Shown: piece after piece, positions 1 through 64,000 of the stretch
Layout of the letters: each line of letters starts with the position of its first letter
How positions within the stretch are numbered: position 1 is the first letter of the stretch
DNA from: an uncultured Gemmatimonadales bacterium
GTDB taxonomy: Bacteria; Gemmatimonadota; Gemmatimonadetes; Gemmatimonadales; Gemmatimonadaceae
Reading direction: 5' to 3'
DNA: 64,000 nt
Assembly (NCBI GenBank): GCA_963851265.1
Contig: CAWKNZ010000002.1
Span: 1,376,001-1,440,000, forward strand
Program-made: the position numbers and the translations under genes
Notes under the pieces: model-generated
Seen by the model: only the letters and a program-made list of their open reading frames with translations
Database searches by the model: none
Told to the model about the DNA's origin: nothing

Positions 1-448
1 ACGGCGTCGCGTGCACCGAGACGTAGAGCGGGGAGAGGCGGTACTCCAGAATGCGCGCGAAGTCCCGCTCCTTGAGGTTCGAGAGCGTCGCGAAATTCCC
101 GTACGCGAACGACAGCCGGTAGTCGTCGTCGCGCATGTAGAGCGGCTTGCGCAGGCCCTTTGGCAGCCCCTCGATGAAGCAGAACTCGCACCGGTTCGCG
201 CACCGCCGGACCGTCGGTGGCTCGAGCTCGATCCCGAACGGTTCGCCTTCGGGACGCTCGAGCTCGTAGATGACCGGCTCGCCCCCGGGCAGCGTCGCCT
301 CGATCACGAGCTCGTCGTCGGCCGACAGGAACTCCCAGTCGAGGAAATCGGCCAGGTCGCGCCCATTCACGCGATGCAGCTCGGTCCCGGGCGCAATGCC
401 GAGTTCCGCGGCGAGCGTGTCAGGGTGGATTCGGGCGACGCGGACCAC
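1..448 (-). CDS. PDZ + radical SAM-like protein (DUF512 family), 3' end outside window
   Basis: Manual translation from GTG 448: VRVARIHPDTLAAELGIAPG...RRCANRCEFCFIEGLPKGLRKPLYMRDDDYRLSFAYGNFATLSN; CxxxCxxC and DDDYRLSF motifs. Not in ORF track because truncated. Confidence 0.85.
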   Translation of the reverse strand, partial: MVRVARIHPDTLAAELGIAPGTELHRVNGRDLADFLDWEFLSADDELVIEATLPGGEPVIYELERPEGEPFGIELEPPTVRRCANRCEFCFIEGLPKGLRKPLYMRDDDYRLSFAYGNFATLSNLKERDFARILEYRLSPLYVSVHATP

Positions 449-508
449 GGGCGGCGATGGATGCAGGGAGGAACGCGTCCGGGCCGGACGCAGGCGTGTA
501 CATCAGAG

Positions 509-537
509 AACGTATGATCTCAGTGACCGCAAAGCAA
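509..537 (-). promoter_or_regulatory. Putative sigma70 promoter for DUF512 gene
   Basis: Minus strand TTGCTT-17 nt-TACGTT. Confidence 0.5.
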
Positions 538-609
538 TTCCCTGCTTACACTTACGTGAGATCGCTCACCTGACGTGAGAACGATCGCGCGGGCGCGCGT
601 TCGAAGCGC

Positions 610-1806
610 TCAGTCGTCGGCCCGATACGATGAACCGGCACCCGTGTTGAACACGACGACCGTGTCGCGAGGTCCGAGGCGCCCGCCCGCCGCCATCTGG
701 TCGAGCGCGGCGAGCGCGCACCCGCCCTCGGGCGCGGCATCGATCCCGCTCGCCGTGGCGAGCGCGAACGTCGCGGCGCGCGTGACCGCGTCGTCGATCG
801 CGATCGCAGCGCCACCGCTCTCCCGCAGCACGCGCAGCACGAGCCGATCGCCAAGCGGGCCCGGCACGCGCAGCCCGCTGGCGTACGTGGACGGGTCCTC
901 CCACGCGGTCGCACGGTCCTCGCCGGCGGCGAACGCGCGCACCAACGGCGCGCACCCCGCGCTCTGTGCGATCACCATGCGCGACAGCGGCCCGTCGGGT
1001 GAGACGCGTCCGGCGTCACGCAACTCGCCGAGCGCCTTCCAGATGCCCACGGTCCCCTCGCCGCCCCCTGTCGGATACACGATCACCGACGGCAACGCGC
1101 CGCCGAGCGCGTCGCGCAACTGGTCGTGGAGTTCGTAGCCCATCGTCTTCATTCCTTCGACGCGGTACGGCTCGCGAAACGTGCTCACGTCCGTCCAGTC
1201 ACCGTCCGCGGCGTCGGCTCGCGCGAGTCGGCCCGCGTCGCCGATGTGTCCGTCGACGAGTCGCAGGTCCGCGCCGAAGGCGCGTACGGTGCGCAGGATC
1301 GGCGCGGGCGTCGTCCGCGGCGCGTACACACGAACCGGCAGTCCGGCGGCGGCGCCGTATGCGGCGAGCGCGGCGCCGGCGTTGCCCGCCGTCGGCACGA
1401 CGAGTCCCGTCGCGCCGAGCGCCCGCGCCCGCGTGACCGCCGCGCTCATCCCGCGCGCCTTGAACGACGCCGTCGGGTTCCGGCCCTCGTCCTTGACCCA
1501 CAGGCGCGCCACGCCGAGCCGGCGCGCGAGGGCCGGGACCTCGACCACCGGCGTGAGCCCCTCGCCGAGCGACACCGGCGACTCGCCGACGCGGAGCGGA
1601 AGCACGCCCGCGTAGCGCCACATGTCCCACCGCTCCGGCCGATCGCCGCCGGGCGCGTCGTATCGCGTGAGCAGCGGCTGGCCGCAGACCGGACACACGC
1701 CGGCGCGCACGTCACCCGCCTGTCGAAAGTCGCACGCCGAGCAGTAGAGCGTCCACGAAGCCGCGCCATCTGCCACCGGCGCGGGTAAAGTCGTCTCGAG
1801 CGTCAC
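610..1806 (-). CDS. thrC: Threonine synthase-like PLP enzyme with N-terminal Zn ribbon
   Basis: SLGEGLTP, KDEGRNPTASFKARG (PLP Lys), PTAGNAG, YPTGGG; CSAC/CPVC; GTG 1806 overlaps uvrC stop. Confidence 0.8.
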   Translation of the reverse strand: MTLETTLPAPVADGAASWTLYCSACDFRQAGDVRAGVCPVCGQPLLTRYDAPGGDRPERWDMWRYAGVLPLRVGESPVSLGEGLTPVVEVPALARRLGVARLWVKDEGRNPTASFKARGMSAAVTRARALGATGLVVPTAGNAGAALAAYGAAAGLPVRVYAPRTTPAPILRTVRAFGADLRLVDGHIGDAGRLARADAADGDWTDVSTFREPYRVEGMKTMGYELHDQLRDALGGALPSVIVYPTGGGEGTVGIWKALGELRDAGRVSPDGPLSRMVIAQSAGCAPLVRAFAAGEDRATAWEDPSTYASGLRVPGPLGDRLVLRVLRESGGAAIAIDDAVTRAATFALATASGIDAAPEGGCALAALDQMAAGGRLGPRDTVVVFNTGAGSSYRADD

Positions 1807-3695
1807 GCCGCGTCCTCTGCGTTCTGCGTTTCCGAAACCGCCGCCGCGCCGTTCGGCGCGGTCGACGCCGGGCGAGTCGGGTCGTTCGCGGCGAGCCCCG
1901 CGAGTACGCGCGACGCGCTCTCCTCCGTCCACCCGGGCAGCTCGGCCACCTGCGTCGGCGTCGCGGCGCGGAGCGCGGCCACGCTCCCGAAGTGCTGCAG
2001 CAACTGGCGCCGTTTCACCGGGCCGATGCCCGGGATCGTCATGAGCTCCGACGTCACCGTGCGCACGGCGCGGCGCTTCCGCTGGAACGTCACCGCGAAC
2101 CGGTGCGCCTCGTCGCGCGCCTGCTGGAGCATGCGCAGCGCGGGAGATCGGCGCGAGATCCGCACCGACTCGCTGCGTCCGACGACGAACACCTCCTCCT
2201 CGCGTTTGGCGAGGGAGATCATCGGCAGATCCGGAAGCCCGACCGCGTCGATCGCCTCCTTCGCCGCGTTGAGCTGACCCTTGCCGCCGTCGATCACGAC
2301 GAGATCGGGAAGCGGCCGCCGCTCCTCGACGCGCCGGCGGAAGTAGCGGCCGACGACTTCGTGCATCGACTTGAAGTCGTCGATCCCCTGCACCGTCTCG
2401 ACCTTGAACTTGCGGTACTCGCTGCGCTTGGCGCGCCCGTTCTCGAACCACACGCAGCTCGCGACGGTGTCGGTGCCCTGTGCGTGCGAGATGTCGAAGC
2501 ACACCAGCGAGCGCGGCACGCGTTTGAGCCCGAGTTCGCGCTGCAGTTCGTAGACCGGATCGGCGGCGCGTTCGCCCGCCTCCATGTTCGACAGCTTCAA
2601 CTCCTCCAACAGGTGTCGCGCGTTCTGCTCCGCGAGGTCGACCAGCTGGCGGCGCGAGCCCCGCTGCGGCACGAGCACCTTCGTGCGCTCGAGCGACTCC
2701 TCCAGGATCTCGCGGTCGGGGAAGTCGAACGGAACGAGCAACTCGCCGGCGCGCTCCTCACTCGCGCCGAGGTAGCTGCGCGCGAGGAACGCGGCGAGCG
2801 CGTCGGCGTCGTCGGCCCCGTCGACGTTCTCCAGGAACCGGTGATCGCGCGCGAGCAGCTTTCCGCTCCGAATGCGCAGGATGGCAACGCACGCGTCGTC
2901 GCCGTCGCGCGCGTAACCCACGACGTCGCGATCTCCCCCTTCCAGCTCGACGACGACCGTCGGCTCCTGCATGCGCTCCAGATGCTTGAGCGCGTCGCGC
3001 AACTCGCCGGCGCGCTCGAAGTCGAGACGTTCCGCCGCCTCCGCCATGCGGGCCGAGATGCGACGCACGACCTCGTCCGTCTTGCCGTCGAGAAAGACGA
3101 CGACCTCGTCGATCATCCCGCGGTAGTCGTCGACCGACTGGTTGCCGATGCACGGCGCCTTGCACCGGCCGATCGCGAAGTCGAGACACGCGCGCTCTGG
3201 CAGCTCGCGCGGCATGTCGTAGTTGCACGAACGCACCGTGAAGATCCGCTTGACGACCGCCAGCGCCCGCCGCATCTGCCCGACGTCCGTGTACGGCCCG
3301 AAGTAGCGCGCGCCATCGGCCTGCAGCCGTCTGGTCACGAACACGCGCGGGTACGGTTCGTTCAGCGTGACCTTGATGTACGGATAGTTCTTGTCGTCAC
3401 GCAGCGCGATGTTGTACCGCGGCTTGTACTCCTTGATCAGATTGGCCTCGAGGATGAGCGCGTGCGCCTCGGTCGGCACCACGATCGTCTCGAGGTCGTG
3501 CACGTGCCGCACGAGGCCGCGCGTTTTCGGGCTTTCGAGGTGCTCGCTCGCGAAGTAGCTCCGCACCCGCGAGCGCAGCCGCTTCGCCTTGCCCACGTAC
3601 AACACCTTCCCGTCGGCGTCCTTCCAGAGGTAGACGCCCGGCGATTCGGGGAGGTGGGGGAGCTTGGCGGCGACGGCGTCGGGTGTGGAAATCAT
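1803..3695 (-). CDS. uvrC: Excinuclease ABC subunit C
   Basis: GIY-YIG PGVYLWKD..LYVGKAKRLRSRVRSYF, CFDISH, VIDGGKGQL, RDEAHRFA, HhH IPGIGP. Confidence 0.97.
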   Translation of the reverse strand: MISTPDAVAAKLPHLPESPGVYLWKDADGKVLYVGKAKRLRSRVRSYFASEHLESPKTRGLVRHVHDLETIVVPTEAHALILEANLIKEYKPRYNIALRDDKNYPYIKVTLNEPYPRVFVTRRLQADGARYFGPYTDVGQMRRALAVVKRIFTVRSCNYDMPRELPERACLDFAIGRCKAPCIGNQSVDDYRGMIDEVVVFLDGKTDEVVRRISARMAEAAERLDFERAGELRDALKHLERMQEPTVVVELEGGDRDVVGYARDGDDACVAILRIRSGKLLARDHRFLENVDGADDADALAAFLARSYLGASEERAGELLVPFDFPDREILEESLERTKVLVPQRGSRRQLVDLAEQNARHLLEELKLSNMEAGERAADPVYELQRELGLKRVPRSLVCFDISHAQGTDTVASCVWFENGRAKRSEYRKFKVETVQGIDDFKSMHEVVGRYFRRRVEERRPLPDLVVIDGGKGQLNAAKEAIDAVGLPDLPMISLAKREEEVFVVGRSESVRISRRSPALRMLQQARDEAHRFAVTFQRKRRAVRTVTSELMTIPGIGPVKRRQLLQHFGSVAALRAATPTQVAELPGWTEESASRVLAGLAANDPTRPASTAPNGAAAVSETQNAEDAA

Positions 3696-3776
3696 CGGAG
3701 GCGTGGGGCGCGGTACGGCCCTGCGTACGGCAACTGTGATACCCCGCCGGTCCGTACGCGGTACGCGCGGGTGCGG

Positions 3777-5522
3777 TTAGGCCCGCGCGCCGGCCACGCG
3801 GCGTCTCAGACGCCGGACGATCGCGGCGCTCTCCCCCTCGCCGAGGGCTGCGGTCGCGCCGAGGTAGACAACCCCGTACGCCCCGCAGACCACGGCGGCG
3901 AGCGCGAGCGCGGGGAGTCGCGCGGCGATGAACTTGACGCCGAGCCCGACCGCGGCAGCCGCAAGCGCAGCGCCCCAGAGACGCGCGACGGCCGCGGCCG
4001 GGATGCCGGTCCGGCCGATCCGGCGGTTGAGCGCGCGCCGGAGCAGCACGAACTCGACCCACCCGGCCAGGCCGGCGGTCACGGTCAGCCCTGCGGTCCC
4101 CCAGCGCGGGTTGATCCCGAGCGCGCGCGGCAGCGGGACGGCCGCGACGTACCCCAGCGCGAGGGTGAGCCCGACGCGCACGAGCGCGAACCGGAGCGGC
4201 GTCCGCGTTTCCTTGAGCGCATAGAACGTCGACGAGTACAGCCGACCGAGCGTCGAGGCGAGCAGCCCGACCGCACTCCCGGCGAGCGTACCCCAAACCC
4301 AGATGACGTCGCCCCGCGTGAAACGGCCGTAGTGGAACGCCGCACCGGCAATCACGTCTCCGAGTGCGACGAACGCGACCGCCGACGGGACGACGAAGAA
4401 CGCGATCCGGCGGAGTCCCGACGAGAGCCGCTCGCGCAACATCGCCGCGACCTCCTCCGCACGCCCCTGCAAGCTCGACATCGCCGGCAACTCGGCCGCC
4501 GAGATGCTCATCCCGAACAGACTGCCCGGCAGAAGGTACAGGGACTGCGCATTCGCGAACACCGTGAGCGCCCCCGGCGCGATCAGGCTGGCGAGCGTAC
4601 TGTCGATGAACGCGCTGAGCTGCACGACGCCGCGGCCGACGAACACGGGGCCGAAGTTGCGGACGACGGTTCGCACGTCGTCGCGCACCCGCGCGCGCAG
4701 CTCGGGCGACAGCCCGACGCGTGAGCGGAGCCCCGGAGCGACGCGCAGCACCGTCGGCACTTGGACGAGGAACTGCACCGCACTCCCGACCACGACGCCC
4801 CACGCCAACGTGGTCGCAAGCCGGTCGTCGGCGAGGTGCCGCCCGCCCCAATGCACGAGCGTCGCGATCAGGACGACGTTCATTCCGACCGGCGCGAGGT
4901 AGGAGAGCAGGAACCGTCGGTGGCTATTCAGGATTCCGAGGCACCACGCGCTCATCACGAGCAGCCCGATCCCGGGAAACGTGATCCGCACGAGCTGCAC
5001 GGCGAGCTCACGCGTCGAGCCCCGAAAACCCGTCGCGACGAGCGTGACCAGCAGCGGCGTCGCGAGCATCCCGAGCGCGACGAGCACGGCGATCGTAAGC
5101 GCGAGCAGCGCGCCGACTGCGGCCGCGACGCGATCGGCCTCGTCGCGCTCGCCGCCGCCGAGCAGGCGCGCGTAGACCGGGATGAACGAGGCCGAGAGCA
5201 CGCCCTCGCCGAAGAGGTTCTGGAGGTAGTTCGGGATCTTCAGCGCCGCGTTGAACGCGTCGGCCGCGGCCCCGGCGCCGAGGTAGTGGCTGAACACCGC
5301 CGTGCGGACGAGCCCGAGGATGCGCGAGCACAGAATCCCGATCGCGATGAACGCTGCGAACCGCCCGGTGCGTTCGGGCGCGCGTGCCGCCGCGGTCGGC
5401 GGCGTTGGGTCGATCGCGCCAGGCGCGTCGGTCTGGGTGCCGTCACTCGTCGCCGCGGTGTCCGGTCCCGGCGTGGGGAGCACCGCCGACGGCGATCGCG
5501 GCGCTACCGGCGGGACGCGCAC
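3777..5522 (-). CDS. murJ: Lipid II flippase MurJ (start may be further downstream)
   Basis: SRILGLVR, ADAFNAALKIPN, FGEGVLSASFIPV, FYALKETRTP; many TM segments. Confidence 0.93.
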   Translation of the reverse strand: MRVPPVAPRSPSAVLPTPGPDTAATSDGTQTDAPGAIDPTPPTAAARAPERTGRFAAFIAIGILCSRILGLVRTAVFSHYLGAGAAADAFNAALKIPNYLQNLFGEGVLSASFIPVYARLLGGGERDEADRVAAAVGALLALTIAVLVALGMLATPLLVTLVATGFRGSTRELAVQLVRITFPGIGLLVMSAWCLGILNSHRRFLLSYLAPVGMNVVLIATLVHWGGRHLADDRLATTLAWGVVVGSAVQFLVQVPTVLRVAPGLRSRVGLSPELRARVRDDVRTVVRNFGPVFVGRGVVQLSAFIDSTLASLIAPGALTVFANAQSLYLLPGSLFGMSISAAELPAMSSLQGRAEEVAAMLRERLSSGLRRIAFFVVPSAVAFVALGDVIAGAAFHYGRFTRGDVIWVWGTLAGSAVGLLASTLGRLYSSTFYALKETRTPLRFALVRVGLTLALGYVAAVPLPRALGINPRWGTAGLTVTAGLAGWVEFVLLRRALNRRIGRTGIPAAAVARLWGAALAAAAVGLGVKFIAARLPALALAAVVCGAYGVVYLGATAALGEGESAAIVRRLRRRVAGARA

Positions 5523-5531
5523 GCGCAGGAC

Positions 5532-7157
5532 TCAGTCGGGACGCGCGGCCGCGAGTGGCCTCCCGGCCACGACGGCGTCGGCGTGCGCCCGGGCGCGCGC
5601 CAGCATGCGGTCGGTCAGTGCCGGCCCGTAGCGCGCGAGTAGCGGGAGGAAGCTGAGGACCCGCTCCTGCCGCGACCCGTTCGGCATGAGCGCGGCCTGC
5701 GCCGTCGCGAGCGTCCGCATCGCCGCGGCCTCACGCCGCTTGACGGCGGCGAGGGCGCGCCGCTCGAGGCGCGACACGCGCCCGCGCAACTGCAGTCGTG
5801 CGCCCTCGCGGGCGCGCTCGGTCAGGAGCGGGTCGCCCCCGCCCGTGACCGCGCCCAGCGCGGCGATCCGCGCGTCGATCGCGGCACCGAACGCCTCGAA
5901 CTCGCGCTCGAGCGCCGCCGGCGCGAGCCGCCGCGCCAGCGAGGTCTCGACGGCGCGCGGGTCGCGGAGCGCGTCGGCGTCGATGCCTAACGATGCGAGC
6001 GCGCGCGCCGCGCGCGGCTCGACGACCGTCCCCGACCACCGCGGGACCGCGAGCGGCGCAGGCACCGCGAGCGCCTCCGCGACCGCACTCACCTGCGCGA
6101 AGTACGCGTACTCGCCCGGCCCGGCGACGTAGGCGACGGTCGGCAGGATGCCGCGCTCGACGACCGGCCGGAGCAGCACGTTCGGCGCGAGCTCGCCGGG
6201 CGCGACGAGCGGGACCAGCGTGCGCGCCTCGTCCGTCCGAAGCCGCCGCTTGCGCCCGTCGTACTCCTCGCGAAAGACGAGGGAGAGCCCCGCGACCTCG
6301 CGCACCTGCGGCGTGAACCCGGCCGCGCCGATCACTGCGGACCGGGCGGCGAGCGCGTCCGCGATCGCCGCGCTCTTCAGCAACGCCCGCCGCATCAGCT
6401 GGAAGCCGGCAGCACGAGTCGCGGGGTGCGATGCGTCGAGCACCGCGATCCCGAGCGGTCCGAGCAACTCGCGGAGGAGTCGGACGTAGGCGTCGCCCGC
6501 GGTCCGCCCCGCGGCGTACGCGCGCTCGACGGCTTCGAGCGCGGGCGCGTGCGCCGCCGCGCCGCACGCGGCCGTGAGGCGCGCGCGCAGTGCGTCGACC
6601 TCGTCGCCCAACACGGCCCGCGACACCGGCGTCCCTTCAGGTGGCGCCTGCGTCAGCGCGAGCTCCTCGACCGCTCCGTCCCCCACGACGTACGCGCGGC
6701 GGCCTTCTTCCCAGTCCGTGTCGTCGGTCGCCGCCCAGAACACCGGCGCCACCGGCATCCCGGTCGCACGCTCAAGGCGCTCGGCCAGCGCGCGCGCGCT
6801 GAGCGCCTTTGCGAGCGTGTACAGCGGGCCACCGAACAGGCCGGGTTGCTGCCCCGTGGTGACGACTACTCCGGCCCCGCCGCCGACGCGCTCGAGCGCG
6901 CTCGCGGCGGGGCCCTCAGCCGCGAACGCCGGCGCGAGCAGGTCAAGCCACGCACCGGCGCGATACTGCTCGCGTACGACCTCCGCGCGCGCGGCCCACG
7001 CCGTCGGCCCGTCGGGCACGTCCACGTACCAGCTCGCGGCGGCCGCGGTGCCGGCGAGCGCGGCGCGCACGAGCGCGCCGCCGCCGAACGTTTCGGTCCG
7101 TACGTCGAGCGCGGGCGGTCGCGCGTCCAACGGGTCCAGCGCGTCGGACGCGCTCAC
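5532..7157 (-). CDS. bshC: Bacillithiol biosynthesis cysteine-adding enzyme BshC
   Basis: VVTTGQQPGLFGGPLYTLAKA, PVFWAATDDTDWEE, PNVLLRPVVE..LPTVAYVAGPGEYAYFAQ, QER. Confidence 0.88.
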   Translation of the reverse strand: MSASDALDPLDARPPALDVRTETFGGGALVRAALAGTAAAASWYVDVPDGPTAWAARAEVVREQYRAGAWLDLLAPAFAAEGPAASALERVGGGAGVVVTTGQQPGLFGGPLYTLAKALSARALAERLERATGMPVAPVFWAATDDTDWEEGRRAYVVGDGAVEELALTQAPPEGTPVSRAVLGDEVDALRARLTAACGAAAHAPALEAVERAYAAGRTAGDAYVRLLRELLGPLGIAVLDASHPATRAAGFQLMRRALLKSAAIADALAARSAVIGAAGFTPQVREVAGLSLVFREEYDGRKRRLRTDEARTLVPLVAPGELAPNVLLRPVVERGILPTVAYVAGPGEYAYFAQVSAVAEALAVPAPLAVPRWSGTVVEPRAARALASLGIDADALRDPRAVETSLARRLAPAALEREFEAFGAAIDARIAALGAVTGGGDPLLTERAREGARLQLRGRVSRLERRALAAVKRREAAAMRTLATAQAALMPNGSRQERVLSFLPLLARYGPALTDRMLARARAHADAVVAGRPLAAARPD

Positions 7158-7181
7158 GGCTTACCGCTCACTCTGATCGGG

Positions 7182-7643
7182 TCACTTGTGGTACGGCTCC
7201 CCGCGCGCGAGCGTACCGGCGCGGTAGAGCTGCTCGACGAGCACGACTCGGGCGAGGTCATGCGGCAGCGTCCACGGCGCAAGGGCAAGCCGCACGCCCG
7301 CGCGCGCCCTCAACGCGCCGTCGAGGCCGAGCGCGCCCCCGATCACGAACGCGACGTCGCGCGCGGCGTCGCGTTGGGCCGCGAGCCACGTCGCGAATCG
7401 CGTGGACGTCCACATGTCACCGCGCTCGTCGCAGGCGACGAGTGTCGCGCCCGCCGGAACGCGCGCGCCGAGCCGCTCACCCTCGCGGGCGACGACCTGT
7501 TCCGGCGGCAGCGAGCGCGCCGACTCCTCGCGCACCTCGACGGTCCGAAGCGGCCAGTAATGCGCGGCGCGCCGTTCGTACTCCGCGGCCACGTCGGCGA
7601 GCGCCCCCCGCGCGCGCCCGACCGCGATCACGACCACCGCCAT
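7182..7643 (-). CDS. rlmH: 23S rRNA m3-pseudouridine1915 methyltransferase
   Basis: FVIGGALG, TLPHDLARVVLVEQLYRA..GEPYHK. Confidence 0.95.
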   Translation of the reverse strand: MAVVVIAVGRARGALADVAAEYERRAAHYWPLRTVEVREESARSLPPEQVVAREGERLGARVPAGATLVACDERGDMWTSTRFATWLAAQRDAARDVAFVIGGALGLDGALRARAGVRLALAPWTLPHDLARVVLVEQLYRAGTLARGEPYHK

Positions 7644-7670
7644 GCGACCGCGGCGAGTCCCGGTCGCGCG

Positions 7671-8978
7671 TCAGGCGTAGATGCCACGCAACCGGTGCAC
7701 GGCGGCCACGCGGGTGATCGAGAGCATGTACGCCGCCGTGCGCATGTTGACCCGGTGCTGCCGGGAGAGCGCGAGCACGTCGTGGAAGCTCCGGGTCATG
7801 ATGTCGCGCAGCCGCTCGTTCACCGTGTCTTCCGACCAGAAATACCCGCCGCGGTCCTGCACCCATTCGAAGTAGCTCACCGTCACGCCGCCCGCGTTCG
7901 CGAGGATGTCGGGGATGACGAAGATGCCGTTCGCGTCGAGGATCGCGTCGGCCGCCGCGGTGGTTGGGCCGTTCGCGCCTTCGCAGATGACCTTCGCGCG
8001 GATGCGACCCGCGTTCTTGCTCGTGATCACGTTCTCGAGCGCGGCGGGGAGCAGGACGTCGACTTCGAGCTCGAGCAGCTCTTCGTTGGTCACGTGGTCG
8101 CCGCCCGCGAACCCGTCGAGCGTCTTGTGCGTCCGAACCCACTCGATCGCCGCGTCCACGTCGATCCCCGCGGCGTTGTGCACGCCGCCGGTCCGGTCCG
8201 AAATCGCGATGACCCGCGCGCCTTCGCGCGCAAGCAGCTGCGCCGCGACGGACCCGACGTTACCAAAGCCCTGCACCGCGACGGTCGCGCCGACGACCGG
8301 CATGCCGAGCTGCTCGAGGGCCTGTCGCGTCACGATCGTGCAGCCACGCCCCGTGGCTTCACGGCGCCCGAGGGAGCCGCCCATCTCCACGGGCTTGCCG
8401 GTCACGACGGAGGTCACCGTGTGCCGCGCGTGCATCGAGTACGTGTCCATGATCCACGCCATCACGCGCTCGTTCGTGTTCACGTCCGGCGCGGGCACGT
8501 CCGAATCGGGCCCCAGCACCGAGATGATCCCCGCGGTATAACGGCGCGTGAGGCGCTCGAGCTCGCCGACGCTCATCTGCAGCGGGTCGCAGACCACGCC
8601 GCCCTTTGCGCCGCCGAACGGCAGGTTCACGACCGCGCACTTCCACGTCATCCAGGCCGCGAGCGCCGTGACCTCGTCGAGGTTCACGTTCAGGTCGAAG
8701 CGGATGCCGCCCTTCGCCGGGCCTCGCGAGGTGTTGTAGAGCACGCGGTGGCCGGTGAACACGCGCACCTCCCCCGTATCCATCATCACCGGCACGCTCA
8801 CGGTGATCTGCTTCTCCGGATGCCGGAGGACCTGGTAGATCCCCGGATCGAGGTCCAGCAGCTGCGCCGCGCGGTCGAAGCGCGACATCATCGCCTCGAA
8901 CGGGTTTTCCTCGTTGAGGAAACGGTCTTTGTCCGGCGAGACGATCGGTGCGTTGAGAAGGAGCTCGGTAGCGGCCAT
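7671..8978 (-). CDS. gdhA: Glu/Leu/Phe/Val dehydrogenase (glutamate dehydrogenase)
   Basis: [60 protein letters not shown]. Confidence 0.92.
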
Positions 8979-8984
8979 AGTGTG

Positions 8985-10094
8985 TTACGCATGACGGCCG
9001 CGAACGGCCGATTCGGGAACGGTCCCATGCGGCGCGCGCGCGGCCGCGGCGTCTGCCGCGTGCGCCATCGCGTCGAGCACGTCGACCAGCGCCGGGGCGC
9101 CCGTTTCGAGGGTCACGCGCTGCGTAACATACCACAGCGCACACCCGCCGCGGGACAGGAGCGGACCCAACTTTACGGCGTCCTTGAGCGTCGTGACTAT
9201 GCGGTCGACGCCCCGCGCCCGCACCCGCAACGCGGCGACGTCGCTCGCGCCGTACGCGTGATGGTCCGCGAAGCGTGCGAGGTCGACCGACGCGCCGACG
9301 GCTCGGAGCTGAGCGGCGAACGCGTCCGGCGACCCGATCCCGGCGACGGCGAGCACGCGTGCACCCGCGAGGACATCCGTGTGCTCGGCCGCGCCCCGCC
9401 CCGCCCCGTCGGCGTCCCAGCGCACGAGCGACGCTGGCTCGAGGTGCACGATTCCGACGCCGGCATGCCCCGACGGCATCACGGCGGCCAATCGCGCCGC
9501 GACCGCGCGTGCCTGCGCAGCCGTCGCCGACTTTCGCGTGACGAGCACGACGGTCGCTCGCCCGAGCGCGGACAGGCGCTCGCGGAACGGACCCGCCGGC
9601 AACAATCGCGCGCGTCCGTCGAACGTTTCGGCCGCGACGAGTACGACGTCGGCGTCGCGACGCGCCCGCCTGTGCTGGAACGCGTCGTCGAGGACCAGCG
9701 CGGTAGCACCGCGCCGCACCGCCTCCGCCGCGCCACGCACCCGGTCCGGATCGGCGACGACGGGGACACCCGGGTTGAGCAGCGCGTGTACCAGCGCCTC
9801 GTCGCCGCCGACGCCTCGGAGCAGCACCGCCGGCCGCGCCCCGCGGCGCGCGAGTTCCGCGGCGACCCAGGCCGCAACCGGCGTCTTCCCGGTACCCCCG
9901 ACCGTGAGGTTCCCGACGCTGATCGCCGGAAGGGGGAGCGCATGGACGCCGAGCAGACCGGCGTCGTACAGACGGCCGCGCGCCGTGACGACAGCGCCGA
10001 ACAGCGCCGCGAGAGGTGCGAGCGCCGCGCGCGCCGCCCGCGCGCCCCCGCCGGTCCCGTACCATACCGACTCCGCCCACGCCTCTCGCGACAC
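8985..10094 (-). CDS. lpxK: Tetraacyldisaccharide 4'-kinase
   Basis: ISVGNLTVGGTGKTP, LDDAFQHRR, LLPAGPFRE, FADHHAY, TTLKDAVK; start estimated. Confidence 0.93.
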   Translation of the reverse strand: MSREAWAESVWYGTGGGARAARAALAPLAALFGAVVTARGRLYDAGLLGVHALPLPAISVGNLTVGGTGKTPVAAWVAAELARRGARPAVLLRGVGGDEALVHALLNPGVPVVADPDRVRGAAEAVRRGATALVLDDAFQHRRARRDADVVLVAAETFDGRARLLPAGPFRERLSALGRATVVLVTRKSATAAQARAVAARLAAVMPSGHAGVGIVHLEPASLVRWDADGAGRGAAEHTDVLAGARVLAVAGIGSPDAFAAQLRAVGASVDLARFADHHAYGASDVAALRVRARGVDRIVTTLKDAVKLGPLLSRGGCALWYVTQRVTLETGAPALVDVLDAMAHAADAAAARAPHGTVPESAVRGRHA

Positions 10095-10108
10095 GCGACC
10101 CCGCGCCT

Positions 10109-10792
10109 CTACTCGCCGGCGCGCGCGCGCTCCGCCAAGCGGCCCATCTCGGCGGCGAACACGTCGGCCGCCGCCGCGGCCTCGGCCGGCGATCGTCCGG
10201 GAACCACGAACGGCGCGGAGTAGGCGACCGTGATGCGCGTGAACGGTTTCGGGATCTCGAACCGATCCCAACTGTCGAGCCGCCACGCCCGCGCGACGTG
10301 CGCGACCATGCCGACCACGGGAACGCCGGCACGCTGCGCCGCAACGAGCGCGCCCGGCGCAAACGAGTGACGCGGCCCGCGCGGTCCGTCCGGCGTGACG
10401 GCCACGTCGGTTCCTTGCTTAAGCGCGCCGGCGAGCGCGAGTAAGGCGCGGGCACCGCCGCGGCTCGTCGAGCCGCGCACGGTCGCACACCCGAACGTCT
10501 CCGCGATGCGCGCGATGATCTCGCCGTCTCGGTGTTCGCTGATGAGAATCGCGATCCCGAGGTCGCGGTGGTGCGAGAGCATGGTGAGCATCTGACCGTG
10601 CCAGAGCGCGACGACGGTGCCCTGCCCCGCCGCGCGGCGGGCGTTCCACCCGTCGCGGCCGACCTCTCGCACGCGCCACGTGCGCGCGAGCGCCCGCAGC
10701 AGGCGCGAGCCGCCCGCAATTGCCGCGCGTACGCGCCACGGCAGCGGTGCGTCGCCTTCCGCCGTCGCTGCGGCCCCGCCCGCATCGCTCAC
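10109..10792 (-). CDS. DUF374 acyltransferase (LpxJ-like lipid A late acyltransferase candidate)
   Basis: ALWHGQ, ISEHRDGE, VRGSTSRGG, TPDGPRGP, SWDRFEIPKPF; between lpxB and lpxK. Confidence 0.85.
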   Translation of the reverse strand: MSDAGGAAATAEGDAPLPWRVRAAIAGGSRLLRALARTWRVREVGRDGWNARRAAGQGTVVALWHGQMLTMLSHHRDLGIAILISEHRDGEIIARIAETFGCATVRGSTSRGGARALLALAGALKQGTDVAVTPDGPRGPRHSFAPGALVAAQRAGVPVVGMVAHVARAWRLDSWDRFEIPKPFTRITVAYSAPFVVPGRSPAEAAAAADVFAAEMGRLAERARAGE

Positions 10793-10796
10793 GGCG

Positions 10797-11954
10797 TCAC
10801 GCAGCACCGAACGGACCCAGCATCCCGTCCGCGATCGCCGCGACCCGCTCCGCCGCGCCGGCCGTGCCCAACGCATCGCGCACGCCGGCGAGCGCGGCGA
10901 TCATGCGCCGCCGCTCGTCGCCGTCGGCCAGCAACGGGCGCAGCGCGGCGGCCATCCCGGCCGGCTGGACGGCATCCTGCACGAACTCGCGCGCGACCTC
11001 ACGGCCTGCGACCACGTTCACGAGCCCGATCCGCGGGATCTCGACCACGCGGCGTGCGACCTCGTACGTCCACCGGCTCGTGCGGTACGCGACGATGAGT
11101 GGGCACCCGGCGACCGCCGCCTCGAGCGTCGTCGTGCCACTCTTGCACAGCGCCGCCGTCGCGGCGCGCAGCAGCCGGAGCGACCCGCCCTGCACGAGCG
11201 GGAACGGACAGCGCGCCGGATCGATCGCGACGGTGGCCGCCACGCTCACGGCGACGTGCAGACCGGGCACCTCGGCCTGCAGCTGACGCGCGGTCGCGAC
11301 GAACGCGTCGAGATGCCGTTCCACCTCCTGCACCCGACTGCCCGGGAACAGCGCGAGCAGCGGACCCGCAGTCGGTAGTCCGAGCTCGAGTCGCGCGACC
11401 GCCGGGTCCGCGGGCAGGTGCGCCGCACGGTCGAGCATCGGGTGCCCTACGAACACCGTGTCGATCCCGTGGGCGCGCAGCAGGGCTTCCTCGAATGGCA
11501 GGATCACGGCGGCGCGCGTGATCACGCGCGCCATGCCGGCGAGGCGATGCTTGCGCCACGCCCACACCTGCGGCGTGATGAAGTAGAGCACGGGCACGCC
11601 GGCCCGCCGCGCCTCGGCGGCGACCCGCAGATTGAAGCCCGGGTAGTCGACGAGCACGAGGAGCCGCACGCGCCCGCCACGCAGCCGCGCGCGCAGACGC
11701 CGCAGCAGCGCGTAATGCGCGGGAACGTGACGCAGCACCTCGACGAACCCCATCACCGCCATCCGGCTGACGTCCTCGATCAGGTCGACCCCGGCGTCGC
11801 GCATCGCCTGGCCGCCGACGCCGACCACGCGCACGTCGCGCCGCGCGGCCGCGAGCGCGCCGGCCACGCCGGCTGCGTGCAGGTCGCCCGAGGCCTCACC
11901 CGCGACGAACAACACCTCCGGACGGCCGTCGGCCGGACGCCTGCGGTCAGGCAC
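10797..11954 (-). CDS. lpxB: Lipid A disaccharide synthase
   Basis: AGEASGDLH, VDYPGFN, PQVWAWR, ILPFE, FVGHP, LFPGSR, KSGTTTLE. Confidence 0.96.
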   Translation of the reverse strand: MPDRRRPADGRPEVLFVAGEASGDLHAAGVAGALAAARRDVRVVGVGGQAMRDAGVDLIEDVSRMAVMGFVEVLRHVPAHYALLRRLRARLRGGRVRLLVLVDYPGFNLRVAAEARRAGVPVLYFITPQVWAWRKHRLAGMARVITRAAVILPFEEALLRAHGIDTVFVGHPMLDRAAHLPADPAVARLELGLPTAGPLLALFPGSRVQEVERHLDAFVATARQLQAEVPGLHVAVSVAATVAIDPARCPFPLVQGGSLRLLRAATAALCKSGTTTLEAAVAGCPLIVAYRTSRWTYEVARRVVEIPRIGLVNVVAGREVAREFVQDAVQPAGMAAALRPLLADGDERRRMIAALAGVRDALGTAGAAERVAAIADGMLGPFGAA

Positions 11955-11962
11955 CGGCGGCG

Positions 11963-13024
11963 TTATCCGCGCCCGGCGGAGCCGCGGAGCGCCGGCATCG
12001 TGCGCTCGATCTCGGCCACGATTTCGAGTGCGACGGCGAGCGCCTCGCGCCCGTCGGACCCCGTCACAGCAACGGGCTGCTCGCCCCGCAGCGTCGCGGC
12101 GAAGCTTTCGAGTTCGAGCCGCAACGGCTCCCCCTCCGGCGCGTCCAGCGGTACGCGCTCGACGAACGCCGCGAGGTCGACCGGTCCGGCCGCAACGCCC
12201 GGGGCCGTGCCCGCCCCCCCGGCAAGTCCGGCCGCGATCGCCGCGAAGCTCACGTCGTCGCGCAGGCGAAAGAACTCGCCCGTCCCCGCCGCGAGGTCGA
12301 GAGAGAGGTAGCCACTCTGTTGAAAGATGCGGAGCTTCCGCAACCGGTCGCGTGACACGCGACTCGCCGTGATGTTGGCAACGGCGCCGGACGAGAACGC
12401 GAGGCGCGCGCTCGCAATGTCGACGGTCGGCGTGAGCACGGGAACGCCCGTCGCGCGCACCTCCCGCACACCGCCGCCGACGAACGTCCGCACGAGGTCG
12501 ATGTCGTGGATCATCAGGTCGAGCACCACGGCGACGTCGGACCCGCGCGTCGTGAACGGCGCGAGCCGGTCGCTCTCGATGAACCGCGGCGCGTCGACAT
12601 ACGGGAGCGCGGCGCGCACCGCGCGGTTGAACCGCTCGACGTGTCCCGTCTGCACGGTCGCGCCCGCAGATGCCGCGATCGCGAGCAGCTCGTCCGCCTC
12701 GGCGAGCGTGGTCGTGATCGGCTTCTCGATCAACAGGTGCTTGCCACGAGCGAGCGCCGCCCGCGCGACCTCGAAGTGCGCCGGCGTCGGCACGACGACC
12801 GTGAGGGCGTCCGCCGCGTCGAGCAGCGCGTCGTAGTCGTCGTGCGCGCGCACCCCCAACGCGTCGGCGACGTGCGCGCGCCGCGCCGCGTCGGCGTCGT
12901 AGAACCCGGCGAACCGCACGCCCGGCAGGTCGCGCAGGATCCGGGCGTGGTGATAGCCTAACGCGCCCGCGCCGACCACGCCGAGGCGCGGGCCGCCGTC
13001 GCGTCCCGCGGCCGACCCGCTCAG
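11963..13024 (-). CDS. Gfo/Idh/MocA oxidoreductase, GnnA-like (probable CTG start at 13024; first GTG at 12979)
   Basis: RLGVVGAGALGYHHAR, EKP, GHVERFN, VVLDLMIHDID, ANITASRVS; between lpxA and lpxB. Confidence 0.85.
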   Translation of the reverse strand: MSGSAAGRDGGPRLGVVGAGALGYHHARILRDLPGVRFAGFYDADAARRAHVADALGVRAHDDYDALLDAADALTVVVPTPAHFEVARAALARGKHLLIEKPITTTLAEADELLAIAASAGATVQTGHVERFNRAVRAALPYVDAPRFIESDRLAPFTTRGSDVAVVLDLMIHDIDLVRTFVGGGVREVRATGVPVLTPTVDIASARLAFSSGAVANITASRVSRDRLRKLRIFQQSGYLSLDLAAGTGEFFRLRDDVSFAAIAAGLAGGAGTAPGVAAGPVDLAAFVERVPLDAPEGEPLRLELESFAATLRGEQPVAVTGSDGREALAVALEIVAEIERTMPALRGSAGRG

Positions 13025-13800
13025 ATGCTCACCCCGCGGCCGCTCGACGCGACGAAGTCGAGCAGCGTCCGGACCTCCGGGACCGACATGTCGAGCTCCT
13101 CACGCGCCCGGTTCACGGCCGCGCTGAGCATCAGATCGGACCGGAACAGGAGGCGGTAGGCGCGCTTCAGCTCCAGCAGCGTCGCCTCGCTGAACCCGCT
13201 TCGCTGCAAACCGACCGCGTTCAGACCGTAGAGCTTGATCGGGTTGCCCACGGCCTTCACGTACGGCGGTACGTCCTTCGCGACGCGCGAGCACCCGCCG
13301 ATGAACGCGTGTCGCCCGATCCGTACGAACTGATGGACCGCCGACACGCCCGACACGATCGCCCGGTCCTCGATCGTCACGTGGCCGGCGAGCTGCACGG
13401 CGTTCGACAGGATCACGCCGTCGCCCACGTGGCAATCGTGGCCGAGGTGCACGTACGACATGACGAAGCTGCCCCGGCCGACGGTCGTCCGCTGCGACTC
13501 GGCGGTCCCGCGATTGATCGTCGCGTACTCGCGGATCGTCGTGTCGTCGCCGATCTCGACCCACGTCTCCTCGCCGCGGAACTTCAGGTCCTGCGGATCA
13601 CCGCCTAACACCGTCCCGATCCCGACCTTCACGCGCGCGCCGAGCCGCACGTTACGTTCGAGCGTCGCGCGCGCCGAGAGCACCGACCCCTCGCCGATCA
13701 CGCACCCCTCGCCGACCATCGCCCACGGTCCCACCTCGACGTCAGCCGCGAGCTCCGCTCGCGGATGCACCACCGCCGTACGATCGATCCGAACCGTCAC
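13021..13800 (-). CDS. lpxA: Acyl-ACP--UDP-N-acetylglucosamine acyltransferase
   Basis: Hexapeptide repeats, PQDLKF, IREYATINRGT, HLGHDC, VHQFVRIG, KDVPPY, GLNAVGL. Confidence 0.96.
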   Translation of the reverse strand: MTVRIDRTAVVHPRAELAADVEVGPWAMVGEGCVIGEGSVLSARATLERNVRLGARVKVGIGTVLGGDPQDLKFRGEETWVEIGDDTTIREYATINRGTAESQRTTVGRGSFVMSYVHLGHDCHVGDGVILSNAVQLAGHVTIEDRAIVSGVSAVHQFVRIGRHAFIGGCSRVAKDVPPYVKAVGNPIKLYGLNAVGLQRSGFSEATLLELKRAYRLLFRSDLMLSAAVNRAREELDMSVPEVRTLLDFVASSGRGVSI

Positions 13801-15161
13801 CGGTCGCGCACCATCGCGGACATGTCCGCCTCGGCCACCACCTCGCCGTCGACCTTCGCAACACCGCGCATCCGGCATACCGGGCCACGCACCTGGACCA
13901 GGTCCAGCTCGAAGCGCAACTGGTCGCCTGGCCGGACGGGACGGCGAAACTTCACGTTGTCGAGTGTCGTGAAGTAGACGACCTTCGCCTCCGGGTCCGG
14001 CAACGATCCGAGCAGCAGCATTCCGCCCGTCTGGGCCATCGCCTCGACGATCAGCACGCCGGGCATGATCGGGTGCCCCGGAAAGTGTCCCTGGAAGAAG
14101 GGCTCGTTGATCGTCACGTTCTTGATCCCGACCACGCGCGACTTGGGCTCCAACTCGACGATGCGGTCCACGAGGAGGAACGGATAGCGGTGCGGGAGCA
14201 CCTTCATGATCTCTTCGATGCCGAGCACGGTCGGTCGTGGCGAGAGCGAGGTGGCGGGTGGGTCGAGCGCCGGCGCGCTCGGGCGCGCGGCGGCGACGAG
14301 CGCGCGAACGAAGCGAATCGTACCGCGATGGCTCGGGCGATGCGCGACCACACGCGCGCGAACTCTGCGTCCCGCGAGCGCCAGGTCGCCCACACAGTCG
14401 AGCGCCTTGTGGCGCACGAACTCGTCGGGCCAGCGGAGCGTGCCGTCGACGACGCTCGTGTCGTCGAGGACGACGGCGTTCGCCGTCGACGCGCCCTGAA
14501 TGAGGCCGCTGGCGCGCAACGCGTCCACCTCGCGCACGAACCCGAACGTGCGCGCCGGCGCGAGTTCCTCCGCGAACGTTTCTGGCGACACGAGGTAAGT
14601 GCCGCGCTGGGCGCCGATCAGCGGGTGGTCGAACGCGATCTCGACGTCGAGCGAGAACGCGGCGGCGGGGTGCGCCTCGTAGACGCTGTCGCCGTACGCG
14701 ACACGCACGGGCGCGTCGAGCTCGAGCCAGTCGACCGCGCCGCCGCTGGCGACGATCCCAGCGGACCGTAACGCCGCGACGAACGGCGCCGCGCTGCCGT
14801 CGAGAATCGGCGGCTCGGCGGCGTCGAGGTCGACGAGAATGTCGTCGATCCCGAGCCCCGCGATCGCGGCCAGCACGTGCTCGACCGTGTGCAGCGCCGA
14901 CTCGCCGGACCCGAGCACCGTATGCCGCTCGCGCTCGACGGCGACGTCGACACGCGCCGGGATCTCCGGCGCTCCCGTGAGGTCGGTGCGCCGAAAGACG
15001 ACGCCCGCGCCGGGCGCCGCCGGCCGAAACGTGATCGTACACGGACGACCGAGGTGGAGCCCGACCCCGCGCAACTCGACCGAACGCGCGACCGTCCGAC
15101 GCGGCTGCGTCGGCGCGGCACGGGACGCTGCGCGCCGTTCGTCCGAACGCGGCGCGGTCAC
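13797..15161 (-). CDS. lpxC-fabZ: Bifunctional LpxC/FabZ fusion
   Basis: [32 protein letters not shown] (LpxC) in one ORF with [34 protein letters not shown] (FabZ). Confidence 0.95.
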
Positions 15162-16267
15162 GCGTCCTCCGCGCTGCGCGCCGCGAGGAGCCGCTCGAGC
15201 GGTCGGAGCATAGCCGCGAGACGAAACAGCGCCGCGTGGGCCCGGAGCGACTCGCGTTGCGGTCGCGCAGGATACCCGCCCCATGTCTCGCCGGCCGGAA
15301 CGTCGCCGAACACGCCGGCCTGCCCCGCCACTCGCGCGCCGCGCCCGATCGTGACGTGTCCGCCAACCCCGACTTGCCCGGCCAGAATCACTCCGTCCTC
15401 CACGTTCGCAGAACCCGCGATCCCGACCTGCGCCATCAGCAAGCAGCGCTTGCCGATTCGGACGTTGTGTCCGACGTGCACGAGATTGTCGATCTTGGTG
15501 CCCGCGCCGATGACCGTGTCACCGACGCTCCCCCGGTCGATCGTCACGTTCGCGCCGATCTCGACGTCGTCCTCGATCACGCAGCGCCCCACGTGCGGAA
15601 TCTTGCGGTGCGCGCCGTCCGCGTAGACGTACCCGAACCCGTCGCTCGCGACGCGCGCGCCGCTGTGCACGATCACGCGCTCGCCTAACACCGCGCCCGG
15701 ATAGAGCGTCACGTGCGGCCGCACCTCGCTCGCGCGCCCCACCTCCACTCCGGCCCCGACGACGGCGTGCGCGCCGATCCACGCGCCGTCTCCGACCGTC
15801 GCGCCCTCGCCGATCGTCGCGTAGGGGTCGACGACCACGTCCGCGCCGAGGCGCGCGCCGGCGCCGATGCAGGCCGTCGGGTGCACACCCGGCACCCGCG
15901 GCCGCGCGGGGTGGAGCGCGCCGAGGAGGGCGAGCACGGCCTCGTGCGGCCGATCGACGACGACGCGCACCGCACCGGGCGCGCCGGGCGCGTCGGCGAG
16001 CGCCGGCGACACGAGCACTACCGCCGCGCGCACTCCGCCAAACGATGGCACGTACCGGACGTCCGCGAGGAAGGTCGCGGCGTCGTCACCGGATTCGGAC
16101 AGCGCGGCGACACGCCGGACGCACACGGGCGTGCCGACATCTGCCTCGGCGACGCGCCCGCCCGTGAGGCGGACGACGTCGTCGAGGGTCAGCGCCGGCG
16201 CGTGCGCGTCGGACAGGTCGCGCGTCGCGCCTGCCGGCCGCGGCGCGGGTTCGGCCGCGTCGGGCAC
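15158..16267 (-). CDS. lpxD: UDP-3-O-acylglucosamine N-acyltransferase
   Basis: [46 protein letters not shown]. Confidence 0.96.
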
Positions 16268-16294
16268 GGGCGCGCGGAGCTCGATCCGGCGGCC

Positions 16295-16927
16295 TTACGG
16301 CGTGCTGCGCGGGCGCGTCGCGCCGGCGGCCGCGGGCGCCGCGCCGGCGGTCGGACGCGCGGTTGCGCCCGCGCCGCCGGTGCGCGACGCCGCGGCGACC
16401 GTGCGAATGCGCGACAACACCTGGTCCGTCACGTCGAGGCTCTTGTCGGCGGCCAGCATCGGCGAGTTCGGCCCCGACGCGAAGATCATCGAATAGCCGC
16501 CGGTCGTCCGCACGTCCTCGATCGCCTGGCGCACGGTCGTCTCGAACCCGCCCGCGAGCTCCTGCTGCCGGCGGCCGAACCGCTCCTGCAGCGCCTGGTC
16601 CCGCTGCGTGTACTCCTGCTGCTTGGCTTCGAGCTCGCGCTCGCGCGTCTGGCGCTGCGCGGCCGTGAGCGTCGCCTGCGCCTTCTGGTACGCACCCGCC
16701 ATGGCGTTCAGCGAGTCGAGCATGCGCTGATGCTCGGTGCGCATCGCCTGACCCTCGCGCTCGAGCGTCTGCTGCGCGTCGGCGCGACCGGGCACCTGGT
16801 CGAGGACCGAGGCGACGTCGACGTACCCGAACTTCAGCGGCGCCTGCGCCGCGGCCGGGCGGACCGCCGCGGCCGCGGCGGTAAGGACGAGCGCGGCCGA
16901 CGCCGCGCGAACTGTAGAACGCATCAC
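16295..16927 (-). CDS. skp: OmpH/Skp periplasmic chaperone
   Basis: Signal peptide, LKFGYVDV, long coiled coil, DVTDQVL; directly after bamA. Confidence 0.88.
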   Translation of the reverse strand: MMRSTVRAASAALVLTAAAAAVRPAAAQAPLKFGYVDVASVLDQVPGRADAQQTLEREGQAMRTEHQRMLDSLNAMAGAYQKAQATLTAAQRQTRERELEAKQQEYTQRDQALQERFGRRQQELAGGFETTVRQAIEDVRTTGGYSMIFASGPNSPMLAADKSLDVTDQVLSRIRTVAAASRTGGAGATARPTAGAAPAAAGATRPRSTP

Positions 16928-16964
16928 TCGAAGGGAACGGAGGAGAAACGGCGGGACCGAACGG

Positions 16965-19523
16965 TCAGTACTGGATGTTGCCGAACCGGAAGTGCAGCTG
17001 CCACTTCGGGGCCGGGCGCGTGCCTAACGCCTTGTTGTTGGCGTCGATGTACGCGCGCCGGTCGAAGCCGTACGCGTAGTCGAGCCCGAGGGGCCCGAGC
17101 GGGGTGACGATGCTCGCGCCGACGCCGGCGCCGCGGAACAGGCGCGTCGGGTCGAAATCCGTCGCGCGCGCGTAGCTGTTGCCGGCGTCGAAGAACGTGT
17201 TGAGGTAGAGCTGTTGGTTGAACCGCAGCCCCAGCTCCGCCGTCGACGTGAAGAAGGCGTTGCCGAACGCGTTCCGCCCCGAGCTCGCCGACGTGAGCTC
17301 CGCGTTCGGGTCGAACCCGCGCGGCGTGATCGAGAACTCGGGGTACCCGCGCAGCTGCTGACCGTACTGCACGCCCCCGACCGCGAACGCCTGCTGCGCG
17401 AAGAACGCGCCGGGGTCGCCGATGATCGCACCCCCGCGCCCGGTGAGCCCGAACACGATCTTCTTCGGCTGATCGCCGAGTCCGCCGCCGAACTGCCCGA
17501 GCGTGACGAACGACCCGGCCTGACCCGTGACGCGCTGGAACGTCGTGCGCCCGCCTAACGGACCGCCGTTGAGGTCGAACGTGAGCGCCTGGATCCCGCC
17601 GGCGCTCGGGTACGGCAGATCGATGCGCGTGTCGTGCGTGAAGTCGAACCCGAGCGCCGAACGGAAGCAGTTCTCGAGGCACGTCGTCGTCGAGTACCCG
17701 AGGTTCGCCAGCGTCGACAGGTCCGCGTTGCGGTACGAGGTCGCTTCCGCCGTGTACGACACGCCGAGCGTCGAAAAGAACGAGCCCGGCACCGGAAACC
17801 CGAGCCGAACGCTCGCGCCCGTCGTCACCGTGTTGTCGCCGAAACCCGTGATCGTGTACCGGCTCTGGCGCCGGTAGATGCTCGTCGTCCCAGACACGCG
17901 CGACTTCCGCAGCGCGGGGTCCGTGTACTGCAGCTCGAAGTCGTTGATGTACCGCCCGAAGTTCCAGTTCACCGAGCCGCGCTTGCACTGCCCGAACAGG
18001 TTCGGCTGGTCGACCCCGATGAACCCGCCGACGCCCACGCCCGACCCGCCGACCGACGCGCCGAAGTTGAAGCTCCCAGTGCGCTTCTCCTTGACGCGGA
18101 AGATCACGTCGAGGTCGCCGTTCTCGTTCGCGGTTCGCGTGTCCGGCTGCGCGAGCGGCGTCTCGAAAAAGTTCAGGTTGCCGACGTTCTGCCAGCTGCG
18201 CAGCAAGCGATCCTGGTTGAACACGTCACCGGGCAGGATCACGAGTTGGCGGCGGATGCACTCGTCGGTCGTGTAGTCATTCCCCGCGATCTCGATGCGG
18301 TTGATGATCGCGGGCGTCTTCTCGTCGATCTGCCACCGCAGGTTCACCACCGGCGTCGAGTCCGGTCCCACCTTCGCGCGCTCGACGACCGGCGTCACGC
18401 GCGCGTAGATGTACCCCTCGTTCCGATACGCGCCCTGCACGCGCTCCGTCGCCGCGTCCCAGCGCGCCTGATCGAAGACGTCCTTGTCGGGCGCGCGGAA
18501 CTTGCCGCGGACCACGCCCGCGACGCGCTCCGTCAGCGTCGGACCCGCGCCGTTGAACGGGTAGTACTGCTTCAACTCGTCGGTCGAGAAACGCCGGTTA
18601 TCCGTGATCTCGAAGCGGCCGATCTTGTACTGCGGGCCCTCGCGCACCGTGAGGTCGACGACGGCCTTCCCACGCTCGCGATCGATGATCAGCGTGTCCT
18701 TCAGGACCTGAAAGTCGAGGAGCCCGTTGTTCGCGTACGTCGCCGGCAACCGCTCCGCGACGTCGCCCGAGAACTTGTCCTCGTCGAACGCGCCCTTCCG
18801 CCACCACCAGAACCCTTCGGGCTTGGTCTGCATCGCGCCGACGACCTGATCGGTCGTCAGCTTCTTGTTGCCGTGCACGCGCACGCCCGAGATCGCGAGG
18901 CGGCGTCCCTCGTCGATGTGGAAGACGATTTTGAGGCGGTTGTCCGCGGTGACCGTGCTCTCCGGACGCACCCGTGCGAGGTAGAAGCCGCGGGCCTGAT
19001 AGCTCGAATCGAGGCGAGCCGTCAACCCCGCGACCTTGGACGGGTCGACCGGCGAGCCGATCGGCAGATCCAGCTTGCCGCGCGCCGACCCGAGGTCGCT
19101 CGCCGTGCCCACGACGTCGACGGACTGCAACACGGGGCGCTCGCGCACCGTGAACACGATGGCCGCGCGCCGCCCCGCACCCGCGACCTCGCATCCGACA
19201 CGAACGTCGTCGAACTCGCCGGTCGCGTACAGCCGCCGGATCGCGCCCTGAAGTTGCGGCGTGCCGACCTCCGTCCGGGGCTGGATCCCGATGTCGCCGA
19301 TCGCGGTCGTCGCACTCACGCGCGACAGCCCACGCACGATGACCGTGTCCGGCGCCGCACACCGGGCGGCCGAATCGGCGGGCGCCATGGGCGCGCTCGG
19401 GGCCGTGCCGGCGGGTGCCGCGGGAGTGGGAGTTTGTGCGGCGGCCTGGCCGACCGCCGCTGCGAGCAACGCCGAGATACCGGCCGTGACCGGGGTCGCG
19501 ACGCGAGGAGACACGAAACGCAT
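16965..19523 (-). CDS. bamA: Outer membrane protein assembly factor BamA
   Basis: POTRA repeats, VKEKRTGSFNFG, NLFG, LRGY, TPLGPLGLDYAYG, C-terminal beta signal. Confidence 0.95.
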   Translation of the reverse strand: MRFVSPRVATPVTAGISALLAAAVGQAAAQTPTPAAPAGTAPSAPMAPADSAARCAAPDTVIVRGLSRVSATTAIGDIGIQPRTEVGTPQLQGAIRRLYATGEFDDVRVGCEVAGAGRRAAIVFTVRERPVLQSVDVVGTASDLGSARGKLDLPIGSPVDPSKVAGLTARLDSSYQARGFYLARVRPESTVTADNRLKIVFHIDEGRRLAISGVRVHGNKKLTTDQVVGAMQTKPEGFWWWRKGAFDEDKFSGDVAERLPATYANNGLLDFQVLKDTLIIDRERGKAVVDLTVREGPQYKIGRFEITDNRRFSTDELKQYYPFNGAGPTLTERVAGVVRGKFRAPDKDVFDQARWDAATERVQGAYRNEGYIYARVTPVVERAKVGPDSTPVVNLRWQIDEKTPAIINRIEIAGNDYTTDECIRRQLVILPGDVFNQDRLLRSWQNVGNLNFFETPLAQPDTRTANENGDLDVIFRVKEKRTGSFNFGASVGGSGVGVGGFIGVDQPNLFGQCKRGSVNWNFGRYINDFELQYTDPALRKSRVSGTTSIYRRQSRYTITGFGDNTVTTGASVRLGFPVPGSFFSTLGVSYTAEATSYRNADLSTLANLGYSTTTCLENCFRSALGFDFTHDTRIDLPYPSAGGIQALTFDLNGGPLGGRTTFQRVTGQAGSFVTLGQFGGGLGDQPKKIVFGLTGRGGAIIGDPGAFFAQQAFAVGGVQYGQQLRGYPEFSITPRGFDPNAELTSASSGRNAFGNAFFTSTAELGLRFNQQLYLNTFFDAGNSYARATDFDPTRLFRGAGVGASIVTPLGPLGLDYAYGFDRRAYIDANNKALGTRPAPKWQLHFRFGNIQY

Positions 19524-19529
19524 GGGCCG

Positions 19530-19535
19530 AATATA
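19530..19535 (-). promoter_or_regulatory. Putative -10 element (TATATT) 6 nt before bamA ATG
   Basis: Minus strand TGTG-TATATT-CGGCCC-ATG, no SD. Confidence 0.45.
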
Positions 19536-19614
19536 CACAGGCCCGGCACGGCGGATCCGCCGTGCCGGGCCTGCCACCGCGGGGCCGATCTGGCCCCGCC
19601 GTGCCCCACTATCG

Positions 19615-22119
19615 CTAGGCCTTGCTCGTCGTCGTCGGCACGCGGAACTCCAACTTGTCCTTCTCCGCGTTGGTGTCGACTTCGATTTCGTCGCCCTTCG
19701 AGAACTCGCCGAGCAGGATCTTCTCCGAGAGCGGGTCCTCGATGTAGCGCTGGATCGCCCGCTTGAGCGGCCGAGCGCCGAAGTTCTCGTCGTACCCCTT
19801 CGTCACGAGGAACTCGGTCGCCGCCTCCGTAAGCCGGATCGACATCTCCCCCTCGCCGAGGCGCTTGTGCACGTCCCCGAGCATGACGGAGACGATCTGC
19901 GCGATCTGCTCCTTCGCGAGCGGGTGGAACACGATCACGTCGTCGAGGCGGTTCAGGAATTCGGGGTTGAACACGCGCCCCATCTCTTCCTTCACCTTCT
20001 CCTGGATCCGCTCGAAGTTGCGCGAGCTCTCGTCGCCGCGCACGAACCCGAGCGAACGGTTCCTCGTGATGTCCTTCGCCCCCACGTTCGACGTCATGAT
20101 GACGACCGTGTTCTTGAAGTCGATCACCCGGCCGTAGTTGTCGGTGAGGTGACCCTCGTCGAGCACCTGAAGCAGGATGTTGAACACGTCCGGGTGCGCC
20201 TTCTCGATCTCGTCGAGCAGCACCACGCTGTACGGCTTGCGCCGCACCGCCTTGGTCAGCGTGCCCGAGTCCTCGTAGCCGACATAGCCCGGAGGCGCAC
20301 CGATGAGGCGCGACACGGAGAACTTTTCCATGTACTCGCTCATGTCGACCCGCACCAGCGCGCTGTCGTCCGCGAACAGGAATCGCGCGAGCGCCCGCGC
20401 CAATTCGGTCTTCCCGACGCCCGTCGGACCCGAGAAGATGAACGTCCCGATCGGCCGCTTCGGATCCTTGAGCCCCGCACGACTACGGCGAATCGAACGG
20501 GAGATTGCCTTGATGGCCTCGTCCTGCCCGATGACCTGCTTGTGCAGCTCGTCCTCCATGTTGAGGAGTCGTGCGGTCTCGGCCTCCTGCAACCGGGTGA
20601 CGGGGATCCCCGTCCAGCGGCTGACGATGAACGCGACCTCCTCCTCCCCGAGCACCGGCCGGAACGACGCCCGACGCTGCTCGAACTCTTCCTGCTTCTT
20701 ACGGATCTCGCCCTGGAGCTCGCGCTCCTTGTCACGCAGCGACGCCGCCTTCTCGAAGTTCTGATCGCGCACGGCCGCTTCCTTCTCGCCGTTCACGACC
20801 TCGAGCTGCTCCTTGAGCGCGGCCACCTCCGGCGGCGGCGCCTGGTTGGCCAGCCGCGCACGCGCCCCCGCCTCGTCGATGACGTCGATCGCCTTATCCG
20901 GGAGGAACCGGTCGGTGATGTAACGCTCCGACTGCTTCGCCGCGGCGAGGAGCGTCGTGTCCGGGATGGTGACGCGGTGGTGATCCTCGTACTTCCCGCG
21001 GAGCCCCTTGAGGATCTCGACCGTCTCGTCGATCGAAGGCGGATCGACGATCACCGTCTGGAAGCGGCGCTCCAGCGCGCCATCCTTCTCGATGTACTTC
21101 CGGTACTCGTTGAGCGTCGACGCGCCCACGCACTGCAGCTCGCCGCGCGCGAGCGCGGGCTTCAGCATGTTGCTCGCGTCGATCGCGCCCTCGGCAGCCC
21201 CGGCGCCCACGAGCGTGTGCAGCTCGTCGATGAACAGGATGATCTGCTTGTTCTGCGCGATCTCGTTCATCACGGCCTTGAGCCGCTCCTCGAACTGGCC
21301 GCGGTACTTGGTCCCCGCGATTACCGCCGCCATGTCCAGTGACAGCACGCGGTGATCCCGGAGCGAGTCGGGGCACTCGCCGTTCGCGATCAGCTGCGCG
21401 AGCCCCTCGACGATCGCGGTCTTGCCCACGCCCGGCTCGCCGATCAGCACGGGATTGTTCTTCTTGCGCCGCGTCAGGATCTCCATCACGCGCTCGATCT
21501 CCTTCGCGCGACCGATGGTCGGATCCAGCTGCCCCTCCGCCGCCAGCGACGTGAGGTCGCGGCAGAAATGGTCGAGCGCCGGCGTCTTGCTCTTCTTGTC
21601 GCCCTTTGCCGCGGCCGGCTCCTTTTGCGGGCCGTTGCCGCCCTTCTCCGGCGCGCCAGCGGAGCCCTGCGGCGCCTCGTTGCCGAGCAGGCGCAGCGTC
21701 TCCGTGCGCGCCGCGTCGAGGTTCACGCCCGTGTCGGTGAGCACCTGCGCGGCGATCCCCTTCTCCTCGCGCAGCAAGCCGAGCAGCAGATGTTCGGTGC
21801 CGACGTAGGAATGGTTCAGCTCACGCGCCTCGGCCATCGCCAGCTCGAGCACCTTCTTCGCGCGCGACGTGTAGGGGAGGTCCGGCCCCGTCGCCTGCGC
21901 CGCCTTACCCTTCTTGACCGTTTCCTCGATCTTCGTCTGGATCTCGTCGAGGTCGGCGTTGAGGTTTTGAAGCACCGCGGCGGCCACGCCTTCCCCTTCC
22001 CGGATCAATCCGAGGAGGATGTGCTCGGTCCCGACGTACTCGTGGTGGAGGCGTGCGGCCTCTTCTCGCGCCATGGCGAGAACCTTCCGCACGCGCTCGG
22101 TGAAGTTGTAGCCGTTCAT
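19615..22119 (-). CDS. clpC: Clp protease ATP-binding subunit ClpC
   Basis: Two Clp-N repeats, GEPGVGKT and GPTGVGKT Walker A, UVR-type middle domain, GARPLKR; SD GAGGGG before ATG 22119. Confidence 0.96.
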
Positions 22120-22385
22120 GGTTCCCCTCGGTTCCGGATGGGAGCTCGCGTACGAGAGCTTCCGGGTGGACCCGCCCGGTTCGGCGCTTCGACCCACAGT
22201 GCGACGGTCGTGCCGGCGGGCGAATGCCCGTGCGACGTGCCGCGCCCACGAGACGCACAGCAACTACTGCACGGAACATACAGCCCCGATCGACTCGTCG
22301 CGCATCGGACGTTCGGCGGAGCGGCGCACCGGGGTTCACCCGAGCGCCGACCCATCGTCGCGCCGCCGCTACTGCGGACGGCGCG

Positions 22386-23480
22386 TCACGCGGTCGTCCC
22401 CGACTCGCCGAGCAGAGTCGTGCGGACGTACCGCGCGCGCGCCACGTTCGCTTCCGCCTCCGTGAGCGTCCGCGGACCGCCGGGTTCGGCGGCGGCGAGG
22501 TGCGCCGGCTGGCAGAAGATCAGAAGCTTGTTGAGGCTGTATACACTGAGGTCGCGAATCAGTTTCAGCCCGACCGCGAGCCGCACCCCGCTCAGGTAGT
22601 TCATCGCCTCGTCGAACGTGAGGCTGCGCGCGTACCGCAACGTGCCGTACGCACGCCACAGCTTGTCCTCAAGTACCATCGCCGCGTCGCGCAGCAGCAC
22701 GCGCCGCGCTTCCTCCTCGCGCTCGATCACGCGCCGCACCACGCGCCCGAGATGGTCCAGCAGCTCCTCCTCCGAGCGCCCGAGCGTCGTCTGGTTCGAG
22801 ATCTGGAAGAAGTTGCCGACGACCTCGCTCCCTTCGCCGTAGAGCCCGCGGTACGTGAGGCCCATCTGCTGCAGCCCACCGAGGACCTTCTGGATTTCCT
22901 TCGTGAGCACGAGGCCCGGGAGATGGATCAGCACGCTCGCGCGCATGCCCGTCCCGGTGTTCGTCGGACACGCCGTGAGAAACCCGAACTCCGAATGGTA
23001 CGAGTACGGCACCTGCGCCCCGATCGCCTGGTCCATCGCCAACGCGCCCTGGAACGCGCCGGCGAGTTCGAACCCGGATCGCATCGACTGCAATCGGAGA
23101 TGGTCCTCCTCGTTCACCATCACGCCTTCAGATCCGGTCAGCAGTACCGCGGCTCCCGTCTTCACGCCCTTCGGATCGTCGACGCCCGCGAGCTCCTTGC
23201 TCACCAGGTGCCGCTCGTGCAGGAGTCGCCGCTGCGGCGCATCCATCTCGTCGAGCCGGATCCAGACCCCGTCCCGAAGCCCGGGCAGCCGCTCCGCCGC
23301 CTCGCGCACCTGCGCGAGCACACGCAGGCGTTCGCCATCCCGCGCCCGCGGCGTGAACGCGTACCCTTCCACGTTACGCGCGAGGCGCACGCGCGTGGAC
23401 AGCACGACGTCGGCGTGCTCGCCCGACGCGTCGAGCCATCGCGTGCCCCCGTCGGGTAACAGGCTGAGATCGACGCTCAT
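22386..23480 (-). CDS. mcsB: Protein arginine kinase McsB
   Basis: STRVRLARN, MVNEEDHLRLQ, FGFLTACPTNTGTGMRASV, RGLYGEGS, FQISNQTTLG. Confidence 0.95.
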   Translation of the reverse strand: MSVDLSLLPDGGTRWLDASGEHADVVLSTRVRLARNVEGYAFTPRARDGERLRVLAQVREAAERLPGLRDGVWIRLDEMDAPQRRLLHERHLVSKELAGVDDPKGVKTGAAVLLTGSEGVMVNEEDHLRLQSMRSGFELAGAFQGALAMDQAIGAQVPYSYHSEFGFLTACPTNTGTGMRASVLIHLPGLVLTKEIQKVLGGLQQMGLTYRGLYGEGSEVVGNFFQISNQTTLGRSEEELLDHLGRVVRRVIEREEEARRVLLRDAAMVLEDKLWRAYGTLRYARSLTFDEAMNYLSGVRLAVGLKLIRDLSVYSLNKLLIFCQPAHLAAAEPGGPRTLTEAEANVARARYVRTTLLGESGTTA

Positions 23481-24007
23481 GCGCGTGCCACGTTCGACGT
23501 GACTGGCGCATCCGTCGTGTTCCGTTCGGCATTGCGCAGGCGGTCGCGTAACTGCGCGGCGAGCTCGAACTGCTCTGCCGCGATCGCCCGGCGCAGTTCC
23601 TCTCGGAGTTGCCCGACGGTCCCCACCGCCTCTAGCACCGCGGCCGTCGGCGGCACGTACTTGCGCCCGGTGTGTTTCGCGTTCCCGTGCAGCCGCCGGA
23701 GCAACTCACGCAAACTGCGTTCGAACGCGTTGTAGCACCGCGCACACCCCACGCGGCCCGACTGGCGGAAGTCGCGAGCCGTCGCGCCGCAGAAATGACA
23801 GGCCGACTGGTCACCGGGCGCCGCAACAGCCTGCTGATTGACCGCCTGCAGAAAGTCGCTGAGCGCCGGCTTCGGCGTCGCGACCGTGGTCTCGACGCCC
23901 TGTTCCGCCGCGCACCGCTCGCAGAGGTGCTGCTGGCGGACCGTTCCGTCCTTCACCTTCGTCAAGTTGACGACGGCGTCGCGCTCCTGACAGTTGTCGC
24001 AAATCAT
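23477..24007 (-). CDS. mcsA: McsA activator (CXXC motifs + UVR domain)
   Basis: CDNC, CERC, CHFC, CARC, HGNAKHTGRK, EQFELAAQLRD; SD GGAGGAGG. Confidence 0.93.
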   Translation of the reverse strand: MICDNCQERDAVVNLTKVKDGTVRQQHLCERCAAEQGVETTVATPKPALSDFLQAVNQQAVAAPGDQSACHFCGATARDFRQSGRVGCARCYNAFERSLRELLRRLHGNAKHTGRKYVPPTAAVLEAVGTVGQLREELRRAIAAEQFELAAQLRDRLRNAERNTTDAPVTSNVARA

Positions 24008-24144
24008 CGTGGCACCTCCTCCCATCCCCCTTGTACCGCGGCAGGCCCCTTCGGGTGCCGTGCTCTCAACGCGTCCGACGTCAGCCCTGCACCACTCGAT
24101 CCCCCAACACGTTCCGCGCACCCGCGCGAGAGCGCAAGCATCCG

Positions 24145-24921
24145 TCAGACGTCCGCGACGCCGGACCGTGTATCTGACGGCTCGACCGCGCCGACCGTTG
24201 GGTGCAGCCGCCCGTTCGCCAGGCGCAGCACGCGTTGCGCGCGCCCCGCCAACGACGGATTGTGCGTCACCACCACGAGTCCGAGCTGCTCCTCGCGCGC
24301 CAGCCCCGCGAACAGCTCGTGCAACCGCTCGGCGTTCGCCTGGTCGAGGTTCCCCGACGGCTCGTCCGCAAGCAGCACGGCCGGCTCCGCCGCCAGCGCG
24401 CGAGCCACGGCCGCCCGCTGCTGCTCGCCGCCCGAGAGCGCGGCCGGACGGTGGTGCAGCCGCGAGGCGAGCCCGACGCGGTCGAGTAGCGCCGCCGCTC
24501 GCTCGCGGGCCGATCGCGGGGGCTCGCCCGCGATCCGGAGCGGCATCATCACATTCTCGAGCGCGGTGAACTCGCGCAAGAGATGATGAAACTGAAAGAC
24601 AAATCCCACCAGCCGGTTCCGTAGCGTCGCGAGCGCGGCGTCGCTGTGCGCGCCAAGTAACTCGCCGTCGAGGCGCACCTCCCCCGCCGTCGGACGCTCG
24701 AGCGCTCCGAGGACGTGCAGCAGGGTGCTCTTCCCGGCGCCACTCTCGCCGACCACGGCGACCATCTCGCCCCGCTCGACAGCGAGCGAGACGCCGTCGA
24801 GCACGCGCAGCCGCGTCCCATCGCCGCCGATGTAGTCCTTCTCCACGTCGCGCACCTCGAGCACCGCAGCCGGCGTCCTCGAGAGCGATCGGGCCCGCGA
24901 ATCCACGTCCGCTCCGACCAC
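24145..24921 (-). CDS. lolD: Lipoprotein-releasing ABC ATPase
   Basis: GESGAGKST, GFVFQFHHLL, LSGGEQQR, ADEPSGNLD. Confidence 0.9.
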   Translation of the reverse strand: MVGADVDSRARSLSRTPAAVLEVRDVEKDYIGGDGTRLRVLDGVSLAVERGEMVAVVGESGAGKSTLLHVLGALERPTAGEVRLDGELLGAHSDAALATLRNRLVGFVFQFHHLLREFTALENVMMPLRIAGEPPRSARERAAALLDRVGLASRLHHRPAALSGGEQQRAAVARALAAEPAVLLADEPSGNLDQANAERLHELFAGLAREEQLGLVVVTHNPSLAGRAQRVLRLANGRLHPTVGAVEPSDTRSGVADV

Positions 24922-26242
24922 TACTCGTGCCGGATCGCTTCGATCGGATACAGCCGTGCCGCCTGCGCCGCCGGGTACAGCGTCGCGAGCGCCGCGATGG
25001 CGAGGCTGGCGAGGACCGTGATGAGCACGTCGGTCGGCTCGGTCGATACCGGGAGATGATCGATGAAGTAGACCGAGGGGTCGAGCCGGATGAGCTGGAA
25101 TCGCCCGAGCGCAAGCGCGCCGCCGAGCCCGAGTACGAGGCCGCCTACCGTGCCGACAAGGCCGATGGCGAGCCCCTGCAGAAAGAACACGCGGCGCACC
25201 GAGGCGGCCGGCAACCCCATCGCCTTCAGGATCCCGATCTCGCGCGTCTTGTCGGTGACGACCATCGTGAGCGTGCTCACGATGTTGAACGCCGCGACGA
25301 CGACGATCAGCAGCAGGATCACGCTCATCCCGAGCTTCTCGAGTTTGAGCGCTTGGAAAAGCGAGCTGTTCTGATCCTGCCAGTCACGCGCGTAATACGG
25401 GAAGCCGAGTCGCGCCGCGAGGTCCCGCGCGACCCTATCGGCGTGCCACCGGTCGGCGGTCCGCACCTCGAGACCCGTCACAGCCGAGTCGAGGCCGGCC
25501 AGCCGCTGGGCCCGCGGCAAGGCGACGTACAGGTACGTGTTGTCGTACTCGAACATCCCGGTTTCGAAGATGCCGGTCACCTCGAACTGCTCCGCGGTCG
25601 GCACCAGCGTCCCCGTGAGCGGGTTGAGCGCCGTGCTCGCGCGCGTCACGATCGAGATGGTCTGCCCCACCACCGCGTTCAGTTGCTCGGCGAGGCGATT
25701 GCCGAGCACGGCGCCGCGCAGGCGCCCGTCGCCGCTCCGGAAGGTGAAATCGCCCGCGATCGCGTGCGCACGCACGGAGGTCACGTTCACGACGCCCGGC
25801 GCCTGCGGTTCGAGGCCGACGATCTGCGCCCCGGTGGTGTAGCCCTGCGTCCCCAACCCCACGACGCCGTACGTGAACACGACCGGCGCGACGGCTACGA
25901 CGTCCGGCGCGCTCCTTACCCGCGCCATCGCCTCGCGCCAGCGGTCCATGCGCATGCTGTTGCCGACCGTGACGATGCGCACGTCCGGGCTCGCGACGAG
26001 AATCTTCTCCCGGAGGTCGTGCTGCAGTCCGTTCATCACCCCCATGATGAGGATGAGCGCCGCCACGCCGACCACGACGCCCGCGATCGCGATCGCGCTG
26101 ATGAGCGACAGCAGCCCCGATCCGCGCCTGCTCCGCAGATACCGCCACGCGATCGACGCTTCGAGCGCGAGGCGCGACGCGCCAGGCTCCCCGCGCGACG
26201 CCCGCGACGCGCGCGACGTCGAAATGCGGAGCGGAACCGTCG

Positions 26243-26246
<4 letters not shown>
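24921..26246 (-). CDS. lolE: Lipoprotein-releasing ABC permease (single LolC/E-type)
   Basis: [59 protein letters not shown]. Confidence 0.88.
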
Positions 26247-27826
<1,580 letters not shown>

Positions 27827-27830
<4 letters not shown>

Positions 27831-28955
27831 CGCGGTCCGCCGTCGCCGGCCGCGGCCGGGGCACCGTGCTCCTTGAGGTACGCCTCGATGAACGGGTCGA
27901 TCGCGCCGTCCATCACCTTCTGCACGTCCGGGATCTTGAGCTCGGTGCGATGATCGTTGACCATCGTGTAGGGCTGGAACACGTAGCTCCGGATCTGGCT
28001 TCCGAAGCTCACGTCGGTCTTGGTCGCGTTCAGCGCGTCCTTCGCCGCCTGCTGCTTGTCAGCTTCGATCTGGTAGAGGCGGTTCTTAAGCATCTTCATC
28101 GCGGTCGCCTTGTTCTTGAACTGCGACCGCTCCTGCTGCGACGACACGACGACGCCCGACGGCATATGTCGGAGCCGGACCGCGGACGACGTCTTGTTGA
28201 CGTGCTGCCCGCCGGCGCCGCTCGCGCGAAACACTTCCATCACGATGTCCTCGTCGCGGACCTCGATGTTGATCTCCTCGTCGACGACCGGGTACACGAA
28301 GACCGAGGCGAAGCTCGTGTGCCGCCGCGCTTGCGCGTCGAACGGCGAGATGCGCACGAGTCGGTGCACGCCGGTCTCGGGTCGCAGAAAGCCGAACGCG
28401 TACTGCCCGCGAATTTCGATCACGGCGCCCTTGATGCCGGCCTCTTCGCCCTCGGAGACGTCGAGCACCTCGACTTCGAAGCCGCGTCGCTCCGCCCAGC
28501 GCGTGTACATGCGCAGAATCATCTGCGCCCAGTCCTGCGCCTCGGTCCCGCCCGCGCCCGCGGAGATCTCGACCTGCGCGTCGCGGGCGTCGTCCGGCCC
28601 CTGCAGGAGCGTTCGAAGTTCGAAATCATCGAGCGCTCGCTCGATCGCGTCGACCTCGCTCTCGAGATCGCGCGAGAGATCAGCGTCCGGCTCGACCTCG
28701 AGGAGATCGAGGAGCTCCCGCGCACCAGCGACGCGCGTCTCGATTCCGTCGAACGGCTCGACCCAGTTACGGAGCGCCTTGACGTCCTGCACGACGCGTT
28801 GCGCGCGCTCCTGGTTGTCCCAGAAGCCGGGCTCGCTCATCTGTGCTTCGAGTTGCTCCAGACGGTCGCGCTTGGACGCGACGTCAAAGATACCCCCGCA
28901 GCTCGGCGACCCGGTCCTGCTGTCGCTCGAGCTGCCGTACACGCTCGTGATCCAT
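27827..28955 (-). CDS. prfB: Peptide chain release factor 2 with programmed +1 frameshift
   Basis: ATG 28955 gives MDHERVRQLERQQDRVAELRGYL then TGA; +1 frame carries SPF and GGQ motifs. Confidence 0.97.
28883..28898 (-). promoter_or_regulatory. prfB +1 frameshift cassette
   Basis: CGGGGG TAT CTT TGA C matches the canonical internal SD + CUU UGA C shift site. Confidence 0.95.
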
Positions 28956-29071
28956 TGCTTCGTTCACCGTGGGAGGCGCGGCGACGCGACACCCGCGTCT
29001 CCAAACCTCGAAGTATAACGCGGCGGTAAAGCCGGTCCGCGCCAACGGCCGTCGGTGGAACGCTCGCCGCG

Positions 29072-29749
29072 TCAGAACACGCGGCGCCCGCCGGCGAGCA
29101 CATCGTTGAGCGCGTCCTGAAAGTGCGGCGTCGACTCCGCGACGGTCGCGCCAACCTGCTCGACGTACTCGTCCCAGCTCTTCCGGATCTCCTCCCGGAA
29201 CAGCTGCCGCAGCGTCCCGTCGCGCAGACCTTGTTCGCGCTTCTGCGGATTGTACGCCACGAGGTCGGACACGAGCGCGCGCGCCAGGCGACGTGCGCGC
29301 AACTCCGGCGTGTTGTTCAGGTACGGATTGACCGGCCGCGCGCGGCCATCACTCGGCGCCGATGGCCCGACGGCGTGAGCCGGCGCCGGAGCGGCGTTCA
29401 CCGACGCGTCTGGCGCGGCACGTTCCGGCGTCGCGGCCATGTCGCCACTCGCCGGCGCGGCCGAGGGCTCGTCGGCGTTCTGCGCCGGAACCACCGTGTC
29501 TTCCGAACGCATGTCCGGAGGTGCCGCGAACGCACTCGGAGCGTCCGACTGCTCGCCGACCGCACGCGGCGAGCCCGAATCCATCGCGCTACCCACGGCC
29601 GCGACATCGGGATGCGGCGCCTCAGCGTTCACCCGCGACACCGAGATGATGCCGCCGCAGACGCTACACCGCGCTTGGACGCCAACCTCCGGGACCTTCG
29701 CCGGATCGACGCGGAAAGTCGAACCGCAGTCAGGGCAGGATACGTTCAC
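29072..29749 (-). CDS. MJ0042-type zinc-ribbon protein with disordered linker and helical C-terminal domain
   Basis: VSCPDCGSTFRVDPAKVP..ARCSVC; C-term ARRLARALVSDLVAYNP..EEIRKSWDEY; GTG overlaps upstream stop. Confidence 0.8.
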   Translation of the reverse strand: MNVSCPDCGSTFRVDPAKVPEVGVQARCSVCGGIISVSRVNAEAPHPDVAAVGSAMDSGSPRAVGEQSDAPSAFAAPPDMRSEDTVVPAQNADEPSAAPASGDMAATPERAAPDASVNAAPAPAHAVGPSAPSDGRARPVNPYLNNTPELRARRLARALVSDLVAYNPQKREQGLRDGTLRQLFREEIRKSWDEYVEQVGATVAESTPHFQDALNDVLAGGRRVF

Positions 29750-30807
29750 TCGATGTCCGCAAAGGGTGCGGTGGACTGGGCAGATTCTTCGCCGCGCCGG
29801 TCGAAGGCGAACACAGAACCGGGCAGCGTCTTCGCGAAGCTCTTCATCTCCGACGCGAGCCGACTCACCTCGGCGGCCGACTCGAACCGGCGCCGTTCGG
29901 TGGTCGCGACGCCCACCGAGAGCGTCATGAGCGGGACTCGGTGCAGCTGACCGCGCCGGTCCTTGCCAAGATAGTATCCGGCCCGGCGGTCCGCCGCGTT
30001 GTACTGCATGGGCGCGATGATATCGAACGTCTCGACCATCAGGGCGCACGCCGCAGCAGCTGCGTGTAACGGGAGCACGCAGAGAAAGTCGTCCCCGCCG
30101 ATGTGCCCCACGAACGCGTCGTCGCCCGCAGCGCCGAGTGCAACGTCGTGTAGCAGACGCGCGACCATGCGAATTACGCGGTCGCCCTCGCGGAATCCGT
30201 ACCGGTCGTTGAACTCCTTGAAGTGGTCCAGGTCCGCATAGCAGGCCGCGAACGCACGACCGGCGTCGAGGTGTGCTGTCAGCAAGGCATCGATCGCAGG
30301 CGGTCCGGGGAGCCCGGTTGTCGGTTGCGCGGCGAGATCGCGGCGCGAGCGACGGATCGCCGCGTCCAGACGCGCGACGGCCAAATCGCCACGCTCGTCG
30401 TGCGCGAGCACCTCATCGGCGCCCGCCCGCAGGAAATCCGCCGCGTCTGCACTATCGGACGCCCCGATTCCGATCACGACGCACGGCACCAGCGCAGTGT
30501 ACGCATCGTGCTTGGCCGCTGCGCACGCCGCGAGAGCCGTCGAGGCATCCCGCGCCTCGAGCAGGACGAGATCGGGACGCGAACGGCGGAGGACAGAGAG
30601 CAGGTCGCCGACGTCCCGTGCGATCCGCACGTCGGCGCCGCGCAGCCACGACGACAGCCAGGGCGGTCCGGTCGCCGGTTCGCCGTCGGCGGTGGACGCG
30701 AGCCGTAAAACGGAGAGATCCCCGAGCGTTGCCGGCACGCGCGCGCCTATCGCGCGCGCTTGGCGCGCACGAGCGCGCCCCCGCCGGTCCCGCGCGGCGC
30801 CACGCAC
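29746..30807 (-). CDS. Diguanylate cyclase-type protein (degenerate receiver + GGDEF); start uncertain
   Basis: PDLVLLE..FLRAGADE receiver-like; PTTGLPG, YADLDHFKEFNDRYGF..GD, HIGGDDF. Confidence 0.85.
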   Translation of the reverse strand: MRGAARDRRGRARARQARAIGARVPATLGDLSVLRLASTADGEPATGPPWLSSWLRGADVRIARDVGDLLSVLRRSRPDLVLLEARDASTALAACAAAKHDAYTALVPCVVIGIGASDSADAADFLRAGADEVLAHDERGDLAVARLDAAIRRSRRDLAAQPTTGLPGPPAIDALLTAHLDAGRAFAACYADLDHFKEFNDRYGFREGDRVIRMVARLLHDVALGAAGDDAFVGHIGGDDFLCVLPLHAAAAACALMVETFDIIAPMQYNAADRRAGYYLGKDRRGQLHRVPLMTLSVGVATTERRRFESAAEVSRLASEMKSFAKTLPGSVFAFDRRGEESAQSTAPFADIE

Positions 30808-30820
30808 CGTTCGGCGGTCA

Positions 30821-30997
30821 TCACGGGGACGGAATCTCGATCGCCTCGTCCACCAGCATGATCGGGATGTCGTCCCGGACCGGGTATCGAAGCCGGCACT
30901 GCGGGCAGTCGAGCGCGGCCTGGTCCTCTCGGTAAGTCAGCGGTCCCTTGCACCGCGGACACACGAGTACGGCGAGCAGTTGAGGCGAGAGGCTCAT
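30821..30997 (-). CDS. Trm112/YcaR family protein
   Basis: MSLSPQLLAVLVCPRCKGPL..CPQCRLRYPVRDDIPIMLVDEA; ATGA overlap with era stop. Confidence 0.92.
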   Translation of the reverse strand: MSLSPQLLAVLVCPRCKGPLTYREDQAALDCPQCRLRYPVRDDIPIMLVDEAIEIPSP

Positions 30998-31929
30998 CGC
31001 TCGGACGCCGGCGGGAGATGATACCCGAAGCGCCGGAGTGCCCGACCGTCGCGTCGCCAGTTGTGAAGAACCTTTACCCACAAATCGAGATACACAGCGG
31101 CTCCGATGAACGTCTCGATCTTCGTCCGTGACGCGCGTCCGATCTCGCGCAGGCGTCCGCCTCGTGCGCCGATGAGGATGCCGCGCTGCGAATCCCGCTC
31201 GACGTACAGCGTCGCGCGAATGTATACAGGACGCCGCGACTCGCGGAATTCGTCGATCTCGCACGCGAGCGCGTATGGGACCTCGTCCTCGAGCGTCTCT
31301 AGCGCGGTCTCGCGGATCATCTCGGCGACGAAGTAGCGCACCGACTGCGTGCTGATCTCGTCCTCCGGATATAGAAACGGGCTTTCCGGCAACGCCACGG
31401 TGATGCGCTCGACGAGCGCTTCGACGCCTTCGCCCGACTGCGCGGAGATCCAGAGTGCGTCGCGGAGCTCGGCCGCGGCGCGCGCGGGATGCCCGGGCGG
31501 GAGCACGTCCGACTTGTTGGCGACGCGCAGCACGGGTGCGCGGAGCGGCGCGCTCGCGCCGGCGGCGCGCGCGAGATCGAGCCCCGCGTCGGCGAGATCG
31601 CCCGATGCGTCGACGACATGAACGATGACGTCTGCGTCGCGGAGCGCATCGCGCGCGGTCGCCTGCATCGCCTCGTGAAGCGCGTACCGGGGCTCGAGCA
31701 GGCCGGGCGTGTCGAGGAACACGAGCTGTGCGAGCGGCTCGCTGCGGATCCCGACGACGCGATCGCGCGTCGACTGCGGCTTCGAGCTCGTGATTGCGAG
31801 CTTCTCGCCGACGAGCCGGTTGAGCAGCGTGGATTTACCAGCGTTAGGCCGCCCGGCGATCGCGACGTACCCCGCGCGCGTTCGGGGCGCTAGCGCGGCC
31901 GGTGTGGACGGCGGGTCGGGATCAGGCAT
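30994..31929 (-). CDS. era: GTPase Era
   Basis: GRPNAGKSTLLN, PQSTR, DTPG, NKSD, ISA, KH domain ending LDLWVKV. Confidence 0.96.
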   Translation of the reverse strand: MPDPDPPSTPAALAPRTRAGYVAIAGRPNAGKSTLLNRLVGEKLAITSSKPQSTRDRVVGIRSEPLAQLVFLDTPGLLEPRYALHEAMQATARDALRDADVIVHVVDASGDLADAGLDLARAAGASAPLRAPVLRVANKSDVLPPGHPARAAAELRDALWISAQSGEGVEALVERITVALPESPFLYPEDEISTQSVRYFVAEMIRETALETLEDEVPYALACEIDEFRESRRPVYIRATLYVERDSQRGILIGARGGRLREIGRASRTKIETFIGAAVYLDLWVKVLHNWRRDGRALRRFGYHLPPASER

Positions 31930-31940
31930 GGGCGAAATGA

Positions 31941-31977
31941 ACGACGTCCCCGATTGCAGAGCAATCGGGGACGTCGT
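31941..31977 (-). terminator. rRNA operon terminator hairpin
   Basis: Perfect 17-bp stem ACGACGTCCCCGATTGC/GCAATCGGGGACGTCGT right after 5S, followed by TCATTT on minus strand. Confidence 0.75.
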
Positions 31978-31982
31978 GAGGG

Positions 31983-32099
31983 TGCCGGCGACGGCCTACT
32001 CTCCCGCGCCCTCTCGGGCGGAGTACCATCGGCGCTGTCGGGCTTAACGACCGTGTTCGGGATGGGAACGGGTGTGGCCCCGACGCTCTAGTCGCCAGC
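31983..32099 (-). rRNA. rrf: 5S rRNA
   Basis: Reverse complement contains CCCGTTCCCATCCCGAACACGG, GATGGTACT, GGGAGAGTAGG; terminal helix. Confidence 0.95.
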
Positions 32100-32228
32100 G
32101 ATATGTATTACGGATATTAAAGCGGCAATGCCGCTCGACAAACGTGTGGCAGTGAATGGAAACAATAGGGGTGACGCCTGCGCCTCATGTTGTTGCCCTT
32201 TCGCGCCTTCTGACGAAGACGGAGAGGG

Positions 32229-35179
<2,951 letters not shown>

Positions 35180-35340
35180 CCGCATTCTGGGTGGGCAGGC
35201 GTCACTTGTGTAGCGTTAGCGCGCAATCGCCTAACGCGACACGTCCTTCTCGTTCCCAGCAACGCACCCGATCACCGTCACTGACGGCCGATCGAGCTGG
35301 CGTGCTCGGTTCGATTCCGTTCCCATTCACTGCCACATCG

Positions 35341-35353
35341 TTTGTCAAACAGC
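35341..35353 (-). promoter_or_regulatory. boxA-like antitermination element in 16S-23S spacer
   Basis: GCTGTTTGACAAA, near-identical to the leader copy GCTGATTGACAAT. Confidence 0.55.
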
Positions 35354-35485
35354 TCGCGCCGAACGGCAGCAAAGCTACCGAACGGCGTACGCCGAAATCG
35401 TACGTGAGATCGAGTATGTCGAGGCGTGCGACTACCAATTGAGGTCTTTCGTCTGCCCGGGTGGGCAGCGTACTCGACGCTCCGG

Positions 35486-37016
<1,531 letters not shown>

Positions 37017-37165
37017 AGTGTTTGAAACGCTCAACCCGAACGCGGTTCCCGCTGAACGCGGTTACCCGCGTCCGGAATCACAATCGAATGTCAGGATGAA
37101 CTCTCCCCGACGCCCTGACGCGTCGGATCATCGAGTCCGCCTCGCACATCCTCGATCTCACTACG

Positions 37166-37178
37166 ATTGTCAATCAGC
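37166..37178 (-). promoter_or_regulatory. boxA-like element in rRNA leader
   Basis: GCTGATTGACAAT about 30 nt downstream of the rrn promoter. Confidence 0.55.
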
Positions 37179-37210
37179 TCTTCGTCTCGCCTCGCGAGAG
37201 GCGACTTCTA

Positions 37211-37239
37211 ATTCTACTGCGGTCTGGTCAGCGCGTCAA
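37211..37239 (-). promoter_or_regulatory. rRNA operon sigma70 promoter
   Basis: TTGACG-17 nt-TAGAAT. Confidence 0.8.
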
Positions 37240-37492
37240 GTGTTTATCGGCGATTTCTCGTTCCAACTTCACTTGATGTCTCGCGTGCAACCCGTTGTTG
37301 CGTCTTGCGTTGCGTCGCCGTGCCGTCCGACTCCTGCATCGTAACCGCGCCGCGAATGCTCCGCAACCCCTTGTTCATTTCGAAGTGCCCGTCTCGGATT
37401 CGTCGCTTGCGCGTGACACGATCGGGGCCGTCCTCGCTGACGACGCACGTCGCGAAACGACACGCGTGGCGGCGTCGAACACCGGGGCGCAG

Positions 37493-37528
37493 AACGGGGC
37501 CGCTCTCGAAACGCAGAGTGGCCCCGTT
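37493..37528 (-). terminator. Hairpin after tRNA-Lys, probable terminator
   Basis: AACGGGGCCACTCT/AGAGCGGCCCCGTT stem, weak U tract. Confidence 0.55.
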
Positions 37529-37532
37529 GTAG

Positions 37533-37604
37533 TGCACCGTCTAGGACTCGAACCTAGAACCTACTGATTAAGAGTCAGCTGCTCTACCATTGAGCTAACG
37601 GTGC
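37533..37604 (-). tRNA. tRNA-Lys(CTT)
   Basis: Cloverleaf, anticodon loop CT-CTT-AA, GGTTCGAGTCC; no encoded CCA. Confidence 0.95.
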
Positions 37605-37639
37605 GAACGGAGGTCAAAAAATACCGAACGCCGGCGACG

Positions 37640-37713
37640 CGCGCCAGGAGGGACTCGAACCCCCGACCAGCAGCTTAGAAGGCTGCCGCTCTATCCACCT
37701 GAGCTACTGGCGC
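37640..37713 (-). tRNA. tRNA-Arg(TCT)
   Basis: GCAGC-CT-TCT-AA-GCTGC arm, GGTTCGAGTCC; no encoded CCA. Confidence 0.95.
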
Positions 37714-37772
37714 CGGATCGTGAGCCGAGGCGCTCGCTCCGCGCTTCGCGCCGCTGCCTCGTGTTGCGGTAG

Positions 37773-37846
37773 TCGGGGCGACTGGATTCGAACCAGCGAC
37801 CTCCTGCTCCCAAAGCAGGCGCGATACCAGGCTACGCTACGCCCCG
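37773..37846 (-). tRNA. tRNA-Pro(TGG)
   Basis: CGGGGCG acceptor, CCTGC-TT-TGG-GA-GCAGG arm, GGTTCGAATCC; no encoded CCA. Confidence 0.95.
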
Positions 37847-37857
37847 GACGTGCCAGG

Positions 37858-37886
37858 AGTGTACGCCGTACGCGGAAACGCGTCAA
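37858..37886 (-). promoter_or_regulatory. sigma70 promoter of tRNA cluster
   Basis: TTGACG-17 nt-TACACT just upstream of tRNA-Pro. Confidence 0.75.
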
Positions 37887-37916
37887 CGGTCTCGCGGCCG
37901 TTCGTGGCCGCTCCGG

Positions 37917-38564
37917 TCACGGACTCGGACGCCACGCCCCCAGTGCGGCCGCGAGTCGCTCGAATGCCCGCGTTCGATGGCTCACGGACGCCTTCTCTGC
38001 GCGCGTCGCGTCACCGAACCCGAGTTGTAATTCGTCGCTCCAGAACACGGGGTCGTAACCAAATCCACTCGTGCCGCGCGCAGCGGCGAGGATCCGACCA
38101 GCCGTCCGGCCAACGCACACGACCTCCCGCTTTCCGTCTCGGAACGCGACCGCGCACACGAACTCCGCGCGGCGATCGGCGACATCGCGCAACTCTTCCA
38201 AAAGCCGTGCACAATTCGCATCGGACACGTCGGTGTCGCTCCCAACCGCACCGGCGTACCGTCGGCTTCGCACCCCGGGAGCACCCCCCAACGCGGCGAC
38301 GCACAGGCCCGAATCGTCGGCGAGCACGGCGCGGCCGGCCGCACGCGCGGCGAAGTAGTTCGCCTTCGCGCGCGCGTTCTCCTCGAATGTCGCGCCGCTC
38401 TCGATCTCGTCCTCGAGCGGGTCCGGCTCGATCCCGGCGGTCTGAAGGTCGACCACGAAGACGCCAAGCGGTTCGAGCAACGCGCGCAGCTCCGCTGCCT
38501 TGCCGGGATTGCGCGTCGCGACGATCAGCTCGCGGGACTGGAGGATCGGCGCGGACGGCCGCAT
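37917..38564 (-). CDS. rdgB: Non-canonical purine NTP pyrophosphatase (RdgB/Ham1)
   Basis: ATRNPGK, TFEENARAKA, ADDSGL, PGVRSRRY, GFGYDPVF, SHR. Confidence 0.95.
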   Translation of the reverse strand: MRPSAPILQSRELIVATRNPGKAAELRALLEPLGVFVVDLQTAGIEPDPLEDEIESGATFEENARAKANYFAARAAGRAVLADDSGLCVAALGGAPGVRSRRYAGAVGSDTDVSDANCARLLEELRDVADRRAEFVCAVAFRDGKREVVCVGRTAGRILAAARGTSGFGYDPVFWSDELQLGFGDATRAEKASVSHRTRAFERLAAALGAWRPSP

Positions 38565-38572
38565 CGTCCCGT

Positions 38573-39331
38573 TTACCCGCGCATGGCGGTGCCGAGGACT
38601 GACGACTGCGCGCGGTCAAGCGTGCGGATACCCTGTTCGGCGAGCGCGATCAGCGCGTCCAGCTCCGCCCGCGTGAACGTCCCATGCTCGCCGGTTCCCT
38701 GCACCTCGACGAAGCCGCCCTCGCTACTCATCACGACGTTCATGTCGACACCGGCGCGGACGTCTTCATCGTACTCGAGGTCGAGCCGTGGTTCGCCGTC
38801 GACGAGTCCGACGCTCACCGCGGCAACTCGGCGCTTGATCGGCGACAGCGCGAGATCTCCCGCGCGGACGACGCTGTCAAACGCATCGACTACCGCAACC
38901 GCGGCGCCCGTGATGGCCGCCGTACGGGTTCCGCCGTCGGCCTGCAGCACGTCGCAATCGATGCGGGCCGTGTACTCACCGAAGGCGAAATCGTCGAGCA
39001 TCGCTCGTACGCTCCGCCCGATCAGCCGCTGGATTTCCTGGGTACGGCCGCCGAGCTGACTCCGTTCGCGCTGCGTCCGCGTGCGCGTCGCGCGCGGGAG
39101 CATGGCATACTCAGCGGTCAGCCACCCCTGCCCCGAGCCGCGCCGCCACCCGGGAACACCTTTCTCGACGCTCGCCGTGCAGAGCACGCGCGTCTTGCCG
39201 AACGATACGAGGCACGAGCCTTCGGCGTATTCCGCGACGTCGCGTTCCAGCGTCACCGCACGTAAGGCGTCGTTGGCTCGCCCGAAACGCGGGCTCGCGA
39301 CTGGCTGGGCGTCACCCAGGTTCGTTTCCAC
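38573..39331 (-). CDS. rph: Ribonuclease PH
   Basis: [52 protein letters not shown]. Confidence 0.97.
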
Positions 39332-39806
39332 GAAGTTGCTCCACGATGCGGGTGGTCGACTGGCCCGGGGTCAGCGGGACGACAACAACCGACCCGCCCC
39401 GGGCACGAACCTCCGCCGCGCCGACGATGGTGTCGGGGTCGTAATCGCCGCCCTTCACGATCACGTCGGGGGTGATCGCCTGCACGAGCGCGAGCGGCGT
39501 GTCCTCGTCGAAGAGTACAACCGCGTCGACGCTTTCCAGACCGGCGACGACGTACGCGCGTTCGGCCTCGGTGCGGACGGGGCGTGTCGGCCCTTTCAGG
39601 CGTCGTACCGATGCGTCGGTGTTCAACGCGACGACGAGAGCGTCACCGCACCGGCGAGCCCCGACGAGTACGTCGATGTGCCCCGGGTGCAGGAGGTCGA
39701 AGACGCCGTTGGTGAACACGACACGCCCGGTCTGGCGCGCCCGCCATTCGACGACCTGCTCGCGGCGCATCACCTTGCGCGCCGGCGCAAATAACGCGGC
39801 GTTCAC
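39312..39806 (-). CDS. Stand-alone heptose 1-phosphate adenylyltransferase (RfaE domain II/HldC-type)
   Basis: [44 protein letters not shown]. Confidence 0.92.
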
Positions 39807-39819
39807 GCAGCGGCGCTCC

Positions 39820-40392
39820 TCACCATTGCGACTGCGCACCTTCGATCAGGTCGGTCACGAGTTGCTGCACGGCTTGCTGCCGGCCGGACACTTCCTGCCG
39901 CTCGGCATAGTCCGCCTTCTCGGTGAGCGCCTTGCGCTCGTACAGCGTCCGCCCCGACGACTGATCGATGATCGCCACGTCGACTACGAGTTGCAACTGA
40001 CGTCGCGCCTGCGTCGACTGGCCGCCGGCGCTGTACCCGACCGGAACGTCGGCGTCGTACTTGACGATCGACCCGCGGACGATCGCATCCGCTTTCGACT
40101 CCGACGCGTCGCGCAGATTGAGACGCTGGAAGAGCTGCGTGCGAAGCGCATCGAACACGTCGCGCTGCAACTCCGGAATCGGCGTCTGATTGTCGAACGG
40201 GAGGACGGCGATCGTGCGGATGTTGGGCGGCAGGCCGCCGCCCGCGAAATGATACGGGCTCAGGCGGCATGCGTTCGCGGTGAGGAGCGTCGCGCCGACG
40301 ATAACGGCACGCGCCGCGGCCCGCGCGTGCGCGGCGATCGCTTCGACGTTCGACATGGGATGGCTCGTTCGGGCGTCGCGCGGTGTGCTCAT
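39820..40392 (-). CDS. lptE: LptE family LPS-assembly lipoprotein
   Basis: Lipobox-like ANAC, YHFAGGGLPPNIRTIAVLPFDNQT, ADAIVRGSI, C-terminal W. Confidence 0.7.
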   Translation of the reverse strand: MSTPRDARTSHPMSNVEAIAAHARAAARAVIVGATLLTANACRLSPYHFAGGGLPPNIRTIAVLPFDNQTPIPELQRDVFDALRTQLFQRLNLRDASESKADAIVRGSIVKYDADVPVGYSAGGQSTQARRQLQLVVDVAIIDQSSGRTLYERKALTEKADYAERQEVSGRQQAVQQLVTDLIEGAQSQW

Positions 40393-41036
40393 CGCGCGGC
40401 CACTGGCGTGTCGCGCGTGACGTCGATGACGAGCGATCGACGCTCGACCTCGTGCCGATATGCGACGTGTTGATCGCCGCGCACGACGCGCTCGGTCACA
40501 CGCCCCTCGTCGATGCGTTCGACGAGGCGAAGAGTGTCGCGCACGACCGTCACGCGCCAGGTCGGCGCATGACCGATGTCGGCGCGCAACGTATCGCCGG
40601 CCTGGCGGAGGATGGTGTCAGCGGACGCGGGGAGCGCGAGTCGGCCAAGCGCCGCCCACAACAGTGGGGCGGCGGGCAGGAGCCGCCGAACGATGTCGCG
40701 GTTCGGGATTTGGAGGTCGTTGCCCGTCAAGCGAGCGGTCCCTCCGCCGAAGCCGCCGGCGAGGAAAAACTGCAGCTGCGCGGTGTCCGGCGGCGTGACG
40801 CGGGCGACGCCGTCGCCGCGAGCCGACACGCCGTCCTGCTCGTCGTAGCGCCACGTGAACGCGACTCGGCGCGCGACGGGCGGCAGCTCGACGCGCGGCA
40901 ACCGGGCCGCGCGCGGGACCGGCGCGCCCGCTAGCGGGGACGCGCGCGGAACACAGCCGACCGACGTTGCTCCACCCACGACGGTCGCGATCGCCGCCGA
41001 TCGCAGCAAGCGGTGCGCGCGGCACGGAGCGCTCAC
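40389..41036 (-). CDS. Hypothetical lipoprotein
   Basis: Hydrophobic N-terminus ending SVGC; 4-nt overlaps with both neighbours. Confidence 0.7.
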   Translation of the reverse strand: MSAPCRAHRLLRSAAIATVVGGATSVGCVPRASPLAGAPVPRAARLPRVELPPVARRVAFTWRYDEQDGVSARGDGVARVTPPDTAQLQFFLAGGFGGGTARLTGNDLQIPNRDIVRRLLPAAPLLWAALGRLALPASADTILRQAGDTLRADIGHAPTWRVTVVRDTLRLVERIDEGRVTERVVRGDQHVAYRHEVERRSLVIDVTRDTPVAAR

Positions 41037-41488
41037 GAGTCGGCCCTCGCAGCCGTGGGCGCGTCCGGTCCGACGTCGCCCGCACGCGCGCGCTGGAACG
41101 CGTCGCGGACGGTCGGTGGGAGCGACGTGAGCTTCCCACCGCGGTCGATGGCGATGAGTCGAGTGGACGCGCTGACGAGTTTCGCCCCGGATTCCGCGTT
41201 GACGATCGCGTACTCGAACGTCAAGGCACGAGATCGTACGTCGGTGAGTCTGGTCTCGATCCGGACGCGGTCGTCGTAAGTCGCGGGGGAGTGAAATCGA
41301 AGTGACGCCTCACTGACGGCGAGGCCGACTCCGTTCGCCTCCATCTCGCGATAGGGCATCCCCACGGCACGAACGAATTCGGTCCGCCCTACCTCGCACC
41401 ACACGAGATAGTTGGCGTGGTAAACGACGCCCATCTGGTCGGTTTCGGCGTAGCGGACGCGTAACTCGGTCACGTGCACAGGGATCAC
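41033..41488 (-). CDS. Acyl-CoA thioesterase (YbgC/4HBT family)
   Basis: RVRYAETDQMGVVYHANYLVWCEVGRTE. Confidence 0.92.
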   Translation of the reverse strand: MIPVHVTELRVRYAETDQMGVVYHANYLVWCEVGRTEFVRAVGMPYREMEANGVGLAVSEASLRFHSPATYDDRVRIETRLTDVRSRALTFEYAIVNAESGAKLVSASTRLIAIDRGGKLTSLPPTVRDAFQRARAGDVGPDAPTAARADS

Positions 41489-41517
41489 CCCTTCAAGATC
41501 GCGGTCGCCGGGAGGCT

Positions 41518-41546
41518 TTGTCCAGCGTGACGGCGGCGGCTAGACT
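41518..41546 (+). promoter_or_regulatory. Putative sigma70 promoter of lpxH-like gene
   Basis: TTGTCC-17 nt-TAGACT, 8 nt before GTG. Confidence 0.55.
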
Positions 41547-41554
41547 CTCGCCGC

Positions 41555-42319
41555 GTGTTGCCCGCCCCCTGCTACGTGATTTCGGACGCTCACCTCGGCG
41601 TCGCCGACGCGTCCGCCGAGCGCATGCTGCTGGAGTTCCTCCGGTCGCTCCGCGACGGCGCCGGATCGCTCCTGATCAACGGCGATCTGTTCGACTTCTG
41701 GTTCGAGTGGCAGAGCGTGATGCCACGCCGGGGATACCGCATTCTCGCAGCCCTTGCGGACCTCAAGGATGCCGGGCTGCCGATCACGTGGATCGCCGGA
41801 AACCACGATTGCTGGGGTGGTGAGATCATCCGCGACGACGTCGGCGTCGATTTCCACGTCGGACCGTGGATCGGGACGTTGGCTGGGTGGCGCGCGCGCG
41901 TCGAGCACGGTGACGGGTTGCGCGCGCGCGAGGACCGCCCCTATCGCGCGATGCGTCGCGTGCTTCGGCACCCGGCCGCGATTCGCGCTTACCGCGCGCT
42001 CCATCCCGATTGGGCGACCGGGCTCGCGCTCCGGAGTTCGCACACGAGCCGTTCGCTCGGGCCGGGGGACGGCGGCCACGGTCTTCGCGCCGTTGCGCTC
42101 ACGGCGCTCGCGGCCGATCCGTCGATCGACCTGGTCGTCTACGGGCACTCACACGTCCGCGCCCTGGAACGTGCGCCGGGTGGGGGTGTTTTCGCGAACC
42201 CGGGCGCTTGGCTGCTCGAACCGACCTATCTGCGCGTCACGCCCGACGCGATTGCCGCGTGCGAGTGGGACGGGTCAGCCGAGGGTAAGCGTCTCGACGT
42301 CATGGAGCGGCGCGCCTAG
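41555..42319 (+). CDS. lpxH: UDP-2,3-diacylglucosamine diphosphatase-like metallophosphoesterase
   Basis: ISDAHLG, NGDLFDFWFE, AGNHD, HGD, GHSH, NPGAW. Confidence 0.8.
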   Translation: MLPAPCYVISDAHLGVADASAERMLLEFLRSLRDGAGSLLINGDLFDFWFEWQSVMPRRGYRILAALADLKDAGLPITWIAGNHDCWGGEIIRDDVGVDFHVGPWIGTLAGWRARVEHGDGLRAREDRPYRAMRRVLRHPAAIRAYRALHPDWATGLALRSSHTSRSLGPGDGGHGLRAVALTALAADPSIDLVVYGHSHVRALERAPGGGVFANPGAWLLEPTYLRVTPDAIAACEWDGSAEGKRLDVMERRA

Positions 42320-43081
42320 GAAGTGCCGCGCCGTGCGGGCGAACTGATCGGCCGCGTCGCTCACCACGTAATGCGTCGTACCCGCGCGATCGCTGGGAGC
42401 TGCCAAGCCGCGACTTCGCAACACGGTCCCGGTGTCGGCCGCGGCCTCCTCCGCGCTGTCGATGAGGCGGATGTCGGGGCCGACGACCTCGGCGATCACC
42501 GGCTTGAGGAGCGGGTAGTGGGTGCAGCCGAGGACGAGCGTGGTGACCCCGTCGGTGCGGAACGGTGCCAGGTACTCCTCCGTGACCAGCCGCGTTGCGG
42601 GGTGATCGGTCCAGCCTTCCTCGACGAACGGGACGAGGAGCGGGCAGGCGCGAGCCGTGACATTCGCCTGCGGGGCGATGGCCGCGATCGCGCGTTCGTA
42701 CGCGCCCGAGCGGACGGTACCAGCAGTCCCGATGACGCCTATGCCGCCGGAGCCGGCGCTACGCACGGCGGCGCGCGCACCGGGGCCCACGACGCCGATG
42801 ACCGGAACGGGAAGCTCTGCTTCCAGCATGGGAAGGGCGTGCGCAGTCGCAGTGTTGCAAGCGACGACGACGGCCTTCACGCCGCGCGTGAGCAGGAACG
42901 CGCCGATCTCGCGGCTATACCGTTGAACCGTCTCGGGGCTCTTGGGCCCGTAAGGAACGCGGGCCGTGTCGCCGAAGTAGACGATGTCCTCGGCCGGGAG
43001 TTGGCGGCGCAGTTCGCGCACGACCGTGAGGCCGCCGATGCCGGAATCGAACACGCCGATGGGAGCGCCCGCGTCCGTCAT
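42275..43081 (-). CDS. murI: Glutamate racemase
   Basis: IGVFDSGIGGLTV, PYGPKS, VACNTA, LGCTHYP. Confidence 0.96.
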   Translation of the reverse strand: MTDAGAPIGVFDSGIGGLTVVRELRRQLPAEDIVYFGDTARVPYGPKSPETVQRYSREIGAFLLTRGVKAVVVACNTATAHALPMLEAELPVPVIGVVGPGARAAVRSAGSGGIGVIGTAGTVRSGAYERAIAAIAPQANVTARACPLLVPFVEEGWTDHPATRLVTEEYLAPFRTDGVTTLVLGCTHYPLLKPVIAEVVGPDIRLIDSAEEAAADTGTVLRSRGLAAPSDRAGTTHYVVSDAADQFARTARHFLGAPLHDVETLTLG

Positions 43082-43091
43082 GCCCGATCGC

Positions 43092-43802
43092 TCACCACGT
43101 GATCGAGAGCGCGACGACCGTCCCCTGCGACGACGGTCGTGCCGAGATCTGGGCGGGCAAGTCGTAGAGGTTGGCCGAAACGAACGCCTCGGCACCGCTG
43201 ATCAGGTGGTTGAAGACGAGCGCGGCGATCCAGTCCTCACGATGCAGGCGCCGCGCACGCACGAGATCCCCGGGGAAGCCGCCGAGCTGCTGCGGCGGCT
43301 TCGCCTTTGGATTCCCGAGCGAATCCAGCGGGTAGCTGCTGGGGACACTGTCGGCACGGAACGATTGGACGCTGCGCAGGTCCGCGTTGGACTTGATCAG
43401 CATCGCGATGATCCCGAACTCGAGACCGACGAAGACGGCGCCGGCCGTCGGGCGCTGGAGTTTCGATTGTCCGAGGCCCGGGACGAGCAGCGACGAGAAG
43501 AATGCCCGCCCGGGCGGGACCGGCGGGAGCAGGCCGGGACGTCGCGCGGCGACGGGGCGCCGTCGCGGTCCGCGCGCAGGGCGCGTGGAAGTGTCGGCCG
43601 CGGAGCGCGGCACGGTATCGCGCGGCGTCGCGGCGCGCGGCGCCGTATCGCGCGGCGTCGCGGCGCGCGGCGCCGTATCGCGCGGCGCGGGCACGGACGG
43701 GACGACGCTGGACGGTGTCGGTTGCGCCGGTGAGACTCGGGCGGCGAACATGCCGGCCGCCAACACCAGTCCGGTCGCGACGTGCCGCCGACGCGTCGTC
43801 AC
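43092..43802 (-). CDS. Hypothetical exported/membrane protein (DUF5683-like)
   Basis: Signal-like N-terminus, Pro/Ala repeats, PGRAFFSSLLVPGLGQ, EAFVSANL. Confidence 0.65.
   Translation of the reverse strand: MTTRRRHVATGLVLAAGMFAARVSPAQPTPSSVVPSVPAPRDTAPRAATPRDTAPRAATPRDTVPRSAADTSTRPARGPRRRPVAARRPGLLPPVPPGRAFFSSLLVPGLGQSKLQRPTAGAVFVGLEFGIIAMLIKSNADLRSVQSFRADSVPSSYPLDSLGNPKAKPPQQLGGFPGDLVRARRLHREDWIAALVFNHLISGAEAFVSANLYDLPAQISARPSSQGTVVALSITW
43621..43680. repeat. Two perfect 30-bp tandem repeats (plus partial flanks) encoding PRDTAPRAAT
   Basis: CGCGGCGTCGCGGCGCGCGGCGCCGTATCG x2. Confidence 0.9.
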
Positions 43803-43806
43803 CGCG

Positions 43807-44190
43807 TCACCCGCCGACTGTCGCGACCACTTCGATCTCGACACGCGCGCCGCGCGGCAGGCCTGCGACCGCGACCGTGGAGCGTGCCGGGCGCGCATCG
43901 CCGAGGTGGCGAGCGTAGACGTCGTTGACGCGACCGAAATCGGCCATGTCGGCGAGGAAAATCGTCGTTTTCACGACGCTCGCCCACGACGCACCCGCGG
44001 CGGCGAGCACGGCGTCGAGATTGCGGAGAACCTGTCCCGCCTGCTCCGCGACGTCGCCTGCGACCAACTCCATCGTCGCGGGATCGAGTGGGATCTGCCC
44101 CGCGGTGAACACAAATCCGTTGGCGACGACCGCCTGTGCGTACGGACCGATGGCGGCAGGCGCGCGGCCGGTGTGGATGGCGTTGATCAT
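43807..44190 (-). CDS. ridA: RidA family enamine/imine deaminase
   Basis: APAAIGPYAQA, AGQIPLDP, PARSTVAVAGLP, VEIE. Confidence 0.93.
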   Translation of the reverse strand: MINAIHTGRAPAAIGPYAQAVVANGFVFTAGQIPLDPATMELVAGDVAEQAGQVLRNLDAVLAAAGASWASVVKTTIFLADMADFGRVNDVYARHLGDARPARSTVAVAGLPRGARVEIEVVATVGG

Positions 44191-44208
44191 GTGCGAGTTG
44201 GGACGGCG

Positions 44209-45006
44209 TTAGGCGGCGAACGTCGGGATCGCGCCCGGCAAGCCGAACAGGCGACGGGCGTTGTCTACGGTCTGCGCCGCGAGTTCGGCGGGATCGCTGC
44301 CGCGCAACTCGGCCAGACGACGCACGGTGCACTCGACCCACGCGGGCTCGTTGCGCCGGCCGCGATGTGGCACGGGCGCGAGATACGGGGCATCGCTCTC
44401 GACGAGCAGCCGGTCTGCCGGTACGGTGGCAAGCGCGGCCGCGTTATCCCACCGCTTGAACGTGATCATGCCGCTGAAGCTCACGTACCAGCCTACACGG
44501 ACGGCCGCGGCGGCGAGGTCGGGTGGGCCCGCGAAGCAGTGCAGGACGCCGCCGACTCCCGCGCGTTCGGCGTCGTTCAGCAGCGAGTGCGTGTCCTCGT
44601 CTGCCTCGCGCGAGTGGACGACGAGCGGGCGTCCGGTTTCGGCCGCCAGCGCGAGCTGGGCGTCGAGGGCGCGGCGTTGCGCGTCCCGCGGCGCGTGATC
44701 GTAGTGGTAATCGAGACCGCATTCCCCGACCGCGACCGCCCCGGCGTCGAGGAGCGCTCGCAAGCGAGGCACGTCGCGCGCGCCGTCGAATGCGGCCGCG
44801 TCGTGGGGGTGCACGCCCGCGGTGAACACGACGAACCCGGAGTACGCGTCGGCTATGCGGCGTGCGCGTTCGGCCGCCTCCACCGACTCGCCGATGCAGA
44901 CCACGGCGAGCGCGCCGGCCGCGCGGGCGCGCTCGACGACGGTCTCGCGGTCGCCGTCGAACGCGGGGTCGGCGAGGTGCGTGTGGCTGTCGACGAACGG
45001 CAGCAC
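44209..45006 (-). CDS. tatD: TatD family DNase
   Basis: DSHTHL, GVHPH, VGECGLDY, VHSREA, LHCF, ESDAPYLAP; start estimated. Confidence 0.92.
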   Translation of the reverse strand: MLPFVDSHTHLADPAFDGDRETVVERARAAGALAVVCIGESVEAAERARRIADAYSGFVVFTAGVHPHDAAAFDGARDVPRLRALLDAGAVAVGECGLDYHYDHAPRDAQRRALDAQLALAAETGRPLVVHSREADEDTHSLLNDAERAGVGGVLHCFAGPPDLAAAAVRVGWYVSFSGMITFKRWDNAAALATVPADRLLVESDAPYLAPVPHRGRRNEPAWVECTVRRLAELRGSDPAELAAQTVDNARRLFGLPGAIPTFAA

Positions 45007-45035
45007 GACGGACGCTCCCACGCGGTCCGGGAGCG

Positions 45036-46025
45036 TCAGCTCGCGGCGAGCTTGCGGTCGGCGCGAACGGGTGGACGCGCGGCCGGCGCGCGTCGCGCGT
45101 CGGCGACCGGGCGCGGATACCGGCGCTCGATCCAGATGAGGATGGACGAGGCGACGTAGATCGAACTGAACGTTCCGGTGAAGATCCCGAACGCCATGAC
45201 CCAGGCGAAAGGCCGGATCACCTCGCCGGCGAAGACGAGAAGCGCGAGCGTCGCGCCGAGGGTCGTCGCGTGCGTCAGCACCGAGCGGGGGAGCGTCTCG
45301 TTGACGGAGAGGTTGACGAGGTCGTAGAGACTCATCCCGCGGTGCTTGCGGAGGTTCTCGCGGACACGGTCGAAGATGATGATCGTGTCGTTCAGCGAGT
45401 ACCCGATCACCGTAAGGATCGCAGCGATCACGGTAAGCGACACCTCGATGCGCATCAGGCTGATGAACGCGATCGTGGTGAGGATGTCGTGAGCGGTCGC
45501 GATGACGGCGGCGAGGCCGAACCGCCATTCGAAGCGGAACCACAGATAGACGAGCGTCAGGGCGAACGACACGAGGATCGCGATGATCGCGCCGCGACGG
45601 AGCTCGCTTCCGACGCGCGGGCCGACGGCCTCGGTGCGCACGACCTGAAACGCGCCGGCGCCGAAGCGTTGCGTCAGCACGTCAGTCACGCGTCGCGCGA
45701 CCGTCTCGGCGCCGTGGGTGCCGGCATCGGCGACGGCGGCGGCGTTCTGGGCGCGTAGCGTGAACTCGCGGTCCGACCCGAACTGCGTGATCTCGGCGTC
45801 GTGCACGCCACCCGCGTCGAGCGCCGTGCGCAGCTGCGCGACGTCGGGGTGTTGCTTGAATGCGAGCTGCATGAGCGTGCCGCCCGTGAAATCGATGCTA
45901 TAACGGACACCGCCGGTGGCAAGCGCGGAGCCGAGCCCGAGCACGATGAACGCGGCGGTGGCGATCGCCATCGCGCGCCACCACTTGATGAAATCGTACC
46001 GGGTGTCGTGGAAGATGCGCAGCAT
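45036..46025 (-). CDS. secF: Protein translocase subunit SecF
   Basis: IDFTGG, VGPRVGSEL, AHD, IGYSLNDTIIIFDRVRE, GTFSSIYVA. Confidence 0.96.
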   Translation of the reverse strand: MLRIFHDTRYDFIKWWRAMAIATAAFIVLGLGSALATGGVRYSIDFTGGTLMQLAFKQHPDVAQLRTALDAGGVHDAEITQFGSDREFTLRAQNAAAVADAGTHGAETVARRVTDVLTQRFGAGAFQVVRTEAVGPRVGSELRRGAIIAILVSFALTLVYLWFRFEWRFGLAAVIATAHDILTTIAFISLMRIEVSLTVIAAILTVIGYSLNDTIIIFDRVRENLRKHRGMSLYDLVNLSVNETLPRSVLTHATTLGATLALLVFAGEVIRPFAWVMAFGIFTGTFSSIYVASSILIWIERRYPRPVADARRAPAARPPVRADRKLAAS

Positions 46026-46052
46026 TGATGTGCCTTCTGGGGTGGCCGTCGC

Positions 46053-47846
46053 TCAGATGCTGAGCGCCTGGGCGGCGCGGTGGCGACTCAGCCACAGCAG
46101 ATAGAACGTGCGCACCACGAAAATCGCGGTGATCATCGACGCCGCGATGCCGGCGAGCAGCGTGACAGCGAATCCCTTCACTGGGCCCGTGCCAAACGTG
46201 TAGAGGACGAGCGCGGTGAGCGCCGTGGAAACGTTGGAATCGACGATCGCGGGGAGCGCGTGGCGGAAGCCCTCGTCGATCGAGGTCCGGACAGACTTCC
46301 CGGCCGTTATCTCCTCACGAATTCGTTCGAAGATCAGCACGTTCGCGTCGACGGCGATACCGATCGAGAGCACGAACCCAGCGAGTCCCGGGAGCGTGAG
46401 CGTGGCGTTGAAGCCGGCGAGCGTCGCGGCCGTGTACAGCACGTAGAGGATCAGGCCGCCGACAGCGAGGATCCCGGAGAATCGGTAGTACCCGATCATG
46501 ATCCCGATGACGAGCAGGACGGCCACGACGCCGGCGACGACACCCTTGTTGATCGAGTCGCGCCCGAGCGAGGGGCCGATCTCACGAGTTTCCGCGACCT
46601 TGAGCGGGACCGGGAGTGCGCCGGCCTTGAGGACGATCGAGAGGTCCTGCGCGGCCTGAAGCGTTCCGCCGCCGAGCGTGATCTGGCCGTTGGTGCTGAT
46701 CGCGCTCTGGATGGTGGGCGCGGTGATGACGCGTCGGTCGAGGACGACGGCCATCTGGTCGCGAATGTGACGGGCCGTTTCGGTCTGGAAGTGGCGTCCG
46801 CCCTCACGCGAGAGCGTGAAGTCGACCTTGTTGCCTTCCGTCGGGTCGCTCATCGGGCGGGCATCGGTGAGGTATTCGCCCGTGATGATCGGCCGCGAGT
46901 CGAGGGCGTAGAGCGTGCGGAGCACCTGCGTGCCCTGCACGAGTGTGTCGGCGCCCCAGCGCAACACCTTCCCGGGCGGCATCGCCGCCTGAACGGCCGA
47001 GTCGTCCAGCAGCGGTTGCAGTCGGAGGTAATCGGCCTCCGTCATGACGTACTCACCTGGATACCGCCCCGGGGCGACCGCCTTGCTGAACGCGCCCTTG
47101 GTCGCCGGCGCCTTGGACGCGCTGTCAGTCGCGGTATCGCGACGCGCGCTGTCGCGCACGGTGGTATCGGTGCTCCGTCCGGCGGACGCGACCGTAGTAC
47201 CGGCCTTCCGCGCCTGGCTCGCCGGGCGCGCGCCGGACGAGTCGCCGACGCGCTGCTTGACCGTCGTGTCGGCGCCCGGCGTCAGGAGGCCGTTCAGTCC
47301 TGTGGTCGTGCCGGTCGCAGGTGTGGCGGTCGCAGCCACGGCACCACCGGCTGTCGCCGACGCGCGTGCGACGAGTGCCGGGAGGCGCTGCGCGGCCGCT
47401 GCATCGAGCCGGCCGAGTGAGCGTTCGAGCGCCTGCGTCTTGTCGGCGATCTGGAATTCGAGGTACGCGGCCCGCTGGACGATCGCTTCCGCACGCGCAG
47501 GGTCATCGACACCGGGCAATTCGACGAGAATGCGATCCTCGCCCGCTTTCTGGACGATCGGCTCGCTGACGCCGAGTTCGTCGATGCGGTTGCGGACCAC
47601 CGTCAACGCGCGCTCGACGGCGTCGGGCTTATTTGCCACGGCGCCCTTGCTCTCGTCAACCTCGAGCGTGAGGTGGATGCCACCTTGCAGGTCGAGCCCG
47701 CGCCGGAGCGGAACGCGGCGGACCGTATCGGTCACGAACACGCCGTTACGCTTCACGCGCTCGACAACGGTGCGCGGGAAGAGCGCCCACAAGGACGCGA
47801 GCACGAGCGCGCCGATGACGAGCAGTCGGGTCTTCAGGTTGGACAT
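46053..47846 (-). CDS. secD: Protein translocase subunit SecD
   Basis: [55 protein letters not shown]. Confidence 0.96.
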
Positions 47847-47961
47847 GCGCCTGCGGAGGGAGGGGCCGCGCGACGTCGACCACGCTCAGCGGCAGAGCCG
47901 CGTCGCGGAGGGCGCAACGTGCGGTGAATTCGGAGGTTACGGTCGGGACGAGCCGACAACG

Positions 47962-48918
47962 TTACCGGTACCCCGCGAGGGGGTCAACGGAGCCGCGTTC
48001 GTGCGCGGCGAGTGCGAGACGGGCCGCCGCAGCGTCGCGATCGAGTTGCGCGACCAGCGCTTCGAGACCGGCAAACCGCTGGATGTCACGGAGATGCGCC
48101 AGAACCGACACGCTCACGGGAGCGTCGTACCAGTCGCCGGCCGCGTCGAACAGGTGAACTTCGGCCGAACGCCCGGTGTCGCCGAACGTCGGCCGGCCAC
48201 CCAGGTTGAGCATTCCCGCGCGCTCTCCGTCGGGCAGCGATGCCCTGACCGCGTAGACCCCGTCCGGCGGCAGGAGTTTCCGCGCGTCCGCGAGGCGTAC
48301 GTTGAGGGTCGGGTAGCCGAGGAGCCGACCGCGCTGGTCACCGCGTACGACCGTGCCGCGGAACGCGTATGCCCGCCCGAGTTGACCGGCTACCGCCTGC
48401 AGGTCACGGCGGCGCACGGCGTCGCGGACCGTCGTCGACGAAATCGGCGTCCCATCGGGCCCGGCGACCGGTGGTACGACGTCGACCGCGAATCCGTGCG
48501 ATGCGCCGAGCGCCTGCAACATCGTGGCGTCGCCGCCGCGCCCGCGGCCGAACCCGTGATCGTGACCGACCAGGAGTTCGCGCATGTCGTAGCGATCACG
48601 CAAGATATCGAGGACGAACTGCTCGGCCGAAAGGGCGGCGAGCGCGGGAGTGAACGGGAGACTGACGACGCGATCGATCTGGGTTGCGACCGAGGCGAGC
48701 GCCTCGAGCTTCTCGACGCCGGGGGTGAGCAGCGGCGGGGCGTCGTCCGGGCGGAGCGTCTCGAGCGGGTGGCCGGCGAAGGTGACGAGCACGCTTCGGA
48801 GTTCGCGCGATCGGGCGCGCGCTTCGAGTTCGCGGAGCACGTCCGCGTGCCCGCGGTGGACGCCGTCGAACGTGCCCACGGTGATCACGGCGCCCCGGCG
48901 CCCGTTCGTGTCAGTCAT
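47962..48918 (-). CDS. ribF: Bifunctional riboflavin kinase/FAD synthetase
   Basis: GTFDGVHRGH, VGHDHGFG, ISSTTVR, GRLLGYPTLN, GVYA, EVHLFD. Confidence 0.95.
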   Translation of the reverse strand: MTDTNGRRGAVITVGTFDGVHRGHADVLRELEARARSRELRSVLVTFAGHPLETLRPDDAPPLLTPGVEKLEALASVATQIDRVVSLPFTPALAALSAEQFVLDILRDRYDMRELLVGHDHGFGRGRGGDATMLQALGASHGFAVDVVPPVAGPDGTPISSTTVRDAVRRRDLQAVAGQLGRAYAFRGTVVRGDQRGRLLGYPTLNVRLADARKLLPPDGVYAVRASLPDGERAGMLNLGGRPTFGDTGRSAEVHLFDAAGDWYDAPVSVSVLAHLRDIQRFAGLEALVAQLDRDAAAARLALAAHERGSVDPLAGYR

Positions 48919-49783
48919 GCAGGACGACGCGAGGCTGCCAGCGATCGCCGGCGCGGACGGCGACCGCGACGAGGCGTCCGGTCGACGCATCGGTGAGCGC
49001 GGCGCGATCACCGGCGATCACGGCCGGGATCGCGATGCCGGCGAAGATGCGTCGCAGGTCGGGTCCGTCGAGCGCTTGCGCGGGGAACTCCGGAACGGCA
49101 TCTCGAGCCGGATGCAGTTCGGCCGCACCGTCCCGGAGCGCGTCAACGCTCACCGAGTCGGCGACGTCGAACGCACCGCTGCGGGTGCGACGGAGCGCGG
49201 TGAGGTGCGCGGCGCTGTCCACCAGGCGCCCGAGGTCGCGCGCGAGCGCGCGAATGTACGTCCCCGGCCCGCAGGTGATGCGGACGTCGAGTTCTGCGAC
49301 CGGGTCGCCGGAGCCGTCGCGCGAACGCAGCAACTCCCATCCGTCGACGCGAACGCGCGCCGGCGCGAGCGTGACGGTCGTCCCGGCGCGCGCGAGCGCG
49401 TACGCGCGCTGGCCGTCGACACGTTTGGCCGAGTACGCCGGCGGCAGCTGATCCAGGTCGCCGGTGAGTTGCGCGACGGCCGTCTGGATCGCCGCCGCCG
49501 GCGGAGGTGGGGCGCGGCGTGCCACCGCGCCATGGAGGTCGTCCGTCTCCGTCTCGGCGCCGAAACGGATTGTCGCCTCGTACACCTTCGGGTCGCCGCT
49601 GACGTAGGGCAACAAGCGCGTCGCACGCCCGACGAGCAGGACGAGCAGCCCGGTGGCGAACGGGTCGAGGGTGCCGGCGTGACCGATGCGGCGCTCGCCC
49701 AACGCGCGCCGGGCGACGTTGACCACGTCGTGTGACGTGACGCCGGCGGGCTTGTCGACGAGGAGCAGGCCGTCGCGAGACAT
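48911..49783 (-). CDS. truB: tRNA pseudouridine-55 synthase
   Basis: DKPAGVTSHDVV, GHAGTLDPFATG, PPAYSAK, GTYIRALARDLG, LRRT. Confidence 0.96.
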   Translation of the reverse strand: MSRDGLLLVDKPAGVTSHDVVNVARRALGERRIGHAGTLDPFATGLLVLLVGRATRLLPYVSGDPKVYEATIRFGAETETDDLHGAVARRAPPPPAAAIQTAVAQLTGDLDQLPPAYSAKRVDGQRAYALARAGTTVTLAPARVRVDGWELLRSRDGSGDPVAELDVRITCGPGTYIRALARDLGRLVDSAAHLTALRRTRSGAFDVADSVSVDALRDGAAELHPARDAVPEFPAQALDGPDLRRIFAGIAIPAVIAGDRAALTDASTGRLVAVAVRAGDRWQPRVVLHD

Positions 49784-49793
49784 CGTGGCGGTC

Positions 49794-49829
49794 CGAACGC
49801 GGTTGCGAACGCCGTTGCGAACGCGGCTG
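49794..49829. repeat. Three 12-bp direct repeats between rbfA and truB
   Basis: CGAACGCGGTTG CGAACGCCGTTG CGAACGCGGCTG. Confidence 0.8.
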
Positions 49830-49842
49830 TGAGCGACGCGCG

Positions 49843-50253
49843 CTACGCCGCCGGTTCGCCCGGTTCGGCGGTGCCGCCCTCCGTCTCCGGCTCTTCCTCG
49901 CGCTCCTGGCGCACCTGTTCGAGCAACGTTTCGATGCGCGCGGCGTAGGTCACGCTCTGGTCGTACTTGAAGGCGATCTCGGGGGCGGAGCGCAGCCGGA
50001 GCGCGCGGCCGATGTGGCCGCGCAGATGTCCGGCCATCGCCTCCAAACCGTCGAGCGTCTCGCGGCGCGCCGCGTCGTCGCCGAGGACGCTGACGAACAC
50101 CTTGGCGTGCCGGAGGTCGCGCGTGACATCGACGCCGGTCACGGTGACGAGGCCGCGGACGCGCGGATCCTTCACGCCGTCCGTGAGGAAGGTGGCAATC
50201 TCTTCGCGAATGGCCTCCGACACGCGGTCGGGGCGGCGGTTATCGAACGGCAT
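49843..50253 (-). CDS. rbfA: Ribosome-binding factor A
   Basis: RRPDRVSEAIREE, VKDPRV, VTRDLRHAKVFV, LRSAPEIAFKYD. Confidence 0.95.
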   Translation of the reverse strand: MPFDNRRPDRVSEAIREEIATFLTDGVKDPRVRGLVTVTGVDVTRDLRHAKVFVSVLGDDAARRETLDGLEAMAGHLRGHIGRALRLRSAPEIAFKYDQSVTYAARIETLLEQVRQEREEEPETEGGTAEPGEPAA

Positions 50254-50279
50254 GGTCAGCTGCGGGCAAGGTGAGAAAG

Positions 50280-50332
50280 CGAACGCGCCGCGCGCGGAGG
50301 CCGTGGTGTGGCCCCCGTGCGCGGCGCGTTCG
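50280..50332 (-). terminator. Long hairpin between infB and rbfA (terminator or processing site)
   Basis: 23-bp stem with one mismatch and one G-U, 7-nt loop, followed by CTTTCT. Confidence 0.55.
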
Positions 50333-50339
50333 ACGGTGG

Positions 50340-53300
50340 TCAGCCGGCCGCCGCGCTCGCCTGGAGCGTGCGGGCGACCTGCTCGGTGCGGTAGCACTCG
50401 ATGACGTCGCCGACCTTGAGGTCGTTGTAGTTCTCGACGCCGATACCGCACTCGAATCCTTCCTTGACCTCGCGGACGTCGTCCTTGAAGCGGCGGAGCG
50501 AGCCGAGGTTGCCGTCGTACACTTCGACGCCGTCGCGAATGACGCGCACCTTCGTACCGCGGGTGAACGTGCCGCTCCGGACCGACGCGCCGGCGATGGT
50601 GCCGATGCGCGGGACCTTGAACAGCTCGCGCACCTCGGCCTCGCCGAGCACGACCTCGCGCTGTTCGGGCGCGAGCAGGCCTTCAAGCGCGGCGCGAACG
50701 TCGCTCACGGCCTCGTAGATGATGCGATACAGCTTGATGTCGACGCCCTCGCGCTCGGCGGCGGTGCGCGCCTTGGTGTCGGGGCGCACGTGGAAGCCGA
50801 TGATGATCGCGCCCGAGGCCTTCGCGAGCAGGATGTCGCCCTCGGTGATGGCGCCGACGCCACGCTGGACGATCTCGACCGCGACCTCGCCGGTCGAGAG
50901 CTGACCGAGCGCGTCGGCGAGCGCCTCAGCCGGACCTCCCTGGTCGGCCTTGATCAACAGCTTGAGGTTCCGCTTCTCGCCGACGGGCGCCTCCTTCATG
51001 AACTCCTCGAGCGTGATCGCCGACTTGCTCGTACGGCGGCTCTTGGCTTCACGATCGAGGCGCTCGCGCCGCTGGGCGATCTCGCGCGCCTGTGTGGCGT
51101 CGTCGACCTCCAGGAACTGATCGCCGGCCATCGGCACGCCGGTGAGGCCGAGTACCTGGACCGGAATCGCGGGCCCCGCCGACTTGACAATCTTCCCACG
51201 CTCGTCGAGCAGGGCGCGGACGCGACCGGAGTACATGCCGCAGATGAAGTCGTTGCCGACTCGCAGCGTCCCGTTCTGGACGAGCACGGTCGCGACCGGA
51301 CCCTTCCCCGGGTCGAGCTGCGCTTCGATGACGGCGCCGGTAGCCCGGCGGTCGCTGTTGGCGCGGAGTTCGAGTAGATCGGCCTGCAAAAGGATCTGCT
51401 CGAGCAGCGCGTCCACGTTGGTCCCGAGCTTGGCCGAGATCTCGGTCGAAAGCACGGTCCCGCCGAAGTCTTCGAGCACGACGTTCTGCTGCAGCAACTC
51501 CTGCTTGACCCGCAGCGCGTTGGCCTGCGGCAGGTCAATCTTGTTGATCGCGACGATCATCGGCACGCCCGCGTTGCGGGCGTGCGAGATGGCCTCGACC
51601 GTCTGCGGCATGAGGCCGTCGTCAGCGGCGACCACGAGCACGACGATGTCCGTGACCTGCGCGCCGCGGGCGCGCATGGCCGTGAACGCTTCGTGGCCCG
51701 GCGTGTCGAGGAAGGTGATCTGGCGCTTGTTGGGCAGTGAGACGTGGTACGCGCCGATGTGCTGCGTGATGCCGCCGGCCTCGCCCGCCACGACGTTCGC
51801 CTTGCGGATGTAGTCCAGGAGCGACGTCTTCCCGTGGTCGACGTGCCCCATGATGGTCACGACCGGCGGCCGCGTCGTCAGATCCTCTTCCGTGTCGTCC
51901 GGCTGCGGTTCGGTCGCGAGGTCGGCGGCGTACTCCTCCTCGCGCACGGCCTGGAAGCCGAACTCCGACGAGATCATGTCGATCTGATCGAAGTCGAGGC
52001 GCTGATTGATGGTCACCATCAGGCCGAGGTTCTTCAGCGCGAAGCCGACGATCTGCGTCGGTGGCACCTTCAGGATCCCGGCGAGTTCGCTGACCGTGAT
52101 GAACTCGTTCACGCGAACCGTGGTCAGCTCGCGCTGGGCCTCCGCGGCACGAGCGGCCTCGAGTTCCTCGCGCCCGTCGTCATCGCGGCGACGTCCGCCG
52201 CGCGTCGGCGCACCACGAAGGTCGCGGAGCGTGTTGCGGATGTTGTCGGCAACGGCGCCCTGGTCGACGCCGCGCTTCCCCTTCTTGCCGCCGCGGCCTC
52301 CGCGGTCGGCGCGTGCCGGGGCGCCCGGCGCGCCCGCGAACGGGCTGCCGAACGTGGGCGTGCCCGCGCCAGGACCGCGACGTTCGTCGGGGCGACGTGC
52401 ACCGGGCGAGGCCGACGCGACGGGGGTCGCGGTGCGCGGCGATCCCGGCGTGATCGGCCGCGGACGCGGCGCGGCAGGCGTGATCGGACGCGGACGCGGG
52501 CCATCGATCGGCGGTGCACCCGGCGGCGTGGCCGTCGGCGGAGCGGCCGGCGACGCAGTCGCGACCGGTGCAGGACGGACAGGCGGCGGCGTGGCTGGCC
52601 GCTGGGGCACGTACGCAGGCGCCGGGCGGTCGCCGCCGCGTGACGGCGCGCTCGGGCCGGAGTTCGGCGTCGCCGGCGCACGATCGGCGCGCGGCGCCGC
52701 AGCGGCCGCTTCGGCCGCCTGCGCCGCGACACGCATGGCCTCGACGTCGGCGCGCTCACGGTCGGCGCGCTCACGATCGGCACCGGCGTTCGGCGCGACG
52801 GCGATGATGTCGGGCCGCGAGTCGGCCGGCTCGGCCGCGGGCTCGGGAGCCGGTGGCGCGGACACGGTCTGCGCCAGCGTCGGCTCGGCGCGCGCCGGCT
52901 GAAGAACCGGAACGACGTTCGCGGGGGCCACGGGGGTCGGGCGCGGCGCTTCGGGCGGCTGGGCTGCCGGCCGCGCTGCGACCGGGCTCGGCGCCGCGGG
53001 CGGTGGCGCGTCCGCAGCAGCCGGCGTGGCGACGGCGGCCGCCGGAGCGGCGGATGCCATCGCGGTCGGCGCCGGCTCAGGCGTGGCAGCTGCGTCGACA
53101 GCATCGGCCGTGAGCGCCTCGTCGTGCGCCAGCACGCCGTTGCTGGACTCTGCCTCGACCGCGCGCACGCGGCGGCGGACGCCCGCCGCGGCCGGCGGCT
53201 CGGGAGCGACGGCGACCGGTTCGGGCGCGGCCTTACGCCGACGCGACGGCGCGGGTGCGGCGGCCTGCGCCGCAGCCGTGGCGCGCGTGCGCTTCTCGCG

Positions 53301-53453
53301 CTCCCATCGGGCGCGGACGCGCGAGATCTGGTCGTCCGAGAGCACCGTTTGCGGGCCGCGGGCCACCGGAATTTCCATGACTCGGAGAAGCGACAGCACC
53401 TCCTCCGAGCCAACCTTCAGATCGCCTGCCAGTTCGTCGACGCGCTTGCTCAA
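50340..53453 (-). CDS. infB: Translation initiation factor IF-2
   Basis: RPPVVTIMGHVDHGKTSLLD, GGITQHIGAY, DTPGHEAF, NKID, ECGIG; long Pro/Ala N-terminal linker. Confidence 0.97.
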   Translation of the reverse strand: MSKRVDELAGDLKVGSEEVLSLLRVMEIPVARGPQTVLSDDQISRVRARWEREKRTRATAAAQAAAPAPSRRRKAAPEPVAVAPEPPAAAGVRRRVRAVEAESSNGVLAHDEALTADAVDAAATPEPAPTAMASAAPAAAVATPAAADAPPPAAPSPVAARPAAQPPEAPRPTPVAPANVVPVLQPARAEPTLAQTVSAPPAPEPAAEPADSRPDIIAVAPNAGADRERADRERADVEAMRVAAQAAEAAAAAPRADRAPATPNSGPSAPSRGGDRPAPAYVPQRPATPPPVRPAPVATASPAAPPTATPPGAPPIDGPRPRPITPAAPRPRPITPGSPRTATPVASASPGARRPDERRGPGAGTPTFGSPFAGAPGAPARADRGGRGGKKGKRGVDQGAVADNIRNTLRDLRGAPTRGGRRRDDDGREELEAARAAEAQRELTTVRVNEFITVSELAGILKVPPTQIVGFALKNLGLMVTINQRLDFDQIDMISSEFGFQAVREEEYAADLATEPQPDDTEEDLTTRPPVVTIMGHVDHGKTSLLDYIRKANVVAGEAGGITQHIGAYHVSLPNKRQITFLDTPGHEAFTAMRARGAQVTDIVVLVVAADDGLMPQTVEAISHARNAGVPMIVAINKIDLPQANALRVKQELLQQNVVLEDFGGTVLSTEISAKLGTNVDALLEQILLQADLLELRANSDRRATGAVIEAQLDPGKGPVATVLVQNGTLRVGNDFICGMYSGRVRALLDERGKIVKSAGPAIPVQVLGLTGVPMAGDQFLEVDDATQAREIAQRRERLDREAKSRRTSKSAITLEEFMKEAPVGEKRNLKLLIKADQGGPAEALADALGQLSTGEVAVEIVQRGVGAITEGDILLAKASGAIIIGFHVRPDTKARTAAEREGVDIKLYRIIYEAVSDVRAALEGLLAPEQREVVLGEAEVRELFKVPRIGTIAGASVRSGTFTRGTKVRVIRDGVEVYDGNLGSLRRFKDDVREVKEGFECGIGVENYNDLKVGDVIECYRTEQVARTLQASAAAG

Positions 53454-53878
53454 TCCACCCTCCTGAAGTCCCGGCGCGACCGCCCGGCGTGGGCGCCGCG
53501 ACCAGGGACCGTCCCGGTACGTCCGTCGTCGGACGACCCCGGGGCGCCACGCTCGGCGCCCTGGTCCTGTTGTATACCCCGGGCGAGGTTGGCGTCGGTC
53601 ACGCCCACCACCGCCGTCGTTTCCCGCCCGACCGCCTGCCCGAGCACCGCGGCCGACGGTCCCTCGACTATCGGCACGCCGCGCGCGGCGAGCAGCGGCC
53701 GCACCTTATGCAAACTGTGCTGCGAAGCGTCCGGCGCAACCACCGCGAGCTGCAAGGTGCCCCGGCCGACGGCTTCGCGCACCCGCTCAACGCCGACGAC
53801 CGCCCCGCGCGAACGCACGCCCAACCCGAGGAGCCGCAGCATCCGAGTAGTACGCGCGTCCGGCGGTGCGTCACTCAC
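53450..53878 (-). CDS. L7Ae/YlxQ family RNA-binding protein
   Basis: LLGLGVRSRGAVVG, VVAPDAS, LGQAVGR..VVGVTDANLA. Confidence 0.85.
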   Translation of the reverse strand: MSDAPPDARTTRMLRLLGLGVRSRGAVVGVERVREAVGRGTLQLAVVAPDASQHSLHKVRPLLAARGVPIVEGPSAAVLGQAVGRETTAVVGVTDANLARGIQQDQGAERGAPGSSDDGRTGTVPGRGAHAGRSRRDFRRVD

Positions 53879-53890
53879 CCGAGCACCCGA

Positions 53891-55222
53891 TCAGCTGCCG
53901 ACTGCGGAACTGGTACCCGCGTCGTCCTCGTCCGCCTCACCTTCGGTCGTGAGTGACTCCACGAGCGCGACCAGGTGGTCAGCCTCGGCCGGCGCGATGC
54001 CCGGCAGCCGGAGAAAATCGTCGCGGTCGAGATCGAGGATGTCGTCCAGCGTACGGTAGCCGCCCGCTTCGAGAACCGCGACCACCGCGGGCTCGATGCC
54101 GGCGATGTCGCCGAGCGGCACGTCACTCACATCCTCGGACTCGGGCTGGGGCGCGACCGGCTCGGGCGCGCGGTCGGTCCACTCGCGGCTCGAGTAAAGG
54201 TCGAGCTTCCACCCGGTCAGCTCGGACGCGAGCCGCACGTTCTGGCCATTGCGGCCGATCGCGAGCGACAGCTGATCGTCGTCGACGATGACCTGGATGG
54301 TCTTGGCGGCGTGATCGCTGTAGACGCGCGCGACCTTGGCCGGCGCGAGCGCGAGCTTCGCGAAGCGCTCCGGATCTGCCGACCAGGGGACGATGTCGAT
54401 GCGCTCGCCGCCAAGTTCGTTGACGACGGTCTGCACGCGAGCGCCCTTGAGGCCGACGCACGCGCCGACCGGGTCGACCGCGTCGTCGCGCGAGAAAACC
54501 GCGATCTTCGTCCGGCTGCCGACCTCGCGCGCGGCGGCGCGGATCTCGACGATACCCTGCTGGATTTCGGGCACCTCGAGGCGAAAGAGCGCCTGCACGA
54601 AGAGGGCGTCGGCGCGACTCAGCACGAGCCGCGGACCCTTGGGCGTGTCCTCGACTCGCTTCAGGACGGCGCGGATCGTCTCGCCCTGGTGGGCGTGCTC
54701 GCGGTGGTTCTGCTCGCGATATGGGATGATCGCCTCCGCCTCGCGGAAGCGGGTCAACATCAGGACGATCTTTCCGCGCTCGATCTGCTGGACCTCGCCC
54801 GACAGGAGCTCCCCGACCTTGGACGAGAACTCGTCCTTGATGCGCGTGCGCTCGCCCTCGCGAACACGCTGAACGATGCGCTGCTTCGCCGCCTGCACGG
54901 CCGCGCGGCCGAACTCGTGGAACGGCACCTCGCGCTCGTAAACGTCGCCGACCTGGAATTCCTCGTCCATGAGGCGGGCCTCGTCGAGCGAGATCTCGCG
55001 GGCGGGGTCTTCGGGCTCGGCGGCGACGGTCTTCAGCATGACGACGCGAATGCCGCCGGTCGCGTCATCGATGTCGACCTCGGCCTGCACGGTCGGTCCG
55101 TACTTCTTTTGCAGGGCGGCAAGGATGCCGTCCTGCAGAAGCGCGAACAGCTCGGCGCGGTCGAGCTGCTTCGCGTTCGTCAGCTCGCGGATCGCGGTGA
55201 GGACGTCGGGGGAGACGGCCAT
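53891..55222 (-). CDS. nusA: Transcription factor NusA
   Basis: FGRAAVQAAKQ, EVPEI, DPVGACVG, GERIDI, LSLAIGRNGQNVRLA. Confidence 0.97.
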   Translation of the reverse strand: MAVSPDVLTAIRELTNAKQLDRAELFALLQDGILAALQKKYGPTVQAEVDIDDATGGIRVVMLKTVAAEPEDPAREISLDEARLMDEEFQVGDVYEREVPFHEFGRAAVQAAKQRIVQRVREGERTRIKDEFSSKVGELLSGEVQQIERGKIVLMLTRFREAEAIIPYREQNHREHAHQGETIRAVLKRVEDTPKGPRLVLSRADALFVQALFRLEVPEIQQGIVEIRAAAREVGSRTKIAVFSRDDAVDPVGACVGLKGARVQTVVNELGGERIDIVPWSADPERFAKLALAPAKVARVYSDHAAKTIQVIVDDDQLSLAIGRNGQNVRLASELTGWKLDLYSSREWTDRAPEPVAPQPESEDVSDVPLGDIAGIEPAVVAVLEAGGYRTLDDILDLDRDDFLRLPGIAPAEADHLVALVESLTTEGEADEDDAGTSSAVGS

Positions 55223-55225
55223 GGA

Positions 55226-55702
55226 TCACTCCTTCCTTGAATTCCAGTGAAACGCGAGGCGAGCCTGCGTCACATCGCCGAGCGGGAGTTGGTGCTCCTC
55301 GCCGCGCGCGTCGCGCACGACCGCGACCTCCGACCCGGGCTCGCCCTCAAGCGCGACGAGAGTGACCTCGGCGCGCCCACCCGGGAGGGGCGCGGCCGTC
55401 ACGAGCGCAGGCTGTCCGGCGAACCGACGCCAGTCGTCCGGCCGCCGAAGCGCACGTTCGATCCCAGGGGACGAGACCTCGAGGACGTAGCGATCACCGA
55501 CGAGTCCGCCCTCGTCCAACCGGGCCTCGATCGCGCGCGATGCGCGGGCGCAGTCGTCGATGGTGACCGACGAGCCGTCGGCGCGCTCGACGCGAACGTC
55601 GAGAACCGGCCGGCTGCGACTGCCACGGCGGCGGAGTTCGACCAACTCGAAGCCAAGTGCCGCAACTGCTTCGAGCACAACGGGTTCGAGGAGATCGCTC
55701 AC
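55226..55702 (-). CDS. rimP: Ribosome maturation factor RimP
   Basis: VTIDDCARASR, YVLEVSSPGIERAL. Confidence 0.95.
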   Translation of the reverse strand: MSDLLEPVVLEAVAALGFELVELRRRGSRSRPVLDVRVERADGSSVTIDDCARASRAIEARLDEGGLVGDRYVLEVSSPGIERALRRPDDWRRFAGQPALVTAAPLPGGRAEVTLVALEGEPGSEVAVVRDARGEEHQLPLGDVTQARLAFHWNSRKE

Positions 55703-55723
55703 AATCGACGAGAACTAGAGGGC

Positions 55724-55753
55724 AATAAAAAATGTGGGGGGCTTCCCCACATT
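55724..55753 (-). promoter_or_regulatory. rimP leader hairpin/attenuator
   Basis: AATGTGGGG-AAGCC-CCCCACATT followed by TTTTATT between promoter and rimP start. Confidence 0.75.
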
Positions 55754-55786
55754 CCTTGCCGCAGCCCCTGGCTGTGGCACCTGTGC

Positions 55787-55815
55787 AACGTAGGCAGCGG
55801 CTCGGAGAGCGTCAA
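55787..55815 (-). promoter_or_regulatory. sigma70 promoter of rimP-nusA-infB operon
   Basis: TTGACG-17 nt-TACGTT. Confidence 0.75.
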
Positions 55816-55852
55816 TGCCACGGTTGCCACAGCCGCGCCCGCTCCCCCGCTT

Positions 55853-56608
55853 TCAGCCTCCTCGAATTACCCCGACCTGGCGCCCAGGATCCCCGGCGCG
55901 ATGGGAGTAGAACAGGTCGTTGTCGCAGCGGGTGCAGCGGTCGGTGGTGAAACACTCCCGTACCCCCGCGGCACGTGCCTGTCGCGCGATGAGCGCATCG
56001 AGCGCGACCGTGGTGGGCACGTCGACGCTGCACCCGGTGAGCCGGGCGTACACGTCCGGGCTCACCTCATAACACGCGCCGCAGATGGCCGGGCCCGTCA
56101 GCACACGCAGTTCGGCCGCCGGGTAGCCGAACTCCGCGAGCCGCCGGATCGCAGCCGGCACGATCTCCAGCGCCGTCCCGCGCCACCCCGAGTGGAGGAG
56201 CGCAGCCGCGCCCGAAGGGTGCGCGATGTACACGGGCACGCAGTCGGCGACGGTCACCGCGAGCGCGGTCCCACGAGCGGGCGCGACGTGCCCGTCGGCC
56301 GCGGGTCCGCGCAGCCATCCCCGCCAGACGTCGCCGTGGACGATCAGCTCGGCGCCGTGGACCTGGCGCGCCGTCGCGAAACGACCCGCCTCTCCGCCCG
56401 CGGCGAACTGCTGCAGGGCTGCCCAGCGGTCGAGCACCGCTCCGACCGGCGCGTCTCCGGCGGTGGCGAACGAGCCCGCCGCGCGCGTGGTCACGATCGC
56501 GGCGACGTTCCAGTCGGTGAAGACGTCGAACTCGAGGTACTCACCCTCGCGCCCGGCGCGAGTCGTGGTCGCCACCGGCACGGCCACGGCGGACAGGTCG
56601 GCCCGCAC
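55853..56608 (-). CDS. pgeF: PgeF/YfiH family protein (start uncertain)
   Basis: QVHG, ADG, VADCVP, HSGWRG, GPAICGACYEV, CT..FYSHR. Confidence 0.9.
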   Translation of the reverse strand: MRADLSAVAVPVATTTRAGREGEYLEFDVFTDWNVAAIVTTRAAGSFATAGDAPVGAVLDRWAALQQFAAGGEAGRFATARQVHGAELIVHGDVWRGWLRGPAADGHVAPARGTALAVTVADCVPVYIAHPSGAAALLHSGWRGTALEIVPAAIRRLAEFGYPAAELRVLTGPAICGACYEVSPDVYARLTGCSVDVPTTVALDALIARQARAAGVRECFTTDRCTRCDNDLFYSHRAGDPGRQVGVIRGG

Positions 56609-56615
56609 GGCCGCG

Positions 56616-57926
56616 TTACGCCGTGCGCCGGTTTTCGACGCGCTGGATCTGCGCGCCGAGCGCGCCGAGCCGCTCGTCGATGCGCTCGTAGCCGCGCTCG
56701 ATCTGGCCGACGTTGTTGATGATGCTCGTGCCGTTCGCGCAGAGGGCGGCGAGGAGCATCGCCATGCCCGCACGGATGTCCGGTGATTCCATCGTCGCGC
56801 CGCGCAGCGCCGACGGACCGGCGACGATCGCGCGATGCGGGTCACAGAGGACGATGCGCGCGCCCATTCCGATGAGCTTGTCGACGAAGAACATCCGCGA
56901 CTCGAACATCTTCTCGTGCATGAGGACCATGCCCTCGCACTGCGTGGCCGTCACGATCGCGATCGACATCGTATCGGCCGGGAACGCCGGCCATGGCTGG
57001 TCCGAGATGGTCGGGACGTGTCCGCCGAGGTCCGATTGGATCTGGCGCGACTGCTCGGCCGGGACGACGAGGTCCCGACCGTCGACGCGGCACTCGATGC
57101 CGAGGCGCTCGAAGCCCATGAGCGTGGACCGGAGGTACTCGACGCCCGCGTCCTCGATGCGCAGTTCGGACGCCGTGACGGCCGCGAGGCCGATGAACGA
57201 ACCGACCTCGATATGGTCGGGTCCGATCCGGTGCGTGGCAGACCCGAGTGTCGCGTCGCCGGCGACGGTCATCGTGTTGGTTCCGATTCCCTCGATCCGG
57301 GCGCCGAGCGCGACGAGAAAGCGGGCGAGGTCCTGGACGTGGGGCTCGCTCGCCGCGTTCCGGAGCACCGTCTGTCCGCGCGCAACGACGGCGGCCATGA
57401 GCGCGTTTTCCGTCGCCGTCACGCTCGGCTCGTCGAGGAACACGTCCGCGCCGTGGAGCGCGTCGGCTTCGAGCGTGATCTGCGCATCGACCGTGTAGCG
57501 CGCGCCGAGCTGTTCGAGCGCGAGGAAATGCGTGTCGAGGCGGCGGCGGCCGATCACGTCGCCGCCCGGCGGCGGCAGGGTGACGCGCCCGCACCGGCCG
57601 AGGAGCGGGCCGGCGAGCAGGATCGAGCCACGAATGCGGCGCGCGAGGTCTCGATCGAGTTCGGCCGGGACCACCTGCCTCGCGTGGACGTGCAGGGTGT
57701 TCCGTTCGACCCACTCGATGGAGGGACCGAGGGAACGAACGAGTTCGACGAGCGTCTCGAGGTCGCGGATTCGCGGGACGTTCTCGAGCGTGACGGGATG
57801 CTCGGTCAGAAGCGTCGCGGCGACGATCGGGAGCGCGGCGTTCTTGTTGCCGGACGGGCGAATGCTGCCGGCGAGCCGGCGCCCGCCTTCGACCACGAAC
57901 TGCACCGCCGACGGCGTGTTGGCCAT
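56616..57926 (-). CDS. murA: UDP-N-acetylglucosamine 1-carboxyvinyltransferase (Asp at the catalytic Cys position)
   Basis: [49 protein letters not shown]. Confidence 0.96.
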
Positions 57927-58027
57927 GTTGCGAAACGGACGAGAACGACGTTGAAGCGGCGCGCGGTGCGCGCCGCGGCGGCGCGGGCGCGGCGCCCGAC
58001 GCGGAGCGGTCGCGGCGGCGGCGTCGC

Positions 58028-58057
58028 TTGACGCCCGCCCCGCGGCCGGCGTACGAT
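58028..58057 (+). promoter_or_regulatory. Putative sigma70 promoter of plus-strand operon
   Basis: TTGACG-18 nt-TACGAT. Confidence 0.55.
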
Positions 58058-58116
58058 AGCCCGACCCCGGCCGCTGCCCAAGGCCGACGTGCCACACCCG
58101 GACCGCCGCCCTACCC

Positions 58117-58839
58117 TTGTCATTTCTGGCTTTCGCGGCAGCGCCGCTCGCCGCGGCCGGCGCCGCCCTCGTCGCGGCTGCCCCGGGCGACACGGCGGTC
58201 GCGCGCGTGGTGCCGTTCGAGCCGGAGTGGTTCGTCCGCCTGGCCGACGTGCTGCGCCTGCTGCTCTCGGTCGTGGCCGTCGCCCTACTGGCGGTGCTGA
58301 CGGTCGCGGCGTGGAAGTTCAGGAACACGTACGACCTCGTTCGGCGCCTGCTCGATCGCGCGTCGGTCGACGTCGCGCCGCTCACACAGCGCGCCACGCG
58401 GATCGCCGGGAACGTGGACGACGTCGTGTCGCGCGTGCGAAGCGACGTCGAGCGGGTCTCCGCACTGGTGTCGCGCACCGAGCAGCGCCTCGAAGAAACG
58501 CTCGCGCGGGCCGAGGCGCGCGCGCGCGACCTCGAGGCGCTGCTCGACGTGGCGGAGGCCGAGGCGCGGGAATCGCTCGTCGCCGCGGCATCGACCGTCG
58601 CAGCGGTGCGCGAGGGATTCGCCGTGCTCCGCCACGAGCTCGTCGGCGTCGCGCGCGGCGAGATCGACGCGGTGCGTGATCGAGGCCCGCGCAATGCAGC
58701 TGACCTCCGCACGGACGACGCCGACGAACACGCCGGCGCGCTCGGCGCCGACGCCAGTCACATCGACGACGCGCCATCCATCGACGCCGAAGGCGGCGAG
58801 GCGCCCGCGCAGCCCCGCATTCGGACACGTCGCGGTTGA
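58117..58839 (+). CDS. DUF948-like membrane-anchored coiled-coil protein
   Basis: TM helix followed by long amphipathic coiled coil; start uncertain. Confidence 0.6.
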
Positions 58840-58872
58840 AGGCGGCGTTTTTCGCTCAATCTTTCCGATACG

Positions 58873-59322
58873 ATGACACACCAATCGACCACCGCTCGAC
58901 CGCCCCGCGACGCGTCGCGCGAAGATGCCGACGACGCCCTTCTCGACGGCGACGACGACGCGGTGCTCCGCGACGCGAGCGCGCTGGTCGCGGCGGGTCT
59001 CGTCGGTGCGGCGCTCGGCGCCGCGATCGGCTGGCTCGCCAGCCGGTCCATCGCGGGCCATACCGACGAGCCGCTACTCGAGCGCGCGGAACGGGCCTGG
59101 GACGAGGGAGTGGCCGAACCGGTGAGGGACGCGGCACGCCGGGCGCGCCGCGGGGCCGCGCGTGCGCCGCGTGCGGCGGAGCCGTTCAACGACATCGCGA
59201 CGGTGGCACAACGTGCGGCCGAGTCGCTGGAACGCTCGCGCGCGGAGGTCGAACGTCAGTTGGAGCGCGGACTTCGCGACTTGCGTCGGGCCGCGCGTCA
59301 CGCCGCACGCCGGGTCGGGTGA
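58873..59322 (+). CDS. Hypothetical YtxH-like protein
   Basis: Gly/Ala TM GLVGAALGAAIGWL then charged helix; GTGA overlap with next gene. Confidence 0.6.
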   Translation: MTHQSTTARPPRDASREDADDALLDGDDDAVLRDASALVAAGLVGAALGAAIGWLASRSIAGHTDEPLLERAERAWDEGVAEPVRDAARRARRGAARAPRAAEPFNDIATVAQRAAESLERSRAEVERQLERGLRDLRRAARHAARRVG

Positions 59323-60260
59323 AGGAACTCGCCCTCACCCTCGTCCTCGTCACGGCGGCCTGCGTCGTCGCCGTGGCGCTCACCCCGGCCGTCGCGCACG
59401 CGTGGACCCCGGGCACGCACGTGTTCCTCGGCGACGCGGTCCTGCGCGTGCTCGACCTGCTGCCGAACGCCGTAGCCGCGCTCCTGCGCGAGTTCCCGAA
59501 CGATTTTCTGTACGGATCGATCGCCGCCGATACGAGCATCGCGAAGAAGTACGTACCGGTCGGGCGGCACTGCCATTCGTGGCAGGTCGGCCACGAGATC
59601 GCGGCCGAAGCTCCCGACGCGGCGCTCCGCGCGTTCGCGCTCGGATACCAGGCGCATCTCGCGGCCGACGCGGTCGCGCACAACTATTTCGTTCCGCGGC
59701 AACTGGCGGTCACGGCGAGCACGTCGGCGCTCGGACACAGTTATTGGGAGAGTCGGTTCGAGACGCACCTCGCGGAGGGTGCGGCGCGACGCGCGCGCGA
59801 GCTCATCCTCCTCGACCACTCCGCGGCCGACGGACATCTCGACCGGATTCTCAGCCCCACGATCTTCAGCACGCCGACCAACCGCCGAATCTTCCGCGGT
59901 ATGGTGCACGCGGCCGACAGCGACTCGTGGCAGCGCATCTTCGGGCTGATGACCGAGAATAGCCGGTGGGAGCTGACCGACGAGGAAGTCGCGCCGTACA
60001 TCACGCGGTCGTTCGACTACATCGTCGACTGGCTACGGCGCGGCGCAGAGTCGGAGCCCGCGCGGCTCGATCCGTCGGGGGACGACGCGCTGAGTCAGGC
60101 GAAGCGCGTGCGGCGCGCCGCGCTCCGGGCGGGTGGTGCGGTCGCGGCGCGCCGCGAGGCGGAGCGCCGCTTCGGGATGCCACCGACCACGCTGACCTAC
60201 GCGGCCGACGTCCCGTCGTCGCTGCTCAGTCTGGGATCCGGGCGGCGAGTAGCGCGTTGA
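59319..60260 (+). CDS. Zinc-dependent phospholipase C / P1 nuclease-fold protein
   Basis: Signal peptide AHA|WTPGTH, FLYGSIAAD, HCHSW, GYQAHLAADAVAHNYFVP, HSYWE. Confidence 0.85.
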   Translation: MKELALTLVLVTAACVVAVALTPAVAHAWTPGTHVFLGDAVLRVLDLLPNAVAALLREFPNDFLYGSIAADTSIAKKYVPVGRHCHSWQVGHEIAAEAPDAALRAFALGYQAHLAADAVAHNYFVPRQLAVTASTSALGHSYWESRFETHLAEGAARRARELILLDHSAADGHLDRILSPTIFSTPTNRRIFRGMVHAADSDSWQRIFGLMTENSRWELTDEEVAPYITRSFDYIVDWLRRGAESEPARLDPSGDDALSQAKRVRRAALRAGGAVAARREAERRFGMPPTTLTYAADVPSSLLSLGSGRRVAR

Positions 60261-61707
60261 GGCGCTTCGGGTCCGCGGTGCCCTTCGACTTCTTCATCAC
60301 GAGCCCGACCAGCACGCCCTGCAGCTTGCGCTCACCGGCGAGGTAGCGTCGGGCCTCGTCGGGGCGCTCGTCGAACACCTCGTCGATCCACTTCCGCAGC
60401 GGCGCGTCGTCGCTCACCTGGGTGAGCTTGTCGCGCTCGGCGATCCGGGCCGGTGCCTCGCCCGTGCGACGCATCACGTTGAACACCGCGGTGCCGGCCG
60501 CGCGGCTGAGCGACCCGTCGCGGACCATCCCGAGCAACGCCGCGAGATCGTCCGGTCTCACGCGGACCGCGAACTGGTGCGGCGACTCACCCGTCTCGTT
60601 GAGCGCGGTGAGCACGTCGCGCGTGACCCAATTCGCGGCGGCCTTCGCGTCGCCGTGGATGCGCGCGACCGACTCGTAGTAGTCGGCGAGCGTGGGGTCG
60701 GCCGCGAGCACGTCGACGTCCTGGAGCGACAGGCCGTGCTCCTTGCGCATGCGGGCGCGCCGCGCGACGGGAAGCTCGGGCAGTGCGGCACGCTGTGCGT
60801 CGATCCAGTCCTGCGTCAGCAGGAGCGGCGGCAGGTCCGGCTCGGGGAAGTATCGATAGTCGTGGCTTCCTTCCTTGGAGCGCGCGGGACGGACCTCGTT
60901 GCGCGCGGCGTTCCAGAGCATCGTCTGCTGCTCGACGCGGCCGCCCTCGGCGAGGAGCGCGCACTGGCGCGCGAACTCGACCTCGAGCGCGCGCTCGACA
61001 CCCGAGAACGAGTTCATGTTCTTGATCTCGCACTTGGTCCCGAGCTTCTGCTCGCCGTGCCGGCGTGCGCTGACGTTCGCGTCGACACGGAGCGAACCCT
61101 CCTCCATGCTCGCGTCGCTCGCGCCGACGTACTGCACGAGCTGCTTGAGCGCGCGCAGGTATGCGCCCGCCTCGGCCGACGAGCGCATGTCGGGCTCGCT
61201 CACGATCTCGACCAGCGGCACCCCGGCGCGGTTGAGGTCGATGGCCGTCTCGCGCGGGAATCGGTCGTGGAGCGACTTGCCCGCGTCCTCCTCCATGTGG
61301 ACGCGCGTGACGCCGACCGTGATCGGCGAGCCGGCGTCGGTCTCGCCGATCTGCACCGAGCCGCCGGTCGCGAGCGGCCGGTCGAACTGCGAGATCTGGT
61401 AGCCTTTGGGCAGGTCGGGGTAGAAGTAGTTCTTGCGCGCGAAAATCGAGACGGGGTGGACCGTGCACCCGAGTGCGAGGGCGGCGCGCGTCGCGAGTTC
61501 AACGGCGCGGCGGTTGAGCACCGGGAGCGCCCCCGGGAGTGCGAGGCAGACGGGGCACGTGTTCGCGTTGGGCGCGTCGCCGAACGCCGTCGGACAGTTA
61601 CAGAACGCTTTCGTCCGGGTGTCGAGCTGCAGGTGCACCTCGAGCCCGACCACCATTTCGTAGTCGCGCGTCCAGTCGGCCGCGCGCGCGCGCGCCGGCG
61701 CGGTCAC
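60226..61707 (-). CDS. gatB: Asp/Glu-tRNA amidotransferase subunit B
   Basis: [60 protein letters not shown]. Confidence 0.97.
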
Positions 61708-63203
61708 GCGACGCCTCCCGCGGCGACGCTCGGAACGGCGAGCGCGCGTTCGAGCGCGCCGGCCGCGCGGAACATCGTCGCCTCGCCGAAGTGCGGAGCG
61801 ATGATCTGGCCGCCGACCGGCAGGCCGGCGACGGCGCCGATCGGCACGCTCATCGCGGGCACGCCCGCGAGGTTGGCGGTCGCGGTGAAGATGTCGCTGA
61901 GGTACATCTCGTACGGGTCGGACAGGGCGCCTAACGGGAACGCCGTGGTGGGCGTCGTGGGCGTGAACAGGAGGTCGACGCCGTCGAACGCGCGGGCGAA
62001 GTCGCCGGCGATCAGCCCGCGCACCTCCTGCGCCTTGCGGTAGTACGCGTCGTAGTAGCCGTGAGATAGCACGTAGGTGCCGAGCAGGATGCGCCGGGTG
62101 ACCTCGGGGCCGAAGCCCTCCTCGCGCGTGCGCTCGTACAGCGCGCGGAGCGAGTCGGACGCCGCGCGCGGTCCGTAGCGCACGCCGTCGAAGCGCGCGA
62201 GGTTACTCGACGCCTCGGCGGGCGCGAGGATGTAGTAGACCGGGATCGCGAGGTCGGTGTGCGGCAGCGACACGTCCTTCACCGTCGCGCCCAACGCGCG
62301 CAGCCGGTCGAACGCGGCGTCGGTGAGCTCGCGGATGGCCGGGTCGAGCCGCTCCGGGAAGTACTCCCTCGGGCGCCCGATCTTGAGCCCGTGGAGCGGG
62401 CCGCCGTGCGCCGTCCCCTCGGCGCTGTCGAACTGCAGCGACGGTACGGGGACGTCGGCGCTCGTCGCGTCGTGCGGGTCGCGGCCGCTGATGACCTCCA
62501 GCGCGAGCGCGGCGTCGTCGACGGTGCGGCCGAACACGCCGACCTGGTCGAGCGAGGACGCGAAGGCGACGAGCCCGTACCGGCTCACGCGGCCGTAGGT
62601 CGGCTTGACGCCGACGACGCCGCAGAACGCGGCCGGCTGCCGTACCGACCCGCCGGTCTCCGAGCCTAACGCGATGCGCACCACGCCCGCGGCGACCGCG
62701 GCGGCCGAGCCGCCGGAGGACCCGCCCGGGACGCGCGACGGGTCGACCGGGTTGCGCGTCGGTCCGTAGGCCGAGTGCTCGGTGGAGGAGCCCATCGCGA
62801 ACTCGTCCATGTTGGTCTTGCCGACGACCACCGCGCCCGCGTCGAGCAGGCGGGCGACCGCAGTGGCCTCGTAGGGGCTCACGTAGCCGGCGAGGACCTT
62901 CGAGCCGCACGTCGTGTGCAGCGCGAGGTCGGCGAGGTTGTCCTTGACGGCGACGGGAACGCCGGCGAGCGCGCCGGTGTGCGGGAGGCGCGCGGCGTCG
63001 CCGGACGCGCTACGGTCGCGGGCGGCCGACATCGCCGCCTGCGGCGTCGCGTGGAGGTCGACGAAGGCGCGGATGTCGGCGGCTTCGAGGCGCGCGGCCG
63101 CGGCGAGGCTCGCCGTGACCGCCGCGTCGCGCGCGAGGGAGCCCGAGCGGACCGCGTCGCCTAACGTGGCCGCGGGGAGGTCGAGGAGGTCGAGTGCGCT
63201 CAC
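61704..63203 (-). CDS. gatA: Asp/Glu-tRNA amidotransferase subunit A
   Basis: [49 protein letters not shown]. Confidence 0.97.
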
Positions 63204-63586
63204 GCGTTCTCTCCCCCGTCGAGCGCGCTCGCGTCGTCGGCGTCGTCGACTGAACTTTCGGCCGAGGGGTCGAGCTCGCCCGCGCTCGCGCCGAGTGCCG
63301 TGTGGGTCGCGAGCCGTGGGACAAGGAAGAATCCCGCGCGCATGCTCGGGGCGAAGTCGGTCCGCGGGTGGGCGAGCGGGTACTGCGGGCCCGCGTCGTC
63401 GCGGAGCGGCATCCCGCCCGAGCCGACGCCGGCGACCGCCGGCCCGTCCGTCTTGACGCGCTGCAGCGCGTCCATGTGCACGAGGATCCCGTTGAGCTCC
63501 GCCACGAGCGCGGGTACCCGCGCGTCGTCGACGCCGAGCCGTGCGAGCGCCGCGACGTGGCGCACGTCCTGTTCCGAAACCGCCAC
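63200..63586 (-). CDS. gatC: Asp/Glu-tRNA amidotransferase subunit C
   Basis: [23 protein letters not shown]; upstream of gatA. Confidence 0.92.
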
Positions 63587-64000
63587 TCAATCCCACCCGC
63601 GTTCGAGGTTCGCCTGCGCGACGACGAGCGTCTTGCGGCCGACCGCCGCGTCGTCGAAGTCGACGCGTACTTTCGCGTCGCGGCCGGTGCCGGTCACCTC
63701 GGCCACCGTCCCCGAGCCGAACTTCCGGTGCGTGACACGCGCGCCCTGCCGCAGCACGGCCGCGTCCTGCGATTCATCGGCCGGGTCGGGGTTCGCGGGG
63801 CGCCGGCGGACGACGGGCCCCGGCAGTGGCGTCGACACCGGCGTGCCGGTCTTCCGCGTGAAGAACGGCGCGTCGTCGTCCTCGTCGCGGGCCGCCGGGC
63901 GGCCGCCCAACGGGACGGCGCCGCCGCCGCCCGTGCTCGCACCGCTCCGCGACCAGCTACTGCGCCCCCAGCTGCCGCCGTCGCCGCGGCCGCGTCCCGA
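63587..64000 (-). CDS. C-terminus of UvrD/PcrA helicase (5' part outside window)
   Basis: Tudor-like C-terminal domain [32 protein letters not shown] after a low-complexity linker. Confidence 0.75.

Follow-up and report, generated by a model that had tools for sequence, protein, structure and literature searches.

The heptamer GTTAGGC in the 64-kb window

The window, i.e., the 64-kb stretch of DNA that was analysed as a whole, holds murJ, bshC, lpxA, lpxD, bamA, lysS, era, tatD and gatA, along with an oxidoreductase gene and an rRNA operon. Called genes number 50, with 47 of these on the minus strand, the same strand as the rRNA operon, and lysS is split across two frames, its N-terminal ORF having been overlooked by the gene caller used. 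Found in these features is the word GTTAGGC (complement GCCTAAC), present in exactly 14 copies, with GTTAGGC read on the plus strand in three cases (3776, 31843 and 44208) and on the minus strand in eleven (Table 1). Dinucleotide shuffling gives an expectation of 2.34 copies for the window (100 shuffles), with 6 as the largest count and none of the 100 attaining 14.

These copies had been picked out previously from the letters of the window (the sequence-only reading), and all were recovered, with none extra. The frames and gene names given there hold as well, that is, ten copies as NNG-TTA-GGC (the ‘gnnA-like’ gene being that of a GFO/IDH/MocA oxidoreductase), two as GCC-TAA-C stops, one as CCT-AAC, and one in the rRNA spacer. 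Also as described, eleven of the 14 fall on the rRNA-operon strand, and GTTAG/CTAAC is found beyond rRNA and tRNA only inside the heptamer: there are 19 in the window, and the five that are not part of the word are all in 23S, spacer, 16S or tRNA. The share of TTA codons belonging to the word, put at roughly half, is 9 of 21 in called genes.

Table 1. Copies of the word in the window (strand is that on which GTTAGGC is read)
Position	Strand	Gene or feature	Reading of the copy	State in L001, L002
3776..3782	+	murJ (3777-5483, -), Pfam	GCC-TAA-C on coding (-) strand, stop codon	
5985..5991	-	bshC (5532-7157, -), Pfam	NNG-TTA-GGC (Leu-Gly)	
12956..12962	-	GFO/IDH/MocA oxidoreductase gene (11963-12979, -), Pfam	NNG-TTA-GGC	
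13603..13609	-	lpxA (13021-13773, -), Pfam	NNG-TTA-GGC	word also in relative L001
15683..15689	-	lpxD (15158-16267, -), Pfam	NNG-TTA-GGC	G-CTC-GGG in L001
17022..17028	-	bamA (16965-19388, -), Pfam	NNG-TTA-GGC	word also in L001
17553..17559	-	bamA	NNG-TTA-GGC	CTC-GGC at same place in L001 and L002
27462..27468	-	lysS N-terminal ORF (27126-27830, -), Pfam	NNG-TTA-GGC	GTTGGGC in L002
31843..31849	+	era (30994-31929, -), Pfam	antisense, NNG-CCT-AAC (Pro-Asn)	
35229..35235	-	16S-23S spacer (23S 32229-35178, 16S 35486-37018, both -)		
44208..44214	+	tatD (44209-45021, -), Pfam	GCC-TAA-C on coding strand, stop codon	
61929..61935	-	gatA (61704-63203, -), GatA-type amidase by Pfam	NNG-TTA-GGC	
62664..62670	-	gatA	NNG-TTA-GGC	
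63159..63165	-	gatA	NNG-TTA-GGC	

Abundance, exact form and reading frames

The host is a soil bacterium with a genome of 73% GC and third positions of about 92% GC. Across that genome GTTAGGC is the most over-represented 7-mer, occurring 1762 times (885 on the plus and 877 on the minus strand; 0.38 per kb) versus expectations of 96 (order-2 Markov) or 126 (order 3). Coding DNA contains 1281 of these copies, versus 69.8 +/- 8.4 following synonymous shuffling within genes (20 shuffles) and 62 +/- 6 with pooled resampling (10 resamplings). The excess over chance is about 18-fold (18-28 fold), and the over-representation proposed from the window stands genome-wide, beyond the codon-shuffled expectation included.

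The full form of the word is YGTTAGGC, i.e., (C/T)GTTAGGC. Position -1 is C in 1396 copies, T in 243, A in 54 and G in 69, with CGTTAGGC seen 1396 times versus 50 expected, while position +7 is G in 953, A in 390, C in 336 and T in 83. All 21 one-letter neighbours of GTTAGGC were counted and they are not systematically depleted: 20 of them lie at 0.15-1.6 times expectation, the exception being GTTGGGC at 2.2, and the most depleted are GCTAGGC (0.16) and CTTAGGC (0.15).

Frames were assigned using 3636 genes from a simple, purpose-made caller, and the frame counts therefore are approximate: 988 NNG-TTA-GGC, 198 NNG-CCT-AAC, 71 GC-CTA-AC and 24 GTT-AGG-C in coding frames, 108 GCC-TAA-C and 78 GT-TAG-GC as stops, and 295 copies between genes. 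The word is read, that is, as DNA rather than as codons, with stop codons and spacers occupied as well as each frame that can be used, which bears out the earlier claim of a signal that overrides codon preference without depending on frame. The preference of TTA-GGN for a preceding G and a following C is present also, as G precedes 988 of 997 TTA-GGC pairs and GGC follows 997 of 1021 Gly-preceding TTA codons. The word accounts for 988 of the genome's 1288 TTA codons, C comes next after 120 of 124 GCC-TAA stops, and of all NCG-Leu-GGC sites 27% have the word. The change generally involved, CTC to TTA, takes two AT-ward substitutions. Density peaks where constraint is least, i.e., at 1.27 per kb in convergent spacers versus 0.53 in tandem and 0.38 in divergent ones, and occupancy of eligible sites climbs from 6.8% to 18.0% over quintiles of native codon usage.

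Spacing, retention and lineage distribution

Copies of the word mutually avoid one another to a distance of about 0.5 kb. Based on 8601 eligible sites, 1125 of them occupied, and 300 simulations, gaps between neighbours of less than 100 bp make up 0.18% (2.9% expected), of less than 200 bp 0.63% (5.6% expected), and of less than 500 bp 6.4% (13.0% expected), with none of the simulations giving a short-gap share as low as that observed. As repulsion is present also between TTA-using and non-TTA copies (1.0% vs 5.8% within 200 bp; 0 of 300 simulations), it is not a codon effect.

Copies also are kept between species above neutral expectation. Over 400 kb compared with one congener (79.3% identity), 89 word sites are common to both, 153 are found in the congener alone and 50 in the host alone, versus identities across the same 400 kb of 28.6% for all 7-mers, 38% for the favoured GCTCGGC, 17% for GTTGGGC and 9% for GCTGGGC. 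Regions denser in the word are not locally more identical to the congener (Spearman 0.13 and 0.006), which counts against the uptake reading given below.

All five genomes of the genus have high counts, as have three other genomes, G012 (7758), G034 (7133) and G033 (991), whereas in most other relatives counts are near zero. The word is limited in this way to several clades of Gemmatimonadaceae, lineage-specific as had been supposed, with carriage that is patchy, with one identical word in carriers, and with no dialects in non-carriers.

Possible readers of the word and its likeness to known systems

Of the roles listed in the sequence-only reading (recombination, segregation, uptake and protein binding), the best fit is with uptake or protein binding; the polar roles are not supported. 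The strand skew seen in the window disappears with gene strand and supply of eligible peptides controlled, occupancy being 940/7328 (12.8%) in sense and 185/1273 (14.5%) in antisense, and arises from gene orientation along with Leu-Gly being commoner than Pro-Asn. Comparing occupancy of eligible sites reveals no replichore polarity, with no difference between genes with and against the local majority strand (p 0.62 and 0.19; 12.6% vs 11.3% in sense, and 12.8% vs 5.0% in antisense, which is the wrong direction), and spacer copies divide 76:70 and 30:18 by orientation. This lack of polarity and the similar occupancy in sense and antisense therefore argue against the word either regulating a helicase-nuclease in the manner of Chi or guiding FtsK in the manner of KOPS. 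Contig C2 does display regional strand bias (107:46 at 800-1350 kb, then 55:111 at 1350-1830 kb), but that bias tracks gene strand (365 plus vs 81 minus genes, then 104 vs 297). An AddAB-like pair exists as well (contig C3, 244.5-250 kb), yet AddB-like protein is found in 7 of 31 relatives, and neither in the four congeners G001-G004 nor in G012, while RecC is found in 1 of 31 and not in the host genome. Already largely refuted by the occupancy, RecC and AddB-like results, such polar signaling is extremely unlikely. Hardly better is the alternative of a mutational or repair end product, i.e., of very-short-patch repair with a methyltransferase, of CTAG avoidance, or of sequence-specific conversion, which is very unlikely. 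The depletion of GCTAGGC and CTTAGGC, along with patchy carriage resembling that of mobile restriction-modification genes, would be in keeping with it, and the nearest analogue would be HIP1 (GCGATCGC) of cyanobacteria, which is palindromic and linked to methyltransferases. However, Vsr was found in none of six clear carriers and in three of 31 relatives, none of which carries the word; a search of the host genome for methyltransferase families PF00145 and PF01555 (C5 and N4/N6) and PF02384 found none of the first two and frameshifted pieces of the third; CTC to TTA runs twice AT-ward against the GC of third positions; and neither repulsion nor above-neutral retention is predicted by a local mutational process, with a hot spot disfavoured particularly because copies repel each other.

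A quite different possibility derives from the letters themselves. The integron core consensus is GTTRRRY for the R' box and RYYYAAC for the inverse core R'' box (attC, attI), and by sequence comparison the word is the same as the attC core of integrons, down to the preferences at its flanks. GTTAGGC matches the former and its complement the latter, as does GTTGGGC, the sole enriched neighbour, match GTTRRRY, and the host possesses attC-like hairpins built on GCCTAAC...GTTAGGC (contig C10, 188-204 kb; contig C6, 1.6 kb). Two relatives without the word have cassette arrays that supplied a reference set of 18 attC-like pairs (36 boxes). Of these boxes 35 have C or T at position -1, and at position +7 G occurs 20 times, A 7, C 8 and T once, the dispersed word having the same profile at both. 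Dispersed copies might be single R-boxes recognised by a tyrosine recombinase of the integron type, or by some other binder of attC/attI cores, and might serve as secondary sites or decoys or be left over from abortive strand exchange, but this is improbable. Carriage neither requires integron integrase nor follows from it: IntI exceeds the family cut-off in 13 of 21 low-count relatives, three of the six clear carriers have it broken or not at all (in G001 the match is partial and contains a stop, in the 78% complete G002 there is none, and G012 has three frameshifted pieces), and the host's own intI is interrupted by a 2-kb insertion. Flanks of dispersed copies, moreover, display no second box and no L-box; adjacent inverted (-,+) pairs within 200 bp number just 11, about 8 of these (66-149 bp apart) with attC-like geometry; positions +8/+9, strong in attC (G 30/36, C 30/36), are unconserved; and essential genes contain copies, where cassette insertion would be harmful. 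Less doubtful, if still unlikely, is an intracellular protein reading double-stranded DNA, whether nucleoid-organising, segregating, repairing, or recognising a ‘self’ mark that keeps a nuclease or defence system in check, with sites selected at about 1 per 0.5-3 kb. The abundance and exactness of the word, its strand symmetry, and the spacing and retention of its copies speak for such a reader equally, regular spacing would suit an architectural role, and a mobile reader gene would fit patchy carriage of one identical word. The largest word-free stretch, of 45 kb (contig C1, 182,876-227,962), includes gidA, parA, parB and mnmE, and dnaA lies in a separate 15-kb gap, suggesting a possible tie to position on the chromosome. 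The parB gap is unconserved, however, as G012 has copies at distances of 0.1 and 0.9 kb from the gene, and G004 at 1.7 and 2.0 kb; the convergent-spacer peak and the rise with native codon usage suit passive accumulation at least equally; sites of known nucleoid proteins usually are degenerate whereas the word is exact; and no candidate protein was found.

By the best of the readings, with a probability of roughly 45%, YGTTAGGC instead would be a double-stranded DNA self-tag akin to the DUS and USS. By that analogy, a DNA-uptake component of the type IV pilus would bind word-bearing fragments more readily, and these would then enter via ComEA and ComEC and recombine with the help of DprA. Given such preferred import, molecular drive would follow, with word alleles displacing word-less ones more often than they are displaced by them. 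The word would settle at least cost, i.e., in synonymous Leu-Gly and Pro-Asn codons, in stop codons and between convergent genes, and would decay mainly via GTTGGGC under the genome's GC pressure. An extra copy near an existing one would contribute little, and copies would thus be spaced apart. The host genome has ComEC, DprA and ComEA-like proteins, a comEA-pilB-pilT-pilC operon, and an orphan minor pilin of predicted FimU/GspH/FimT fold (pLDDT 93.5; 4ipu match, E 2.6e-6), whose C-terminal GRxR is invariant in 30 of 30 aligned sequences; this is the motif through which, by one account, Legionella FimT binds DNA (PMC8897410). This FimT-like pilin is not confined to carriers: 29 of 31 relatives have it, as do 23 of 24 genomes examined in addition, whether or not they carry the word. 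PilT occurs in 31 of 31 relatives, 30 of which also have prepilin domains, and neither of two minor-pilin clusters examined is carrier specific. As carriers and non-carriers share the uptake machinery, it does not account for the distribution of the word, and no ComP-like specific receptor or other reader was found among the pilus and competence genes examined. A literature search for Gemmatimonadota terms together with uptake sequences returned no paper, and we know of no naturally transformable member of the phylum.

Compared with known systems, GTTAGGC is like HIP1 in being a hyper-abundant short word in genes, of unknown function and patchy among related lineages, but is asymmetric and, among the genes searched, has no matching methyltransferase or Vsr. 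Chi (RecBCD/AddAB) and KOPS (FtsK) similarly are short, asymmetric, over-represented words within genes, though in contrast the present word has no polarity beyond gene strand, no co-distributed reader, and an excess far beyond that of Chi in E. coli. With integron sites it has in common the same seven letters and the same -1 and +7 preferences, and true attC sites with this core occur in the host genome and its order; unlike those sites, dispersed copies are single, lacking partner box, hairpin or cassette, lie at synonymous sites of housekeeping genes, and vary in abundance without relation to IntI. The USS of Pasteurellaceae has a 9-bp core and the DUS of Neisseriaceae spans 10-12 bp and is read by the minor pilin ComP. 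GTTAGGC differs in being shorter (7-8 bp) and less dense, in keeping an AT-rich core within a GC-rich genome, in belonging to a phylum new for such words and with no known competence, in being, unlike in Neisseriaceae, patchy among genera and without dialects, and in its identity with an integron core site, which a self-tag reading alone leaves unexplained. It nevertheless most resembles, by analogy, the self-tags for DNA uptake in Neisseria and Haemophilus, which likewise are short, exact and non-palindromic, number thousands of copies per genome, lie mostly within genes and are common to related genera. As described in the uptake-sequence literature, those tags too display a steep drop from perfect match to one mismatch (92-fold and 82-fold; PMC1939737), no orientation bias (PMC1939737) though with one orientation favoured in reading frames (PMC2346458), scarcity in less native DNA, i.e., newly acquired segments (PMC7811141), and a relatively even spacing, for the USS, as molecular drive predicts (PMC1939737, PMC7811141).

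The word and its excess over chance

All 14 copies of GTTAGGC/GCCTAAC (hereafter 'the word') that a sequence-only reading had listed for the window are present, exactly where it placed them, against an expectation of 2.34 (100 dinucleotide shuffles, the largest of which held 6). The contexts claimed for these copies hold as well, i.e., ten as NNG-TTA-GGC, two as GCC-TAA-C stops (murJ and tatD), one as CCT-AAC (era), and one in the 16S-23S spacer, with the names of the window's genes in agreement with Pfam. The five occurrences of GTTAG found outside of the word in the window all fall within rRNA, spacer, or a tRNA, as had been stated, and 9 of the 21 TTA codons in the window's called genes are inside the word, where 'roughly half' had been suggested. 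The lysS gene, one of these, runs across two overlapping frames (see table), owing to a frameshift or else to an indel of the assembly.

The source assembly (G000; 4.60 Mb in 12 contigs, 73% GC, with the window at 1,376,001-1,440,000 of contig C2) holds 1762 copies, that is, 885 on the + and 877 on the - strand, versus Markov expectations of 96 (order 2) and 126 (order 3), and the word is the most over-represented 7-mer of the genome. It takes in 1762 of the 2470 occurrences of TTAG genome-wide. Coding copies, as based on 3636 of our own gene calls, number 1281, versus 69.8 +/- 8.4 following within-gene synonymous shuffling (20 shuffles) and 62 +/- 6 following pooled resampling of coding DNA (n=10). 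The synonymous-shuffle null is a generous one, because TTA codons which exist solely through the word stay in it. The excess thus stands after codon-shuffled nulls, and the over-representation originally noticed is both real and strong.

The unit of this excess is somewhat longer than the heptamer. Over all copies, position -1 is C in 1396, T in 243, A in 54, and G in 69, and position +7 is G in 953, A in 390, C in 336, and T in 83, with further flanks of the dispersed copies displaying codon periodicity only. Position -1 falls on the second base of a codon, so the preference there is not synonymous noise. Indeed occupancy, i.e., the fraction in the word state of 'eligible' sites (in-frame sites able to hold the word synonymously), varies at Leu-Gly sites with the preceding codon, being 18-25% for NCG, 6-10% for NTG, and 1-4% for NGG and NAG; of NCG-Leu-GGC sites, 27% are in the word state. 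The word is 18-fold over expectation and 20 of its 21 one-letter neighbours are at 0.15-1.6, with GTTGGGC at 2.2. YG-TTG-GGC accounts for 7.5-8.8% of its context versus about 0.7% elsewhere, and where a copy is private GTTGGGC is the second most common state at the matching site of a congener, hence our reading of it as the word's main decay product or intermediate.

Frames genome-wide are 988 NNG-TTA-GGC, 198 antisense NNG-CCT-AAC, 108 GCC-TAA-C stops, 78 GT-TAG-GC stops, 71 GC-CTA-AC, and 24 GTT-AGG-C, along with 295 intergenic copies, and C follows 120 of 124 GCC-TAA stops. The word, that is, is read as DNA rather than as codons. TTA is decodable, as a tRNA-Leu(UAA) is present in the genome. 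With sites sorted into quintiles by native codon score, the one measure of atypical DNA used here, occupancy climbs from 6.8% to 18.0% as usage becomes more native, which is the opposite of what would be expected under selection on translation. Depletion of CTG before GGC, considered as a sign of conversion, was rejected as non-specific since every G-initial codon, not GGC alone, is seldom preceded by CTG.

Strand, spacing and placement

The strand skew reported for the window exists, with 11 of 14 copies on the strand of the rRNA operon, but it is a by-product of gene orientation: 47 of 50 genes along with that operon are on the - strand. Per eligible site, use is equal (sense 940/7328, 12.8%; antisense 185/1273, 14.5%), and the 74% sense excess exists because Leu-Gly dipeptides number 12,658 versus 1,870 for Pro-Asn. 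Regional bias on contig C2, of 107:46 and then 55:111, similarly tracks gene strand (365:81, then 104:297). Within strongly biased regions, occupancy is 12.6% sense and 12.8% antisense in majority-strand genes and 11.3% sense and 5.0% antisense in minority-strand genes (p 0.62 and 0.19), and for antisense sites the trend is opposite to Chi expectation; spacer copies divide 30:18 when scored by majority strand and 76:70 when scored by direction of transcription. Neither eligible sites nor spacers show the replichore polarity of Chi or KOPS, and in this 12-contig assembly with ori and dif unmapped such switches in skew as occur follow gene strand only. An apparent 50 of 50 copies on one strand in a congener (G031) was an artefact of listing order, with 400 kb giving 176:97.

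The gaps between copies have a mean of 2592 bp (CV 1.07) and an overall distribution that is roughly exponential, except that short gaps are missing. Gaps of <100, <200, <300, and <500 bp account for 0.18%, 0.63%, 2.0%, and 6.4% of those observed versus 2.9%, 5.6%, 8.2%, and 13.0% when an equal number of copies is placed on the 8601 eligible in-frame sites, a 2- to 16-fold depletion that none of 300 simulations equalled and which persists with codon-score class kept in the null. The 774 non-TTA copies also avoid TTA copies (1.0% versus 5.8% within 200 bp; 0/300). At the DNA level, then, copies keep apart over a range of about 0.5 kb, which favours a benefit reaching saturation within each DNA segment and counts against a mutational hot spot.

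Among spacers, density per kb falls from 1.27 (convergent) through 0.53 (tandem) to 0.38 (divergent); genes are at about 0.36, and within them there is a mild deficit in the first tenth only. Two inverted pairs of copies form perfect GC-rich hairpins, resembling the DUS pairs of Neisseria terminators, though only a handful exist here. The largest word-free stretch, 45 kb with gidA, parA, parB, and mnmE inside, is 73-81% identical to two congeners versus 82-89% in its flanks, and dnaA lies within another gap, of 15 kb. A word-free origin region is real in G000 but was rejected as a general trait, relatives being word-poor yet not empty there.

Features of the source genome (G000), by contig (C1-C10), locus (L103-L144), or window position
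Feature	Position	Remarks
lysS (window)	26243-27830 (-)	catalytic 26243-27346; N-terminal 27126-27830
Inverted copy pairs	C2:116118-116147; C2:11211-11230	
Largest word-free stretch	C1 182,876-227,962	L103-L105, C1:182001-232000
dnaA	C1:12048-12530	
comEA-like gene (HHH_3, 199 aa), then pilB, pilT, pilC	L143:1615-6501 (C7)	comEA directly upstream of pilB-pilT-pilC
Orphan minor pilin, FimT-like	L141:1369-1890 (-) (C7)	
Minor-pilin cluster	L144:1374-4397 (C9)	
AddAB-like helicase-nuclease pair	L139:3467-8942 (C3)	
Two N6 DNA methyltransferase genes	C7:771474-772495; C9:923-1858	four or five pieces, different frames
attC-like imperfect hairpins	L107:2936-3056, 8558-8654, 16950-17046, 17674-17792 (C10); L106:1592-1708	GCCTAAC...GTTAGGC core
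Split integrase	L106:2951-7469 (C6)	N-terminal part 5202-6044; last catalytic segment 2951-3322
ORF in integrase insertion	L106:3540-5129	529 aa, no Pfam family

Relatives and the search for a reader

BamA loci put the organism within Gemmatimonadaceae, close to a MAG that carries the label Gemmatirosa sp. High counts are seen in all five genomes of the genus (0.38-0.60 per kb) as well as in three other relatives, G012 (7758; 1.5 per kb), G034 (7133), and G033 (991), genomes with such counts being described here as 'carriers'. Most other relatives are near zero, e.g., 11 copies in G009 and 54 in G035. Four genomes with middling counts (G008, G017, G018, G030) were left unclassified, the count of G021 comes in part from cassette arrays, and tallies over 31 relatives take in one unpublished genome, G011. 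In a FastTree phylogeny of 69 BamA rows, all 15 rows with at least 0.15 copies per kb are in a single 41-row clade (support 100), versus 0 of the 28 rows outside of it, and at least seven changes between carrier and non-carrier labels are needed. Two of the 15 high rows are short, single-copy loci, so that carrier clades number about four or five. The same word is found in all of these, and non-carrier loci of 10 kb or more yielded no other enriched word, i.e., no 'dialect'. A 'ghost' excess of GTTGGGC in non-carrier lineages was also sought and rejected (ratios of 0.085-0.099 versus 0.15-0.22 for controls), as was one seemingly close non-carrier locus (L002; BamA 89% identical, 0 copies in 11.5 kb), the genome of which has 2124 copies, its lack of them being local chance.

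Of six alignable sites in the window, two are common to a relative's locus, L001. Alignment of G000 with its congener G031 (365 kb, 79.3% identity) gives 89 shared, 153 G031-private, and 50 G000-private sites, most usually with G-CTC-GGC opposite a private copy; in this alignment identity is 28.6% for any 7-mer, 38% for the favoured GCTCGGC, 17% for GTTGGGC, and 9% for GCTGGGC. As judged against these control 7-mers, copies of the word outlast comparable unpreferred words, though turnover occurs. Word density and local identity, a candidate association, were not correlated.

DNA-uptake functions are encoded by G000, including ComEC, DprA, and ComEA-like proteins, with a comEA-pilBTC arrangement that looks like a competence-pilus operon. 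An orphan FimT-like minor pilin, for which 29 of 31 relatives and 23 of a further 24 genomes have an orthologue, is conserved across Gemmatimonadales, its C-terminal SRLGRxR being invariant in all 30 aligned sequences. The model of this pilin has a FimU/GspH/FimT fold (pLDDT 93.5) that matches FimU (4ipu; E 2.6e-6, TM 0.64) and FimT (7qyi; TM 0.46-0.50). Its GRxR tail is the DNA-binding motif of Legionella FimT, which binds DNA via a C-terminal GRxR and the gene for which is often an orphan (PMC8897410). Together, the order-wide pilin and comEA-pilBTC suggest that Gemmatimonadales can take up DNA. In the pilin alignment an Arg column is found in 10 of 10 strong carriers versus 4 of 15 non-carriers, and a His column in 9 of 10 versus 1 of 15; with few independent clades, these may be viewed as a lead only. 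The uptake genes and two minor-pilin clusters occur in carriers and non-carriers alike, and so the machinery makes uptake plausible but does not explain the word. The minor-pilin cluster at L144 has matches of 33-58% in many distant relatives and of only 28-30% in congeners; it may be a pilus module that is accessory or has been exchanged.

A 'reader' of the word, i.e., a protein recognising it, was sought by presence and absence among nine candidates, namely IntI, Vsr, RecC, an AddB-like protein, prepilin domains, PilT, the FimT-like pilin, and the two minor-pilin clusters, none of which tracks the word; nor was a carrier-specific pilin found. Vsr is present in 3 of 31 relatives, all non-carriers, and in 0 of 6 clear carriers, and RecC in 1 of 31 but not in G000. 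The AddB-like protein of G000 is found in 7 of 31 relatives and in 0 of 5 other clear carriers. It was not found in four congeners and is 31-45% identical in six more distant relatives, which suggests that the AddAB-like pair is an accessory or transferred locus. Methyltransferases of PF00145 and PF01555 were not found in G000, and PF02384 is there as frameshifted pieces only; the two N6 methyltransferase genes are either pseudogenes or have been broken up by long-read indel errors.

Candidate explanations and known uptake sequences

The reading best supported is of a self-tag, akin to the DUS and USS of other bacteria, which has spread by biased uptake plus recombination, and to this we assign a probability of about 45%. 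A reader acting within the cell is possible though distinctly less probable; such a protein, too, would be recognising DNA rather than codons. The polar and mutational explanations are both unlikely. A Chi-type signal would be polar, but orientation lacks replication skew, and RecBCD and AddAB are not present wherever the word is. A mutational origin, e.g., a methyltransferase- or VSP-linked word such as HIP1, is similarly unlikely given no Vsr in the 6 clear carriers, no PF00145 or PF01555 methyltransferase found in G000, and the short-range repulsion.

What favours an integron-type reader is that the word matches the integron core GTTRRRY, flanks included. Among 18 attC-like pairs from the cassette arrays of two relatives (G021 and G023), position -1 is C or T in 35 of 36 boxes and position +7 is G in 20, A in 7, C in 8, and T in 1, the same profile as that of the dispersed word. 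Integrons occur in 18 of 31 genomes of the order, and G000 has attC-like hairpins with GCCTAAC...GTTAGGC, these forming a cassette array far from its broken integrase gene, which is split by a 2-kb insertion. Dispersed copies, however, are not integron sites: no partner box, L boxes, or conserved flanks were found at them, and among 1762 copies only 11 adjacent inverted (-,+) pairs are within 200 bp, and in about 8 of these the spacing is attC-like. IntI, for its part, is not required for the word and does not suffice for it: it is above cut-off in 13 of 21 low-count genomes, whereas 3 of 6 clear carriers (G001, G002, G012) have a broken IntI or none. Rfam gave no match on the integron loci. 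An integron-type reader is improbable. We give equally little credence to the idea that the uptake apparatus of these Gemmatimonadaceae prefers the attC core. Were that so, then a preference for a word which every gene cassette carries twice would help to fish cassettes from environmental DNA, with molecular drive then spreading the attC-core word through the whole chromosome, and one DNA word would join natural transformation with integron cassette capture.

To return to the self-tag reading, sequence-specific uptake tags are known to us from only two families, both of host-associated Proteobacteria, and we know of no demonstration of competence or transformability in the phylum Gemmatimonadota. 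Literature searches, with supplements outside of their scope, turned up no paper in which Gemmatimonadota terms and uptake sequences come together, and for GTTAGGC, alone or with 'integron', found primers only; a ParB search for plasmids of a cultured relative gave no Gemmatimonadota record among the 15 matches listed. Were a third, independent case to come from a phylum abundant in soil, DNA exchange that prefers self would be shown to reach more widely, and gene flow in soil communities would become easier to approach. Testing is unusually feasible here, since the word is exact and carriers and non-carriers are closely related. New constraints on a reader are short-range repulsion, equal strand occupancy, and the match with the integron core and its flanks, to which may be added that IntI, Vsr, RecBCD, and AddAB are excluded as determinants.

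DUS and USS are family-wide, with dialects between genera, unlike the one identical word of four to five clades seen here. Uptake sequences are described as rarer in new segments (Mora et al. 2020, PMC7811141) and as favouring one orientation in reading frames (van Passel 2008, PMC2346458). An exact, short word is present here far above chance, in 1762 copies, as DUS and USS are with 1471 and 1965 copies, 65% and 35% of them inside ORFs (Bakkali 2007, PMC1939737). Orientation bias beyond that of gene strand is absent, as is orientation bias from DUS and USS (PMC1939737), and uptake machinery is encoded, here in non-carriers as well. Excess drops sharply from the perfect word to one-mismatch forms, as it does 92- and 82-fold for DUS and USS (PMC1939737). 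Spacing, lastly, is relatively even with short gaps depleted, comparable to the even spacing noted by Karlin (PMC1939737), and an even distribution of uptake sequences is what would be expected under molecular drive (PMC7811141).
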